From the IMG/VR virus record IMGVR_UViG_3300021426_000068, positions 32,001 to 96,000 of that record: DNA of 64,000 nt; one strand, 5' to 3'. Position 1 is the first letter of the stretch; each line of letters starts with the position of its first letter. Of the stretch, positions 1 through 64,000 are shown one piece after another. A program made the translations under genes and the position numbers. A model generated the notes under the pieces. It was not told the origin of the DNA. It made no database searches and saw only the letters and a list, made by a program, of their open reading frames with translations. Source of the stretch: a virus (Duplodnaviria > Caudoviricetes).

Positions 1-135
1 TAGTTCAACTGGTAACATGCTATAATTTTTATTTTTCTTTACAAAAATACAAAATTTCTTTTGTTTTGCCAAACAATTCTTATAAAATCTTGACTTTTTA
101 TAGATTTTATACTATTTATATTAAAAAGATTTATT

Positions 136-1275
136 ATGGCTAAAAAAATGACACAACAAGAATTTATTGAACGTGCAAAAGAAATACATGGGGATAAATA
201 TGATTATTCAAAAGTTGAATATAAAAATTCTTCAACTAAAGTGTGTATCATTTGTCCTGAGCATGGAGAATTTTGGCAAGTTCCAAATTCTCATTTAAAC
301 GGTAACGGATGTCGAAAGTGTAAATATGATGAATACAAAGAAAAACGTTCAAAAACGTTTGAAGAATTTGTTAATCAAGCAAAAGAAGTACACGGTGATA
401 AATATGATTATTCTAAAGTTGAATATAAAAACAATCATACTAAAGTGTGTATTATTTGTCCTGAGCATGGAGAATTTTGGCAAACACCAAAAAATCATTT
501 AAATAGTCAAGGTTGTATGAAATGTAAATTAAAAGAGCAAGGGAAACGATTAAAATATACAACAGAAAAGTTTATAGAAAAAGCGAAACAAGTACATGGA
601 GATATATATGATTATTCTAAAGTTAACTATGTTGATAGTCACACTAAAGTGTGTATTATCTGTCCTGAACATGGAGAATTTTGGCAAAAACCTGATAATC
701 ATTTAAATGGATGGGGTTGTAAAAAATGTGGTTTAAAAAAAAGTAGCGAAAAACAAACATTAACAACGGAAGATTTTATTAAACGTGCAAAAGAAATACA
801 TGGGGATAAATATGATTATAGTAAGGTAAACTATATTGATACTAAAACCAAAGTATGTATTATTTGCCATAAACATGGTGAATTTTGGCAAACACCTAAT
901 AATCATTTACATGGATATGGATGTAAAAAATGTTTTGAAAGTCATATGGAACGAGATGTTGCAAAAGTTTTAAACGAAAATAATATAAAGTTTGAACAGG
1001 AAAAAACATTTGATTGGTTGAAATATGAAAACAATTTATATTTAGATTTTTATTTACCTGAATATGATGTAGCCATAGAATGTCAAGGTGAACAACATTT
1101 TCAACCAGTTGATTTTTCGGGAAAAAATTATGAATTAGCAAAAAAACAATTTTTATTAATTCAAAATAGAGATAAAATTAAAAAAACATTATGTGAAAAA
1201 AATGGTATAAAACTTTTATATTATATAAGCAATGAAGATTACAATACAATAATAAAAAAGATAAGAGACAGTTAA
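136..1275 (+). CDS. Free-standing homing-type endonuclease: 4 tandem DUF723-like Zn repeats plus C-terminal Vsr/PD-(D/E)XK-like nuclease
   Basis: Four repeats of HGDKYDYSKVxY..KVCIICPEHGEFWQxPxxHLxGxGCxKC; C-terminal LDFYLPEYDVAIECQGEQH. Confidence 0.8.
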   Translation: MAKKMTQQEFIERAKEIHGDKYDYSKVEYKNSSTKVCIICPEHGEFWQVPNSHLNGNGCRKCKYDEYKEKRSKTFEEFVNQAKEVHGDKYDYSKVEYKNNHTKVCIICPEHGEFWQTPKNHLNSQGCMKCKLKEQGKRLKYTTEKFIEKAKQVHGDIYDYSKVNYVDSHTKVCIICPEHGEFWQKPDNHLNGWGCKKCGLKKSSEKQTLTTEDFIKRAKEIHGDKYDYSKVNYIDTKTKVCIICHKHGEFWQTPNNHLHGYGCKKCFESHMERDVAKVLNENNIKFEQEKTFDWLKYENNLYLDFYLPEYDVAIECQGEQHFQPVDFSGKNYELAKKQFLLIQNRDKIKKTLCEKNGIKLLYYISNEDYNTIIKKIRDS

Positions 1276-1284
1276 CTGTCTCTT
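1263..1284. terminator. Bidirectional intrinsic terminator
   Basis: Palindrome AAGAGACAGTTAACTGTCTCTT between convergent genes. Confidence 0.7.
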
Positions 1285-1801
1285 ATTCTTTATCTAACAT
1301 ATTTTTTAACATTTCTAAATCTTTAGATTCTTCAAACCAGGCATTACGCCAATTAACATAAAATCCGTAAAGTTTTGTTAATGTTTTCATGTTTTCATTT
1401 GTTAAAATTAAACCATCGCACCAAAGAAAACAACCTTCACCTGTACTAGTCCTTAATTTAAACTGAAATTTTAAATTATTAAGTCTTGGAATTGTACCAC
1501 TAAATATAAGATTATTTTCTGAAGGAAGATAAATTAAAGGTGATTCGGAAACTTTATCACCTGGTTTTGAAAATTGTGCACCACTATCAACAGAACTTCT
1601 AAATTGTTCTATTTGGCTTGAAAGAACACTCTGTCCAAATTTAGGGTCATCAGTAATTGCTATAGCATCTTCTTTTCCAGACTGACTATCTTCAGTAAGT
1701 AAAGATTTGCTATTTTCGGAATTTGAACTTTCTTTAATTGTACGTATTTTATTAAGTATATCCCTAATATCATCGTACTGTTTAGTCTGATTAGGTTTCA
1801 T
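1283..1801 (-). CDS. Hypothetical phage protein, possibly virion-associated
   Basis: Intact ORF (ATG 1801; track starts at TTG 1813); LLTE possible processing motif. Confidence 0.6.
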   Translation of the reverse strand: MKPNQTKQYDDIRDILNKIRTIKESSNSENSKSLLTEDSQSGKEDAIAITDDPKFGQSVLSSQIEQFRSSVDSGAQFSKPGDKVSESPLIYLPSENNLIFSGTIPRLNNLKFQFKLRTSTGEGCFLWCDGLILTNENMKTLTKLYGFYVNWRNAWFEESKDLEMLKNMLDKE

Positions 1802-1813
1802 TTTAATAAACAA

Positions 1814-2302
1814 TTATCCCATTATTCCATTCCAATAGTTAGTTTTTGGTCTATTAGAATGTTTTATTATTTTTTCAATTTTTTGCTGTTCGTTTTGTGC
1901 TTTTCTAATTTCTTCATTTATTAATTTTTCAGCATCTTCTTTTGTATTAACTGATTCAAACTTTTCATTAAATGATTTAACTGATTCTTCAAAATTATCA
2001 TTAATCTCATTAATTTCTTTAATTAAATCATTAGTTTTTTCAATTGTTTCTTTTGTTATTTCTTCGTTAATAGTATCATCTTCATATGTTTCTATTGAAG
2101 CATCAACACCTGAAATACTATTTATGGCATCTTCTAATGTAACTTCATTATTATTTGTTAATGAAACTGAATCTTCAACAATATCAAGATTTTCGTCAAG
2201 TTTAACGGTTTTATTTTTTTCTTCGATTACATTTTCTTTAACAGTTTTAGAAGATTTAACTTTTTCTTTTTCGATTTTCTTATTGTTTTTCTTTGTATTC
2301 AT
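1814..2302 (-). CDS. Hypothetical acidic coiled-coil protein
   Basis: Intact ORF preceded by ACTATTTATA motif (2331-2340, minus). Confidence 0.6.
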   Translation of the reverse strand: MNTKKNNKKIEKEKVKSSKTVKENVIEEKNKTVKLDENLDIVEDSVSLTNNNEVTLEDAINSISGVDASIETYEDDTINEEITKETIEKTNDLIKEINEINDNFEESVKSFNEKFESVNTKEDAEKLINEEIRKAQNEQQKIEKIIKHSNRPKTNYWNGIMG

Positions 2303-2325
2303 ATTTCTTTATATTTCTTCTTTAA

Positions 2326-3021
2326 TTATTTATAAATAGTTCCATTTAAGTTAAAAGATAACGCAGCACTTCTCATTTTCTTAAAACTATTTTCATTGAT
2401 TTGTCTTATACGTTCTTTAGATATTCCTAATTCTTTTCCAATTTCTTCTAATGTTTTTGGTTCTTCACCGTTTAATCCATAATATTGTGAAATTATAGTA
2501 CGTTCCTTATTAGATAAAAAGTTCATTAAAGAACCTATTTTTTGCTTAATATCTATTTCATCTGCACTATCATTTTCATATGGTATATCTAAATTGTCTT
2601 GACTATTGTCATCATCAATTTCATCTTTTTCATTATAAGTTGGTAAATCTTCAGCATCTATTGAATTTCTTTTTTCTATTGCTTCTTTAATTGTTTGTTT
2701 AATCCACCATACAGAGTAACTTATAATTTTAAATCCTTTATCACCATCAAAATTATCTAAAGCCTTTATTAAACCTAAATTACCTTCTGATATTAAATCG
2801 GAATATGACAACCCTCTACCTTGATAATTTTTTGCTATGTTAGCAACAAATTTAAGGTTTGATGAAACAAGTTTGTTTCTTGCTTCTATATCATTATCAT
2901 ATTTATATTTATACCATAAATCATATTCTTCTTCACGAGATAATGGTTTACACTCACTAATATCATTAAAATATTTTTCAATATTAGTATCGTATTCAAC
3001 GATATTTCTATTACGTTTCAT
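2326..3021 (-). CDS. Phage sigma-70 family RNA polymerase sigma factor
   Basis: Region 2 DLISEGNLGLIKALDNFD..GFKIISYSVWWIKQ; region 4 TLEEIGKELGISKERIRQI. Confidence 0.92.
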   Translation of the reverse strand: MKRNRNIVEYDTNIEKYFNDISECKPLSREEEYDLWYKYKYDNDIEARNKLVSSNLKFVANIAKNYQGRGLSYSDLISEGNLGLIKALDNFDGDKGFKIISYSVWWIKQTIKEAIEKRNSIDAEDLPTYNEKDEIDDDNSQDNLDIPYENDSADEIDIKQKIGSLMNFLSNKERTIISQYYGLNGEEPKTLEEIGKELGISKERIRQINENSFKKMRSAALSFNLNGTIYK

Positions 3022-3819
3022 TTAATCTATGTTTTCATTTTCTTTATTTTTTGTAGCAATTTCAGAAATTCTGTCATTACTAAGTTTAACATATTCACTA
3101 ACTTTATCTATACCAATAAAATTTCTTTTTAACTTTATTGCAGCAATACCTGTTGTACCGCTTCCACAAAATGGGTCAAGTACTAAATCACCTTCATTAG
3201 ACCAAGATAAAATGTGGTTGTATGCAAGTTTTTCAGGAAAAACAGCAGGATGTTCAGTTGTATTTTTTGCAACAGCAATTTTCCATATATTACCCTTAAC
3301 TTTTTCTTTATTAATATTAAAGGTTTTATGTGTTCTACCATTTTCGCCACCAATGTTTTTACATGTTGAATCATATGTTTTTCCAGCACATTTACACTCT
3401 TCCATTATAGGATTAAATGTTTTTGGTGTTCCTTTTGAAAAAACAAACATATATTCAAAAGTTTGGTTATATCTAGGTTGTTTAACTTGTGGAAGTGGAT
3501 TGGCTTTTTCAAAAATCATTGTATCATTTAATTTAAAACCTGCTTCCATAAAAGCAAGAGCATGTCTAAACGAAGTACCTGTTTCACTTCCATTTTTAGT
3601 TTTATCACCTACAATCCAAACAACAATTCCACCTGGTCGTGTTATAATAAATAGTTGTTGTATAATTTCTTTACATATATCAAGATTCCATTCAAGACTA
3701 TCTTTATATGTTCTCATATCATCATAAGGTGGGCTAGTAACAGTTAAGTCTACTTGTACACCTTCTTCTATAAGTTCTTTTAATTTTATTCTACTATCAC
3801 CTTCTAATACTTTAAACAT
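3022..3819 (-). CDS. Beta-class N4-cytosine/N6-adenine DNA methyltransferase
   Basis: Catalytic TSPPY precedes HPAVFP and SAM-binding LDPFCGSGTT. Confidence 0.92.
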   Translation of the reverse strand: MFKVLEGDSRIKLKELIEEGVQVDLTVTSPPYDDMRTYKDSLEWNLDICKEIIQQLFIITRPGGIVVWIVGDKTKNGSETGTSFRHALAFMEAGFKLNDTMIFEKANPLPQVKQPRYNQTFEYMFVFSKGTPKTFNPIMEECKCAGKTYDSTCKNIGGENGRTHKTFNINKEKVKGNIWKIAVAKNTTEHPAVFPEKLAYNHILSWSNEGDLVLDPFCGSGTTGIAAIKLKRNFIGIDKVSEYVKLSNDRISEIATKNKENENID

Positions 3820-6209
3820 TATAAAACAGATTTTATTGAACTTATATTATTTTCTTTTTTAATTGTGATAACTTGTGAATGCCAGTCAAGAATGTCATTA
3901 AGGTGAGTAATATGTAAAACAAAACTAAAATAAGGTATTATTTTATCATATAACTTTTTAACAGCATCATAATTTTCTTTAGCAACACCGCCTAAAATTT
4001 CATCAAGAAGAATAAATGGTGGTCTACTAAGCATAGACATATTTCCTAAAACGACACGAAGAGCAAGTGAAGCAACAGTTCTTTCAAATCCAGAAGCAGC
4101 GTTAAGTTTACATTTAGCACCATCACGTTCCATAATAAAATCAACTTCATTCTTATCATTCATAATAACTTCAACTGTAAAGTCTGCGACATCATTAAGT
4201 AAGTTATCCATTTGCGCATTTATAATTGGTAAAGTATTTCTTAATACTATTTTTGAAATACCATCTTTACCAATTAGTCTAAGATAAAGTTTCCAATCTT
4301 TTTCAATCTTTTCTTCATTATTAATTTTAACAATAATAGATTCTTTTTCTGTTATATTTTTTTTATTGGTTTCTGTATCTTTTTCTAATGAAACAATTTC
4401 ACTATTTAAACGATTTTTAATATTATCTTCAGTCTTAACTGTTTCTTTTAATGTATTAATTTTTGCATCAATATCACTATTAGTTTTAATTGCTTCTTTG
4501 TTATCATTAAATTTTTTAATTATTTCTTTGGTTTCTTTAAGTTCAAGACGAAGATTAACAATTTTAGTTTCCAATGCAGAAATTTTAAGTTCTAATTGAT
4601 TTTTTGTCTTATAATTTTCTTTCTTAACTTCAATTTTTTCTATTTTAGAAATAACTTCTTCCTTTTCAGTGTTAAGTTTTATACCTTCATCAATTAGTTC
4701 TTTTATTTTTGTCTTATTTTCTTCTATATGTTTAGTATTATCAATACCATCAAATCTTTTTCCACAAGTAGGACAAAATTCACTTGTTTTAAGTTGTTTA
4801 TTACTATTTTTAAGATTTTCAATATTTGTTTTTATTTTGGAAATATTATATATTAATGTTTCTTTTTTTGAAACAAGTGTTTTATAATCTTCTTCAGAAT
4901 ATTCATAATCAGTAATTTTGTTAACTTGTTTTTCTAAATTAGCCTTTAATGCACTGTTTTCTTTTCCTGTTTTTATAATGTTTTCTATTTTGGTTTCAAG
5001 AGTAGTAACATTAATATTAGGATTAACACTATTATCTATTTGTTTCTTTTCTGATGCATAACGTGTAATATCATTGTTATATCTATCAATATTTTTTTCA
5101 CATTCTGTGACTTTTTTCTTTTTTTCTTCAATTTCTTCATTATTGGATTTATTTTTTTCTTTTAATGAAGAAATTTCACTATTAAGCGTTTCTCTATTAT
5201 ATATATCACAATATCTACCAACAGAAATCTTTTTATTCCATGTTTCTCTAGCAATAGTATTCTTATCTTCAAGACATGACAAACCAATCCAACGTGAAAG
5301 AAGTCTTCCCCTATCAGTTTTTTTAAGGGAAATTAATTCATCAAGGTCTTTCATGTTAGCTGAAATAATAAGGTCAAAGTCGTTTTCATCACCTATTGCT
5401 TCTTTTATAACTTTATTAGTTGCAGTAGAAGATGCTTCTTGCAGATTATCAACATCAACAAGTTCTTCTTGTTCACCGACTTCGTTAATCTTATAATACT
5501 CTATCTTTTGTGTGGCACTTCTAAGTTCCTTTTTAGATTTTCCAGCTCTTTTAAGTGTTCTTTTAATTATATAGTCAGTACCATCAATATTAATACAACC
5601 TTCTACCTTTAATTCAGTTTCGTTTTGTAAATGTATATTAAATAATTGTCCTAACTCATCATCTGCTTTTCCTGAATGTGTCTTTCCAAAGAAAAGAAAA
5701 TGAAGTAAGTCATATGCAAAAGTTGACTTTCCACTTTTATTTGCAGGTTCACCATTAAGTAATACTAAACCATGTAATTGTGTAAAGTCAAAATGATTAT
5801 TTTTTCCATAAGATAAAAAATTATCCCAATCTAACCATTTAATAGTATAACGTTTTCCTTTTTCATATTTATCGAAATTAATTTGATTATTTATCATTGA
5901 GTCAATAGAAACAATAGCATCCCAATCATAATCTTTAATTTCGTTTTCAGTAATATATTGTTTATATAATTTATGGTGAAAATTAACGTCAGTTATGTCT
6001 TTTATGTTTTCAGCGTTTAATGCTGTATCACCATTTGCTGATAACTTTTTAAAATTTTTTTCTATTGTTATATTAGAAGGGGAAATTCCATATTTTTCGC
6101 CAAATAATGCTTTTATGTTTTTTTCTTTTTCTTTAGTATAATCAATAGGTGAAAGATTCCATTTTATTTTAACTTTACCATTTTTTCCTATTTCTATTTT
6201 CTTCTCCAT
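3819..6209 (-). CDS. SbcC/Rad50/gp46-like recombination ATPase
   Basis: NFLSYG, Walker A NKSGKST, coiled coil with CPTCG zinc hook, signature ASGFE, Walker B ILLDE, ITH. Confidence 0.92.
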   Translation of the reverse strand: MEKKIEIGKNGKVKIKWNLSPIDYTKEKEKNIKALFGEKYGISPSNITIEKNFKKLSANGDTALNAENIKDITDVNFHHKLYKQYITENEIKDYDWDAIVSIDSMINNQINFDKYEKGKRYTIKWLDWDNFLSYGKNNHFDFTQLHGLVLLNGEPANKSGKSTFAYDLLHFLFFGKTHSGKADDELGQLFNIHLQNETELKVEGCINIDGTDYIIKRTLKRAGKSKKELRSATQKIEYYKINEVGEQEELVDVDNLQEASSTATNKVIKEAIGDENDFDLIISANMKDLDELISLKKTDRGRLLSRWIGLSCLEDKNTIARETWNKKISVGRYCDIYNRETLNSEISSLKEKNKSNNEEIEEKKKKVTECEKNIDRYNNDITRYASEKKQIDNSVNPNINVTTLETKIENIIKTGKENSALKANLEKQVNKITDYEYSEEDYKTLVSKKETLIYNISKIKTNIENLKNSNKQLKTSEFCPTCGKRFDGIDNTKHIEENKTKIKELIDEGIKLNTEKEEVISKIEKIEVKKENYKTKNQLELKISALETKIVNLRLELKETKEIIKKFNDNKEAIKTNSDIDAKINTLKETVKTEDNIKNRLNSEIVSLEKDTETNKKNITEKESIIVKINNEEKIEKDWKLYLRLIGKDGISKIVLRNTLPIINAQMDNLLNDVADFTVEVIMNDKNEVDFIMERDGAKCKLNAASGFERTVASLALRVVLGNMSMLSRPPFILLDEILGGVAKENYDAVKKLYDKIIPYFSFVLHITHLNDILDWHSQVITIKKENNISSIKSVL

Positions 6210-6375
6210 AAACTTCTTCTTTGATAATATTTTTTATCTGTTTTTTAAGTAAAGACTTTATTGTTTTTTTATTTTTCTTTTTTAACCTTCTAAAGTGATT
6301 ATTATGAATATCAGGCAAATCAAATTCCCAAATATTTTCATTTTTTCTAAACAATGATTTTAAACTTGTTTTCAT
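6175..6375 (-). CDS. Small basic hypothetical protein
   Basis: Fills gap between co-oriented genes, overlapping both. Confidence 0.45.
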   Translation of the reverse strand: MKTSLKSLFRKNENIWEFDLPDIHNNHFRRLKKKNKKTIKSLLKKQIKNIIKEEVYGEENRNRKKW

Positions 6376-6821
6376 AAAACCCAACCAGAATTGTTAGAAA
6401 TTAAAATATCTTTATCTTTGTATTTAAGATATACTTTATTATTTTTAGTAAATACATTACAGATATGTGTCATACCCATTTTACATGTTGTATTATTTCT
6501 CCATCCAACAAGGGCTTTGTTTTTTCCATAAAAATCAATAATACATAATGTTTTATCAACACCTTTTTTAGTTAACTTTTTTTCTAATAATCCTTCTTTT
6601 TTCCATGAATTATAAGTTTTTAAATTAATATTAAGAAAATCTTTAAAGATTGGATTTTTTATTATCCATTCTTCTTGTCTTTTTTTCCATTCTTCATATG
6701 TCTCTTCTCTATATTTATTATAACCACTAGTATTTTTGCCATTATAGTTTAAAATGTATTTTATAGGTACATTAAAATATAATGAGTCTACTTCTCTATT
6801 TTTGTTAAATTTTTTACTCAT
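6372..6821 (-). CDS. Hypothetical protein
   Basis: Intact ORF coupled to neighbours. Confidence 0.6.
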   Translation of the reverse strand: MSKKFNKNREVDSLYFNVPIKYILNYNGKNTSGYNKYREETYEEWKKRQEEWIIKNPIFKDFLNINLKTYNSWKKEGLLEKKLTKKGVDKTLCIIDFYGKNKALVGWRNNTTCKMGMTHICNVFTKNNKVYLKYKDKDILISNNSGWVL

Positions 6822-7291
6822 TTTAATTTTCTTTTTTTAGGCTTTTGAATAACAGTTTCTTGGAATTTATCAGTATCATCATAAACAATGTTTTCATTTA
6901 TATGACCAGGATGTGAAAAAACTTTAACATTTTCAATCTCGTCTTTTGACGTATCTTCGTTCCTATATTTTTCATCAAGTTCTCCGTTTTCGTTCATAAT
7001 CCCAGCAGATTTTAAAAATTGTGATGCTGTTTCTTTATTTTGTGTTACATCTTTAACAACAGATTTTAGAGTTTCTATTTCTTTAGAATTACTAAAAGGA
7101 GATTCGCCATATTTTTCTATCAAAAATTGTTTGTTTAACAATTCATTAACGAAAGGTGTGACTTTAATACCATTAAAGTCACAATATTCTTTTATTTTTT
7201 CATAGAGTGGATTGTAAATTAAAACTAAATGTTTATTTTGCAATTCTTTAATTTGTGTATCTATAATAGAAATAGATTCTTTATTTTTCAT
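6818..7291 (-). CDS. Hypothetical protein
   Basis: ATG at 7291 just downstream of TATTTTTG box at 7311-7318 (minus). Confidence 0.6.
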   Translation of the reverse strand: MKNKESISIIDTQIKELQNKHLVLIYNPLYEKIKEYCDFNGIKVTPFVNELLNKQFLIEKYGESPFSNSKEIETLKSVVKDVTQNKETASQFLKSAGIMNENGELDEKYRNEDTSKDEIENVKVFSHPGHINENIVYDDTDKFQETVIQKPKKRKLK

Positions 7292-7403
7292 AACGTAAAT
7301 ATAGTTTTTACAAAAATACAAAAAATAAAATTAATAAACAAAAAATACTGGATTTTATTTACAATTTTAATTTCAAATAATATATTTATTAAAAATATTT
7401 AAA

Positions 7404-8192
7404 ATGGAAAATAGAATAATTTTAGGATTAGATGTAAGTACTAAATGTATTGGTATTAGTATTATTGAAGATAATGGAGAAGGAATACCAAAAATTATTG
7501 CAATAACTCATAAGAAACCAAAATTACCAAAAGGTGTTGAAGATGATTTTGAAGGACTTTGTATAAAAAAACAAATTTTTGAGGATGAATTTTTAAAAAA
7601 AATTAATGAATATACAGGTAATAAAAAAATTACTGATGTAGTAATTGAAGAAGCTCTTTTAACTTCTAAAAATGCATATACTGTTGCTACATTATTAAGA
7701 TTTAATGGTATGATTGGTAACTCTGTATATGAAGTATTAGGAATCACACCTAAATTTATATCTTCATATGATGCCAGGTTATATTCATTCCCAACATTAG
7801 CATCAATTAGAAAATACAAGAAAAATGGAGAAGAATATCCATTAAAACATGTTTTAGATGCAATAAAAAAAGATAACATAGTATTGTTTGGTTCATATCC
7901 TTTTGATATTGATAAAAAAACTGTAATGTTAAATATGGTTAATGAAATGTATAAAGGAGAAAATTCAATTCCTTGGGAATTGAATAAGAAAGGTGAATTG
8001 AAAAAAGAAAATTATGATGCATGTGATTCACTTGTTTGTGCTCTTGCACACAGTAATTTAATGAGATATGGAATAGATAAACCAACTATTATTGATAGTA
8101 AAGTAATAGAAAACGAAAAAACAATTACAATTAATTATACAACTAGTGTTTGGAATAATAAAATAGAAAAGAAAATTATTTTACAAAAATAA
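7404..8192 (+). CDS. RuvC-like Holliday junction resolvase (RNase H fold)
   Basis: ILGLDVSTKCIG, VVIEE, C-terminal YDACDSLVCA acidic triad. Confidence 0.8.
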   Translation: MENRIILGLDVSTKCIGISIIEDNGEGIPKIIAITHKKPKLPKGVEDDFEGLCIKKQIFEDEFLKKINEYTGNKKITDVVIEEALLTSKNAYTVATLLRFNGMIGNSVYEVLGITPKFISSYDARLYSFPTLASIRKYKKNGEEYPLKHVLDAIKKDNIVLFGSYPFDIDKKTVMLNMVNEMYKGENSIPWELNKKGELKKENYDACDSLVCALAHSNLMRYGIDKPTIIDSKVIENEKTITINYTTSVWNNKIEKKIILQK

Positions 8193-8250
8193 CAAAACCA
8201 TAATGTTTAACTATTTATATAAAAATAATAGTTAAATAAAAATAAATATT

Positions 8251-9018
8251 ATGTATTTAAATGACCCTCGTGAAAATACTATTGATTTAGATAAACATGC
8301 AATATGGGAAAGTGATAATAGAATAGAAAAAAGATATATTTGGAATGGTTTGATTACTGATTTATGTGACTTACCAATTGAAGAATATATGAAAAACCCA
8401 ATTATTGAAGCTATTAAATCTTCAGGTTCAGATTCAGGCTCTTCACAAGCCATTGAAGAACTTAATGAAACTGTAAAAGATTTAAGAGATAAAGTATTAA
8501 ATAGTATGGAAGAAGATACTAATGAAATTGTTAGTGCTATTACTGATAATGCTAATTCAATCATACAAATACTTAGTGGTGGTACATATGAACAAATTTT
8601 ATTCTTTTATACATCTGTCAATAATCAAATACCATATTCTAATATTAAAAAAGAAATGTTTTTTTCAGGTGTAATCAATATTAATAGTGAAGGTTTTATT
8701 ACCTATATGTTAGGTGACCCATCTGAAGAAGATTGGAACTTATATAGTTCAGGAACAATAACTGAATCAGAATTAGTTGATAGAAGTAATAATGATTACT
8801 ATTTAGTTGTACCTAAAAAATATGGTATAACTAAAAATTTTGTTATTATGGAAGAAGGAAGTTCAGACGTTACAAATTCATTTGTGGAAGTATCTGAATT
8901 AAGTAATTTGTTTGAAGGATATATTGTTTTTAAATCACATGATAAAGACCATTTTAATATTGACTTTCCTTCAGAAAAAAATATTAAAATAATTCATAAA
9001 ATAAAATTTTTTAACTAA
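8251..9018 (+). CDS. Putative virion structural/fibre-associated protein
   Basis: Preceded by ACTATTTATA (8210-8219); first gene of a 3-gene unit ending in a CLec-fold protein. Confidence 0.55.
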   Translation: MYLNDPRENTIDLDKHAIWESDNRIEKRYIWNGLITDLCDLPIEEYMKNPIIEAIKSSGSDSGSSQAIEELNETVKDLRDKVLNSMEEDTNEIVSAITDNANSIIQILSGGTYEQILFFYTSVNNQIPYSNIKKEMFFSGVININSEGFITYMLGDPSEEDWNLYSSGTITESELVDRSNNDYYLVVPKKYGITKNFVIMEEGSSDVTNSFVEVSELSNLFEGYIVFKSHDKDHFNIDFPSEKNIKIIHKIKFFN

Positions 9019-9019
9019 A

Positions 9020-9265
9020 ATGGTAACAAATAGTGAAGACATAAAAAAGTTTTCTTCGCAATTTCAGTATAATGGTGACGGACCACTTGATGCAAAACAA
9101 AATCCAGTTGAAACTGTAGCAGAACTTCCAACACCATTAAAAGCTTATGAAGGACAAACATTAACAGTACTTACTCCTGATGAAAATAATATTATTTGGG
9201 ATTATCAATTTATAAATGGTGAATGGAAAAGAAAAAATAAAAATATAGATTGTGGAGAATTTTAG
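9020..9265 (+). CDS. Small fibre-associated protein
   Basis: GPLDAK..AYEGQ motif and IDCGEF C-terminus resemble phage fibre modules. Confidence 0.5.
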   Translation: MVTNSEDIKKFSSQFQYNGDGPLDAKQNPVETVAELPTPLKAYEGQTLTVLTPDENNIIWDYQFINGEWKRKNKNIDCGEF

Positions 9266-9267
9266 AT

Positions 9268-10233
9268 ATGGAATTAAAATATTTTAAAGAATTTAATACT
9301 AAATCCGACTATGATACTTACATTAATGGTGACCCAATTTTACCTAATGTAAGTTTTGTTAATCAGGATGTCTATTATGAAGATGGTAATACACCACCAC
9401 CTATTATTAGTGCTGGGATGATATGTTATCATGATGGCAGTAGTTTCAAGTTTTGTACCAGTGATGAATGGAGTGCTTCACTTGGTGAAGTACAGGGAGT
9501 AGTTGTAGTTCCTTCAAATCATACAATTGATGGAACAGCAAGAATAATGTGTATTGATGGTGTTAATACTGACGGTTCACATGGTGATGATGGTGAACAA
9601 GAAATGGAATGGGGACCAAGAAATATAGACATATGGCTTCGTAATTTAAATCAAGTACCAACATGGGATAATACAATAGGTGGTGCTATTGGTAATAATG
9701 TTTATGGTCGTTTACCTTCAACAAGTAAAGATGGTGACTTTACTGGAGCAACATGTGCCACTGACAGTATTGCTAAGTATGCAGGTTTTACACCATATAT
9801 TCCTAGTCCATATTTAGAAGATGGTAGTCTTAACTCTGATTATATTAATACGGTTAAAGTTCCTAATAATGCATTAAGTGATTTCAACGGTAAATATAAC
9901 ACATCAGTATTGGTTGGATTAGGGACAGCATATACTGCTGCTAATGCATGTCATCAGTACGGAACGACCGCTTTACCAGCTGGTAATTGGTATTTACCTG
10001 CAATGGGTGAACTTGGTTATATAATTTCAAGATATAATGAAATTAATACCGCTTTAGTTGCTTTAAAAGGATATGGTGGCACTGAGTTGTATGGCCAGCG
10101 TACATATTGGAGTTCTACTGAGTACAGTGATTTCGGTGCTCTTGCAGTGGAAACTTTTGTAGGTGATGTTAAATATATGTATAAATATTCCGAGTATTAT
10201 GTTCGTGCCTTTGCCTCTGTTCCTGTTGAATAA
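9268..10233 (+). CDS. Adhesin/receptor-binding protein with C-terminal DUF1566/Lcl-like C-type-lectin fold (DGR-target-like)
   Basis: WYLPAMGEL ... YWSSTEY ... YVRAF; ATG at 9268; N-terminus shared with 28351-30174 protein. Confidence 0.75.
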   Translation: MELKYFKEFNTKSDYDTYINGDPILPNVSFVNQDVYYEDGNTPPPIISAGMICYHDGSSFKFCTSDEWSASLGEVQGVVVVPSNHTIDGTARIMCIDGVNTDGSHGDDGEQEMEWGPRNIDIWLRNLNQVPTWDNTIGGAIGNNVYGRLPSTSKDGDFTGATCATDSIAKYAGFTPYIPSPYLEDGSLNSDYINTVKVPNNALSDFNGKYNTSVLVGLGTAYTAANACHQYGTTALPAGNWYLPAMGELGYIISRYNEINTALVALKGYGGTELYGQRTYWSSTEYSDFGALAVETFVGDVKYMYKYSEYYVRAFASVPVE

Positions 10234-10234
10234 T

Positions 10235-10266
10235 AAAAAAGGTAACAAGTTATTGTTACCTTTTTT
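10235..10266. terminator. Bidirectional intrinsic terminator
   Basis: AAAAAAGGTAACAA-GTTA-TTGTTACCTTTTTT. Confidence 0.8.
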
Positions 10267-10362
10267 CCTTTATTATTTCTTCTAATTTATATGGGTTAAT
10301 AAAATTTTCAGATTTAACCTTAATTATTTCATGTCCTCATCTTAAACACCCACACATATTAA

Positions 10363-10644
10363 CTAATTTTTATTATTAAGTTTTTTTTCAAGACGTTCTA
10401 ATTTATAATTTTTTTCTTTAACAAACTCTTCATAACCACCAAATAAGATAGACATTTGTTCTACCATAATAGACACATCAGCCAGTTCAGTTATAACATC
10501 TTTATCAGTTACTCTATTACGTTTAGATTTATGAACAGCAGCAAGTAATTCACCAATTTCTTCATCAAGCATATCTAATTGTGGTTGAATACCCCAAGTT
10601 AAAATTGCTTGTTCATATAATTTTAATTTTTTTTCTTTTTCCAT
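10363..10644 (-). CDS. MazG-like nucleotide pyrophosphohydrolase
   Basis: EEIGEL ... ELADV acidic motif, 93 aa. Confidence 0.8.
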   Translation of the reverse strand: MEKEKKLKLYEQAILTWGIQPQLDMLDEEIGELLAAVHKSKRNRVTDKDVITELADVSIMVEQMSILFGGYEEFVKEKNYKLERLEKKLNNKN

Positions 10645-10646
10645 AA

Positions 10647-11234
10647 TTATTCATTAATAACATTAATTTGACAAGATTTCATAACAGTAAGTGCTGCTTT
10701 ATGTGATTCAGGTGTTACACCTGCACAACAAGATGCATCAACAGTGATATCAGCAACAGTTGATATTGTACCCCCATAATACCTTGTTTTTAAAAGTAAT
10801 GCATTTGAAATAATACAAATGTTAGTACAATATCCTATAATTTCAATATAAAGATGAAAAATTTTTCCTCTTTCACCTGGATTGTTATTATTAATTTCTT
10901 CAATTAAATCAAATGAACCGAATGTTGGCTTTTCTATATAAGTTACTGTTATATTTCTTTCTTCAGCTGCATCAAGTGCTTGTTTTATACCATTTTCAAT
11001 ACACCATCCTGGTGTTGCCTTAATACAATGTTCTACAGGAAGTGCCAAACCTTCTTGTGTTTTAAGATAATCATGTTTATGAGTATCCATTGTTACATAA
11101 ATTTGACTTCCTTCAAAATTATTAATTTTTTCAATAATGTTTGGTACAGCATTAATTGCTTCTTCGTTACGAAGACTTCCATAAATAAAGTCATTTTGTG
11201 GGTCAATCACACATAAAATTTGATTTTTTTCCAT
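10647..11234 (-). CDS. pncA: Nicotinamidase/isochorismatase-family cysteine hydrolase
   Basis: VIDPQNDF, DTH, HC..TPGW, EKPTFGS, GYCTNIC (D-K-C triad plus metal ligands). Confidence 0.8.
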   Translation of the reverse strand: MEKNQILCVIDPQNDFIYGSLRNEEAINAVPNIIEKINNFEGSQIYVTMDTHKHDYLKTQEGLALPVEHCIKATPGWCIENGIKQALDAAEERNITVTYIEKPTFGSFDLIEEINNNNPGERGKIFHLYIEIIGYCTNICIISNALLLKTRYYGGTISTVADITVDASCCAGVTPESHKAALTVMKSCQINVINE

Positions 11235-11240
11235 AATTTT

Positions 11241-12380
11241 TTAATTTTCATAATCATTAAGAATAATAAACAAAGAAATACCTATATTACATAAGATTGT
11301 TAATATAAACAATGTTATTATTTGATTTTTTGTTAATGAAACTTTTATATATTTAAAATCTGAGAATTCTTTTCTTTTCCAATGATGTAAATTATTAATT
11401 AACCATTGAGAATATTCAGTTAAACTTAATACTTCATTATTTCTATATTTTTCCATTGTTTTAATTGCCATTTTTCTATCATCTTCCCATGAAAAAGAAT
11501 AACACCAATTAACAGTTTTATCTGGATTTAATGAAAAACAAACAATTAATTCATTTTTATTTCCACCTTGCCAATATGATTGTTGTTTATATGCTGTTTC
11601 TATAGTTTTGTTAGAATCAAAAATTAATACGAAAATTCTAAATTGTTTTTCTTTACCATAAAAACCATTTATATATTTAAGTTCATTAATATCATTGTTA
11701 TTAAACAGTATATTAGTATTATTTAATAACGGATTTTGGTCTAAACTATATATATCAGGATAATCATATAGATTAAATTCTTTTGCTTCTTTTTTAGAAA
11801 TCTCTTCAAACTTAAATATAGAATTTGAAGCCTTTATTTTATTTTCATAACCATGTGGTTCTGTTATTGTATATATTGTTTCTTTTTGATTATCCCAAAA
11901 ATAGTCTTGTGCATCACCATCTATTCTATAATAATTACGATGCATATCAACAAACACCATTTTTGATTTAAACCTATTTTTAATCAAATTAAAGGTGTTT
12001 TCATTTAAAGAATGTTCATAACTACTTATATTACTTACATATGTCCAAAATTCTGCATGATATTGACGATATGAACAATCATATTCTTCTTCTTTATAAA
12101 TTGTATTTCCTTCATTATCAGTACCAACCGCAACCTTTCTGGTACATCTTCTTTCTATCCATTCGTCCCATTCATCATAATGTCTAATTTTTGTGACATA
12201 ACCACCTAAATATTCAGTATCTTCTGTTTTTGATATAATCATTATTTCTTTTACTATTAAAGTAAAAAGAATTGAAGGTATAATTAATATTATATATTCC
12301 CACCATACAATATTCTTCTTAAAAAACATAAGAAGAAATATAGAAATTATGAATGGGAGAAAATATAAAATTGTTTCCAT
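11241..12380 (-). CDS. Membrane protein with large soluble domain
   Basis: Two N-terminal and one C-terminal hydrophobic helices; WQGGNKNE motif. Confidence 0.65.
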   Translation of the reverse strand: METILYFLPFIISIFLLMFFKKNIVWWEYIILIIPSILFTLIVKEIMIISKTEDTEYLGGYVTKIRHYDEWDEWIERRCTRKVAVGTDNEGNTIYKEEEYDCSYRQYHAEFWTYVSNISSYEHSLNENTFNLIKNRFKSKMVFVDMHRNYYRIDGDAQDYFWDNQKETIYTITEPHGYENKIKASNSIFKFEEISKKEAKEFNLYDYPDIYSLDQNPLLNNTNILFNNNDINELKYINGFYGKEKQFRIFVLIFDSNKTIETAYKQQSYWQGGNKNELIVCFSLNPDKTVNWCYSFSWEDDRKMAIKTMEKYRNNEVLSLTEYSQWLINNLHHWKRKEFSDFKYIKVSLTKNQIITLFILTILCNIGISLFIILNDYEN

Positions 12381-12383
12381 TAA

Positions 12384-12929
12384 TTATTTTTTAAATAAGT
12401 CAACATCATCATCAATACCTGTTTCTATTGTACTTTTTGTTCTTGTAGAAGATATTACTGTATATTCAATTGGTATTTTATTATGAATAAACCATCTTGA
12501 AGGATATGTTTCACACAAAGTACTATGTTCTCTAATTATATCAAGCATAAGTTCCTGTGAATGCTGAAATTCAGTTCTATAAATTTCAATTGAAGCCATT
12601 AAATCTTTATAGAGAGAAGTATCAAAGTTTGGATTGCTTTCCTGTATCCATTTCATAAGACTACCATCACCATTTGAATATCTACCACCAATAATTTCTG
12701 GATATATTTCTTTAAAAGCATCTTTGTATTCATTGGAAACTTGTGCTTTTTGTTGAATAATTTTCCACATTTTATCGTAAACACCTTCTACTTTTCCATA
12801 TTGTGCTTCTGCTCTTTTTCTTAATTCAATCTCTCTATTATTGTAACTAAAACTCATTATTACTGTTACAATAGCCCCAAGGCCAATAATTAGTACTAAA
12901 ATTAATGTTAAAAGTTTATTACTGTTCAT
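12384..12929 (-). CDS. LemA-like membrane-anchored protein
   Basis: Single N-terminal TM helix, SYNN, helical bundle ending TYPSRWF. Confidence 0.55.
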   Translation of the reverse strand: MNSNKLLTLILVLIIGLGAIVTVIMSFSYNNREIELRKRAEAQYGKVEGVYDKMWKIIQQKAQVSNEYKDAFKEIYPEIIGGRYSNGDGSLMKWIQESNPNFDTSLYKDLMASIEIYRTEFQHSQELMLDIIREHSTLCETYPSRWFIHNKIPIEYTVISSTRTKSTIETGIDDDVDLFKK

Positions 12930-13197
12930 TTTCGTTTATTTTTTTAAGTTTAAATATAATTCCTTTATCAATGTTTTTAATTTCAGTTACCATATATCCG
13001 TCATCTGTTTTATAACCTCTTGCAATATATGGTCCACCTGGTGGGTCAATTGCTATTATGTCATCTAATGTTCCTGTTATCCCATATGGATAATCATATT
13101 CTTGAAGTAAAGAATATTCATCATCATTTATTTTTATAAACTGCGTTACAATATAATCTCTATTTGCTAAATTGATTATGTTCTTCATGTCATTCAT
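12919..13197 (-). CDS. Hypothetical protein
   Basis: IDPPGGPYI motif; ATG 13197 follows promoter at 13213-13244. Confidence 0.6.
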   Translation of the reverse strand: MNDMKNIINLANRDYIVTQFIKINDDEYSLLQEYDYPYGITGTLDDIIAIDPPGGPYIARGYKTDDGYMVTEIKNIDKGIIFKLKKINENEQ

Positions 13198-13212
13198 ATT
13201 TTTCCTTTTTGA

Positions 13213-13244
13213 CAAAACTATATTTTTTATTTTTTAAAAACAAA
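13213..13244 (-). promoter_or_regulatory. Bacteroidota-type housekeeping promoter (-33/-7)
   Basis: Minus strand TTTG-N20-TAGTTTTG. Confidence 0.65.
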
Positions 13245-13303
13245 CTTTTTGAAAATTATTTGTTTTTTGTAATGCTTTCTGTTAATTAATAGAACTGTAT
13301 GAA

Positions 13304-13368
13304 TATTTAGCTTAACATATTTAGCTTAAAATAATTTATTTAGCTTATAATAAAATAATTAAGCTAAA
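13304..13368. repeat. Three direct TATTTAGCTTA repeats plus one inverted partial copy
   Basis: Copies at 13304, 13318, 13337; inverted TAAGCTAAA at 13360-13368. Confidence 0.8.
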
Positions 13369-13444
13369 CATGATATCGTTAATTATAAGTTATAGGTTTC
13401 TTGAAAATTTTTTCTTTTATGTTGAGTTTCTAAAAATTTAAATG

Positions 13445-13452
13445 TATATTTG
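13445..13452 (+). promoter_or_regulatory. Bacteroidota -7 box TATATTTG
   Basis: TAnnTTTG about 25 nt upstream of ATG 13477. Confidence 0.6.
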
Positions 13453-13476
13453 TAAAAAACATAAAGATTGTAAATT

Positions 13477-14040
13477 ATGAGTTTTAAAGTTTATAATGGA
13501 GTAAAGTTCAAAACTAACAGTTTATATGAACTTAAAGAACAATTACTAAGTATAAAAAAAGAATGTATTAAGATTGCTAATGATGCTATTAATACTACTG
13601 ATATTTATAACTTAACTCTTATGAATAAAATAGAAATATCAGAAGAAAACATAGTTAATATTTGGAAAGCAGTATCAGAAGAAATAAGAACATGTAGTCC
13701 ATTTGCACCTTTATTTAATTTTAGTATTGTTATATACCCTTACGAAGATGGAACATTATATGGTGTTATCTTTGCTGATGGCTTAAAAGAATTCCGTAAT
13801 TTAATAGATAAATATTGTGAAGATTTTTACTATTGGGATAATGTAGATATGCCATCAAATGTTTCTGAAAAAGAATGGAAACATAGAATGCACGTTTGGA
13901 ATAATATTTTTAGTAATTCTGCACGTTATAGTGATGCTGGTTTTTCTTATGAAATAGTAAGTTATCGTGATTTATCTTTACGAAGAATTAAAGAAGTTTT
14001 GACTGAATATCTAGAAAAAAATAATAAAAAAGATGAGTGA
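13477..14040 (+). CDS. Hypothetical protein
   Basis: Intact ORF; MSFKVYNG, DFYYWDNVD. Confidence 0.65.
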   Translation: MSFKVYNGVKFKTNSLYELKEQLLSIKKECIKIANDAINTTDIYNLTLMNKIEISEENIVNIWKAVSEEIRTCSPFAPLFNFSIVIYPYEDGTLYGVIFADGLKEFRNLIDKYCEDFYYWDNVDMPSNVSEKEWKHRMHVWNNIFSNSARYSDAGFSYEIVSYRDLSLRRIKEVLTEYLEKNNKKDE

Positions 14041-14761
14041 AAATTTAGATAAAATATTAAAAGATTCAAGGAAACGTTGGAAAATAAACAAAATAAAACT
14101 TTTCTTTACTTGCCCATATAGAATATGTAAATCAACAATATTATGTTTACGTTTTCCATTTCTTTATCCAAGAAATAGATTGACAGATAAACATTATAAC
14201 AACTGGAAAATAAATAATTTTCATCAAAAAAATTGGACAAAAGCTTACAAATATGAAAAAAACGAATCCTCTCCTGATTCTATAGGTACATGGAAAGTTA
14301 TTGATAAAAAACTTGCTTTTAAAATAAAATTTTTGGACAATATAGAACGTTTTCTATCAATTTTTCATTGTATTCCAAGTTATACTGAACTTGATGCTAT
14401 GCCAAAAGGATGGAGAAAATGTTTTGGTATACAAATGTGTAAAGAAATTAAAAAAGCACTATTGGAAGATGGTGGTAGAAAAAAACTTTACAACTATCGT
14501 ATAAGCCAAATTAAAGAAAAATTTGGATGTTTAAGATGGTATGATGAAAGAGGTTGTGAAGAAGTGGATAAAATAATTAATAAATATGAATATATTTCAT
14601 ATAGAACATGTATTAAATGTGGAAGAACTGCTGAATATATAACTAAAGGATGGATAACACCTTATTGTGAAAAATGTATTCCTGAAGAACAAAAAGAAAA
14701 ATCTGATAAATATTTTTATGATATTGATTTTTATGGTTGGACTAGAAGTAAATTAAAATAA
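14033..14761 (+). CDS. Phage protein with C-terminal Zn ribbon
   Basis: QIKEKFGCLRWY, CIKC..CEKC. Confidence 0.65.
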   Translation: MSENLDKILKDSRKRWKINKIKLFFTCPYRICKSTILCLRFPFLYPRNRLTDKHYNNWKINNFHQKNWTKAYKYEKNESSPDSIGTWKVIDKKLAFKIKFLDNIERFLSIFHCIPSYTELDAMPKGWRKCFGIQMCKEIKKALLEDGGRKKLYNYRISQIKEKFGCLRWYDERGCEEVDKIINKYEYISYRTCIKCGRTAEYITKGWITPYCEKCIPEEQKEKSDKYFYDIDFYGWTRSKLK

Positions 14762-14783
14762 TTTGGTATAAATTTGTGTAGTT

Positions 14784-15608
14784 ATGAAATTTAAAAATCT
14801 TGAAGATAAATGTCAGTATTATAGAAGTCTTACTGATTATAGAATTCTTCCTAATAGTAATATTCTTGTAATGCTTGATGGAAAAAAATTCAGTACTTTA
14901 ATTAAGAATAATTTTAAGAAACCGTTTGATGATACATTCATTGATATGATGAATCGTACTGCACAGTTTCTTTGTAATAATGTGCAGGGTGTAAAATTTG
15001 CATATACCCAAAGTGATGAAATTAGTCTTCTTATAACTGATTATGATACACCTAACACTGACACACCATTTGGAGGAAGAATCTGTAAGTTACAGTCTCT
15101 TCTTGCTTCACTTGCTACAAGTGAATTTAATAGATGGTTTACTATATGGAATCTTAATAAGTGTAAAGACAACGTTGATGTTGGTAAGTTTATTTCTAAG
15201 ATGAAAATGGCTCAATTTGATTGTAAGGTATGGACAGTACCTAGTTTGAACGATGCTTATGCATGGTTTCTTTATCGTCAGATTGACTGTGTTAGAAACT
15301 CAAAACAACAAACAGCACAAACTTATCTTCCTAATACACAACTTCTTAACCTTGATACTGATAAACAGATTGAAATGTGTAAAAATGAAAGTGGTATTGA
15401 TTGGAATAGTTTTGAAGATATATATAAATATGGGAGATTTGTATATAAATTTCCTGAACATTTTTCAAAAACGCTTTCTGATGAAACAAATGTAGAATTT
15501 GAAAGAAATAAATTTAAAGTGGTTCCAGCATTTTTACTTAACGAAAATAAAGAACAATTTTTTGAAATAATAAAAAATAGTATAAAAAAGACCGATTATG
15601 AAGATTAA
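14784..15608 (+). CDS. tRNA(His) guanylyltransferase Thg1-like 3'-5' polymerase
   Basis: LDGKKFS, YTQSDEIS, FDCKV, RQIDCVRNS. Confidence 0.9.
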   Translation: MKFKNLEDKCQYYRSLTDYRILPNSNILVMLDGKKFSTLIKNNFKKPFDDTFIDMMNRTAQFLCNNVQGVKFAYTQSDEISLLITDYDTPNTDTPFGGRICKLQSLLASLATSEFNRWFTIWNLNKCKDNVDVGKFISKMKMAQFDCKVWTVPSLNDAYAWFLYRQIDCVRNSKQQTAQTYLPNTQLLNLDTDKQIEMCKNESGIDWNSFEDIYKYGRFVYKFPEHFSKTLSDETNVEFERNKFKVVPAFLLNENKEQFFEIIKNSIKKTDYED

Positions 15609-16065
15609 AATTTTAACAGAAAAGGAAATAGAAGTTAAATTCATGAAATGCGAAATTGAAGTTTTTCCTGAAGATGCTATTGTTAACGGTGAATGTGATG
15701 ACGAAGATAAATGTTTAATGCCTTTTTTGGAAAAATGTGGAACAGATAGTTTCTTATGGAAACCAGTTATAGATATTGACGAAGGAAAAATAGTAAATTG
15801 GCCAAATGGTACTACGGCTAAAACAAACTATAAATCAGTTGATTATAATAAAATTTATTTTTATAATGAAAAAGAAAAACTTATATCTTGGTTTAGTAAA
15901 GAGGAACAAGAAGAAGTAAATGTATATGAAGGATATGTACCTGAAATTCTTGATTGTGTTGGAGATGGTTATGGTGATTATGTACAAATGAAAATAGATG
16001 AAAACGGATATATTAATAACTTTGATAAAGAGGATATATATCAAATTTTTAATGAAGAAGAATAA
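15598..16065 (+). CDS. Hypothetical protein
   Basis: Intact acidic ORF; GYGDY.QMKIDENG. Confidence 0.65.
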   Translation: MKIKILTEKEIEVKFMKCEIEVFPEDAIVNGECDDEDKCLMPFLEKCGTDSFLWKPVIDIDEGKIVNWPNGTTAKTNYKSVDYNKIYFYNEKEKLISWFSKEEQEEVNVYEGYVPEILDCVGDGYGDYVQMKIDENGYINNFDKEDIYQIFNEEE

Positions 16066-16089
16066 ACAAAAATAAAAAGAATAAAAGTT

Positions 16090-16380
16090 ATGGCTGAAGA
16101 AAGGTTTGCAACAAAAGATGAAATTTTAAAAGCAATTAAAGAATCTTATAAAAAGAAAAAAATCTCTTACAAAGAATATATGGTTCAAATCAATAAAGTT
16201 GAAAAACATTATGATGAATGGAAGAAAGGATATGAAGCAGAAAGAGGTATTAATAATGAAATTGATATGACTAATGAAGAACTTGCTATTGGAAAAAGAT
16301 TAACAGAACTTCAGGTTAAAAAAGATAATATATTAGATAAAGAAAAAGATTTAATAGATGAAGAAAAAGCAGATGATTAA
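16090..16380 (+). CDS. Hypothetical protein
   Basis: Intact ORF. Confidence 0.55.
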   Translation: MAEERFATKDEILKAIKESYKKKKISYKEYMVQINKVEKHYDEWKKGYEAERGINNEIDMTNEELAIGKRLTELQVKKDNILDKEKDLIDEEKADD

Positions 16381-16391
16381 TCATCTGCTTT
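16366..16391. terminator. Palindromic terminator overlapping both convergent stop codons
   Basis: AAAGCAGATGATTAATCATCTGCTTT. Confidence 0.65.
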
Positions 16392-16814
16392 ATTAAGAAA
16401 GTATAAATTACAATTTTCATCAACACCAAGATGTGCAAAATAGTTAGCATTTTTTTCAGTGTAAAAATTATAATAACATTGTTTTTTATAACTATATGAA
16501 CTAGCCCATATAACACTAGGGATACCTATTATAAGAAGATATAATGGTCCAAGTATTTTACTTTGAACTGTATGTCCATCAACTTCATGTGAAATACCAG
16601 TTTCGTTCATGCGTTTAGAAACATATGCAAATGGTCCCAATGAAATACCACCTAACATATTTTCACATTTAAAACCAAAGTTAAAATGTCTATCAGCAAC
16701 AAGTTCACGTTTTCCTAAAAACGGTAACATTGCAATTGCAACAATAAACTGAGGTAATTGCCAAATGCATAGGAGAATAAATATCATCCACCAAATAATA
16801 GATTTATTTTTCAT
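16377..16814 (-). CDS. Membrane protein, zincin-like (HE..GH)
   Basis: GGISLG, HEVDGHTVQS, LGPLYLLIIGIPS, FYTE; hydrophobic helices. Confidence 0.6.
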   Translation of the reverse strand: MKNKSIIWWMIFILLCIWQLPQFIVAIAMLPFLGKRELVADRHFNFGFKCENMLGGISLGPFAYVSKRMNETGISHEVDGHTVQSKILGPLYLLIIGIPSVIWASSYSYKKQCYYNFYTEKNANYFAHLGVDENCNLYFLNKADD

Positions 16815-16914
16815 AGTATTTTTTTAATAAATAGTTGTTTTTAAAATAAAAACTTTGTATTTTTGTAAAAAGAAAATTTAGTTTGAAATAAGTTAATAAT
16901 AAAAAATTTAGAAT

Positions 16915-17427
16915 ATGTTAGTATTTATTGCTGGTCGTCTTGGTAAAGACGCTTCTATTGAGACAACATCTAGCGGAACTAAAATGGTTAAGTTCAGTGT
17001 TGTAGAAAATGAATATAAAAATGGTGAAGAAACATCTGTTTGGTATGATGTAACTTCTTTTTCTCCATTTATTATGGAAAAGCAAATTAATGCTTTAAAG
17101 AAAGGTAGTTTTATTGTAGCACCTGCTGATTTGAATGTTAGACCTTCTTTTAGTAAGAATGGGCAACTTTATTTGAACTATGATGCTATTGTTAATAGTG
17201 TGAAAATTATTAACATTAATAGTAAAAGAAATAATACTGAAGGTTCAGATTCAACAGAAGAAAATAGTGAAGTATCTGTAACAGGAATTCCAAGGGGAGA
17301 AAAGGAAGAAGTTAAAGAAAAGCCTAAAGTAAAAGAAACTCCAAAGGTAGAAAAATCTGAAGTGACTGAACCAAAGCCTTATGTTGATGACGAAGATGAT
17401 GGTGATGGTGAAGAACTTCCATTCTAA
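16915..17427 (+). CDS. ssb: Single-stranded DNA-binding protein
   Basis: GRLGKD OB-fold start, WYDVT, acidic tail ending EELPF. Confidence 0.88.
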   Translation: MLVFIAGRLGKDASIETTSSGTKMVKFSVVENEYKNGEETSVWYDVTSFSPFIMEKQINALKKGSFIVAPADLNVRPSFSKNGQLYLNYDAIVNSVKIININSKRNNTEGSDSTEENSEVSVTGIPRGEKEEVKEKPKVKETPKVEKSEVTEPKPYVDDEDDGDGEELPF

Positions 17428-17494
17428 TAATAATAGTTCAATCAAGTTTTTCGAAAAATTAATTTGATTGAACTTTTTTATAAAACAAAAAAAT

Positions 17495-17818
17495 ATGATA
17501 AACATTAGACAAATTGAAAACATAGAGTCATATAACTCTTTTAAAGAAAATGAAAAAGTTGTTTTAATTTTTCATGCTGATTGGTGTGGTCCATGTAGAG
17601 TTTTAGACGGAATAGTTTCAAAACTTGACATAACCAAAGTAAATGATTTTATATTTGGTGAAATAAATGTTGATGATGATTTTGCTGAAGAAATAACTAA
17701 AACATATTCTATTAGAAATATTCCAGTAACTGTTATTTTAAAAAATGGTAAAGAAATTGAAAGAATAGTTGGTATTTTTAAATCTGAAGATATTTATAAA
17801 AAACTTAACAAAATATGA
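17495..17818 (+). CDS. Thioredoxin
   Basis: FHADWCGPC, IRNIP. Confidence 0.9.
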   Translation: MINIRQIENIESYNSFKENEKVVLIFHADWCGPCRVLDGIVSKLDITKVNDFIFGEINVDDDFAEEITKTYSIRNIPVTVILKNGKEIERIVGIFKSEDIYKKLNKI

Positions 17819-18027
17819 TAATTTTTAAATATATAGTTGCAATAATAGCATTATTTTCTACTTTACTTTATATTACAAATATAATTAGTGATATTATTAT
17901 ACCACATTCTATAAAGGCTATTAATTTAAATATGAGTGAAGATGATTTAACAAAAAAATCTTCATTTTTAAAATTTATTTTAATGATTATTATTTCAATA
18001 ACCTGGCCAATTTTATTTATTTTTTAA
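17815..18027 (+). CDS. Small two-TM membrane protein
   Basis: Two hydrophobic segments. Confidence 0.55.
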   Translation: MIIFKYIVAIIALFSTLLYITNIISDIIIPHSIKAINLNMSEDDLTKKSSFLKFILMIIISITWPILFIF

Positions 18028-18028
18028 T

Positions 18029-18253
18029 ATGGAAAAAATTAAATGGTTTGATGAATATATAAAGGATGTACCAAATAATAAAAAATTATATAAATTTATG
18101 TGTTTTTTTCTTTTTAGGAAAAAAGGTTTAACATACAAAGAAATGTATCTTATTCTTGAATTCTTAAAAAGAAAAAAATTAGGAGAAAAAAGTAAAGAAT
18201 ATGCAATGTTAGAAATTGTTGGAATTTATAAATATAATCAAAATAAACAGTAA
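18029..18253 (+). CDS. Hypothetical protein
   Basis: Intact ORF in operon. Confidence 0.5.
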   Translation: MEKIKWFDEYIKDVPNNKKLYKFMCFFLFRKKGLTYKEMYLILEFLKRKKLGEKSKEYAMLEIVGIYKYNQNKQ

Positions 18254-18258
18254 TTTTC

Positions 18259-19014
18259 ATGGAAGGATATAAAATTCAATATAATTTTTTTGAAACAATT
18301 GTTGCTGGTGATAACCCTAAAGAACTAATGAAACGGTATGATAACACTGTTAAGGTTGAAGATTATATTGTTTGTAAATTTAATGATGCAAAAAAATTAA
18401 AAGAAAAAACAATTATAGCATATAAAGAAATTGTTAACAATAACAACATACCAACAGTAACAAAAGAATATTATCAAGAAGAATTAGAAGAAATAGAAAA
18501 TATGTCTGATGAAGATGCTTTTTTCTATTTAACATATGACTGTGATTATGATGAAGATAATAATGCAATATCAAATAAAAATCCTAAAGGAAAATATTCT
18601 TTTTTTCAACCAGGAAAATTGTTTTCTGTTCCTTTTATAACAAAAGACGGAAATGAAGTGTTTCAAGCACATAAAGGTGAAATTGATTGGGAAAAGATGC
18701 ATTTGCATGGTACTGAAATATATGACATAGCATGGGAAATGGTTGTTAATAAAAGAAAACCAAGAACTGAATATGAAAAACAAATATATGAAAATATGAA
18801 AGAAAGAACCGCTTACTTTAGAAGTTTTGGAAATAAAGAAAATTATGTTATTCATAGTACAGCATTTTGGGCATATGCATTTGTTGATAAAAACAATTGG
18901 TATGAGTTAGAAGATAATATGAATCAATTTATATGGGTTTCTGAATTCTATGATAGGTTTATTAAACCATTAAAAGATGAAACACTTTTAACAATATATG
19001 AATGTAAAAAATAA
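18259..19014 (+). CDS. Hypothetical phage protein
   Basis: Intact 251-aa ORF. Confidence 0.65.
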   Translation: MEGYKIQYNFFETIVAGDNPKELMKRYDNTVKVEDYIVCKFNDAKKLKEKTIIAYKEIVNNNNIPTVTKEYYQEELEEIENMSDEDAFFYLTYDCDYDEDNNAISNKNPKGKYSFFQPGKLFSVPFITKDGNEVFQAHKGEIDWEKMHLHGTEIYDIAWEMVVNKRKPRTEYEKQIYENMKERTAYFRSFGNKENYVIHSTAFWAYAFVDKNNWYELEDNMNQFIWVSEFYDRFIKPLKDETLLTIYECKK

Positions 19015-19042
19015 AAAGGAAGTCTTTAAAGACTTCCTTTTT
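19013..19042. terminator. Bidirectional intrinsic terminator
   Basis: AAAAAGGAAGTC-TTTAAA-GACTTCCTTTTT. Confidence 0.85.
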
Positions 19043-19052
19043 ATTAATTAAA

Positions 19053-22000
19053 TTAAAAATCAGTACTTGTTGTATTATCATGTTTACCAATTGTATACGG
19101 ATTAGTAAATGATATTGTAATTTTATTTGTTGTACTATTACCAGTAACAGAAATTTCATCTGTTGTACCTTGTAATATATTAATAAGAGAAGTAAATAAA
19201 TCTGAACTAAATTTTTGTTCAATTTTTGTTTCAATTGTGCTATCAAGTGTATTAATAATATTTTGAATATTATTTACATTAGTTTCAAGATTATTTATTC
19301 TATTTTCAAATTCAATTACTTTATTTTCAAGTAATGTTACTTTATTAACAATATTTTTAAATTCTTCATTTGATGCTCTTGCTAATGTTGTAACGTCTCC
19401 ACTTAAAGTTATTATATCTTCACTAACTTCAGCGAGTTTATTATAACTTGCAACACCATTTTCAACATCAACTTTCATTCCAATCTTATAGTCATCAATA
19501 ACTAAATAGTTTGTTGAATCAGCAGAAACTGTATATATATCAACTAAACTTGAAAGTGGAACTGTTATTATCTCTTTTCCTGAAGCGGTATTAAATGTAA
19601 ATATCAAATTAGAACCAACTAATTGTACATTTTCAAGCATACCATCTTTAACAAATTTATTAACATTAATAGAAGATATTGTTTCACCATTATTTCCCTT
19701 AAGAACAATATATTCATTATTGGAAGTATCTGAACTTGTTGCAAGTGATATTGTTGTAACTAATCCAGAATCATCTTGTGAAAGAATTTTATCCGAAGGA
19801 TTTAATGTTAATTTAATTTTTGTCTCATTATCTGTTTTTTCTAGTGAAATTGCTTTATCACCTTTTAATGTTTTTGAATCAATATTATTAATAATATCTT
19901 TAATATTATTAATTTCTGAAACAGTACTTGAACTTAATGTTGTAACATTACCACTAATGGAATTTTCAGCATTAGTTGCTCTTGTTACTTCGTTGGTTAT
20001 TCTGTCTGTAAGATTAGAAATTATAACTTCAGTTGATGATGTATAGCCTGTTATCATTCTTTCAAGTCTTTCATCTGTATCTATACGACTATTTCTTTCC
20101 TCACTTACAGCATTAGTGTATTGTCTTATAACATCAGTTATCGCTGCTTGTCTATTTGAAATTTCATTATTAATTTCAGTTTGAAGAGATGTTTCTTTAT
20201 TAGTTGCTCTTGTTGCTTCATTATTAATCAATGTTGTTAATTCAGATTCTTTACTGGTTGCTCTTGTAGTCTCAGTATCAATTTTTCTATCAAGTAAAGA
20301 ATCACCATTTTGTCTTGCCAATTCTTCAGTTTGAATTTTAGTATTAAGTTCGTTTTCAACTGATATTGCACGTTCTTTTTCAGTTTGAATTTTACTATTA
20401 AGTTCAGATTCTTTACTGGTTGCTCTTGTAGTCTCAGTATCAATTTTAGATTCAACTGTTAATAATTGACTATTAATATTTTGTGTTAAATTATTAACAG
20501 TATCTTTTATTGCATTTTCAACTTCAGTAGCACGTTCTTCTTCATCTATAATTTTATTATTTAAATCATTTAAAGAACGAGAAACAACTCTTTCATTATC
20601 TTCAATTATTTTTTTAATTGTTGTTTCAGCACTTAATGAACGTTCTGTTTCAACATTAACAGCATTGTTTATAGCAGAATTAATTCCACTAATTTTAACA
20701 CCGTTTGAACTAACAGTAAGATATTCTTCTGAATTTGGGTCAATTAAAACATAAACTTTACTTTCTTCAACTTTTAAACCGTCTTTAAATTCAGTTTCTG
20801 AAAGGAAAGAAGAAACATCAAGGTCAACAATATTTGTAGAACCATCTGAAAGAATATATGTAAATCTAATATATTCTTTTTCACCAATTGTGATTAATTC
20901 AACTGATTGAAGTGAACTATCTTTATAAATTTTTACTGTATCACCAAGATAATTTCCATTATTATCAACTAATGCATATTCTTCTTTAACATTTGTTGAA
21001 GAAGGATTTGAAAGTTTTTTAATAGAAAGTTTTGTACTAAGTGTTCCATCATTATTTTTAGCAATTGTTAAACCATCTATATTAACTGATAAATCAGTAC
21101 CAGAATCTGATTTGTTTACCAACACAGTTTTATCTTCTGATTTAACCGTAATTTTTTTAATTATATCTTCTGTTGAAGCACTAAATTGTTCAACAGAATC
21201 ACTTAATTCATTAAGATTATTTTTTATGGTTTCTGTTGAAGCACTTAACAAACTAATATTATTATTAGTTTCATTAATGCTATCAATTATATCTTGTTCT
21301 TTTTTTATTGCTCTATCAATTTCATCACTTAATTGTTCTTTAACAACACTAAATTCATTTATGGTAGCACCACTAAAATTATTTATTTTCTCTTCAAGAT
21401 TAGTAATTTGATTAATAGTGTTTGAACTCAATTGATTAAGTGTTCTATCAAGAATAATATCAGCATCATTAAGTGATACGGCATCATCTATATAATTTGC
21501 TGTATGTGTATGAGGATATGTACCATCATTATTTAAACCAGCACCTGTTTGTGTGTTATCAAGTTCTGTTTGAATGCTGTTATCTTTTTCAACTGAACGA
21601 ATAATTTCATTTGAAATATTTTCTTCAACAGATATAAATCTATTAATACTTGCAGCACTTAATTGATTAAGTGTTCTATCAAGAATAAAATCAGCATCAT
21701 TAAGTGATACAGCATCATCTATATAATTTGCTAAATCATCTGGTGAAGTATTGTGTTTTTTATATGTACCATCTTCATTTAGACCAGCACCTGTTTGTGT
21801 TGTGTTAAGTTCACTTTGAATGTTATTTTCAACAGTTGTTGAACGTGTAGTTTCATTCTCTATTTTATCTTCAATCTTTTTGAGTTCTTCATTTGTAGCA
21901 TGTGCTAATGTTGTGACATCACCACTAATTGATTCTTCAGCAGCAAGTGCACGGTCTTTTTCTTCATTAAAATTGTTTTCAACACGTTTAAGTTCTCTAT

Positions 22001-23378
22001 CAAGGATAACATCAGCATTATCAAGTGAAGTTGCTTCATGAATATAATTTGTTTCACCTTGTGTGTTATGTCTATTATATGTACCATCTTCATTTAGACC
22101 AGCACCTGTTTGTGTTGTGTTAAGTTCACTTTGAATTGTATTGGCTGACAGTTCAGTATTTTCCCTAAGATTATTAATTGAGTTTTCTAAAGTGGTTTCA
22201 GCAGTTATTGCACGTTCTTTTTCTGCATTAACAACATTAACAATTGTGTTTTGTATACCACTAAGTTTAACACCATCTGGACCAACTGTCATAAATTTTT
22301 CCGAAGAAGAATCAATATTCACATATACTTTATGATTATCAACTCTTAAACCATCTAAAAATTCACTTTCTTCAAGAAAAGTTTCAACATTTATACAAAC
22401 TAATTGATAAAATCCATCTGCTTTATAATAAATTAAACATAATGCAGTATCACCAGTACCAGGTGTTACAATTGGTTTAGTATAATCATTAAGTCTATCA
22501 TCAACATGACCAAGATATACATCATAGAGAGAACTATCTTTATAAATTAAAATACGTTCACTATTAGGTTGAACTTGTCCGTCTTTATTTACTAAATCAT
22601 ATGCTTCTCTAACATTTTTGTCTAAACCTGTTGTTACTTTAACAAGGTGTAAACCATTTAATGCTTCTGTTTGTTTTTCAGAAAAATCTATGAAGTTTAA
22701 ATCAAGTTGTTTTATTGCATCAAGTAAACTATAATTATCATGTATTGGGTGTGGTTTTTTTGCTTTACCATGATAATCCTCATATTCACCAATTGGAATA
22801 CTATTACCACTTATATTAATATAAGCAATATTATCTCTTACATTACCAGATGTTTCATTAACAACAATATTTTTAACAGATTCTTCTTTTAATTGTTTAA
22901 CATCATCATCAACACGTTTAAGTTCTTCGTCAAGTTTAACATCAGCTTCATTAAGAGAATTTACATTATCAATGTAATTTGCTTCAATATTTTTTTCATA
23001 AGTACCATCTTCATTCAAACCAGCACCTGTTTGTGTCGTGTTAAGTTCACTTTGAATTTCTTCTAATTTTTCAAAAATCTCTTTTGAATTACCAGATAAT
23101 TCAGTTATATCTTCTTTAAGTTTTGCTGAATCAATAATGTGATAATCTTCTAAAACATTTTCAAATTGTTCACCTTTTGTTCCTATAGCAAACATTACTT
23201 GTGTTTTTCCACTATCATCAATGTACGATACAACAACAGGTTCACCAATAAGAGATTTATCAAATCTCTTATCAGTTCCAATCATATTATCTGTAAGTCT
23301 TTTTATATAATTTAATGCATCTTGTCTTGTTATATTTTTTGATGCACCATCAAAATGTACAAATTGTAATCTATTCAT
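19053..23378 (-). CDS. Long fibre-like virion protein with internal repeats
   Basis: 1441 aa; coiled-coil E..RA..E repeats; 4x QxELxxTQTGAGLNxDGTY; 2x EFxDGLxV..KVYVxID. Confidence 0.7.
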   Translation of the reverse strand: MNRLQFVHFDGASKNITRQDALNYIKRLTDNMIGTDKRFDKSLIGEPVVVSYIDDSGKTQVMFAIGTKGEQFENVLEDYHIIDSAKLKEDITELSGNSKEIFEKLEEIQSELNTTQTGAGLNEDGTYEKNIEANYIDNVNSLNEADVKLDEELKRVDDDVKQLKEESVKNIVVNETSGNVRDNIAYINISGNSIPIGEYEDYHGKAKKPHPIHDNYSLLDAIKQLDLNFIDFSEKQTEALNGLHLVKVTTGLDKNVREAYDLVNKDGQVQPNSERILIYKDSSLYDVYLGHVDDRLNDYTKPIVTPGTGDTALCLIYYKADGFYQLVCINVETFLEESEFLDGLRVDNHKVYVNIDSSSEKFMTVGPDGVKLSGIQNTIVNVVNAEKERAITAETTLENSINNLRENTELSANTIQSELNTTQTGAGLNEDGTYNRHNTQGETNYIHEATSLDNADVILDRELKRVENNFNEEKDRALAAEESISGDVTTLAHATNEELKKIEDKIENETTRSTTVENNIQSELNTTQTGAGLNEDGTYKKHNTSPDDLANYIDDAVSLNDADFILDRTLNQLSAASINRFISVEENISNEIIRSVEKDNSIQTELDNTQTGAGLNNDGTYPHTHTANYIDDAVSLNDADIILDRTLNQLSSNTINQITNLEEKINNFSGATINEFSVVKEQLSDEIDRAIKKEQDIIDSINETNNNISLLSASTETIKNNLNELSDSVEQFSASTEDIIKKITVKSEDKTVLVNKSDSGTDLSVNIDGLTIAKNNDGTLSTKLSIKKLSNPSSTNVKEEYALVDNNGNYLGDTVKIYKDSSLQSVELITIGEKEYIRFTYILSDGSTNIVDLDVSSFLSETEFKDGLKVEESKVYVLIDPNSEEYLTVSSNGVKISGINSAINNAVNVETERSLSAETTIKKIIEDNERVVSRSLNDLNNKIIDEEERATEVENAIKDTVNNLTQNINSQLLTVESKIDTETTRATSKESELNSKIQTEKERAISVENELNTKIQTEELARQNGDSLLDRKIDTETTRATSKESELTTLINNEATRATNKETSLQTEINNEISNRQAAITDVIRQYTNAVSEERNSRIDTDERLERMITGYTSSTEVIISNLTDRITNEVTRATNAENSISGNVTTLSSSTVSEINNIKDIINNIDSKTLKGDKAISLEKTDNETKIKLTLNPSDKILSQDDSGLVTTISLATSSDTSNNEYIVLKGNNGETISSINVNKFVKDGMLENVQLVGSNLIFTFNTASGKEIITVPLSSLVDIYTVSADSTNYLVIDDYKIGMKVDVENGVASYNKLAEVSEDIITLSGDVTTLARASNEEFKNIVNKVTLLENKVIEFENRINNLETNVNNIQNIINTLDSTIETKIEQKFSSDLFTSLINILQGTTDEISVTGNSTTNKITISFTNPYTIGKHDNTTSTDF

Positions 23379-23438
23379 TAATTTAAATTTTTTGGATATT
23401 TTATTATTATTTAAATAATAATTTATTTGAAATTATGA

Positions 23439-26123
23439 TTATTCATAATTAGGTAATAACCCAAAGTTTGTATCAATATTTATTTTAATTTCTTCATCGT
23501 TTTCTCTCATAAGAATAAGACCATCTTGTACTGTTAAAACATAATCTTTATCTTTTATATCTTTTCCATCAAGTCTTTCAATTTCTGATTGTGTTGAAGC
23601 ACTTAATTCACTTATATGTTCATTTGTTTCATCAATTTTTATTTTTAATCTTTCATCTTCAATCTTTCTTTCTTCTTCTTCTATTTTAAGTGATTTATCA
23701 AGTGTTTTAATTGCATCAATAATTGTCTTATCTTCTGAAATATAATTATTGCTTGAAACATTTTTATAAAAAGTATGTGTACTTGTTTGAGTATTAAAAA
23801 CTTCTATATATGTTTCACCTGTCCAACCACTAGCACTTGGAATATCTGGATAATCTTCAGGAATTCTTATGATTGTATGTGGATTTGATTCTGCTTCTTC
23901 TTTAGATACAGGTTTCCAAATGGCATCATAAAAATCAATATTATAACCTTCTTCAGAATTTCCATCTGCACCAATAATATCTTTTGCTATATTATCGTCT
24001 ATTTTATTAGAACGTTCAATTTCTGATTGTGTTAATGCACTTAATTCTTTAACATCTTCTTTAAGTTGTTCAATATCAGAAGTTAATCCTGAAACTAAAA
24101 TACCATCTGGTCCAACTGAAATACAATTATCAGAATTAGGGTCAATTTTTACATAAACATTATGATTTATAACTTCTAAACCATCTTTAAATTCTTTTTC
24201 TTGTATGAAATCTTCTAATGGTAATTTCACTAATTTAAATTTACCTGTATTTGTTTGATAAATAATAAAAATAAATTCACTTTTGCCAGAAGTTGAAGGT
24301 TCTATAATCCATTCACCATCTTCTTCATTAATGGATACATTTCCTTCATCATCATAACCATATGTTATTTCTTTTATTGATTTATCTTTTGGTATGTTAA
24401 TTGTAGCACCTCTTGTTTCACCATTGACAAATAATTCGTAAGAAGATAAAATTGTTTCACTTGTTGGTTCTACTTCTTTTACTTCTATAGATTCAATTGC
24501 TTCAGCTAACATTGTTTCAGCTGATAATGCTCTTTCTGTTTCAGCATCAATCTTATCATTAAGTTCTTCAGTTGCACCACTTATTTCATCAATTTTTTCA
24601 TTCATTTTATCAAGTTCTTCCTGTACTTCTTTTTTAAGTGCTTCGGAAGTGTCAATTAATTCAAATGTTCCATCTTCTTTTTCATAAACTCTCCACTCAT
24701 GATAAGTATCACCTGATGTCGAAGAGTCTCCATCATAATCAAGTATAACAACAGAATCACCAGGTCTCATTTGTTTTTTGAGCCATACTTTTCCATCCCA
24801 TTCATTAATAAAGAATACTTCTTTAATTTCTCTATCTTCTCCAGATAAACTTCTCCATTCAGAAGATGTCACACCACTGAATTCTTCATTAAGAAGACCA
24901 ATATTAACAGAAGTCCATATTTTAGAATAACCAACTTCTGGGTTTGAAATTAAAACAGTTGGCACAACATCACCAAGAATATTATCATATTCATTAAATT
25001 CAGTACATCCATATTCATAATCTTTTACAAGACGAAGTGAAAGTCTTGAAGTTGGTTTTGATGATTCCTGAAGAACTTGTCTTGAATCATATGAGAACGT
25101 TCTTGTAAAAATATTTGGATTAGAATTGTTAGCTACTTCATCAGGTGTATAAGACCAGAAAGAAGCAAGTTTATATAAACCTTCAATATCATCATCCCAA
25201 TCTTCAGCAATTACACCTCTACTACCTTCACCATATCCAATTGGTATAATATGAAATGTGTTTGGACTACCTGTTGTTGGAAGATTATCTTCTGATAAAA
25301 CAATTTCAGTTTCACCAGATATAGTTTCTTCTTTAATAGGTTTCCATGAACTAACACTTTTAGCCCTTCCTCCTGCAAATTTACCAGTCCAAACATTTAC
25401 ATCTGTTGTATCATGTGTTCTATCTTCTTCACAATATTCAGCAGCATTAAGTAAATCTGCCCAATCTTTTCTTGATGGTACTCTCCAAAGTGAACCAGAA
25501 TCTTCAAGTTCTTTTTGAATTTTTTTAATTGCTTCATATGTGTATAAAACACCAAATGCTTGATAATTTTCTTTTGTAACAATTCTAAAACCTTTACCAT
25601 GTTCAGAACCTTCAGGCATAGGTGTTTTTCCATCTGTTCTATCTAAAAAATATTTAGCTGGTGAATAAGTTCCTGTTTTTTCAATATCATTAATTCTTAA
25701 TGGATTTGATACTCTTCCATCACCTTTAATTGTATAATCAGTTGCAACTTTTATTTCTTCACCTGCGACAAAAAAACCGTCTAATTCTTCTTTTGTACCA
25801 TCAGGATAAGTTACAATTAAAACCCCTCTATCTTTATCAAATTCAAATGTCATTTTTTTGAAAAGGATTTCAGGTAAATCAGGTAATGTTGCAACAATAG
25901 TATCACCATCAACTCTTGTTAATACTAATTCATTGTTGTCATTAAATTCAGCCGATTCAATATCATAACTTCTAAGGAAGAAAAAATTCTCATCCATCTC
26001 ACTACCTAAAAGAGAACAATTCTTTGTGTAATCACCTGGATATTTACTCACTAATTTAAAGTATTTTACACCATTGATTTCTTTTACAATAGCACCTTTA
26101 TTAGTTTTTATTTCGCTAGACAT
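23439..26123 (-). CDS. Fibre-like virion protein with Fib_succ_major-like (CLec) domain
   Basis: LYTYEA..WRVPSRKDW..FWSYT..LSLRLVKD; shares EFKDGLEV..VYVKID module with 19053-23378; ACTATTTAT upstream. Confidence 0.7.
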   Translation of the reverse strand: MSSEIKTNKGAIVKEINGVKYFKLVSKYPGDYTKNCSLLGSEMDENFFFLRSYDIESAEFNDNNELVLTRVDGDTIVATLPDLPEILFKKMTFEFDKDRGVLIVTYPDGTKEELDGFFVAGEEIKVATDYTIKGDGRVSNPLRINDIEKTGTYSPAKYFLDRTDGKTPMPEGSEHGKGFRIVTKENYQAFGVLYTYEAIKKIQKELEDSGSLWRVPSRKDWADLLNAAEYCEEDRTHDTTDVNVWTGKFAGGRAKSVSSWKPIKEETISGETEIVLSEDNLPTTGSPNTFHIIPIGYGEGSRGVIAEDWDDDIEGLYKLASFWSYTPDEVANNSNPNIFTRTFSYDSRQVLQESSKPTSRLSLRLVKDYEYGCTEFNEYDNILGDVVPTVLISNPEVGYSKIWTSVNIGLLNEEFSGVTSSEWRSLSGEDREIKEVFFINEWDGKVWLKKQMRPGDSVVILDYDGDSSTSGDTYHEWRVYEKEDGTFELIDTSEALKKEVQEELDKMNEKIDEISGATEELNDKIDAETERALSAETMLAEAIESIEVKEVEPTSETILSSYELFVNGETRGATINIPKDKSIKEITYGYDDEGNVSINEEDGEWIIEPSTSGKSEFIFIIYQTNTGKFKLVKLPLEDFIQEKEFKDGLEVINHNVYVKIDPNSDNCISVGPDGILVSGLTSDIEQLKEDVKELSALTQSEIERSNKIDDNIAKDIIGADGNSEEGYNIDFYDAIWKPVSKEEAESNPHTIIRIPEDYPDIPSASGWTGETYIEVFNTQTSTHTFYKNVSSNNYISEDKTIIDAIKTLDKSLKIEEEERKIEDERLKIKIDETNEHISELSASTQSEIERLDGKDIKDKDYVLTVQDGLILMRENDEEIKINIDTNFGLLPNYE

Positions 26124-26200
26124 ATTATATTGTTAAAAATTATATTTATTATTTTTAGATAAATAGTTTTTAAAGAGTAAAAGATGAATTCTATTATTTT

Positions 26201-28312
26201 TTATTTTTCAAATAAACAATTTCTTGTTGTTATATTATCAATATAACCATTATAAATTTTAAAATTAGAAATATCTCCAATAAAACTTCCACAAAAGTTT
26301 TTTTCCATTGGAAACATATATTCTAAAAATTGATAATAATCTGGTAAAATTGATTCAAGTAAACCTTGTGTACCACCACCTAATGATATATTAAATGGAA
26401 CGGCTTCTTGTTTTAAATATGTGTCATTAAGTTCTCTAAAATTAAATTCTGTTAATTCTTCACTTATAAATACAAGATTTCCATTCACAAAAAAGAATAA
26501 CTTCATTTTACGTTTACCTTTATTTATATCAGGACATATTGTACCATCTTTTCTATAATTAATTGTTGGATTTAATATTGTTATTTTTACAACAACATCA
26601 TTCCATTCATTATATTTAATTATTCCATCCTTAGAATATTCTTCTTTAACTGTAAAATAAGGCTTATTCTCTTCATCACATTCAACAACACCATATTTAT
26701 AACCAATAGCACCGTTTTCTGTTATTTTTAAACAAAAAGCATTGTTTTTAATGTCTTTATATATATTGTATGGTATTGAATTTTCTTCTTGATAAAGATA
26801 TATGTTATTTACAGTATAACCTGTTTTAGTCCTGTTCATGAGAGGAAAATAATTTATGTTCCCCCAATCATTTCTACCAGTAAGAATAACCTTCGTGTCT
26901 TCTATCCAATCTTTTACTGTTAATCCAAGTGGTGTTCTATCAAACATTAAAAACTTGTTATCTGTTTCAATTTCATAATAACCTTTTTTTGTTATTAAAT
27001 TTCCAATACTATCTTTAATCTTTTCCTTCTCTATTTTAATATCTTGCTTAAAATAATCTTCTGAAGCGTATTTTTTCCCACCACCACATTCTAAATCTTT
27101 AAAATAATCATCAGCATAATACTCATCACAAGAACAATCAGGAACTTTTTCTTCTTTTTTATCACATCCACCTTTTCCCTTACAACAATTTACGGAAGAT
27201 TCATCATACTTGTATGTGTATAAATCAGATACATGCCATTTATAATCAGGTATTGATGTTATGTTACATTCACAAGTGTCACGTGGAAAAACTTTTCTTG
27301 GTTTTTCTTCTTTCTCTTCTTCACCTTTACAATTACACCCATCAGCATCACCATTGAAAATTACTTCTATGCCCCTTTCACATGGCTCAGTGTCTTCCTT
27401 ATTAAGATAATCATCAGCAAAATAATTTTCACACGGGTCAATTTCAGGTTCTTTACAATTACATGGTTTTGTACATCCACTATCAAAATAATCATCACCA
27501 AAATAATTTTCGCAAGGATTTACTTCTTCTTCAATGTCAGAAGTATAATCTTGTGGCTCAACTATATGATTTTGTATACTTGCACTTGGGTCTAAATATC
27601 CATCATTTTCCATACTTTCTATTTTCATGGTGTCTGTTATAGCAGAATCCGTTTTATACATATTTATAAATTTATTCTCTGCTCTTGTTCCCATAAAAAA
27701 GAAAATACCGTTATTCTCTGGATGTATTTCATTAATAGTACCCCTTTCAACATCATAATCACTTCTTGGTCTTATTCTAAATTGTAAATTCCATTCTAAA
27801 TCTGGACCATTTGGTAATACTTGATAATTAAAACCAAACAATTTATAAAAACCTTGATAAAAACCGCCTTTAAAACTTATATATTTTTTATTTTCTTCTG
27901 TTTCTAAAAACATTGGATAAATAAAATTTTGTGTGTTTCCTGTTATTGGTGTCATGAAAAAACGTGTATCACCTGATTCTATATCATATGTACTACCTGT
28001 TAAAATTTTTAAAAAGTCACTATTTGTTATTCTATCTTTTTGATATTGAATAATTCCATTGTCTATTCCAGTAAACCCTATATCTTTTAATAAAACACCA
28101 TCATTAATTGCTTCATCCCATGTAATATCTGAATATAAAATACCATCATTAATATTAAGTTCTGAAAAATCTGCTATAAGATTTTCATTTAAATTACAAT
28201 TTGAACCAATAACTTCTCCACGATAGAGCATAAAATCAAAATACTCATCGTTATAAAGTCTTGCATCTATACTTCTTGTACTATTATTTTTAATATTTTG
28301 ATATGTAAGCAT
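26201..28312 (-). CDS. Putative structural protein with Cys/Asp-rich insert and LamG-like C-terminus
   Basis: GGFYQGFY, GTRAENKF, LGGGTQGL, FIGDISNFKIY. Confidence 0.55.
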   Translation of the reverse strand: MLTYQNIKNNSTRSIDARLYNDEYFDFMLYRGEVIGSNCNLNENLIADFSELNINDGILYSDITWDEAINDGVLLKDIGFTGIDNGIIQYQKDRITNSDFLKILTGSTYDIESGDTRFFMTPITGNTQNFIYPMFLETEENKKYISFKGGFYQGFYKLFGFNYQVLPNGPDLEWNLQFRIRPRSDYDVERGTINEIHPENNGIFFFMGTRAENKFINMYKTDSAITDTMKIESMENDGYLDPSASIQNHIVEPQDYTSDIEEEVNPCENYFGDDYFDSGCTKPCNCKEPEIDPCENYFADDYLNKEDTEPCERGIEVIFNGDADGCNCKGEEEKEEKPRKVFPRDTCECNITSIPDYKWHVSDLYTYKYDESSVNCCKGKGGCDKKEEKVPDCSCDEYYADDYFKDLECGGGKKYASEDYFKQDIKIEKEKIKDSIGNLITKKGYYEIETDNKFLMFDRTPLGLTVKDWIEDTKVILTGRNDWGNINYFPLMNRTKTGYTVNNIYLYQEENSIPYNIYKDIKNNAFCLKITENGAIGYKYGVVECDEENKPYFTVKEEYSKDGIIKYNEWNDVVVKITILNPTINYRKDGTICPDINKGKRKMKLFFFVNGNLVFISEELTEFNFRELNDTYLKQEAVPFNISLGGGTQGLLESILPDYYQFLEYMFPMEKNFCGSFIGDISNFKIYNGYIDNITTRNCLFEK

Positions 28313-28350
28313 AAATAATATTAACTTTTTAATTATAATTCTTTATTTAA

Positions 28351-30174
28351 TTATACTTCTTGAACAACCCAACCTGATGGAATACCATTAATCCCTGTTG
28401 GCCAAGTAACACCTGCTGCTTTAACAAATGTTCCTGAAGAAGTAATATCTCTTACCCACTGATATAAACAATTACTTGCACTTATATTTGTTGCTAAACA
28501 TTTAATATAATTTAATGATGTACAACCATAAAACATACTATAATAACAATATTGTGCTAACGTAGTAGCAGGTAATTCAGGTGCTGTGACTAAACTTGTA
28601 CAACCATTAAACATACTTTGATAACAACCATTTGCTAACGTAGTTGCAGGTAGTTCAGATGCTGTGACTAAACTTGTACAACCAATAAACATACTATAAT
28701 AACAATATTGTGCTAACGTAGTAGCAGGTAGTTCAGATGCTGTGACTAAACTTGTACAACCTTCAAACATACTATAATAACAACCAAGTGCTAACGTAGT
28801 TGCAGGTAATTCAGGTGCTGTGACTAAACTTGTACAACCAATAAACATACTATAATAACAATATTGTGCTAACGTAGTAGCAGGTAATTCAGGTGCTGTG
28901 ACTAAACTTGTACAACCAGCAAACATATTAGAATAACAATTACTTGCTAACGTAGTTGCTGGAAGTATTGAAGGTGCTGTGACTAAACTTGTACAACCAA
29001 TAAACATTTCAGCATAACAACTATCTGCTAACGTAGTAGCAGGTAATTCAGGTGCTGTTGTAAGAGAAGTACAACCACTAAACATACTATAATAACAATT
29101 ATCTGCTAACGTAGTTGCAGGTAATTCAGGTGCTGTTGTAAGAGAAGTACAACCACTAAACATTTCAGCATAACAACCAAGTGCTAACGTAGTTGCAGGT
29201 AATTCAGGTGCTGTGACTAAACTTGTACAACCAGCAAACATATTAGAATAACAATTACTTGCTAACGTAGTAGCAGGTAATTCAGGTGCTGTGACTAAAC
29301 TTGTACAACCTTCAAACATACTATAATAACAACCATCTGCTAACGTAGTAGCAGGTAATTCAGGTGCTGTGACTAAACTTGTACAATAATAAAACATACT
29401 ATAATAACAATCATCTTTTAATGTAGTAGCAGGTAAAATAAGGTTTTCAGCAGATGTTAAACCAGTACAAACAGAAAAAATTGAGAATGTATCATTTTCT
29501 GCTAATTCAATTTTATCTATAAAATCATCACCATAGATAAGACTCATTATATTTCCTTCAATTTCAAAACCAGCCGTTGAATCACTAAATAAATTAAAAA
29601 TATCTCTATTAATTCCTTTAAACATTAAAACATCACCATTTACAACTGATATTGTAGAACTTGTACTTACCCATGTCTCACCACCATCGGTTGAATATTC
29701 TAATTCATGATTATTTAAATATATTTCACCATCTTCTATTATCTTAAATGTTAAATATTGTTTACTATAATCTGGTTTTTCCTGTGCTTTTTGTGTGATT
29801 GTCCATGTACCAATAATGGAATTATTGTGCTTTGCTATAACACTACCTGTTTGTTGTTCTTCAGTTGTGTTTTCATTAAAATTAGCAGTAATATTACCAT
29901 TGTTATCAGTAATAGCCGTTACTATTCCTGTAAATTCAAAAGTAATGAAAGGATAGTTAGTGTCATATGTATTAATGATACTTGTATCGGTTGATTCAAC
30001 TTCAGTTGAATCAACACCAAAATTAAAATAATAATCTTCAGGCGTTGGTATACCATCTTTATAATAGACATCCTGACCAACGAAACTTACATTTGGTAAC
30101 ATTGGTTTACCATTAATGTAAGTTATATATTCACCATATGTTTCAAACTCCTTAAAATGTTTTAATTTACTCAT
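28351..30174 (-). CDS. Adhesin with 12 tandem 26-aa BspA-like leucine-rich repeats
   Basis: ATG at 30174 after late motif (30192-30201); PELPATTLAxxCYxxMFxGCTSLVTA repeats; GIPSGW cap. Confidence 0.8.
   Translation of the reverse strand: MSKLKHFKEFETYGEYITYINGKPMLPNVSFVGQDVYYKDGIPTPEDYYFNFGVDSTEVESTDTSIINTYDTNYPFITFEFTGIVTAITDNNGNITANFNENTTEEQQTGSVIAKHNNSIIGTWTITQKAQEKPDYSKQYLTFKIIEDGEIYLNNHELEYSTDGGETWVSTSSTISVVNGDVLMFKGINRDIFNLFSDSTAGFEIEGNIMSLIYGDDFIDKIELAENDTFSIFSVCTGLTSAENLILPATTLKDDCYYSMFYYCTSLVTAPELPATTLADGCYYSMFEGCTSLVTAPELPATTLASNCYSNMFAGCTSLVTAPELPATTLALGCYAEMFSGCTSLTTAPELPATTLADNCYYSMFSGCTSLTTAPELPATTLADSCYAEMFIGCTSLVTAPSILPATTLASNCYSNMFAGCTSLVTAPELPATTLAQYCYYSMFIGCTSLVTAPELPATTLALGCYYSMFEGCTSLVTASELPATTLAQYCYYSMFIGCTSLVTASELPATTLANGCYQSMFNGCTSLVTAPELPATTLAQYCYYSMFYGCTSLNYIKCLATNISASNCLYQWVRDITSSGTFVKAAGVTWPTGINGIPSGWVVQEV
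28505..29440 (-). repeat. Tandem 78-bp coding repeat array, 12 units
   Basis: GCTAACGTAG recurs at 78-bp period (28556, 28634, ...); one unit has an extra codon. Confidence 0.95.
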
Positions 30175-30200
30175 CTTATTTATATTTTCTTTATAAATAG

Positions 30201-30232
30201 TTTGTTTATCTAATATGTTTTTTGTATTTTTG
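30201..30232 (+). promoter_or_regulatory. Bacteroidota-type promoter (-33/-7)
   Basis: TTTG-N20-TATTTTTG upstream of 30275. Confidence 0.7.
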
Positions 30233-30274
30233 TAAAAAGACGTAATAATAAACAAATATAAACAGTTATATAGA

Positions 30275-30871
30275 ATGAAGATATTGACTGAAAAGAAATT
30301 TGAAGTTGCATGGAACAACTTTTGGAAAAGACTTACTAATATAGAATTAGACGTTAACTTTAAAGAAGAAGAATTAAAAGAAGAACTAAGAACGGCTTCA
30401 GGTGCATTAAATGATGATACAGGAATTTCTTATCCTGGTGGTTTGATTACTCATATTAATATTACTTTAGCATTAGCAGATAAAATTTATGAAACAATTT
30501 CTTCTACACCATTTAATGTTTTAAATATTGATAAAAATTCACTTGATAAAGTACTTTTACTTATGCATCTTTCTAAAATTGAAATGTATAAAGTAAATGA
30601 TAATGCATGGGAAGTTGAAAAACGTGGATTAAACTATAAATTTAATGATGAGTTAAAGGGAAGATTAAAATTTGGTGAAAGAAGTATTCTTGTTTGTATG
30701 GATGCACAAATTCCTTTAACGGAAGAAGAATTTGAAGCAATACGTTCTATTGATAGAAAAAGTGAAGGAACAGGTTCAGATATGTATGAGTCTAATTTAT
30801 CTTTAATTGTACGTCAGGTTAATGAACTTGCTTATGCTTTTGAAAGAGAACGTTATAAAACTGAAAAGTAA
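30275..30871 (+). CDS. Degenerate HD-domain (YhaM-like) protein
   Basis: YPGGLITH, LLMHLSK (for LLHDxGK), GERS, LTEEEFEAI. Confidence 0.6.
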   Translation: MKILTEKKFEVAWNNFWKRLTNIELDVNFKEEELKEELRTASGALNDDTGISYPGGLITHINITLALADKIYETISSTPFNVLNIDKNSLDKVLLLMHLSKIEMYKVNDNAWEVEKRGLNYKFNDELKGRLKFGERSILVCMDAQIPLTEEEFEAIRSIDRKSEGTGSDMYESNLSLIVRQVNELAYAFERERYKTEK

Positions 30872-31713
30872 TGAATGATTTAGATAAAGTATTAAGCCTC
30901 ATGAATAGAATGAGACTTTTTCCTGAAACTGATAAATATAAACTTAAATATTGTTTTATTATCGAAAACAAACATGAAGATTTATTAGAAGAAGGTGTTC
31001 ATAAATCATATGAAGCCAAAGATATGCTTAAGATATTACTTAAGTACTATAATATTGGTAATGAAGAAAATTTCATAGAAAACGGTAATGAAATAGGTGT
31101 ATATTTTGACGGTAGTTATAATTCTGATGGAAAATTTTATAATAATGAAATTGTTGTATTCATACTTGTTATACCAAAGGGTTTTAAAGATTTCGAAAAG
31201 ATAAAGAAGTTTTTTGAAAATTGTGGATGGATTTTAGCACAAGAGAAAGTATATTATAAAAATAATAATTACATATCTTATACTTTTCATAAAAACAAGC
31301 AAGTAAAGGCAATTGATGAATTACCAGAAGTATTATATCATTTAACGCCATTAAGTAAACTGAAAAAGATTACAAAGAATGGTTTAGTGCCAAGAACAAG
31401 TAATATAATGTCAAATAGACCAGAAAGAGTTTATTTATATACTGAAAAAATGTCTTTATTTTCTTTTCAACAGTTTGCAAATCATTTATGGAAAGCACAA
31501 TTAGAAAAACAACTTAATTTAAATGGATTAAGTAAAGAAGAAATCGCTGAAAAATTAAATCAACCAAGAACAGAAAAATATTGTTTATTAGAAATAGACA
31601 CTTCTAAATGTAATGATTTAAAAATATTTGGAGACCCTGATATGGATGGTGCTGTTTGGACATATGATAATATACCTCCACAAGCAATAAAAGTAATAAA
31701 TAAAGATATTTAA
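30871..31713 (+). CDS. ADP-ribosyltransferase-fold protein (KptA/Tpt1 NAD-lobe-like), paralog 1
   Basis: LYHLTP..KITKNGLVP..RVYL..LLEID..GAVWTYDNIPP. Confidence 0.7.
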   Translation: MNDLDKVLSLMNRMRLFPETDKYKLKYCFIIENKHEDLLEEGVHKSYEAKDMLKILLKYYNIGNEENFIENGNEIGVYFDGSYNSDGKFYNNEIVVFILVIPKGFKDFEKIKKFFENCGWILAQEKVYYKNNNYISYTFHKNKQVKAIDELPEVLYHLTPLSKLKKITKNGLVPRTSNIMSNRPERVYLYTEKMSLFSFQQFANHLWKAQLEKQLNLNGLSKEEIAEKLNQPRTEKYCLLEIDTSKCNDLKIFGDPDMDGAVWTYDNIPPQAIKVINKDI

Positions 31714-31718
31714 AAATT

Positions 31719-31970
31719 ATGAAGCCAGAGGAATTACGTATAAATGATATAATTAAGTTGGAATATCGTGGTATTCCGTGTTATGCTAAGGTTATTAAGG
31801 TTATTGAGAAAAATAATGTTTATAAAGTAAATACAAATGAACCAATTACAATTGTGTCAGTTAAGGTAATGATACCTAAAGAAGACAATAAAATTATTTA
31901 TGAATCATTTATACTTACTGAAGATAAAGATTATGAACTTATTTATGGTGATGATTTAGTTAATGGATAA
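31719..31970 (+). CDS. Hypothetical protein
   Basis: Intact ORF between paralogs. Confidence 0.55.
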   Translation: MKPEELRINDIIKLEYRGIPCYAKVIKVIEKNNVYKVNTNEPITIVSVKVMIPKEDNKIIYESFILTEDKDYELIYGDDLVNG

Positions 31971-32808
31971 TATGGATAATATGGATGAAAGGCAAAAAAT
32001 ACTTTCTTTAATGGGCAGAATGGGATTAATCACAAGTACTTCACCAGTAAGGGAAAGTAAATTTAAAACTGACATGTCAGAAACAATGCAACAAATTATT
32101 GAAGAAGGTATTCATAAATCTTATGAAGCAGAAGATATTTATAAGATTTTATTAAAAAATTATGATATTGGTTATGAAAAAACTTTTTTAAAACAAAACA
32201 AAGAAATTGGCATTGGTTTTGATACATATCGTGAGGACGGTGAATATGCAAGTGATGAAGTAAGTGTAATTGTATTATTTGTTAAGCCAGATTTTCAAGA
32301 TATTGATAAATTAAAGAAGTTTTTTGAAGTTTGTGGTTGGAAGTGTGCAGATTCTTTTCAAAGTACTTATAAAGGATATATAGGCATTCAGTTCGAAAAG
32401 AATAAACAAACAGACATGATAGATGTTCCACAATTCTTATATCATTTAACACCTTCAAATAAAGTAGAAAAGATTTTAAGAAATGGTTTAACACCACATG
32501 CAGGAAATAAAAAATCTGACCATATGGAAAGAATTTATTTTTTACAAAATAAACCAAGCAAAATACAATGTACTTTATTTGCACAAGAATTATGGCAATC
32601 TTCTATTGAAAAGAAAAGATTTTTAAAATCTAAAACATATGATGGTATAGAAAAATTGAGTAGATTTCAATACTCGTTGTTAAAAATAGATGTTGAAAAA
32701 TGTAATCCTAATATTACATTTTATGGTGACCCTAATGCTGATGGTGCTGTTTGGACTTTTGATAATATACCCCCACAAGCAATAAAAATAATATATAATA
32801 ATATATAA
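31963..32808 (+). CDS. ADP-ribosyltransferase-fold protein (KptA/Tpt1 NAD-lobe-like), paralog 2
   Basis: LYHLTP..KILRNGLTP..RIYF..LLKID..GAVWTFDNIPP. Confidence 0.7.
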   Translation: MDNMDNMDERQKILSLMGRMGLITSTSPVRESKFKTDMSETMQQIIEEGIHKSYEAEDIYKILLKNYDIGYEKTFLKQNKEIGIGFDTYREDGEYASDEVSVIVLFVKPDFQDIDKLKKFFEVCGWKCADSFQSTYKGYIGIQFEKNKQTDMIDVPQFLYHLTPSNKVEKILRNGLTPHAGNKKSDHMERIYFLQNKPSKIQCTLFAQELWQSSIEKKRFLKSKTYDGIEKLSRFQYSLLKIDVEKCNPNITFYGDPNADGAVWTFDNIPPQAIKIIYNNI

Positions 32809-32813
32809 TAATT

Positions 32814-33326
32814 ATGTCAATAAGAGTTAATTTAAAGAAATTAAATGAAAAAGCACAATTACCCAAAAAAGCAACTGAAGGTGATTTTTGTTATGATGTC
32901 TATGCAACTGATAGAGAAGAAATAATGCCAAATGTTTTTAAATATAAACTTGGTTTTTCATATGAAATAGTTAGAGACTACGTTACAATTGAAAGTTATG
33001 ACAAAGAAGCATGTACAAACGGTTTAGATATTAATCTTAAAAATTCTCCTTTAAATATAAGTATTGATTTCAGACCAAGAAGTTCAATTTATAAGACTGG
33101 TTTATCACTTGCTAATTCAACTGGCACACTTGATGAATTTTATAGAAATGAGGCATGTGCTATTTTTTACCGTATAATACCAGGACTTCCAATTTATGAA
33201 GTTGGTGAACGTATTGGTCAGATTAAACTTGGTTTTACTTTACCTTGTGAATTTGAATGGGTAGATGATATTGATAATAATACTGAACGTGGACAAGGTG
33301 GTTTTGGACATTCAGGTAATAAGTAA
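32814..33326 (+). CDS. dut: Trimeric dUTPase
   Basis: RPRSS, GTLDEFYR, ERIGQ, RGQGGFGHSG. Confidence 0.9.
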   Translation: MSIRVNLKKLNEKAQLPKKATEGDFCYDVYATDREEIMPNVFKYKLGFSYEIVRDYVTIESYDKEACTNGLDINLKNSPLNISIDFRPRSSIYKTGLSLANSTGTLDEFYRNEACAIFYRIIPGLPIYEVGERIGQIKLGFTLPCEFEWVDDIDNNTERGQGGFGHSGNK

Positions 33327-33333
33327 TGAAAAT

Positions 33334-34308
33334 ATGAAGAATATAAACAAAGAATTAGAACATCATGTTATTGTTGAATTTAAAAGAAATGGTTCTCCAA
33401 TCTTAAGTGAGACACATGGATATGTTTCCGATATTGATGATATTATTGAATATTTTAAAAAAATAGTAGAACCACAAATTATTAAAACATATGATATTAT
33501 AAATCATAAACCAGTTAATAATGTTTATCAAAGTAAAATAAATTTAAATACATTTTTTAAACGGTACACATTAGAAGTTACATTTGAAAAATCTGTTAAA
33601 ACATCATATAATGGAGGTATGTTACCGAAGTCTGTTTTTAAGAATCCATCAAAAGGTATGTGGTTATGTGAACCTATTATTAATTTAAACATTAAAGCAA
33701 ATAATGCAGTTAATGCAATGAGAATATTTTCTTTTTGTATAGGACATGAATTAACACATTGTTATGATTTATTATCATATGCAAAAGAAAATGACCAAGA
33801 CCCTTGGTATAATATAAATAAAAACAAATATTTTTCCATTAAAAATAATATGAACTTTGGTGTTGGTAATACAAAAGCAATTGCTAATATGTTATATAAT
33901 TTAAATAGAATGGAAAGAAATGCATATATAGCACAGTTAAAACAAGAATTGTTTAATATTAAAGATACAATAAAAGATTCAAAATCAGTAATATATGCGA
34001 TTAAAAACACTGACTCTTATAAAAAATTTCTTTCATTAAATAAAAATATGGAAATAATATTATCTAATACTAATAAAGATGTTCAAAATAATTTAATTAA
34101 TGATTTGAATTACATTATGGGGAAAAAATTCACAACATATAATCAATTAGTTAAATATTTTTCAAGTAGATGGAGAAAATGGAAATATAAATATCTTTCA
34201 CAAGCATCTAAAATTGCATATGATATTTTTAAAAATGGTAAAAATCAATGGATTGATAATGGAATGTTTGGAAAAGATGAAATAATAATTAACAACGATG
34301 TTAGATAA
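33334..34308 (+). CDS. HExxH zinc metallopeptidase-like protein
   Basis: GHELTH and downstream ERNAY glutamate. Confidence 0.6.
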   Translation: MKNINKELEHHVIVEFKRNGSPILSETHGYVSDIDDIIEYFKKIVEPQIIKTYDIINHKPVNNVYQSKINLNTFFKRYTLEVTFEKSVKTSYNGGMLPKSVFKNPSKGMWLCEPIINLNIKANNAVNAMRIFSFCIGHELTHCYDLLSYAKENDQDPWYNINKNKYFSIKNNMNFGVGNTKAIANMLYNLNRMERNAYIAQLKQELFNIKDTIKDSKSVIYAIKNTDSYKKFLSLNKNMEIILSNTNKDVQNNLINDLNYIMGKKFTTYNQLVKYFSSRWRKWKYKYLSQASKIAYDIFKNGKNQWIDNGMFGKDEIIINNDVR

Positions 34309-34573
34309 AGATAAAGTAATTATTGTTGTATATGTTGGAACTAATGAACTTAGTGAAACATATAATCTTGTTATTGATTTGGAAAAAAATATAAAAAACT
34401 GTTTTGATGATTCAGTGAGATTAATTTTTGTTCCTGATGTGAATAACATTGGCATAAAATTTGAATGTATTAATCCTGTTCTATTAAATGAAGAACAATA
34501 TAAGAAAGTAGAAGACAAATTAACTGTTTTAGGTAATAAAATTAAAAATTATATTGATAATGGAAAAGATTAA
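34298..34573 (+). CDS. Hypothetical protein
   Basis: Intact ORF; ECINP. Confidence 0.55.
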   Translation: MLDKDKVIIVVYVGTNELSETYNLVIDLEKNIKNCFDDSVRLIFVPDVNNIGIKFECINPVLLNEEQYKKVEDKLTVLGNKIKNYIDNGKD

Positions 34574-35693
34574 ACTTAATTATGATGACATTACCATTGT
34601 TCCAGAAGTAGTAACAAACATTTCAAGTAGAAAAGAATGTAATCCATTTGATGAAGAAGGGTATCTACCAATTTTTGCAAGTTGTATGAGTTCTGTTGTA
34701 TCAATGAGAAATGCAAGTGATTTTAATGAAGCAAAAATTAGAGTTGTAATTCCTAGAAGTTATTCAGTTGAAGAAAGGGTAAAATTTCTTCAATATGATT
34801 GCATTAATTTTGTGGCTTTTTCATTGGCTGAATCAAGAAATTTGTTTGTTGATAAACAAGTAATTTTAGAATCATCAATATCTCTTACAAAACCATTGAA
34901 AGTTTGTATTGACCTTGCTAATGGACATATGAAATGTCTTTTGGATACAGTAAAAGACATTAAGAAGATATATGGTAATAAAATTCAAATTATGACAGGA
35001 AATATTGCTAATCCTGAAACATATCGTGCTTATGAAGAAGCAGGTGTAGACTTTGTAAGGTGTTCCGTTGGTTCGGGAGATGCCTGTTTAACATCATCGA
35101 ATACGTCAATTCATATGCCAGTATTTTCTTTATTGTCAGAGACTTATGCAATTAAAAAAGAAATTAATGGTAAGTGTAAAATTATTGCTGATGGTGGAAT
35201 TAAAGGATATAGGGATATTCAGAAAGCACTACTCTATGCTGATTATGTTATGATTGGTAGTTTATTTAATCGTGCTATGGAAAGTGCAGGTAAAACCACA
35301 TATGGTAGTTTTTATTGGAACATTCGAGGAAAAAAGATATATAGACCACTTAAAACTTTGTTTTACTATGGTAAAGAAGTACCAAAAGATAAATATGAAG
35401 AAGTTTATAATTTAATTAAAGATAATAAATTAACTGTTTGGAAAGAATTCTTTGGTCAAAGTACTAAAATCGCACAAGCAATTACAGCGTCAGCAAATAC
35501 ACAAACACTTAAGGAATTAAAAACTTCAGAAGGATTATTGAAATATCAAAAAGTTGAATATACTATTAAAAAATGGGTTGAAAATGAAATTGATTATCTA
35601 CGTTCTTCAATGTCTTATACTAATTCAAGAACACTTGAAGAATATAAAGATAGTAAATGGGTACAAATAACACAAATTAGGTATAATAAGTAA
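34560..35693 (+). CDS. IMP dehydrogenase / GMP reductase family
   Basis: YDDITIVP, IDLANGH, GNIA, GSGDACLT catalytic Cys, IIADGGI, VMIGS, LRSSMSY. Confidence 0.88.
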   Translation: MEKIKLNYDDITIVPEVVTNISSRKECNPFDEEGYLPIFASCMSSVVSMRNASDFNEAKIRVVIPRSYSVEERVKFLQYDCINFVAFSLAESRNLFVDKQVILESSISLTKPLKVCIDLANGHMKCLLDTVKDIKKIYGNKIQIMTGNIANPETYRAYEEAGVDFVRCSVGSGDACLTSSNTSIHMPVFSLLSETYAIKKEINGKCKIIADGGIKGYRDIQKALLYADYVMIGSLFNRAMESAGKTTYGSFYWNIRGKKIYRPLKTLFYYGKEVPKDKYEEVYNLIKDNKLTVWKEFFGQSTKIAQAITASANTQTLKELKTSEGLLKYQKVEYTIKKWVENEIDYLRSSMSYTNSRTLEEYKDSKWVQITQIRYNK

Positions 35694-35887
35694 TGAATTT
35701 TCCTGAATATTATAAAACGATTTCTTTTGTGAATTCAGAAGGTAAAGAGTTTGTTGGTTATTTAGAACCACCATTTAGTGATGAAGATAATCCTTGGTTT
35801 TCTGTTGAAAACAATAGAAATGAAAGACAAGGTGTTGGTGGAATTATGTTTCATCCAGACGATATAGTTATATGGAAATATATTTAA
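35693..35887 (+). CDS. Small hypothetical protein
   Basis: Intact ORF overlapping upstream stop. Confidence 0.5.
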   Translation: MNFPEYYKTISFVNSEGKEFVGYLEPPFSDEDNPWFSVENNRNERQGVGGIMFHPDDIVIWKYI

Positions 35888-35891
35888 TATT

Positions 35892-35921
35892 TGGCACGAT
35901 TATTGTAATAGATAATCGTGC
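35892..35921 (+). promoter_or_regulatory. Hairpin overlapping a sigma54-like -24/-12 sequence
   Basis: GCACGATTAT-N8-ATAATCGTGC; TGGCACG-ATTA-TTGT. Confidence 0.35.
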
Positions 35922-35939
35922 TTTAAATTTTATTTTATT

Positions 35940-36446
35940 ATGAATGTGTTAAATTTTATTTTATTTCTTATAGGTGGAGTTATCTTTGTCTCATCTATGT
36001 TTAATTGTGCTACTTATGGTGCACTTTTCTTTGATAGAAACTATTATTGTATCGAAAAATTCAGAACTGTTCAAAAAGTAACTGACTTAATTGGTATTAT
36101 ACATTGGTTCACATGTATGATGTTTGCAGCATTTCTAATGTTTTATACTGTAAATAATTTTAAATATAATGTTGAAAACAATGACTTTGTTCTTAATATG
36201 TTTTGGTTCACATGTATGGTTTTTGTAGCATTAGATATGCTTGTTAGTGGATTATTAATAACGAAACATAAAATGACAACTGTTAGAGATGATATTATGC
36301 ATCAATGGAAAACACAAAAACATATTACAAAAGAAAATAATCATGAAGTAAATCTTTACAATGGATGTAAACATGTAACAGTTGATTATCCAAAACAAAC
36401 ATCATTTATTGTTATTACATTGATAATTTTTAACTTTTTCATATAA
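35940..36446 (+). CDS. Multi-pass membrane protein
   Basis: About 4 hydrophobic helices; internal repeat WFTCM. Confidence 0.6.
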   Translation: MNVLNFILFLIGGVIFVSSMFNCATYGALFFDRNYYCIEKFRTVQKVTDLIGIIHWFTCMMFAAFLMFYTVNNFKYNVENNDFVLNMFWFTCMVFVALDMLVSGLLITKHKMTTVRDDIMHQWKTQKHITKENNHEVNLYNGCKHVTVDYPKQTSFIVITLIIFNFFI

Positions 36447-36461
36447 AAAATAATTTGATTT

Positions 36462-36695
36462 ATGAAAATTAGACGATTTAATTGGAAAAAAAGAAACACT
36501 AACGAAGAAGAACGTAGAAATCCAACAGATGAAGAGTGTGAAATGTTGATTAAAATGTTTGAAGAATGTAATTGGTGTACCATCCGTGATATTTTAATTG
36601 AAAGTGGATTAACTGATGAGGATTTTCCATGTTTTGCTAAGGATTTGGTGAAGGGAAATTTGATGGCATTTAAGCCAAGAAGTTTACAAAAATAA
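36462..36695 (+). CDS. Hypothetical protein
   Basis: Intact ORF. Confidence 0.5.
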   Translation: MKIRRFNWKKRNTNEEERRNPTDEECEMLIKMFEECNWCTIRDILIESGLTDEDFPCFAKDLVKGNLMAFKPRSLQK

Positions 36696-36723
36696 AAGCC
36701 GTAGAAAAATTCTACGGCTTTTT
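36694..36723. terminator. Bidirectional intrinsic terminator
   Basis: AAAAGCCGTAGAA-AAA-TTCTACGGCTTTT. Confidence 0.85.
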
Positions 36724-36728
36724 ATTGT

Positions 36729-37337
36729 TTAAACTGTAAGTGGTTGACCCACATTTTTAGGAACATTTCTTGTTGGAATATTTGATTTTACTCTATTACC
36801 TTGTCCTTGTGTAAATGCTGGTACAGGTGCTTGTACTGGTTGTGCAGTAGATTGACGTTTATTTACTGCTGTTTTTTCTAAACCATACTGTTTTGTTATC
36901 TTATTTGCTTGTGCTTTTAATCTGTTAGCCATAGCCATATATTCTTTAGCTTGTGCTAATAATTGTTCTGCTTGTTCAGATGCTGTATTAGGCATTTTTG
37001 ACAAAGGATTAGTCATGCTTCTTCTTGTATCATCATAATCATGTTCGTCTTTAAAACCTTCAGTACCTCTATCCATTGATTTTTGATAGTTATATCCTTG
37101 TTTTGCACCTTTAAAAGCACCTTTTAAATTATTCCATAATCCTTCATCCATATCAGATTCTTTAAGAATTCTTAAAGCACTTTCTGTAATTATATTATGG
37201 AGTTCTTGTTCTGTTATTTTAACAGAACTTTTTTTATTTTCATTGATTTTTTTCTTGTTTTCTTGTTTCATTTCTTTAATAACTTCAACAATACTTTCAG
37301 AAATGATATTTTGTAATTTATCTTCAGTTATTTTCAT
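36729..37337 (-). CDS. Putative internal head protein with duplicated KITExxLxxIIxES leader
   Basis: KITEDKLQNIISES and KITEQELHNIITES; late motif at 37355-37364. Confidence 0.6.
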   Translation of the reverse strand: MKITEDKLQNIISESIVEVIKEMKQENKKKINENKKSSVKITEQELHNIITESALRILKESDMDEGLWNNLKGAFKGAKQGYNYQKSMDRGTEGFKDEHDYDDTRRSMTNPLSKMPNTASEQAEQLLAQAKEYMAMANRLKAQANKITKQYGLEKTAVNKRQSTAQPVQAPVPAFTQGQGNRVKSNIPTRNVPKNVGQPLTV

Positions 37338-37424
37338 AATTTAAATATTTTTAATATAAATAGTAAAGAAACATATAAAAACTTTACTTTTTCATAATAA
37401 AATTTATTTTTATAAAAAACAAAT

Positions 37425-37775
37425 ATGGAAAAAAACATAAATGAAGATATTATTGAAAATAAAGTAGAAGAAAATAATAACATAATATTTTCTAAAAATA
37501 AAATATCTGATTATTCTATAATTGAATTAATACAATTAGAGTCTGCTGCTCGTTTACTTTATTCAATTAATGAAAATGAATATATTACATTTAGAGGACA
37601 ATTATCACCAACAGGTGTTAAGATGTATAAAGATTCATTAAATAAAATGGAAAAAAAAGTAAAAAAATATGGTAAAATAAGACAAAATTTACTTCAAGAA
37701 ATTGGATTAAGAATAGAAGAAATTGAAACATTTTTTGAAAATGGAAAAGAAGAAAACGAAACAAATGAATTTTAA
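37425..37775 (+). CDS. Hypothetical protein
   Basis: Intact ORF. Confidence 0.55.
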   Translation: MEKNINEDIIENKVEENNNIIFSKNKISDYSIIELIQLESAARLLYSINENEYITFRGQLSPTGVKMYKDSLNKMEKKVKKYGKIRQNLLQEIGLRIEEIETFFENGKEENETNEF

Positions 37776-38823
37776 ACGAAATATAAAATCTTTCATTGAT
37801 GGTATCTTTTACGGTTTAAAGGGTGCTGATAATGTCATTTCTACGCAAGCATCATATGGTAGTTCTGATACAGAAATAGTACAATCACAAATAAAAGACA
37901 ATGTTTATAATGATTTATTAAGGGGTGAAGAAACACAAAGAGTAAAAGAACTTAGAGATGAATTTTATAGAACAATTGATAAATCTAAAGATTTTAAAGT
38001 TGAAATAAGTGGTGTTAGTAAAAAAGATTTTGAAAAAAATTTAGATAATGAAAATGTTACATTAACAGCAACAGCAACTAAAAAAACAGCACTTGATTTT
38101 GTATGTAAAATTGAAGTATATAATCCAGAAAAATTACATTTAAAATGTATACAAGATAATATTCAAGTTCCAGAAAAGGGTGCTTTTTCACAAACTGACA
38201 ATACCGAAAATTTAGAGAAAGGAAATCAAAATATGTTAGTTGGTTGTATGCTTAGTGATAAACATGTAAGTATATTTAAGATAAAACGAGACGGTTTCTT
38301 ACCAAGATTCAAACTTGAAGATTATTCTAACAAAGTTGTTATACGTGTTTTAGATGATAACACTTCACTTGTGGATTTTTATGTATCAGCATACCCAAGT
38401 CAGTTTGGTTTTGTGTATGAATTAGGAAAAAACGGAAAAATACATGCTAAAAAAGACAATAGTTCTTTATTAGTTTCAGAACTTAAACGTTTATTAGAAA
38501 AACAAATAAGAACTTCTGATGTTGTGGAAATGTCTGAGTTTAGTTTTGAAACAGAAAATGCTTATGGCGTACCTAATCCTTCTTATTTTGACTTTGATAA
38601 TATGGAATATAAAGGAATTGACACATTTGATGGTAATTTTGTTATTACATTAAAAGCACATAACAAACACATAAGTTCTGCAATTGAAAAATATCACACT
38701 AAAGAACTTGATGAAAAACTTAAGAACAATTCAGTAAGAGAAGGAAAAGATGTTGATTTATATACTGTCATGAGACATAATGAAAAATTATCAAGTGAAA
38801 ATAAAATAAATGAAAATAATTAA
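37741..38823 (+). CDS. Hypothetical protein
   Basis: Intact ORF; DLLRGEETQRVKELR. Confidence 0.6.
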   Translation: MEKKKTKQMNFKRNIKSFIDGIFYGLKGADNVISTQASYGSSDTEIVQSQIKDNVYNDLLRGEETQRVKELRDEFYRTIDKSKDFKVEISGVSKKDFEKNLDNENVTLTATATKKTALDFVCKIEVYNPEKLHLKCIQDNIQVPEKGAFSQTDNTENLEKGNQNMLVGCMLSDKHVSIFKIKRDGFLPRFKLEDYSNKVVIRVLDDNTSLVDFYVSAYPSQFGFVYELGKNGKIHAKKDNSSLLVSELKRLLEKQIRTSDVVEMSEFSFETENAYGVPNPSYFDFDNMEYKGIDTFDGNFVITLKAHNKHISSAIEKYHTKELDEKLKNNSVREGKDVDLYTVMRHNEKLSSENKINENN

Positions 38824-38828
38824 TTAAT

Positions 38829-39431
38829 ATGAAGATAGCAATAGATTTAAATGATGTAATACGTGATTATTCAAATAATTTTATTTCGATGTATTTAAAT
38901 TATTTTAATCATGATTTTGATACAACAGATTTTGAAATGTGGACAAATGATATGCAATCTTTATTAGATTTTAAGACAGAACGTGCTTATCAAAAGTTTA
39001 TCTATGAAGACTATCCATTTGAAATTTTTTGTAAATGTGGTACATGTACAAAAAAGTTACCTGTTGAATTAAAAGAATGGATAAGTTGTTTAAGAGATTA
39101 TGAGTTTGATGAACCTGTTGAAGTTATGTTTGTTTCTCCTATGGAATATGGTGCTTCAATTAGTTATACATTTGCATTTATTGGGAATCTTGGTTGTGGT
39201 ATAAGAGAAGTTTATTTACCATTTGATTCTACAAAAATTTGGGATAAATGTGATGTTTTAATAACAGCAAATCCATCATTAATTTCTTGTAAACCAGAAA
39301 ACAAATATGTTATTAAAATTAATACAGAATATAATAAAGAATCATTTAGTGATTATAATTACAAAAGATTAAGTGATTTTTTATCAGATGAAGAAATTTT
39401 AACAGAAATAAATGAAAAAATAAATAAATAA
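38829..39431 (+). CDS. HAD-superfamily 5'(3')-deoxyribonucleotidase-like protein
   Basis: KIAIDLNDV motif I variant; DVLITANP; TEYN. Confidence 0.6.
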   Translation: MKIAIDLNDVIRDYSNNFISMYLNYFNHDFDTTDFEMWTNDMQSLLDFKTERAYQKFIYEDYPFEIFCKCGTCTKKLPVELKEWISCLRDYEFDEPVEVMFVSPMEYGASISYTFAFIGNLGCGIREVYLPFDSTKIWDKCDVLITANPSLISCKPENKYVIKINTEYNKESFSDYNYKRLSDFLSDEEILTEINEKINK

Positions 39432-39445
39432 GAAACTTTAAATAT

Positions 39446-40582
39446 ATGTCAGAATTAACAAAAAAAGAAATGATTAAAACAATAGAAAAAAACATTGGTA
39501 AAATCAATGATAAATCATTTACGATATATTTCTATGTTTTTGATACAAAGGGTAATCCTTCAGGCTCATTAAGTTATATTTATCAGACAGCATACACATT
39601 GAAAGAACTTGGGTACAATGTATGTATGTTACACTCTGATGATAAATTTATTGGTGTCGGTGATTGGCTTGGTGAAAAGTATGCTGAATTGCCACATAAG
39701 CAACATCAGACAAGTGATGGAAAGATTAAAGAACACATAGATATCAATGCTTGTGATTTTATAATTATTCCAGAAATTTTCGCAAACGTAATGATTGCTT
39801 TGAAGAATGCACCATGTAAAAAGATAGTACTTGTTCAAAACTATAATTGGCTTTGCGAATCAATGCCTATGGTAGCAAGTTTTCAAAATTTAAAAATAAA
39901 TGATATTATCACAACAACTGAAACACAAAAGAAATTGCTTGAAAGTTATTTCCCGAATATGAATATTTTTGTTGTATCACCTTCGATTAGTCCAATTTTT
40001 AGGGATAGTGATAAACCAAGAAAATTAGTTGTTAATATTGTTTCTAAAGACCAAAGTGATATTCATAGAATAATTAAACCATTCCACTGGAAATATCCTA
40101 TTTATCAGTTTATTTCTTTTGCTGAATTAAGAGGTTTGTCACAAGAACAGTTTAGTGATGCATTAAGAGAAAATGCTATAACAATTTGGATAGATAAAGA
40201 AAGTAATTTTGGCTATTCTGCTTTGGAAGCAATGAGAAGTGGTACAATCTTACTTGCAAAAACACCTGAAACATTACCTGATTGGTGTTTGGAAACAGAT
40301 GAAAAAACAGGCGAAAAAAGGTTAACTGATGCTTGCATTTGGTTTGATGATATTAATACTGTTCCTGATATGTTAGCAAGTGTTATTAGAACATGGACAT
40401 TAGATAGAATACCTTCAGAAGTTTATGAATCTGAACATAAATTGGATAATTTATATACTAGAGATATTCAGAAGAAAGAGATTGAACATGTTTATTTAAA
40501 CACAATTATTGAAAGAAGAAAGAAAGATTTTGAAGAAGTTTTAATACAAGTAAAAAATAAAGACGAAAAAGAAGATAAATAA
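39446..40582 (+). CDS. GT-B fold glycosyltransferase
   Basis: DFIIIPE, NFGYSALEAMRSG donor-binding motif. Confidence 0.75.
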   Translation: MSELTKKEMIKTIEKNIGKINDKSFTIYFYVFDTKGNPSGSLSYIYQTAYTLKELGYNVCMLHSDDKFIGVGDWLGEKYAELPHKQHQTSDGKIKEHIDINACDFIIIPEIFANVMIALKNAPCKKIVLVQNYNWLCESMPMVASFQNLKINDIITTTETQKKLLESYFPNMNIFVVSPSISPIFRDSDKPRKLVVNIVSKDQSDIHRIIKPFHWKYPIYQFISFAELRGLSQEQFSDALRENAITIWIDKESNFGYSALEAMRSGTILLAKTPETLPDWCLETDEKTGEKRLTDACIWFDDINTVPDMLASVIRTWTLDRIPSEVYESEHKLDNLYTRDIQKKEIEHVYLNTIIERRKKDFEEVLIQVKNKDEKEDK

Positions 40583-40583
40583 T

Positions 40584-41363
40584 ATGAAGAATTTAACTGT
40601 AATAGTCCCTATACATGAGTTTAGTGATGAAATCGAAAAACTTTTAAATAGAGCAATTGATAGTTTTAATGAAACTGATAAAGATAAAGATACTGATTTA
40701 CTTTTTATTGGACCAAAAGATGTTTTAAAATCAGTAAAAGAAAAGTTTGATGGTGAACGTAGAATATTTGTTGAAAATGAAAAAACTGATTTTTCTTCAC
40801 AAATAAATAAAGCAGTTGATTCTTGTAAAGAGTATTTTTCAATTCTTGAATTTGATGATGTTTATACACCTAATTGGTTCAAAAATGTAAAGGAATATTT
40901 AAATAATGATGAAGGCATATCAATTTATTTGCCGTTAACAGAGGTTGTTTTATATAATAAGACAGATGAACCTATTGGTTATGTAAACGAAGCACCTTTA
41001 GCAACTTCTTTTTCAGAAGAACTTGGTTTTCTTGATTTGGAATCTCTTTTAAACTATATGAATTTTAATACAACTGGTGCTATCTTTAAGACAAAAGATT
41101 TTATTGAAGTAGGTAAATTGAAAGAACCTATTAAATTATCATTCTGGTATGAATTCTTATTAAGAGCAGTCAGAAATGACAAGAAAGTTTATGTAATACC
41201 TAAAGTTGGATATAGACACACTTTAAGTAGAGAAAGTTCTTTATCGGAAATATATAATAAAACTATGAATCCTAAAGAAGCAGAATTTTGGATTGAACTT
41301 GCTCAAAAAGATTACTTATTTAAAAAGACAAGAGATATATCACATTATTTATACGAAGAATAA
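40584..41363 (+). CDS. GT2-family (GT-A) glycosyltransferase
   Basis: LTVIVPIH, INKAV, ILEFDD, YEFLLR, GYRH. Confidence 0.8.
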   Translation: MKNLTVIVPIHEFSDEIEKLLNRAIDSFNETDKDKDTDLLFIGPKDVLKSVKEKFDGERRIFVENEKTDFSSQINKAVDSCKEYFSILEFDDVYTPNWFKNVKEYLNNDEGISIYLPLTEVVLYNKTDEPIGYVNEAPLATSFSEELGFLDLESLLNYMNFNTTGAIFKTKDFIEVGKLKEPIKLSFWYEFLLRAVRNDKKVYVIPKVGYRHTLSRESSLSEIYNKTMNPKEAEFWIELAQKDYLFKKTRDISHYLYEE

Positions 41364-41383
41364 TAATAAAGTATGCAAAGAAT

Positions 41384-41523
41384 GAGATGGGAATTATCTA
41401 AATAGTTCCCATTTCTCGGTATCAACGGTAAGACTTATTTTATATAAGTAAAGTTAATGAGAAAGTACATAATTATTATGTAGATAAGATGCCTTTTGCT
41501 GTAATAAATATACATAGCAAAAA
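41384..41523 (+). promoter_or_regulatory. Structured leader (four hairpins) before sigma-like gene
   Basis: Inverted repeats at 41384-41417, 41433-41449, 41466-41482, 41494-41522. Confidence 0.5.
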
Positions 41524-42414
41524 ATGGCAAAAAGAGGTAGAAAACCAAAAGAACGTAAAGGTTATTTTTATGAAAATGAAGAACAAGCAGTAATTGACTA
41601 TATTTCAACAGATGATGGTGTTAAGAAAAATGAAATATTCAATAAGTATCTTTATCCAGCATTTGTTAAAATGATTGAATCTATTATAAGAAGATATAAT
41701 TTATATTGTTCAGATGAAGAATTTGTTCAAACATTTAATGATACATTATCATATTTAATGTCAAAAATATCACATTATAAAAAAGTAATGTATATATATG
41801 AACAAATTGAATTCATACCTGAAAACGAAGATGCTGTCATAATTAATGAAGATAATAAAAAAGAATTTTTTAAAACAGCTAATGTTAATAGTCCTGAATA
41901 TGTGGAAGTAGATTATTTTGGAAACAATATAGAATATTATAAGCTTAAAGAGAAAAAAATGAAGGCTTTTTCATATTGTCAAACAGTTGTTAAAAATTAT
42001 CTTATGTTTAAAAGAATACAAGTAGTAAAAGAACAACAAAGAAATACATCATATGATACGGTTTCTGATACATTTGAAAATGATGCAAAATATTCAACAG
42101 AAATTATTGATTCATATATTTTGGCTGAAAAATTAATATCAAAAACCTCTAATGAAATTAGAAAAATGCTTCAGAATGCTGAAGAAAACAACTTATCAGA
42201 AAAAGAAATAAAAGTTGGTTATGCATTATGTGATTTATTTGAAGATAATAAATGGGAACAACTTATTAGAGATGATGATAGTAATAAATTATTGAAAAGT
42301 TCCGTTTTAATGTTTTTAAGAGAAGCAACACTTATGACAACAAAAGAAATAAGAGATAATTGTAAACCATTTAAAACATTATATTTTCTACTTAAAAAAA
42401 ATGAACTTGAATAA
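41524..42414 (+). CDS. Putative late-transcription sigma-like factor (gp55-like)
   Basis: YF.E..EQAV, LYPAFVKMIESIIRRY, KAFSYCQTVVKNYL resemble sigma region 2 of T4 gp55-type proteins. Confidence 0.55.
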   Translation: MAKRGRKPKERKGYFYENEEQAVIDYISTDDGVKKNEIFNKYLYPAFVKMIESIIRRYNLYCSDEEFVQTFNDTLSYLMSKISHYKKVMYIYEQIEFIPENEDAVIINEDNKKEFFKTANVNSPEYVEVDYFGNNIEYYKLKEKKMKAFSYCQTVVKNYLMFKRIQVVKEQQRNTSYDTVSDTFENDAKYSTEIIDSYILAEKLISKTSNEIRKMLQNAEENNLSEKEIKVGYALCDLFEDNKWEQLIRDDDSNKLLKSSVLMFLREATLMTTKEIRDNCKPFKTLYFLLKKNELE

Positions 42415-42454
42415 TTTGTTTTAAACTATTTATAGTTATAAAGTATTAAATATT

Positions 42455-42859
42455 ATGGAAAAAAGATATAAAGTAAAATTAAATTCAAATGATAAAATTG
42501 AAGAACTTCTTCAAGAAATTTATAACGAAGCATGTAGACAACTTAACCAAATTCAAATAGAAATGGATAAGTTGACTAACAGTATAAATCTTGGTGCTGA
42601 AGAAATAACAATCGAAGATAAGACAAAATATTCAAAGGCAATGCATGATTATTTAGGGGATAAAGACCGTGCAATTAAATCTAAATTTGAAATTGCTAAA
42701 TTTTTAGGTGAAATTGTTAAACATAATGGTAGTGTAAATGATACACTTAATGACCCAGCATTTGCTAAAGCAACAAGTCTTAATATTAAAAATTTGAGAA
42801 ATGCTGTTTTATCTGATGATAAAGAAGAAGATACTGACACATATATATTAAAACATTAA
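42455..42859 (+). CDS. Helical hypothetical protein, putatively late
   Basis: ACTATTTATA at 42425-42434. Confidence 0.6.
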   Translation: MEKRYKVKLNSNDKIEELLQEIYNEACRQLNQIQIEMDKLTNSINLGAEEITIEDKTKYSKAMHDYLGDKDRAIKSKFEIAKFLGEIVKHNGSVNDTLNDPAFAKATSLNIKNLRNAVLSDDKEEDTDTYILKH

Positions 42860-42860
42860 T

Positions 42861-44816
42861 ATGGCTGCATTAACAACAGAAGTAATAGGTACTATAGGTG
42901 CAATTCAAACACTCATAGAGAACTTTCCTATGAGTATTTTTGAACTTTTTGGAAATAAAACATATACAAACCCAATTGACTTTATAATGGATGTATTAAG
43001 ACAATTGGGTATTAGTGATGCTGTTCTTGTTGATAAACTTATTGAACTTTACTTTAATGTTCCAAATGCTGTTGAATTATATGGAGATGTATCAAATTAT
43101 AAGTATAAATTTATAAAAAAACCAACAGAAGAACAAATAGAACAAGCAGTAAAAGAACAAGATATTCCAAGTAAAATAGATGCTAATAGTCCAAACTATA
43201 TTTTCATTGTAAATGAAAATGAAACAAAATCTTATTATAGAAAAACAGCACCTGTTCCAACTGAACTTCAAAGTGAATTTTTAAATGGTATTGAATTTTC
43301 TGTTAAAGGGATTATACAAAACATATTAACTGGTTTATTATCTTGTTCTATTATTCCTGAAATACCAGAATCTTATATGGATAATAGTAATATACAATTT
43401 ATTTTTCCAAAAGATTCTTTTGATATTAGTGGATTATTAAATATTAATCCTTTAACCGATATTGGTAAAAACTTTTATTCAGGTGTTGATGATGAAGACT
43501 TAACAGTAAACAATTTATATAAAACAAATGATTTAAATGCTTTCATTTGGTATTCTATGAATAGAGGTACAACATTAACACAACAAGAAAAAAATAAGAT
43601 GATGTGGGATAGTAGAATTGTATCTGAACGTGAAGGTAATGAGGAAAATAGAAGAATATCTTCAGAAGATTGGGATAATTGGATTAATAGTAAAGTAGAA
43701 ACAAATAGTATTTTTTATTTGAATAATTGGCAAAAATATCTTGATGCATTAAGTGGTTCTAACAAAACTGTTGATATTCCTTTACATCCTATATTACAAT
43801 TTGAACCAACTGATTTTTTTGGATATAATAAAGGTATTAGAGTATCATTTCCAAGTCAAACATGGCATAAAGACGAAGGAATATTTAATAAAAGTATTTA
43901 TAGGTTTAATATAGATTATTTAAATAACATACAAATATTTAATCCTAGACTTATCATAACTGAAATGATAAACACTTTATTAAATGGAAATATAAATCTT
44001 GGTGTTAATTTAAATTACTCTATACAAACTAAAATATTAGAAGGAAGAATTAACACTATAATTAAAAAAGCATTAGAAGAAGATGATGCAACAGTTGAAG
44101 ATTGTTTCTTTAGTTTCTCAAATGATGAATACAATGAAGCACTTAAAAATATGGAACTTCAAAAGTATAATGCAAAAGAATTAAATAGTGAAACATCTCC
44201 TGCGATAAAAATAGATGAAAACTTTGGATTAAATGCTATTAATGAAATTAATTCAATGGCAACATTAAATGAAAAGATTTCAACTATTACAAAAACTGTT
44301 TATGATATTTCAGCAATACCAGCACAAGATGCTGCAATTGAAATTAGTGATAAACTAAGTTTATCTTATAATGAAAAGTGGATTAATGATGTTGTTATGG
44401 CTCTTGTTATGCCATTAGCAAAAGCAATACTTACTCCAAAAGTAATGTTATTATTTTTAATAAACTTTCAAATAATGGGAATGATTAATATTAATGACAT
44501 TAAATCACTTAACGATGTAATGGATTTAATATTGAAAAAAATGATAGCAATTATTATATCATTAGTAAGATATATTAAAGATAAAATAATTGAATTTTTA
44601 TTAAAATTATTCTTTGATGTTGCCGAAGAATTAATTGTCAAATGGGGTATACTAATTTTAAAAGAAAAACTTGATGCTTGGTTAACATTACTTGCTGAAG
44701 CAATAAGTTGTATTCCATTATTTAATTTTGGTAAAGTATTAACTGAAATTGATGATGTTAATTATGCTGATATAACACAAACACAGGATATACCAAAAAC
44801 TGAAGAAAAATGTTAA
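42861..44816 (+). CDS. Putative baseplate/tail structural protein
   Basis: 651 aa in operon with spike gene; amphipathic C-terminus. Confidence 0.5.
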   Translation: MAALTTEVIGTIGAIQTLIENFPMSIFELFGNKTYTNPIDFIMDVLRQLGISDAVLVDKLIELYFNVPNAVELYGDVSNYKYKFIKKPTEEQIEQAVKEQDIPSKIDANSPNYIFIVNENETKSYYRKTAPVPTELQSEFLNGIEFSVKGIIQNILTGLLSCSIIPEIPESYMDNSNIQFIFPKDSFDISGLLNINPLTDIGKNFYSGVDDEDLTVNNLYKTNDLNAFIWYSMNRGTTLTQQEKNKMMWDSRIVSEREGNEENRRISSEDWDNWINSKVETNSIFYLNNWQKYLDALSGSNKTVDIPLHPILQFEPTDFFGYNKGIRVSFPSQTWHKDEGIFNKSIYRFNIDYLNNIQIFNPRLIITEMINTLLNGNINLGVNLNYSIQTKILEGRINTIIKKALEEDDATVEDCFFSFSNDEYNEALKNMELQKYNAKELNSETSPAIKIDENFGLNAINEINSMATLNEKISTITKTVYDISAIPAQDAAIEISDKLSLSYNEKWINDVVMALVMPLAKAILTPKVMLLFLINFQIMGMININDIKSLNDVMDLILKKMIAIIISLVRYIKDKIIEFLLKLFFDVAEELIVKWGILILKEKLDAWLTLLAEAISCIPLFNFGKVLTEIDDVNYADITQTQDIPKTEEKC

Positions 44817-44841
44817 TAAATTTTTTAAAAAGTAAACAAAT

Positions 44842-45234
44842 ATGAATTTAGATAACATAGCAAGAACAATGAAAAACGCTTTCACTAAAATGAAAACGCC
44901 TGCTGAAATTTTACCACCATTCTTACTTTATTGTGTTGCAACAAGAAGAAGTGGTATGTCTGCTTATGAAACAACTTCTAAAATCATATCAGATAATGCT
45001 GCATTAAATATTTTAACAGGTGAAAATCCTGATGGAACACCTAATGTTGTTAATCAGTATACTTATAATATTGTTAAACATGTCTTAGATGAAATAAAAA
45101 ATAATGCTGTTGTCCAAGTTTCAATACCAGCAAATTCTATTATGGTACAAACTAATGGAAGTAATGCAGGTGGTCCAGTTGTTTCTGTCGGACAAAATAT
45201 AATAAGTACAGTTGTAAGAGGAATTATAAGATAA
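44842..45234 (+). CDS. Putative baseplate-associated protein
   Basis: GSNAGGPV motif; same operon as spike gene. Confidence 0.5.
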   Translation: MNLDNIARTMKNAFTKMKTPAEILPPFLLYCVATRRSGMSAYETTSKIISDNAALNILTGENPDGTPNVVNQYTYNIVKHVLDEIKNNAVVQVSIPANSIMVQTNGSNAGGPVVSVGQNIISTVVRGIIR

Positions 45235-45419
45235 TGGAAAAGAAAAACATAAAAGAATTAAGTAATTCTGAATTAAATATCTATAAAAAAGAATTAACAA
45301 ATGAATTTGAATCCATAAAAGGAAAAATAGATTTATTAATTAAGTCACTTAAAGAAACAGAAAAAGAATATTTAAAGGTTGAAACAGAATTAAAAATAAG
45401 AAGTAATAGTATATACTAA
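45234..45419 (+). CDS. Small coiled-coil protein
   Basis: Intact ORF in operon. Confidence 0.55.
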   Translation: MEKKNIKELSNSELNIYKKELTNEFESIKGKIDLLIKSLKETEKEYLKVETELKIRSNSIY

Positions 45420-45420
45420 T

Positions 45421-46302
45421 ATGGCAGCAAATCAATATATACCAGGTAGTAGATTGGTAAAGGTTATTAGTATTGATGATGAAAATGGTGGTAATAGAAT
45501 TAAAGTTAGATTTACACCTGAAGATAATAGCCGTAGAGACAGTGAATTACCATATGCAATACCATATCTACCAAAAATGTTACATGTTATGCCTAAAGTT
45601 GGTGAATATGTAATTGCTTTTTCAACCAATTTAACGGATTCTGAAAGTCAAAGATTTTATATTGGGCCAATTATTTCCCAATATAGTCATATGTTAGAAG
45701 AAAAAAATTCTCTTGAAGCGTTGTCAATGGCTAAAGGTACTAGAGTTACACCAGATGTTTCAGAAGATTTAAAGCCACTAACAGAAGGTGCTTTTCCCAA
45801 AAAAGAAGATGTTGCTTTACTTGGTAGAAAAAATACTGATATTATATTAACTGAAAATGATGTAAGAATTCGTGCAGGCGTTAGAAAAGTAGAAGAAGGA
45901 AATAGTAGAAATGTAAACTTTAATGGCGAAAATCCTGCTTATATTAAATTAAAATATTGTCCAGTTGAACAATATGCTGATAATGACAAATATAATAGTA
46001 GTATTGCAATAGTTGCTGATAAAGTTTTACTTCTTGGTAATAATCCTAAAGAAAATGATAATAAACTTACAACAGATAAACATAATTTAATTAGTGATGA
46101 ACAGTTTAATAAATTAATAGAAAAAACCCATGAACTTCCATTTGGTGATACATTAGTTGAATTCTTGACAATGTTCAGAGACGCTTTTATTAATCATGTT
46201 CACCCATTTCCAACAATGAAACCATGTTATACAAATTCAATTGAAAATTTGCAAAAATATGATTTAACAAAAATGTTATCAAAAACTATTAGAATAGATT
46301 AA
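45421..46302 (+). CDS. Baseplate spike protein (gp5/gpV/VgrG-like OB fold)
   Basis: KVISIDD..RIKVR, MPKVGEYV, RFYIGP, C-terminal HVH. Confidence 0.7.
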   Translation: MAANQYIPGSRLVKVISIDDENGGNRIKVRFTPEDNSRRDSELPYAIPYLPKMLHVMPKVGEYVIAFSTNLTDSESQRFYIGPIISQYSHMLEEKNSLEALSMAKGTRVTPDVSEDLKPLTEGAFPKKEDVALLGRKNTDIILTENDVRIRAGVRKVEEGNSRNVNFNGENPAYIKLKYCPVEQYADNDKYNSSIAIVADKVLLLGNNPKENDNKLTTDKHNLISDEQFNKLIEKTHELPFGDTLVEFLTMFRDAFINHVHPFPTMKPCYTNSIENLQKYDLTKMLSKTIRID

Positions 46303-46333
46303 AAAAACTCGTAGGTAATTCCTACGAGTTTTT
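46303..46333. terminator. Bidirectional intrinsic terminator
   Basis: AAAAACTCGTAGG-TAATT-CCTACGAGTTTTT. Confidence 0.85.
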
Positions 46334-47062
46334 ATTTTCATCATTAGTTAAATTGTTCTTATGTAAAATTAAAGTTCCATCTGGTAAATGTTCAAAATTT
46401 TTTAACGGTATACAGTTTGATGTCTGATAACTATAATCCGATTCACCAAAATAAATGTATATTAATTTCAAATAATCTCTATTATATGTTTTACAGAATT
46501 TTAAAAGGTTTTTAATATCATCTTCGTCTGAATCAAAAACATCAATCCTTTTTATATATTTAACCAAGTCTTTAATATTGTATATTGAATCATCATATGA
46601 TTCTAAAGATTCTTCTGCTTGGTTGTAATATTCTATATCATGCCATTGATTATTCCATTCTGAGTCATTTCTTAATTTCATATGTGCATCTTTTGCTGAA
46701 GCACCTTGAAATTGGTTTTTTAATCTTTCTGGTGAATAATATTCAAATGGATATATATTACTAATATTATGCAATGAGTTTAATTTTTTCATATCAAATT
46801 CAATTCTAACACCACATCTTGAAGGATAAGCAAATCCTTCATAAAAAGACTTGTGCCTTGTTAAAGACATGAAATTATTCCCATTTCTCATATGTTTTTG
46901 TTTGTCATTTAAGGCAAACATATTAAACCTTATAATTGCTAAAAGTGAAGAGAAATGCGTGAAATGATATAATGTATCATAATTAGTACCTTCCATAATT
47001 TGAGTAATTACGGAATTTACCATTTCTTTTATATCATTTTCTGTTATAATAATTTTACTCAT
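46322..47062 (-). CDS. ADP-ribosyltransferase-fold-like protein with IITExxIxEM leader
   Basis: LYHFT, MSLTR, VRIEFD, QAEE match ART H / S-x-T / acidic layout. Confidence 0.5.
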   Translation of the reverse strand: MSKIIITENDIKEMVNSVITQIMEGTNYDTLYHFTHFSSLLAIIRFNMFALNDKQKHMRNGNNFMSLTRHKSFYEGFAYPSRCGVRIEFDMKKLNSLHNISNIYPFEYYSPERLKNQFQGASAKDAHMKLRNDSEWNNQWHDIEYYNQAEESLESYDDSIYNIKDLVKYIKRIDVFDSDEDDIKNLLKFCKTYNRDYLKLIYIYFGESDYSYQTSNCIPLKNFEHLPDGTLILHKNNLTNDENKNS

Positions 47063-48563
47063 ATCTTTCTGTAACGTCACTTACAACTCTGAACCTTAAA
47101 ATATCTTTATAATATTTCATTTCCCTACCTGATTTAACTCTTATATCAATATGATATTCATTAGGTATTAAATCTTCAGTATATATAACAAAAAAGTTCT
47201 TAAGAAAACCTTTTTCTACTGGTTGATAATCAAATACTGTTAATTCTCTATTTCCATCCTTAACATATATACGATATTCGGCACTGTCAATGAGCTTAAT
47301 TTTAAATGTTTCAAATTCCTTTCTGAAATCAACAGTAACCTCTCTGATTTCACCTCTGTTTAAATCTTCAGCATCATTTATACCGTATATACTAGGAACT
47401 AAATTTTCTTTTGTACTTACAACGTTTCCAATAGAAATAAATCTGTTCATTGGTTGTACCTCAAATTCCATTTCTACATCTTCTATTTTTTCACCATTTA
47501 AAGCCAAATTAAGCCAATTATCGTAAAGTATAGTTCCATTATCCACATCTTCAGGTAAAGTCGAAATTTCGGCAAAATAGACACCTTTTTGAGCCTGTTT
47601 AACAGGATATTCAATATCATTTATCATACATGTAGGAATTTCGTCAAGATTTTGTGGAATTCCGTTTATATTTGCATAAAGATATAATCTATTTTCTTTA
47701 CCTTTTGTAAATGTTGCTCTATCATCTTTAATTGTTTCGCAATATGTGCATTCTATATATGGATGAAAAAATGTATTAGTTGTATCAGTAAAGAAACCAA
47801 CATATTGTGTAATGTCAGGCTGCATTTTTTCAAAACGAGGGGTAAACATTAACATGATACCAAAATTATGTTCACCATTTATGATGTCAAGTACATAATT
47901 TGTTATGTCTAAGTCCAAATTTTCATTTCCAAAATCAAAATGTTGCGTATCTAAAATATATGAACTTACTCCACTATTGAATAACTCAATTTGTTCGGAA
48001 ATGAATTCATCAGAATATACACCACCTTCAAGAAATATTTTAACCTTTGTATCACCACTAAATTGCCAAATATTTCTATTAATGAAGTTAATATCAGGAC
48101 TTTCTATATTAATTTTTTCTTCATCAACTGGCCATACTTTTCCATTTTCTGAAAAAAACCAAGAAGAACCTTCATCTGAAAATGAACGGTTATTGTTAAT
48201 CCAAAAATCTGCAACGTAGTCAAATCCTCTTCCCTGGTCAAATACGCAAGGAAGTTTAAGTGCAATAACATCAAATGATGCTGCTCTCTGTTTTGGTTTT
48301 ATACCGTTTTCTAATAACTTTTCATAAGGATATCCATCAACTGAAAAACAGTTTGTCATTTTTAACTTAAATGTTAATTTATCTAAATCAGCAAACGTTT
48401 TATCTTCTACAAGTTTTAAAATTTCTGATTCATCAAAATGAATAAGTCCACGACTTGTAACTTCACCATAATTAAGTTCCAAAACAGGATTTAAACCAAC
48501 ATTGGCAAATGGATTATTCTTATATATTGTGTTTGTCTTGTCTAAGAATAAATGTCTTATCAT
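47055..48563 (-). CDS. Putative structural protein
   Basis: Late motif at 48584-48593; QHFDFGNE, FFTDTTNTFFHPY. Confidence 0.55.
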   Translation of the reverse strand: MIRHLFLDKTNTIYKNNPFANVGLNPVLELNYGEVTSRGLIHFDESEILKLVEDKTFADLDKLTFKLKMTNCFSVDGYPYEKLLENGIKPKQRAASFDVIALKLPCVFDQGRGFDYVADFWINNNRSFSDEGSSWFFSENGKVWPVDEEKINIESPDINFINRNIWQFSGDTKVKIFLEGGVYSDEFISEQIELFNSGVSSYILDTQHFDFGNENLDLDITNYVLDIINGEHNFGIMLMFTPRFEKMQPDITQYVGFFTDTTNTFFHPYIECTYCETIKDDRATFTKGKENRLYLYANINGIPQNLDEIPTCMINDIEYPVKQAQKGVYFAEISTLPEDVDNGTILYDNWLNLALNGEKIEDVEMEFEVQPMNRFISIGNVVSTKENLVPSIYGINDAEDLNRGEIREVTVDFRKEFETFKIKLIDSAEYRIYVKDGNRELTVFDYQPVEKGFLKNFFVIYTEDLIPNEYHIDIRVKSGREMKYYKDILRFRVVSDVTERYE

Positions 48564-48683
48564 ATTAATATGTCATATTTTAATATAAATAGTTTTGTTA
48601 ATATAATTGTCTTTTTAAAAATTTTAATTATACCCCTTGATTTTCTCATTATTTTTTTTATATTATAAAAAAATAATATAGGA

Positions 48684-49136
48684 ATGAAAAAAATAGGTAG
48701 TATTATTAAGTTTAACAATAAAGATATGAAGTTAAAAATAGGAACTGTTGATAAAAAGAATCCAGAAGTAATATATTTAGAAGGTGGATTTTACGTTAAA
48801 CCAATAGTTCAAAAAGAAAAGAATGAATACAAATATGATATTAATCAAATTAAGAATGTTTTTGAAGATTTGATTAAAGATTGTATTAACAAAGAACACA
48901 TGTTTGACAAAGAATATATGTTTTTTAGTGACATAGCTTATGAATGGTTAAAGTTAGATAAGGAATCATTTTTATCTTTTCAAATTTATTTAAAACCATC
49001 AACTAATATTTTAGAAAAAGAAAAAAATTTTTCAAATGTTATGAAATATGTTAAAGATAATTTTAACTATAACATATCAGTAAAAGACATATTTGAAAAA
49101 TATGGTTATGAAATTTCTAAAACTAAAGCAAAATAA
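48684..49136 (+). CDS. Hypothetical protein
   Basis: Intact ORF; IGTVDKKNP. Confidence 0.6.
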   Translation: MKKIGSIIKFNNKDMKLKIGTVDKKNPEVIYLEGGFYVKPIVQKEKNEYKYDINQIKNVFEDLIKDCINKEHMFDKEYMFFSDIAYEWLKLDKESFLSFQIYLKPSTNILEKEKNFSNVMKYVKDNFNYNISVKDIFEKYGYEISKTKAK

Positions 49137-49165
49137 ACTATTTATTAATAAAATAGTTTTTATTT

Positions 49166-49555
49166 ATGCAAGAATTTTATTTAAGAAAAGGAAATACTGC
49201 TATTCCTCTTAGAATGGAAGTTATAAATGATGGAAGATATGATTATAGAAAATCATTAATTAATAACTCATTAATGGATTGTAAAGTAACCTTCTCAATG
49301 AAAAATACTGAAACAGGTTTACTTAAAGTTTCTAAAATGCCAGCAGAAGTTGTTTTAGCTAAAACAGATAGTTGTGAAGAGAAATATATCTTACAATATA
49401 AATTTAAACCAAGAGACGTTAAAGAAACTGGTATTTTTGAAGGTTGGTTTGATATAACATTTAATGGAAACTTAACAGAAAAAGATGAAACATATTTAAC
49501 AGGTGACTTCAGAGTCCCAGTTGAAGAAAAATTATTAATCTTTGTTAATGAATAA
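49166..49555 (+). CDS. BppU-N-like Ig-fold structural protein
   Basis: FYLRKG..PLRM, YKFKPRD..GIFEGWF; late motif 49137-49146. Confidence 0.55.
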   Translation: MQEFYLRKGNTAIPLRMEVINDGRYDYRKSLINNSLMDCKVTFSMKNTETGLLKVSKMPAEVVLAKTDSCEEKYILQYKFKPRDVKETGIFEGWFDITFNGNLTEKDETYLTGDFRVPVEEKLLIFVNE

Positions 49556-49557
49556 AG

Positions 49558-49588
49558 AAAATGGAGAACATTAATGTTCTCCATTTTT
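49558..49588. terminator. Bidirectional intrinsic terminator
   Basis: AAAATGGAGAACATTAATGTTCTCCATTTT. Confidence 0.85.
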
Positions 49589-50328
49589 TATGATGCTAAT
49601 TCAGGATAATTTCTTATTATTTTATTTCTAATACTTTTAACTTTTTGTTCATAATTTTTATCTTGTGCGTATCTATGTCCATTCATATTAATAAACCCAT
49701 TTGGCTGTAATAAAGTATCAATATCTTTATTTTTAAGATAATCACGTTTCATTAAATTAATATATGGTAAAATACTTTGATTTTGATTAGAATAAGTAGA
49801 ACGATTAGAACCATCATCCCAACATCCTATTGAAAATACACTACCTGTTTTTCTTGCTCTTTTTCCAAATCCAAAACAACTTTCAAGATGTGCTTGTGCC
49901 ATTAAAAGAGGTAAATCAAAACCAGTTTGTTCACATGCGTTAACCATTTCTTCGGGTGATAATTGTATATTTTCTGGGTTGAAACCTTGGTTTTTAACAG
50001 CCTTCTTCATATAGTCTTTAACACATTCAACTTTTTTTTGAAATAAACTATCAGATTGATTGTTTATATTTTCAGTATTATTTTGTAATTCAGTTTGTGC
50101 CATTCTATATAATATGTTTTTTTGTTTTGGACTAATATTAAGATTACTAATAGAAGCAAGTATGACTGTTGAAGCCACACCTGCTACTATTGCTTGTTTA
50201 TATTTTTGCCATAAAGCATTTAAATCAATAGATTCATTTATTTCACCAAATTCGTTAATATAACTTTCAAGTAAATAATAATCCTCTATATTCTTTAATT
50301 GCTGTTCAGTTAAAATTAATTTAGTCAT
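49588..50328 (-). CDS. Glucosaminidase/lysozyme-like peptidoglycan hydrolase (GH73-like)
   Basis: MAQAHLES catalytic Glu; YAQDKNY.QK. Confidence 0.75.
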   Translation of the reverse strand: MTKLILTEQQLKNIEDYYLLESYINEFGEINESIDLNALWQKYKQAIVAGVASTVILASISNLNISPKQKNILYRMAQTELQNNTENINNQSDSLFQKKVECVKDYMKKAVKNQGFNPENIQLSPEEMVNACEQTGFDLPLLMAQAHLESCFGFGKRARKTGSVFSIGCWDDGSNRSTYSNQNQSILPYINLMKRDYLKNKDIDTLLQPNGFINMNGHRYAQDKNYEQKVKSIRNKIIRNYPELAS

Positions 50329-50331
50329 TTT

Positions 50332-51240
50332 TTAAAAAATTGAAGTTATTTCAATGAAGTTGCAAATATCATTTTCAACAGTTTCTTCGACATAAACCTT
50401 TTTACTAACTTGTTCCATTATTGAAGAAAGTTTGTTAGCTGAATCCATGTCACCTGTCTTTTGATAATTTTCTTTTGCTTCATTTATCTTATTAGTACAA
50501 ACTTCTTTATATTTGTTAAATATTTCTTCTTTATTACTTGATTCAGAAAGTTCTTTAACCATTGTTTTTTCTTCGTCTGTTAATTCTTTAGAATATTTTT
50601 CATTAAACTTATTCATGAATTCTTTTGCTACTGTATCAATATCCTTTGATTCAGAAATATTATTTTCAAAATCATGTTTTTCGATTTCTTCACGGATAAC
50701 TTTTACTGCTGAACTATAAGAAGAAATATTTTTTACATTTTTTTTGTTTTCAGTAATAAATGTAATTGCCTCATCTAAATTTTTCTTTTCTTCTGGTAAT
50801 AAATCATTAGCCTTTTCACCTATGTAAAAATATGCTTCTGCAAGTATATTACCAATTTCTTTTTTATCAGAATTAATTTTATCTTTATTAAGATTAAAAT
50901 TTTCTAAAACAATATTATTGATTAGGAAATCAACATCAGAATTTTTACTAGTCTTTCTAATATTTTCATAAATAGAATGTAAAGTATTTAATTCTTTACT
51001 GTTTTTTATTGTATCAGTATATCTTTTAATAATTTTTCTTCCTTCAGAAGAACTAAATAAAACAGGAGAAAAATTTTCAAAACATTCTTTAATATATCCA
51101 AATGGTTTTTCAGATATTTCACATGCTTTATTTAAAGAAACAATATATTTGGCACGTTTATCACATGCTTCATTTATTTCTTTTCTATATTGTTCAATTG
51201 AATCAAGTGTATTTAATGTATCTATATATTTATCTTTCAT
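50332..51240 (-). CDS. Helical head-assembly-associated protein
   Basis: Immediately downstream of portal; late motif 51255-51264. Confidence 0.55.
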   Translation of the reverse strand: MKDKYIDTLNTLDSIEQYRKEINEACDKRAKYIVSLNKACEISEKPFGYIKECFENFSPVLFSSSEGRKIIKRYTDTIKNSKELNTLHSIYENIRKTSKNSDVDFLINNIVLENFNLNKDKINSDKKEIGNILAEAYFYIGEKANDLLPEEKKNLDEAITFITENKKNVKNISSYSSAVKVIREEIEKHDFENNISESKDIDTVAKEFMNKFNEKYSKELTDEEKTMVKELSESSNKEEIFNKYKEVCTNKINEAKENYQKTGDMDSANKLSSIMEQVSKKVYVEETVENDICNFIEITSIF

Positions 51241-51266
51241 AACTGTATTTTCTTTATAAATAGTTT

Positions 51267-53363
51267 TTAATCATCATCTTTTTCTAATTCTTCATAAAAA
51301 TCTTCGTCAAATTGACTTTCAGAAATACCACTATCATTTAATGAAGTTTGACCATTATATTCATTTTCTTCAATTATATTATTAATTTTATTGAAAATAT
51401 TGTTTACCTTTTCATTTATTGTTACATTTTTCCCTTCAAAATCTTCCGCTTCTTCAACATATTCAGGGTCATTTTCAATTGCTTCGTTTAATCTTTCAAA
51501 ATATTTTTCAGTAAAACTTTTTATTCTACTTCTTTCATTAATAACAGGTTTTGAAGTAACGTTCTCCATTGGTGCACCATTGTCAAGAGAAGGTGCTTGT
51601 GACATATCAGAACTTGTTTCTTGTCCACTCATATCAGGCATGTCTTCAGTACCAGCACCGCCTAATGAATCCATTGGTAATGAACCCCCATCAAAACCAC
51701 CACCTCCTGGTCCGCCTGACCCTGGTCCACCCATACCATTATCTTGTTGTTGCATTTGTTGATTGTTCTGAGGTGAATTTATTGCTTCAAAATCACCATA
51801 TATTCTGTCAACATTATCAAACATACCTGTTTTCCTAATTATCATGGCTGTTTGTTCTAATTCAGCAGCCATTGCTTTTTCCATTCGTATTTCAAGAAGC
51901 ATATCCTTAATCTCACTATCAGTCATTTTCATAATTTTCTTTAATGCCATGTGCATAGACATAAGAGGAATACCAGTTCCTGGGTCAGATACAGCAGCAG
52001 TTGCTGTCTGAACACGTTTTGTAATATCTTCTAATTCAAGTGCTTCAATCTGTGCAGAAGGATTATTCATGGAAAGTGTGAAATTAGTAATTTCGTCATC
52101 AAGACCCATGAAATGCAAATGAATCATTGCTATCTTATTAAGCTCCATTAATAAGAATTGTTGTATAGAATTTACCATACGTGAAAAACGAATATCAAGC
52201 AATGAAAGATTTTGTCCCTTACCTTGTGCTTCTTGGAAATTAAGGAAAGTTTTTGGAACACGTAATGCTGAAAATACTTTATTCTGCATATAATTAATAT
52301 CATCCATCTGTGTCTGATTCTGTGCACCTGCCAATGTTTCAATTGGTGTTGGTGCTGATGGGTCTCTAACAGGAATAAAATAATCACTTGAAACATCAAG
52401 GAAATTTTTTCTTAAATCAATTTGGCCAGTTGCTGGGTCAATAATTGGCGTTCTCTTAAAATTGTTAGCAAAATCTTGAATAAATCCTGGAACATCAGCA
52501 TCATCAATAGCACCTACATAAACTTTAAATACACGTCTTTCAACACTTTTATCAAGACGATAAATAAGCATTGCATCTTCCATCATACTCCACATTCTCC
52601 AAGCACGTCTTGCTTTATGAAGATGTGAAACACCATAAGGTAAAAATAAAGAGTTCTTAAGTAATCTAAAATGCGCTACCTGCCAATTAAAATATGGATG
52701 TGATTCATTATGTCCAACCCAAACAAATCTCGTTTCATCTGGTTTTATATCGTTAACCTGATTAGGCATGACACCTGCTGCTGAAGTATAACCGTTTTCA
52801 ATTCTATCCATCTCATAAACAGGTAATTCCTTCCATCCTAAAATACCATTATTTTGGTCAACATTAAGAAGCATAAATTCATTACCATATTTTATCATAC
52901 TTCTTGCTACCATTGGTAACATTACATGAATGTTCAGTCTATTGTAAAATAAGTCTTCAAGAATTGCTTTAATTCTTTTTGATTTCGACTTAACATGAAG
53001 CATTTTTCCTTCTGATGTGAACGAACAAGCTTCTTCCTGTATGATATCAAGAGCAGCACCGATTTCTGGTGTTTCATCCATTAAATCAGCATCTCTATAC
53101 ATTAATTTTACAGCAGTATAGCCAGCAAGACTTTCCATTGCATTATCAGCACCTGCTTTTGCCCACTGATAAGATAAAAACTTCTGTTGTTTATATTGTT
53201 GTAACTTCCTTTCGTAATCGGCTCTGTTATTTGTAGAATATAAAATGTTATTACCTGAATAATCAGCAGTTGGAGGTAACTTTTGAATTTCAGGTGAAAC
53301 ACTTGTTCCGAAAAGAACACTTCCTATATTCTGAAATATTGTGTTTCTTCTATTATTAGCCAT
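51267..53363 (-). CDS. Portal protein (T4 gp20-like)
   Basis: YRDADLMD.TPEI, MEDAMLIYR..ERRVF, DYFIPVR, IETLAG, ALRVP, DIRFSR. Confidence 0.93.
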   Translation of the reverse strand: MANNRRNTIFQNIGSVLFGTSVSPEIQKLPPTADYSGNNILYSTNNRADYERKLQQYKQQKFLSYQWAKAGADNAMESLAGYTAVKLMYRDADLMDETPEIGAALDIIQEEACSFTSEGKMLHVKSKSKRIKAILEDLFYNRLNIHVMLPMVARSMIKYGNEFMLLNVDQNNGILGWKELPVYEMDRIENGYTSAAGVMPNQVNDIKPDETRFVWVGHNESHPYFNWQVAHFRLLKNSLFLPYGVSHLHKARRAWRMWSMMEDAMLIYRLDKSVERRVFKVYVGAIDDADVPGFIQDFANNFKRTPIIDPATGQIDLRKNFLDVSSDYFIPVRDPSAPTPIETLAGAQNQTQMDDINYMQNKVFSALRVPKTFLNFQEAQGKGQNLSLLDIRFSRMVNSIQQFLLMELNKIAMIHLHFMGLDDEITNFTLSMNNPSAQIEALELEDITKRVQTATAAVSDPGTGIPLMSMHMALKKIMKMTDSEIKDMLLEIRMEKAMAAELEQTAMIIRKTGMFDNVDRIYGDFEAINSPQNNQQMQQQDNGMGGPGSGGPGGGGFDGGSLPMDSLGGAGTEDMPDMSGQETSSDMSQAPSLDNGAPMENVTSKPVINERSRIKSFTEKYFERLNEAIENDPEYVEEAEDFEGKNVTINEKVNNIFNKINNIIEENEYNGQTSLNDSGISESQFDEDFYEELEKDDD

Positions 53364-53514
53364 ATTTAATAAATTTTATTTATTATAAATAGTTTAAAAA
53401 ATTGTATTATAATCTCTGTTATAATATAGAGAAATATCTTGTAAAGTAAATAATTAACAATTTTTACTTGTTTTTATTCTAATTTTTATTATTTTCTTAT
53501 AAAAGAAGTTAAGT

Positions 53515-53802
53515 ATGAAGAATTTTTATGAAATTTATCAGAAATACATGTCAATGTCAAAAGAAACATTGGCTGAATTATTGGCAGCAAAAGAAATGAA
53601 TGAAATAGAAGATATTCCACGTACTGTGGCAATTGCGTATCGCTGTAAAGATTTTAATGATTGTATAAATCCATTTAGAGATTGTATTGGATGTCCGTTA
53701 AATTCTACAACAGACGGTTTTACATCAGTGTCTTCAAATATAAGAAATAATATAAAAGATAATGATTTTATCAATAAAATTAAAAAAATGACAGATGATT
53801 AA
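53515..53802 (+). CDS. Hypothetical Cys-containing protein
   Basis: CKDFNDCINPFRDCIGCP. Confidence 0.55.
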   Translation: MKNFYEIYQKYMSMSKETLAELLAAKEMNEIEDIPRTVAIAYRCKDFNDCINPFRDCIGCPLNSTTDGFTSVSSNIRNNIKDNDFINKIKKMTDD

Positions 53803-53818
53803 AAATCTGTCATTTTTT
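53783..53818. terminator. Terminator overlapping convergent gene ends
   Basis: AAAAAATGACAGAT-N8-ATCTGTCATTTTTT. Confidence 0.75.
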
Positions 53819-54011
53819 CTTTATTCAATAAACATTTAAAACATCCGTTTCCTTTTAAATGTTGATAAACTGTCTCGTAAAATAAACCATGTTTATTACA
53901 AATAATAGGAATACTATCATATGGTTTTAACTCTTCTTGCTGAATATATTTATAATCATATAAATTATCATATATTGCTTTTGCTTGTTTTATAAATTCT
54001 TGCTTGGTCAT
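53799..54011 (-). CDS. Stand-alone single DUF723-like Zn repeat
   Basis: EFIKQAKAIY..YDY..IICNKHGLF..HLKGNGCFKC; no nuclease domain. Confidence 0.65.
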   Translation of the reverse strand: MTKQEFIKQAKAIYDNLYDYKYIQQEELKPYDSIPIICNKHGLFYETVYQHLKGNGCFKCLLNKEKMTDF

Positions 54012-54026
54012 ATTTCAAATTTCATA

Positions 54027-55166
54027 TTAACTAATTGTATAAATTTTAAGTGGAATATGTTTTTGTATATTAACCATACTTTCCATCATTTCAGCATTTT
54101 CTTTCATAACATTTGAAGGTCTTAATCTTTCCAAACGTTTAGTTAATGCATCCATAGTCTCTTTATATTCATCTTTACCTTGTTGTATTAACATTTGATA
54201 ATCCATAACCATTTCGGCTTGTGGAATACTTACTTTACCACTGAACTTACCACGAATTAAACCAAGCATCTCTTTTGCTTTGGCTACAAATAATTTTCTT
54301 ACAATGGTTTTAGACGGACTATTTAAAAACGCATAATCAATAGAACCCATTTCAACCTGGTCAGGACGTAAAATAACATCATCAGCATGTAGTCTTGAAC
54401 ATTCATCTGCTTCTTCTTGTGTTGCTGTGTCGTAATATGTGTACCATACTGCACAATTAACTAATCCATATACATTATTTTGTATTCCTGAAAAACCAAA
54501 TGATAATCTACTACCAGGTGTTGACATTAAATGTACTAAATGAGTACCATCTGGACCAGCAGTAACTTTATATGTTAAATCACTACTAAATAATGTACGT
54601 TTAAAATTTAAATCAGCAGCCGTATAAGCAATATCAGAAACTTGTGTTGTATAAAAACCACTTCCCCTACCATATCCAGCAGGAAAGCCAATAGTTCCTA
54701 ATCCTGGCATTACTCCATAACCAGCACCAACCATATTGTTACCAAAAATAGCAGTATCTGTCATAGAAGGATTAACCCACATAACTTTATTAATTGTTCT
54801 TCCAGAAGGGATAACATAAACTTGTTTACCTTCTTCAATAATAAAGAAGTCTTTCTTAAGTTCCCATGGTCCTTCTTGTTGTAAACCAACTTGTTTTGAA
54901 AACCAATATGAATAATCTTTTGTTAAATCAAGTGTTCTAAACATAAAACCTTGCATTAATGCAGAACTATCAGCACCACTTTTACCATAAAATGAAATCC
55001 AATTATTATCAATTATCTCATTTTGAACTTTTTCAGCATAATCTTCAATTGAAAATCTAAGTGCTTCACAAAGTTGGTCATCAGTAAGTTCAACAGCACG
55101 GACTGGTGCTCCTAATATTTTCCTGACAGACTTGAAAAGTTCTTCTATTTCTTTTGTTATTTTCAT
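54027..55166 (-). CDS. Neck/head-completion protein (T4 gp13-like)
   Basis: LGAPVRAVELTDDQL; AKAKEMLG.IRGKF; position between terminase and portal. Confidence 0.75.
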   Translation of the reverse strand: MKITKEIEELFKSVRKILGAPVRAVELTDDQLCEALRFSIEDYAEKVQNEIIDNNWISFYGKSGADSSALMQGFMFRTLDLTKDYSYWFSKQVGLQQEGPWELKKDFFIIEEGKQVYVIPSGRTINKVMWVNPSMTDTAIFGNNMVGAGYGVMPGLGTIGFPAGYGRGSGFYTTQVSDIAYTAADLNFKRTLFSSDLTYKVTAGPDGTHLVHLMSTPGSRLSFGFSGIQNNVYGLVNCAVWYTYYDTATQEEADECSRLHADDVILRPDQVEMGSIDYAFLNSPSKTIVRKLFVAKAKEMLGLIRGKFSGKVSIPQAEMVMDYQMLIQQGKDEYKETMDALTKRLERLRPSNVMKENAEMMESMVNIQKHIPLKIYTIS

Positions 55167-55202
55167 TTCTATAATATTTTACTATAAATAGTTTTATTAT
55201 TG

Positions 55203-56573
55203 TTAAACTAATAACCATTTATAACTGTCAATAACAGTATTTCCAACTTTTTGAATAGTTCTGTTATTATAAATTGGTAAATAATTCTTTTTGGGGGTTG
55301 CTGATAATTCTTCCTTTCTATATGGATTGTTATACGTTGATTGTATGTTTTGAGCACTGTTAATCCACGCTCTAAGAAATACTTCATCTCTTTGTTTTGC
55401 TCTCTCTAAATCACCAAGATGGAATTTAGCAACAAAGTAACCCATAGCAAGACATGTTAATGTATCATCATGACAACCATCCTGATGGTCTTGTCTACCA
55501 TTTTTGAATATCCATGTGTCAAGTTCAGAAATAACTCTCTTACTTCTTATCTTAAATTCATTTGTTCTTACTGCATTTGCAAAATGACTTAACATTTGGA
55601 AACGTACAGCATTACTATGGAAACCAGGAAGTTTACCATCATTGCCAACTTGAAGTGTTGACTGTTCTCTTTGTATTGTATATTTGTTAAGATTAGGGTC
55701 ATCATAATACATATTCTTATATTGTAATCTCATAAGTGCTAATATTGTTGCATCACCATAACCACCTAATGATTCAACAACACAATATGCATCACCATAT
55801 AATGTACCATACCAATAACAAATTTCACCTAAATCATCACCTGTCATTTTACCATTATATTCGAGAACTTGTTCAATACATGGTAAACCATTATCTTCTC
55901 CATCTAAATCGAATATTTCAACAGCTGAACGGTCATCACTGTCACCTCTGGAACAGTCCACTGCCATGATGTATCTATGTCCTGGAATTGGCGGTTTCCA
56001 TACCCATGTTTCTTCCAAGTGGAACATGTCACCATCTTCTTTCTTACTAATTGGGTCTCGCATGTTTAAATGTTCCTGCATTTCAATGTATTCAGGCTCT
56101 ACAACGTTAGAAGCAGAACCAAGGAATGATACATCAAGTTCCTGTGCAATTTTAACTTCATCATTGTTAAATTGCTGACACATTTTAACATACCAAGGTG
56201 AACGAGGTTTCCATCCATTTTTTATCATTTCTTCCCAATGTTCGTTATCATATTTAACATTTCCCTCTTTGTCTAATACTGGTTCTTTATAAAACTCTGT
56301 TTCACCATCTTCTTTTTTTCTGTACCATTCAAGGAACTTGTTATAACGTGGGTCTTGATACCATTTCATTTTAACAAGTTCAAAATTGTTCCATTGGTCA
56401 GTACCTTTAAGTTCTGCTAATCTACATGTTTCATAATAAAGTTGGTCTTTACCGTTTGGAGTACTAATCATTATTATGTGACCATTATTTGAAACTGTTG
56501 GAATAGCAGAAGCATATACATCTTTACCATTTTCAATGAATGCGGCTTCATCAAAGATGAGCCATGTAACTCC
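55203..56573 (-). CDS. terL: Terminase large subunit, exon 2 (Walker B plus nuclease domain)
   Basis: Frame opens at 56573: GVTWLIFDEAAF..ISTPNG; AQELDVSF, AVDCSRG, HDDTL. Confidence 0.92.
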   Translation of the reverse strand, partial: GVTWLIFDEAAFIENGKDVYASAIPTVSNNGHIIMISTPNGKDQLYYETCRLAELKGTDQWNNFELVKMKWYQDPRYNKFLEWYRKKEDGETEFYKEPVLDKEGNVKYDNEHWEEMIKNGWKPRSPWYVKMCQQFNNDEVKIAQELDVSFLGSASNVVEPEYIEMQEHLNMRDPISKKEDGDMFHLEETWVWKPPIPGHRYIMAVDCSRGDSDDRSAVEIFDLDGEDNGLPCIEQVLEYNGKMTGDDLGEICYWYGTLYGDAYCVVESLGGYGDATILALMRLQYKNMYYDDPNLNKYTIQREQSTLQVGNDGKLPGFHSNAVRFQMLSHFANAVRTNEFKIRSKRVISELDTWIFKNGRQDHQDGCHDDTLTCLAMGYFVAKFHLGDLERAKQRDEVFLRAWINSAQNIQSTYNNPYRKEELSATPKKNYLPIYNNRTIQKVGNTVIDSYKWLLV

Positions 56574-56859
56574 CTAATTATCAATAATTTATAATATTAT
56601 TTAAGTAGTTTTTTATCTACTTTCTATCTTTTCAGATAGGATTGGCGTACATTTTCATCCTTTATTAAAAAGGAGTTCCGTACTCTTGGGAAGATTATAT
56701 TTATTCACTTCCTACGCTCTACGGTGTTTCTGAACCTTACGCAATTTCAGAACTTACCTCGGTATTCTCATATTTGTGTTTCACAACAGAAACTTAGACT
56801 TCACCGATTTTACGGAATTTCATTATTGCAACTTACGCTGCAAGTCGGCAGAGTTGTTT
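56574..56859 (-). mobile_element. ORF-less self-splicing group I intron (286 nt) in terminase
   Basis: P1 GUCGGU/GCCGAC with U.G at splice site; P10 AACUCU/GGAGUU; P3 UUCCGUA/UACGGAA; AAAUCGGUGAA, AAUACCGAG, CCGUAGAGCGUA, AAUGUACGCC core; terminal G; splicing restores frame. Confidence 0.92.
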
Positions 56860-57378
56860 ACCGACACCACGAGAAGCATCTGGACCAGAAGAACGTGCAA
56901 CTACACGGCATCCATTTTTTAATTTTAATTCTTTTTGATTACAAATTTCAAAAATATCGTTTTTATCTGGTGGTAAATTGTATTTACTTTTATCAGTTAT
57001 ATAATCATCACCCCACATCCATGCAGGAAATTGAAGTAAAAATTCACGAATTTTTGTTACCATTTGTTGTGCAAGGTCAAGTGTATTACCAATAACAAGA
57101 ACTGTTTGTGGTGACTCAGGGTCTGCAAGACACATTTCGCATGAAATAAATCCACCTGCTGTTGTCGTAATACCAGCCTGACGAGGTTTTGTTGTAACAA
57201 CGTTATTTGCATTACCTAATATTGTGCATAAATCTTGTTGTCTTGGAAACAAATTAAATTGTACCATTTTTTTCTGATTAGCATCATATGTTTTAAGATA
57301 ATTTTGTATCATATAAATACGTGATTTATCTCTAAAACATTTAAGATACTCTTTCTGTAAATAATTATAATCTATCAT
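56860..57378 (-). CDS. terL: Terminase large subunit, exon 1 (ATPase N-part)
   Basis: LFPRQ adenine-binding motif, KPRQAGITT Walker A variant, ends DASRGVG. Confidence 0.9.
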
Positions 57379-57379
57379 G

Positions 57380-58336
57380 TTAAACATTTTTAATATCACT
57401 TATTAATTCATTGAAAGATGTATATACTTTTTCAAAATAGTTTGTAATATACTTTTTCATTGAAGGAGGCGTAAAATAAAAAATTCTTATACCATTATTA
57501 ATACATCTATTATATTTTCTTATATCTAGTTCTCTTATTCTTTTAAATCCAAGTTCACCACCAAATTTCTCAACAGGAACATAATGTTGTCTACCGTTTA
57601 ATTCTATTGCTATGTTATATTCAGGTAAATAAAAATCTAATTTTTGAACACATCTTTTGTCAGAAAGAAATGGAAAAATTTTTTGATACTCAACATTACC
57701 AAATATATTTTTTAAAGATTGAAAAATTTTTATTTCAGTTAGATTATTTTTATTTCCACAAATATGACAACCATGCCCAATTAAATGTTTATGTGGTGTT
57801 TGTGAAAATTCACCATGCAATGGACATATTATAGTTACAGGTGTAGTAGAATTAACATATATTACTTTATCATAATTATATTTATTTCCATGAACTTGTT
57901 TTGCTTTATTTATAAACAAATCTTTAGTTAGTCTTCTTTTATAACCCTTTGAAATTGCACCACATTTAGGACATCCATTACCTAATAAATGTGCTGAAGG
58001 ACGTTGTTTAAAATCACCATGTTCTGGACAAGTAATACAAACAGGTGTTAAACTATTAACATAATTAACTTTTGAATAATCATACTTATTCCCATGAATT
58101 TTCTTCGCTTTTTGAATAAAAGAAATATTGTTCAACTTTGCTCTCGAACCACATTTAGGACAATTTCCACCTCTTAAATGTTCATGAGGTGTTTGCCAAA
58201 ATTCTCCATGTTCGGGACATATAATACAAACCTTATTTTCAGAGCCAATATAATTAACTTTAGAATAGTCATATTTATTCCCATGAATTTCTTTGGCTCT
58301 ATTTATAAATTGTTCTTGTGATAACTTTTTTGGCAT
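57380..58336 (-). CDS. Free-standing homing-type endonuclease (3 DUF723-like repeats plus Vsr/PD-(D/E)XK-like domain)
   Basis: YDYSKVNY..ICPEHG repeats; LDFYLPEYNIAIELNGRQHY. Confidence 0.8.
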   Translation of the reverse strand: MPKKLSQEQFINRAKEIHGNKYDYSKVNYIGSENKVCIICPEHGEFWQTPHEHLRGGNCPKCGSRAKLNNISFIQKAKKIHGNKYDYSKVNYVNSLTPVCITCPEHGDFKQRPSAHLLGNGCPKCGAISKGYKRRLTKDLFINKAKQVHGNKYNYDKVIYVNSTTPVTIICPLHGEFSQTPHKHLIGHGCHICGNKNNLTEIKIFQSLKNIFGNVEYQKIFPFLSDKRCVQKLDFYLPEYNIAIELNGRQHYVPVEKFGGELGFKRIRELDIRKYNRCINNGIRIFYFTPPSMKKYITNYFEKVYTSFNELISDIKNV

Positions 58337-58474
58337 ATTTCTAATCTTTTACTCTACTTATAAATATATTAAATAGTTTAAAATCTTGAAAAATCCAGTA
58401 TTTTTATGTATATTTGTATTAATAAAAAACTATTTATTGAAAAAATAATAATTTATAAAGAATATTAACATAAT

Positions 58475-59413
58475 ATGAAAGACAGTTTAAATGAAATAAA
58501 GTCATTAATGAAACGTATGGAAGAAACACCTAATGGTGGTAGTGGTTTTTTAATGGAATCAATTATAAATGAAGTTGCTTGTAAATGGAGAGAAGTTGTT
58601 GGAGAAGAATCATTTTATGATTTATTGAATGGGTTAAAACAAGGTAGTATGGTAACTTTCGGATATTTATCTACGGCAAAGATAGAAGTTCCAAAAGGTA
58701 AAAGATTAAATCCTGCGACTAACAGAATGAATCAATTTGATGATTATGAAACACTTGGTCATAATCTTGGTGAAGAAGGAAAACTTATGAATGTTATTAA
58801 GTTAAGTATTTACAACTTGCCCTGGCAAACAGAAGAAGATATTAACACAAAATATAATAATTGGAAAACTAAGAGAGATGAACTTGGTAGTAAATATGGT
58901 GTTGAATTTGGTAAAGCAAGATATGCAACACAAAATATGAATACAAATGAAAAAGGTGGTATATCATCATACAATGGTGAAAACCAAGAAAATTTAGGAC
59001 ATACATACACTAATTTAAATATGAAAGGAATTAAACCAATATCAGTACAATATTATCTTGTTATGGATAATGGTGATGTAAAACCAGTAAGTACTGAAAA
59101 ATTAACATTACTTCCTTATAAACCAACAACATCTGCTGTTGATAAATTAAAAGCCGCTGGTGCAAGTGAAGAAGATGTAAAACCACTTTTAGATATGCAA
59201 TATCAAAGATTTGAACATTCATATGTTTTATTCATTTCAGCAACACCAGATACAGGTATTCCTACACTTTTAATTAATAACAAACTTTCTAATAAACTTA
59301 CAGGTGAAGGTGTTAATACTGAACAAATCATTAGAATTGCACAGGATAGATATGCAAAATTCACAAATCAAAATGTCAATTTTATTCAAGATGATAATGC
59401 AATTTTAAGATAA
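58475..59413 (+). CDS. Putative internal virion protein
   Basis: Late motif 58429-58438; LNEIKSLMKRM leader; LMES/IINE possible processing sites. Confidence 0.55.
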   Translation: MKDSLNEIKSLMKRMEETPNGGSGFLMESIINEVACKWREVVGEESFYDLLNGLKQGSMVTFGYLSTAKIEVPKGKRLNPATNRMNQFDDYETLGHNLGEEGKLMNVIKLSIYNLPWQTEEDINTKYNNWKTKRDELGSKYGVEFGKARYATQNMNTNEKGGISSYNGENQENLGHTYTNLNMKGIKPISVQYYLVMDNGDVKPVSTEKLTLLPYKPTTSAVDKLKAAGASEEDVKPLLDMQYQRFEHSYVLFISATPDTGIPTLLINNKLSNKLTGEGVNTEQIIRIAQDRYAKFTNQNVNFIQDDNAILR

Positions 59414-59420
59414 TATTTAT

Positions 59421-59449
59421 AAGAGACTTGAAAAAGTCTCTTTTTTTTT
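59421..59449 (+). terminator. Intrinsic terminator
   Basis: AAGAGACTT-GAAA-AAGTCTCTT followed by T run. Confidence 0.8.
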
Positions 59450-59478
59450 GTACTTTTGTAAAGAAAAATATTTTGAAA

Positions 59479-59868
59479 ATGGAAAAAACATATAAAGAAT
59501 TAGTTAAAGAAAACGAAGAGCTTGAAAAAGAATTAGACAGTGTAGAAGATTCTTGTGCCAAAAAGGGGATGTCATGGGATGATATGCTTTTAGAAACAAA
59601 AGATTTAAGGATTAAAATAACACAAAATGATAGAAAAATAAGACAAATTCAAAACCCGACACTTCAGTTTGGTAAAAATTGGAATGGTGAATTAATGACA
59701 CTTGAAAAGTTCATAGCATTAGTAAATAGTGGTGTTTTTACTGATAATGATGGGTTAGGTAGATATGCAACTGAAGTAGGTGTTTCAGATATTTATATTT
59801 ATCCTTCTGATATTTTGGATAATGTTTATAGAAAAGATTTTTCACATGTTTTATGGCTTAATAAATAA
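59479..59868 (+). CDS. Hypothetical protein
   Basis: ATG 59479 after TACTTTTG (59451-59458); FTDNDGLG. Confidence 0.6.
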   Translation: MEKTYKELVKENEELEKELDSVEDSCAKKGMSWDDMLLETKDLRIKITQNDRKIRQIQNPTLQFGKNWNGELMTLEKFIALVNSGVFTDNDGLGRYATEVGVSDIYIYPSDILDNVYRKDFSHVLWLNK

Positions 59869-59873
59869 AAATT

Positions 59874-60254
59874 ATGAATAAAGTAACAATTGCAGCAAAT
59901 CAAATATCACGTGTAGTTATACATCCTATGTGTAAATCAAGATATTGTAAATTACAATATGAAAAGGGAGAAGTTATGAGTAAAAAATTTGTTTTATTTC
60001 CATATCCGCACTTTATTAATAAAATTGCTGAAGAAGATTTATATTTTGATTCTACTGATATGTATGATAATTTATACACTGAAGAACAAGTTCGTAGTGA
60101 TTATATCTTAATAGATAAAGTTGCTTATGTACATCCTTATATGGAAATATATTTTGTTGATGGGAAAAATATTTCCTATCGTTATGATAATGACGAATTA
60201 ATGTATAAAGAATATAATAAACTTAAAGAAAAATTTAATTTAATAGAATTTTGA
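59874..60254 (+). CDS. Hypothetical protein
   Basis: Intact ORF. Confidence 0.55.
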   Translation: MNKVTIAANQISRVVIHPMCKSRYCKLQYEKGEVMSKKFVLFPYPHFINKIAEEDLYFDSTDMYDNLYTEEQVRSDYILIDKVAYVHPYMEIYFVDGKNISYRYDNDELMYKEYNKLKEKFNLIEF

Positions 60255-60255
60255 T

Positions 60256-60663
60256 ATGATTACAATTAGTAAAGACTTTCAGGGTTGGCCTGTATATGCT
60301 AAAAACTTAAAAGAAATTTTATTAGAATTGGGTTTTGAAGAAAAAGATGGAAAAATGTCAATTTCATCTGATAATGAATTACTTCAGGCATATCCAAGAT
60401 TATTAGAAGATGACGGAATGGCATATGGTGTTAATGAACAGTATATTACTGAAGTGGACTGTCAAGATATTTATGAAACAGAATTAAATTATCTTGATGG
60501 TGAAGCAAAAACAGAAAAATTAAATGACACAATTTCATATCCAAAAATAATAAAATATAAAGTTGGTAAAGAAAATATTAAAGTGTTTAATATATTTAGA
60601 GAAAACCCAACAAATGAAAAACTTGTTAATGTGCTTAATAAAGAACTTAATGATGAGAACTAA
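60256..60663 (+). CDS. Hypothetical protein
   Basis: Intact ORF. Confidence 0.55.
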   Translation: MITISKDFQGWPVYAKNLKEILLELGFEEKDGKMSISSDNELLQAYPRLLEDDGMAYGVNEQYITEVDCQDIYETELNYLDGEAKTEKLNDTISYPKIIKYKVGKENIKVFNIFRENPTNEKLVNVLNKELNDEN

Positions 60664-60871
60664 AACTAAAGAACAAGTTACTAACTTTTATAAAGAATAT
60701 ATTGAGTTATGTAAAAAACATGGTCTATGTATTGAACCTGAAGTCGTTTACTCTCCCATTAATGTAGAACCAATATATAGTGATATTGAATTTAAAATGT
60801 ATTGTGATGACTTGAAAGAATGGTTTTTTTCAGAATTCCAAGAAGACGAAGAAGATGAAGATGAAAACTAA
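60650..60871 (+). CDS. Hypothetical protein
   Basis: ATG 60650; ELCKKHGL. Confidence 0.5.
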   Translation: MMRTKTKEQVTNFYKEYIELCKKHGLCIEPEVVYSPINVEPIYSDIEFKMYCDDLKEWFFSEFQEDEEDEDEN

Positions 60872-60903
60872 AAAGAGACTGATTAACTTTCAGTCTCTTT
60901 TTT
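60871..60903. terminator. Bidirectional intrinsic terminator
   Basis: AAAAGAGACTGA-TTAACTT-TCAGTCTCTTTT. Confidence 0.8.
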
Positions 60904-61884
60904 ATTTCTATTTTCTTTTATTCTTATTTCATTTAATCTTCGTAAACAAGTATCTAAAGCATGTCTCCAATATCTGGTACAAAATTCATTATCATTATTA
61001 AAACGTAAAAGCTTAGTTGTATCTAATACACTATATGTTGAACGTTTAACCTTATCAAATGGCTTTAATCTCGGTTTTATAACATCATGATATGTTGCGA
61101 AATACTCAATTTCTTTTGCAATATCATACCAACTTGCAGTACCAAGATTTGCATAATTTATAATTGGTAAACTATATTTTTGAAAACCACCCCATTGTTC
61201 AGGATAAAATTCCATGTTTTTATTTTCTATTGTATAAACAATATATTCAGCTAAATCTTTTGCATATGTAGGTGAACCAATTTCCGTTAAAACAACTTCT
61301 GATTCTTCATTTTTTAAACATCGTTCCCAAATGGTTTTAACAAAATTTTTACCATATTCAGAATATAACCATGAAGTAATTATCACTACAAATTTTAACT
61401 TTTCAATATTAAATAATTCTTTTATTCCTTTAAGTTTACTATAACCATATTTATTTATATCATTACCATAATAACTATAAAAAAAATCATCAGTAAATTC
61501 CCAATGATATTTGGTTTCTTGAATTGGTTTACCTGCTGTCGGATAAATATAATCAGTTCCAATATGGATAAGAAAAATATCATGCTCTTTACATAACAAA
61601 CCTAAATTTTTCACTGCTTCTATATTAACTAACTTAGCCTTTTCATATCCTTCTTCAGTTTCAGCACCTTTTACATCCGTATATGCAGCACAATTAATGA
61701 TTGCTTTGATATCATTATGTTTAGAAAGATAATCTTTCATCATTTCATAATTGGTAATATCAAAGTTTTCTCTTGTTGTAAAAATATATTTCTTATTAAT
61801 AACATAAAAACTATTAACAATATCTTTAATACATTGTCCTAATTGCCCATTAGAACCTGTTACTAAAATTTTATCTTTTTCCAT
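60883..61884 (-). CDS. rmlD: dTDP-4-dehydrorhamnose reductase-like SDR
   Basis: ILVTGSNGQLG, INCAAYT, GTDY, YGYSK, GSPTY. Confidence 0.88.
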   Translation of the reverse strand: MEKDKILVTGSNGQLGQCIKDIVNSFYVINKKYIFTTRENFDITNYEMMKDYLSKHNDIKAIINCAAYTDVKGAETEEGYEKAKLVNIEAVKNLGLLCKEHDIFLIHIGTDYIYPTAGKPIQETKYHWEFTDDFFYSYYGNDINKYGYSKLKGIKELFNIEKLKFVVIITSWLYSEYGKNFVKTIWERCLKNEESEVVLTEIGSPTYAKDLAEYIVYTIENKNMEFYPEQWGGFQKYSLPIINYANLGTASWYDIAKEIEYFATYHDVIKPRLKPFDKVKRSTYSVLDTTKLLRFNNDNEFCTRYWRHALDTCLRRLNEIRIKENRNKKETES

Positions 61885-61996
61885 AAATTGTTTTTTACAA
61901 ATATATAAATAAATATCCACAAAAACAAGAAAAAACACTATTATTTACAAAACCATCAACATTAACATAACACATGTTGTTAATGTGGTTAATAAA

Positions 61997-62027
61997 AAAG
62001 AAACCACTGAACATTCAGTGGTTTCTT
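61997..62027 (-). terminator. Terminator after major capsid gene
   Basis: AAAGAAACCACTGAA-CA-TTCAGTGGTTTCTTT. Confidence 0.85.
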
Positions 62028-62054
62028 TCTAAAATATTGATTATTAATCACTTA

Positions 62055-63962
62055 TTATCTAAGTTCATTAATATCCCAAGTCTGTAATCCATCAACGTTC
62101 ACGGTGCCGTAAAATCTGTTATTAACACATTTCTTAGCATATCTTGTGAGGATACCCTTAACAGGAGCAAAGTTCATAGGATTGTAGATAGTTGGTGTTA
62201 ATTGCATAGGAATATATGGTGCGTAGATATAACCAGTATCAAGTAATGATTTACCTTTATGACCGATAATTATTGACCAGTGAGGTGAATAAGGGTCACG
62301 ATATACTTGATAACGACCACCAAGTGAACCTACTCTTTCAATACCCATATTGTATTGGTCTGATTCAGCACTTGCATCTGATACATGGAAGTATTCAAGA
62401 TTGTCAAATACTGCTGAGATTTCAGAAGAAACTACGATAAAGTTTGCACCACCACGAAGAGTTGATTTATGGATTTGTGCAGAAATCTGGTTAACTTTAG
62501 TTACAAGTTCCTGATTCCAGTCTTTCTGAGTGTAGTTAGTTGAGAAACCTGCTTGTCTTCTCCAACCGTTAACATCCCAACGTGCATGCCAAGGAGCAAA
62601 TTTACGAAGGTCTCTAAGGATTTCACGGTCAATTTCTGCTGCGATTTGTTCAGAAAGAAGTGCAGTAAGTTCTGCTTCAGCATCAATATTATGGAATGCA
62701 GATACGTCTTGTGCAAGTTCAGGAGACCAAGTTGCACGAAGTTTTCTTTCTTCAACTGATACAGTTACACTATCAAGTTTGAATGATACTTCACCAATTT
62801 CGGTTTCAAGTTCAAGGCTGTCATACTGACACCATGCTACTTTGAAGGCTTCCAAATCAAGTGCTTCTGGGTCAACACCAAGATATCCGTCCATTGACAT
62901 ACCCTGTGCTTTTGCAGGTTTTGTTAAGTCAAGGTCGATATAAATGCAACCTTCTGCATCACATGCACCAGCATATTCAACGATACCTTTACCATATTTT
63001 TGTGTAACAAGACGGAAAGGAATTGATTCATTTGCTACGAAGCAAGTACTTGCAGAGTTACCAATAGTTGTATCAGCAACTACTTTAAGAGAAGCAAGGA
63101 ATGCTTCAGTATCCATTTCATTACCATCAGGACCAGTAAGTTTACCAGCATTGTATGATGAGAAACCTTTTACCTTAAGGATAAGGTTACGGATTGTACC
63201 GTCTGAATATTCAGGAATATCATCAATTGTTGCGTCTACAAGTTGACCACGTTTGAAAACAACAGGAGTTGCATCACCAACTTTGATGTGGATTTTACCT
63301 TTTGAATTATCAAAAAGGAAGTCATTGTAGAAGAGGTCATAAAGTGTTTTACCCATGTAACGAGTTACTTCTGGACTAACCTGACGTACTCTTTCGCCTT
63401 CACGTTTTGCTGCATAAGCTTCATCGTAAGAAGTGAAACCACTACCTACAACTTCACCTGATTTAATGTCATAAATTTCGAAAGTTTGTTCATTAACAGT
63501 TTCATCTGGAAGATAGAATCTGTTATAAGTGCTACCGTCTCTACGGTCTACTCTTTCATAACCCATAAGGCCTTTGTGACGACCAGTTGCACCGTCTTCG
63601 ATTTCTTCTGATGACCACTCTCTTTCGGAAGTGACAGGAAGAAGGAAGAAGAGTTTACCAATTGGAAGGTTCATAGCCTGTACAGATACGATATCATTAG
63701 CAAGGAGTTTACTGAAAACTCTACGAATGATAGGGAATACAACAGTTTCGAAAGAACCACTGTTATTAGAATCAGTTGCTTCATTAAGCATTGATTTTGC
63801 TTGGTTTTCGAAAAGAGTTGCAACATTTTCCTTAACAACACCAACAAGACCATCAGTCATACCGAGTGAAGACCATCTGTCGTTAATTTCTTTTCTAATT
63901 CTTCTCTGTTCATTAAGTTCAATTGTACCTACTTGACCAGATTTTAAAAAGTCTGTAACCAT
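62055..63962 (-). CDS. Major capsid protein (T4 gp23-like)
   Basis: FPIIRR, VSVQAM, RKLRATWSPELAQD, DAEAEL..EIDREI, GYIYAPYIP, TRYA. Confidence 0.96.
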   Translation of the reverse strand: MVTDFLKSGQVGTIELNEQRRIRKEINDRWSSLGMTDGLVGVVKENVATLFENQAKSMLNEATDSNNSGSFETVVFPIIRRVFSKLLANDIVSVQAMNLPIGKLFFLLPVTSEREWSSEEIEDGATGRHKGLMGYERVDRRDGSTYNRFYLPDETVNEQTFEIYDIKSGEVVGSGFTSYDEAYAAKREGERVRQVSPEVTRYMGKTLYDLFYNDFLFDNSKGKIHIKVGDATPVVFKRGQLVDATIDDIPEYSDGTIRNLILKVKGFSSYNAGKLTGPDGNEMDTEAFLASLKVVADTTIGNSASTCFVANESIPFRLVTQKYGKGIVEYAGACDAEGCIYIDLDLTKPAKAQGMSMDGYLGVDPEALDLEAFKVAWCQYDSLELETEIGEVSFKLDSVTVSVEERKLRATWSPELAQDVSAFHNIDAEAELTALLSEQIAAEIDREILRDLRKFAPWHARWDVNGWRRQAGFSTNYTQKDWNQELVTKVNQISAQIHKSTLRGGANFIVVSSEISAVFDNLEYFHVSDASAESDQYNMGIERVGSLGGRYQVYRDPYSPHWSIIIGHKGKSLLDTGYIYAPYIPMQLTPTIYNPMNFAPVKGILTRYAKKCVNNRFYGTVNVDGLQTWDINELR

Positions 63963-64000
63963 TTTTAAATATTTTAATTTTTATTTATTCTTTTATTTTG

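Follow-up and report, generated by a model that had tools for sequence, protein, structure and literature searches.

Genes and features at the locus

The window, that is, the whole stretch of DNA analysed (64,000 nt), corresponds to positions 32,001-96,000 of record IMGVR_UViG_3300021426_000068 (Duplodnaviria; Caudoviricetes), and all coordinates below are window positions. The full record (132.8 kb, only ~37% of its genome) belongs to a giant rumen phage and was compared with five related records, one of them a 412-kb genome rated 100% complete. Two reading frames, present as noted earlier, share a short N-terminal module and are referred to as carrier 1 (321 aa, 9268-10233, + strand) and carrier 2 (607 aa, 28351-30174, - strand). 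A third carrier, which is a paralog of carrier 1, lies in the record outside the window. Neither a DNA search of the GenBank phage collection with the region nor a tblastn search with the module gave a match.

Carrier 1 belongs to a three-gene unit (8251-10233, + strand). The first gene encodes a 255-aa protein (8251-9018, +) without any Pfam, PHROG or NCBIfam hit, of which only the N-terminal 64-68 residues are matched, in two relatives and away from carriers. An 81-aa protein (9020-9265, +), with a single weak match in a relative, also away from carriers, is translationally coupled to carrier 1. Since the stop of its gene lies 2 nt before ATG 9268 and a GGAG is found 10 nt upstream, this ATG is considered the right start. 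The products of 8251 and 9020 were examined as docking partners of the module and rejected, as relatives do not conserve them next to carriers.

Carrier 2 leads a four-gene operon on the - strand encoding fibre-like proteins and closed by a terminator with a 16-bp hairpin and a T-run (19010-19045, -). ATG 30174 is taken as its right start because homologs open with the same residues. The second gene encodes a 703-aa protein (26201-28312, -) whose middle part is rich in Cys and acidic residues and which has no family hit in Pfam, PHROG or NCBIfam. It is followed by an 894-aa fibre-like protein (23439-26123, -), in which a FISUMP/Fib_succ_major-like domain (Fib_succ_major E 6.5e-7, below cut-off) is accompanied by coiled-coil stretches, and by a 1441-aa fibre-like protein (19053-23378, -) for which a PDB sequence search found no match. 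Internal and cross matches identify two copies of a ~200-aa domain in the 1441-aa protein, and this domain is common to the 894-aa protein as well. Repeated in giant fibre proteins, it occurs near carriers in four records, this one and three related ones, and in the latter no more than about 2 kb separates it from carriers. RNA-library contigs overlap parts of the operon's fibre genes; being contigs only, they cannot prove transcription, starts or strand, and the stretches left uncovered, among them the carrier's 5' end, carry no information.

Both carrier units are preceded by a late-type motif, in agreement with the initial annotation. Indeed, AACTATTTATA is found at 8209-8219 (+), 31 nt before the ATG of the carrier 1 unit, and at 30192-30202 (-), 17 nt before ATG 30174. 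The window contains 8 exact copies compared with 0.53 expected, and the motif also stands 14-20 nt before the starts of the portal (51267-53363) and head-tail adaptor (54027-55166) genes. It precedes all three carriers of the record, with an exact copy for two and 10/11 positions for the third. At the level of sequence, the assignment of the carrier genes as late-type genes adjoining fibre-like genes is supported. One contig of the same sample aligns with positions 30040-30203 only, which comprise the module of carrier 2 and its upstream motif, at ~90% identity.

A predicted N-terminal mini-domain

Residues 2-44 of carrier 1 align with residues 3-45 of carrier 2 without gaps, with 29/43 identical and 34/43 similar positions (BLASTP, E 1e-15), which bears out the ~40-aa N-terminal module initially described as common to both adhesins. 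The two proteins had also been described as unrelated beyond this module, and this holds, because only one significant BLASTP segment was obtained and the second-best one has an E of 3.2. The conserved signature of the module consists of KYLKKF, a Y, YING, LPNVS and then V-x-Y.

In the AF2 models, which are monomers, residues 1-40 of carrier 1 (9268-9387, +) display a strand at 7-9, a helix at 12-19 and strands at 28-31 and 34-37 (pLDDT 63-77), while those of carrier 2 (30055-30174, -) display a strand at 7-10, a helix at 13-21 and strands at 28-32 and 35-39 (pLDDT 80-90). The predicted fold is alike in both carriers, a strand-helix-strand-strand mini-domain followed by a disordered and often proline-rich linker, and the first ~40 residues are predicted to be an autonomous mini-domain folding on its own.

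No model in the Pfam, NCBIfam and PHROG copies searched with the carriers covers the module. When 107 carriers were compared with Pfam, no family fell on it, in a copy that lacks some recent families such as PF26707 and PF27129. These two families, listed for a few homologs, were considered as its identity; they occur only in subsets of carriers and therefore cannot be the module. A search of the ESM Atlas with the module alone gave only noise (TM <0.5), and we found no description of the module in the literature on megaphages and LRR-phages.

Heads behind the module

In carrier 1 the module is followed by a proline-rich linker (NTPPP) and a putative lectin-like head (9388-10233, +, stop codon included). 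The protein matches Lcl_C / DUF1566 (PF07603) with 27.2 bits and an E of 5e-6, below the Pfam gathering cut-off of 34.9; PF07603 is assigned to it in a precomputed table, and its residues 184-318 match phrog_4245. Furthermore, it lies nearest to a viral Atlas cluster of which 36% of the members carry Lcl_C, and Lcl_C or Fib_succ_major matches, as in Lcl_C/FISUMP lectin-like domains, are found in carrier 1 and at least 11 other carriers. A PDB sequence search with carrier 1 found no match. A 374-kb contig also encodes this protein.

The linker of carrier 2 (residues 41-71, 29962-30054, -) is predicted to be disordered at residues 48-71 (pLDDT <50). It is followed by beta-rich domains (residues 72-246, 29437-29961, -), with strands at 77-129 modelled at pLDDT 59-80 and residues 140-246 at pLDDT >90, and by an LRR solenoid with a C-terminal cap (28351-29436, -). 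The solenoid corresponds to 11.7 tandem 78-bp units at 28519-29436 (Tandem Repeats Finder, period 78, 85% matches) and is modelled as 12 units of 26-aa LRRs. Against TIGR02167 (PARCEL repeat) carrier 2 scores 27.4 bits, below the cut-off of 30, and against Pfam, including the BspA-type LRR (PF13306), it gives nothing at E<=0.01, while its homologs pass LRR_5. The best fold matches in BFVD are phage 'surface protein 26-residue repeat' and BspA LRR proteins. Given that homologs pass LRR_5 and that the fold is a 26-residue-repeat solenoid, the head of carrier 2 is likened to BspA/PARCEL LRR proteins and would work as they do. Bacterial BspA and Lcl_C proteins have signal peptides, lipoprotein boxes or sorting domains, whereas the phage proteins have the module instead.

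Hence, the head assignments of the initial annotation are confirmed in part only. The beta domains and LRR array of carrier 2 are modelled at a mean pLDDT of 88.5; for the lectin fold of carrier 1, the Lcl_C match is below cut-off and the AF2 model of the head is poor (pLDDT <50 at residues 111-249) and unfit for a fold search. The "DGR-type" diversification route proposed for the lectin-like head is abandoned. No reverse transcriptase (RVT_1) was detected in the 132.8-kb record (~37% of the genome) or in the five relatives, of which one is complete (412 kb), and no template repeat for the 3'-terminal 290 nt of the two lectin-like genes was found in the record except the paralog itself. Because both searches were empty, the reading of this head as a DGR target is rejected. 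In homologs of carrier 1 the last ~45 residues vary, with indels that fall inside the candidate 3' variable region.

Exchange of heads

Among the 107 carriers, the heads are assigned to LRR_5 in 52, to Lcl_C in 6 and to Big_2 in 2, many having no assignment, and the heads found behind the module sort into 16-17 unrelated groups. In pairs of modules at least 90% identical, 23 out of 87 have heads lacking any detectable similarity. Moreover, at a locus of a relative (L003) the module of carrier 2 is found, in near-identical DNA, joined to the lectin-like head, with the junction directly after DGIPTP; the module copies compared with this locus show synonymous differences. Because near-identical modules are followed by unrelated heads and because L003 is chimeric, we conclude from sequence comparison that heads are exchanged behind the module in nature, which agrees with the initial proposal of a discrete N-terminal module loading alternative heads. 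The module thus defines the site of head exchange.

The shared 5' end could also lack any domain function and have been spread by gene conversion as a mere cassette for recombination or expression, made up of promoter, leader and first codons. The same-sample contig limited to 30040-30203 at ~90% identity would fit such a cassette, as would the conversion-like DNA identity of the chimeric L003. However, conservation is seen at the protein level, the invariant residues being kept across hundreds of clusters at 40-60% identity, copies differ at synonymous positions and the predicted fold is consistent, which makes a bare cassette extremely improbable.

Distribution of the module

The initial annotation had proposed a count of the module carriers and their C-terminal domains. 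Searched against 1.84 billion representatives (E<=1e-3), the module is found at the very N-terminus in at least 617 protein clusters at 50% identity, and since its heads fall into the 16-17 groups above, it does occur in other domain architectures. Among the matches listed, 146 out of 150 start in the first 7 residues of the protein. At 90% identity the matching clusters number at least 1,783, many of them from 300-410 kb contigs, and most module clusters come from gut and rumen phage contigs of 200-410 kb. In 185,579 prokaryote species genomes, searched with one narrow pattern, the module is nearly absent (3 hits).

The 132.8-kb record contains 3 carriers and each of the five related records 1-7. 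In the complete 412-kb relative, five carriers are grouped in a 16-kb island, one of them being 1641 aa long. Module likeness is not significantly higher within than between genomes (permutation p 0.12); within-genome homogenisation was therefore not retained, and there is no signal of the module co-evolving with a genome-specific socket.

Proposed role of the module

Animal and human guts harbour Lak-like megaphages in abundance; these phages are uncultured, and we know of nothing on how they recognise their hosts. We propose, with a probability of roughly 0.55, that the module is an attachment 'foot' fixing interchangeable heads to a virion component of these gut and rumen megaphages. Binding to the virion, as well as its site, is what we infer, and the component would most likely be the fibre or baseplate apparatus whose genes adjoin those of the carriers. 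The ~40-residue mini-domain would dock on a structural part of the virion, a flexible and often proline-rich linker would tether an adhesin-type head (LRR, lectin-like or Ig-like) to it, and recombination at the module-linker boundary would exchange heads, so that the phage could change or multiply its adhesion targets with the virion socket unchanged.

In T7 gp17, the P22 tailspike (head-binding domain) and T4 fibritin (N-domain), the N-terminus is conserved and binds the particle while the distal part varies. These anchors are trimeric, measure 50-150 aa and have one or few partners per phage, whereas the module is a mini-domain of 40 aa joined to many small heads that are probably globular. 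A strictly N-terminal position is also compatible with a targeting, processing or folding tag, for example one cleaved by the prohead protease, or with free adhesins released at lysis, the module then being no structural anchor. Indeed, T4 internal proteins have a capsid-targeting sequence that is removed by the prohead protease, and the first residues of the module (M-K-x-Y-x-K-F) may superficially resemble this targeting peptide. Nevertheless, such a tag is very unlikely, given that a 40-aa module with a predicted fold and invariant F, Y and P-N-V-S does not resemble an amphipathic leader of 10 residues, that its end has no conserved cleavage motif and that LRR and lectin heads are implausible inside a capsid.

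The attachment 'foot' has a parallel in the branched RBP systems of Klebsiella phages KP32, K11 and KP34, where a conserved N-terminal docking peptide is found on secondary RBPs (PMC6872550, PMC8262889, PMC13352976). A short conserved N-terminus, unrelated and exchangeable specificity domains, several carriers per genome and swapping at the boundary are common to both, as an analogy of layout only, for there is no sequence relation. Neither a T4gp10-like branching domain nor another known anchor acceptor was found with Pfam, PHROG and NCBIfam in the 255-, 81-, 703-, 894- and 1441-aa neighbours of the carriers, although a distant relative by fold may still be among them. Furthermore, the heads of the present carriers are LRR or lectin-like adhesins, which are not enzymes as depolymerases are, carriers of the presumed docking module reach 7 per genome in the records examined, unlike in the Klebsiella systems, and the phages probably infect gut and rumen bacteria of Prevotella type.

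In the jumbo phage Goslar, the DUF7941 proteins gp22, gp23, gp86, gp92 and gp161 consist of an N-terminal module and a disordered linker followed by carbohydrate-binding, glycosidase or LRR domains; they are virion-associated by mass spectrometry, and filaments or a fibre cloud have been proposed (bioRxiv 10.64898/2026.04.21.720040). As here, one N-terminal module with a disordered linker is found on several paralogs with LRR-type heads. By this likeness, the module could instead oligomerise with itself or with other carriers, its N-domain binding the disordered linker of another protomer to build filaments or a 'fibre cloud' with no single socket, and the shared layout (globular N-domain, disordered linker, LRR or carbohydrate-type domains in some) and the several carriers per genome speak for it. 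However, DUF7941 is a larger globular domain (roughly 150 aa against 40 aa), described as chimallivirus-exclusive, and filaments are not indicated here; the linkers are short and unconserved, and no abundant head-less member like Goslar gp23 was seen among the full-length carriers in the records examined, so we judge this reading quite unlikely. The difference in size argues against DUF7941 membership, and none of the families in the Pfam copy searched, from which some recent ones are missing, matches the module. As regards the "undescribed" adhesin system initially announced, the module is indeed absent from the domain libraries searched, while the N-terminal anchor with swappable heads is already established in phages, smaller ones among them. 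It is hence a new family with a known design principle, a conserved N-terminal anchor and swappable heads, and merits a domain-database entry, not a new category.

The N-terminal domain of T5 pb10 and the capsid-binding domain of T4 Hoc bind repeated sites on the particle surface. In the same manner, the module could anchor decorations to the capsid, neck or sheath, the many heads helping the phage to stick loosely to mucus, plant fibre or cell surfaces and not acting as committed receptor-binding proteins. The heads are of adhesin type and non-enzymatic, including Big_2 Ig-like ones, many different small carriers occur per genome and the genes of the phage head are preceded by the same late motif, all of which would suit such decorations. 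Yet in this and three related records the carriers group with fibre-like, not capsid, genes, and the 1641-aa carrier is unlike known decoration proteins; a decoration anchor is thus unlikely.

A further extension of the attachment 'foot', tentative and in our view doubtful, would make the module a universal plug. The virions of Lak-like megaphages would offer it one conserved socket, for which the ~200-aa fibre domain is a possible candidate, and a single particle would bear a mixed set of up to seven or more heads. If true, this would offer a first handle on host recognition for a clade of uncultured giant gut phages, as well as a natural display tag, and the adhesin set per particle would be rapidly re-assortable. 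Finding the socket would reveal by what means a very large virion holds many different heads. One unannotated 40-residue domain flags ~1,800 or more candidate adhesins or receptor-binding proteins in megaphages and therefore gives a simple way to search for what determines their host range. In the related records the gene context is myovirus-like, with sheath, gp19-type tube and amidase.

Carriers of the module and their predicted structure

The source record is 132,807 bp long and ~37% complete according to CheckV; the window (GC ~26%) covers its bases 32001-96000 and contains genes for the portal, major head protein, terminase and head-tail adaptor. Sequencing runs containing the window DNA are labelled as animal, bovine or sheep gut metagenomes. 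When the entire record, translated in all six frames, was searched with a profile of the ~40-residue N-terminal module, exactly three carriers were found. Carrier 1 (9268-10233, + strand), a 321-aa protein that is also recorded on a 374,316-bp contig and has a lectin-like head, and carrier 2 (28351-30174, - strand), a 607-aa LRR protein, align over residues 2-44 and 3-45 respectively with 29 of 43 identities, no gaps and an E value of 1e-15. All other aligned segments have E values of 3 or more, and the initial annotation of two distant proteins sharing a module and unrelated after it is thus borne out. The third carrier (L001:6771-7730, - strand, 320 aa), located ~30.8 kb past the window end, is a paralog of carrier 1 with 63% identity overall and a more divergent module (only 49%). 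The start codons of carriers 1 and 2 are sound: the 81-aa gene stops 2 nt before the ATG at 9268, which is also preceded by a GGAG at a distance of 10 nt, and homologs of carrier 2 begin at identical residues.

AlphaFold2 modelled carrier 2 at a mean pLDDT of 88.5 (50-row alignment). The module, at pLDDT 80-90, displays a strand (residues 7-10), a helix (13-21) and two further strands (28-32 and 35-39), followed by a disordered linker (48-71), beta domains that reach residue 246, and a solenoid of 12 units with a cap, in agreement with the beta domain plus LRR array read earlier from the sequence. In the DNA, the solenoid is encoded by 11.7 tandem 78-bp units, and uncultured phages have similar proteins named '26-residue repeat' and BspA LRR. 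The carrier 1 model is poor (mean pLDDT 51.6), its module being at pLDDT 63-77 with the same order of elements as in carrier 2. Since the models show these elements together with a disordered stretch, the module is predicted to fold on its own as a small domain at the end of a flexible tether.

Distribution of the module

Of 1.84 billion cluster representatives, a three-sequence profile matched 617 at E<=1e-3, with 20 reaching E<=1e-10, and the match begins within residues 1-7 in 146 of the 150 clusters listed. With a 24-sequence profile against a 90%-identity database, at least 1,783 proteins with the module were found, a lower bound from 8,000 scored candidates; many of them lie on 300-410 kb contigs. 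Positions K, F, Y, Y and P-N-V-S are invariant or nearly so. No model in Pfam-A, NCBIfam or PHROG covers the module, and tblastn gave no match to it in 50,697 GenBank phage records. Among 185,579 prokaryote species genomes, a narrow pattern gave just 3 hits, two in Bacteroidales MAGs of rumen or reindeer origin and one in a MAG of Actinomycetota.

Carrier counts in five related IMG/VR records are 4, 2, 7, 1 and 1, and in the 412-kb record rated complete five carriers, one of 1641 aa, are grouped with large fibre-like genes in a single 16-kb block. The two contexts inspected are large genomes of myovirus-like type, which encode a sheath, a gp19-type tube, DNA polymerase B, a sigma factor and an amidase.

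Exchange of heads behind the module

Among 107 carriers of at least 150 aa, the heads carry LRR_5 (52), LRR_8 (24), Lcl_C (6), FNIP (4) and Big_2 (2), and many have no family match. All-against-all BLAST gave 16 head groups, or 17 when 201 carriers were compared, the largest having 148 (LRR), 24 (FISUMP/Lcl_C-like) and 11 members. The profile and count of carriers and heads proposed initially gives three carriers in the record and 16-17 head groups among the carriers compared. Heads show no detectable similarity in 23 of 87 carrier pairs whose modules are at least 90% identical and in 179 of 511 pairs at 80-90%. Locus L003, from a 93-kb relative, is a chimera: its head is orthologous to that of carrier 1 (66% identity), its module is of the LRR-gene type (36/41 identical to carrier 2, the DNA nearly identical to LRR-gene modules), and the junction directly follows residues DGIPTP. 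For an 8.7-kb contig of the source sample, the match to the window is confined to 30040-30203, the module and upstream motif, with ~90% identity, which suggests that the community has a further carrier locus whose flanks differ. These observations show that heads are swapped behind the module. It is very improbable that the module is a mere recombination cassette; given that its copies differ at synonymous sites, the constraint acts on the protein.

Homologs of the lectin-like heads differ strongly in their C-terminal ~45 residues, and for this reason a DGR-type route had been put forward. This route is rejected: RVT_1 was found neither in the record (~37% of the genome) nor in five relatives, the complete one included, the 3' ends of the lectin-like genes have no template-like repeat, and the variable region has indels. 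A small reservation comes from the 63% of the genome that is missing from the record. The variation is better explained by ordinary divergence of a ligand-binding face.

Genomic context and proposed role

The 11-mer AACTATTTATA occurs 8 times in the window (2331, 8209, 30192, 42424, 48584, 51255, 53384 and 55183) vs 0.53 expected, and 9 of the 10 copies in the entire record have an ATG 5-31 nt downstream. It lies upstream of the portal gene, the adaptor gene, the unit formed by carrier 1 and the two genes preceding it (starts 8251 and 9020), and carrier 2, as noted initially for both carrier units; for the third carrier, a sequence matching at 10/11 positions lies 40 nt ahead of the start. We consider AACTATTTATA a candidate late promoter or leader element, the late-promoter label being inferred from the genes downstream.

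The 255-aa and 81-aa proteins encoded upstream of carrier 1 are not conserved beside carriers in relatives. A match to the 255-aa N-terminus in one relative (G004:C1:160849-161055) contains one in-frame TGA and one TAG, so that the gene may be disrupted there or a stop may be recoded. A four-gene unit starts with carrier 2, continues with genes for proteins of 703, 894 and 1441 aa and is closed by a strong hairpin terminator (19045-19010, - strand). The 894-aa protein has a FISUMP-like domain, coiled-coil stretches and a ~200-aa domain (24010-24470, - strand) of no assigned family, of which the 1441-aa protein has two copies (21972-22652 and 20600-21250, - strand). In three related records this domain is found no more than ~2 kb from carriers, which makes it a candidate partner of the module, but its nearness may simply reflect a fibre-gene island. 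In the 703-aa protein (26201-28312, - strand), two beta-rich parts flank a central region with a very high content of Cys, Asp and Glu, in which C-x-C and DDYF motifs recur.

The module would be a virion attachment foot on which adhesin or receptor-binding heads are interchangeable, most likely at the fibre or baseplate; we give this reading a probability of about 0.55. It draws on the protein layout, the late-type motifs and fibre-gene surroundings, the confinement of the module to phages, and two precedents. One is the docking peptides that secondary RBPs of Klebsiella phages carry (PMC6872550, PMC8262889, PMC13352976); the other is DUF7941 of Goslar, a virion-bound module with LRR, carbohydrate-binding or glycosidase domains behind it (bioRxiv 10.64898/2026.04.21.720040). 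Module similarity within genomes is not significantly above that between genomes (p 0.12), and module subtypes are conserved across genomes. An anchor for a capsid or sheath decoration is an unlikely role for the module. A head-to-tail oligomerising element is slightly less probable than a decoration anchor, and a non-virion role, or a tag for targeting or folding that is cleaved off, is more doubtful again. The plug-in system had been proposed as undescribed; this stands for the module itself, of which the domain libraries and literature searched gave no description, but not for the design principle of an N-terminal anchor with swappable heads, which is already established.

Other genes in the window

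Directly downstream of carrier 1 on the opposite strand, 10647-11234 (-) encodes an isochorismatase-family protein (E 2.6e-15). A 274-aa protein (14784-15608, + strand) has a clear Thg1 (tRNA-His guanylyltransferase) domain (E 1.6e-27), of note in a phage that also has a tRNA array. Finally, 30871-31713 and 31963-32808 (+ strand) are tandem paralogs with 44% identity over 280 aa.
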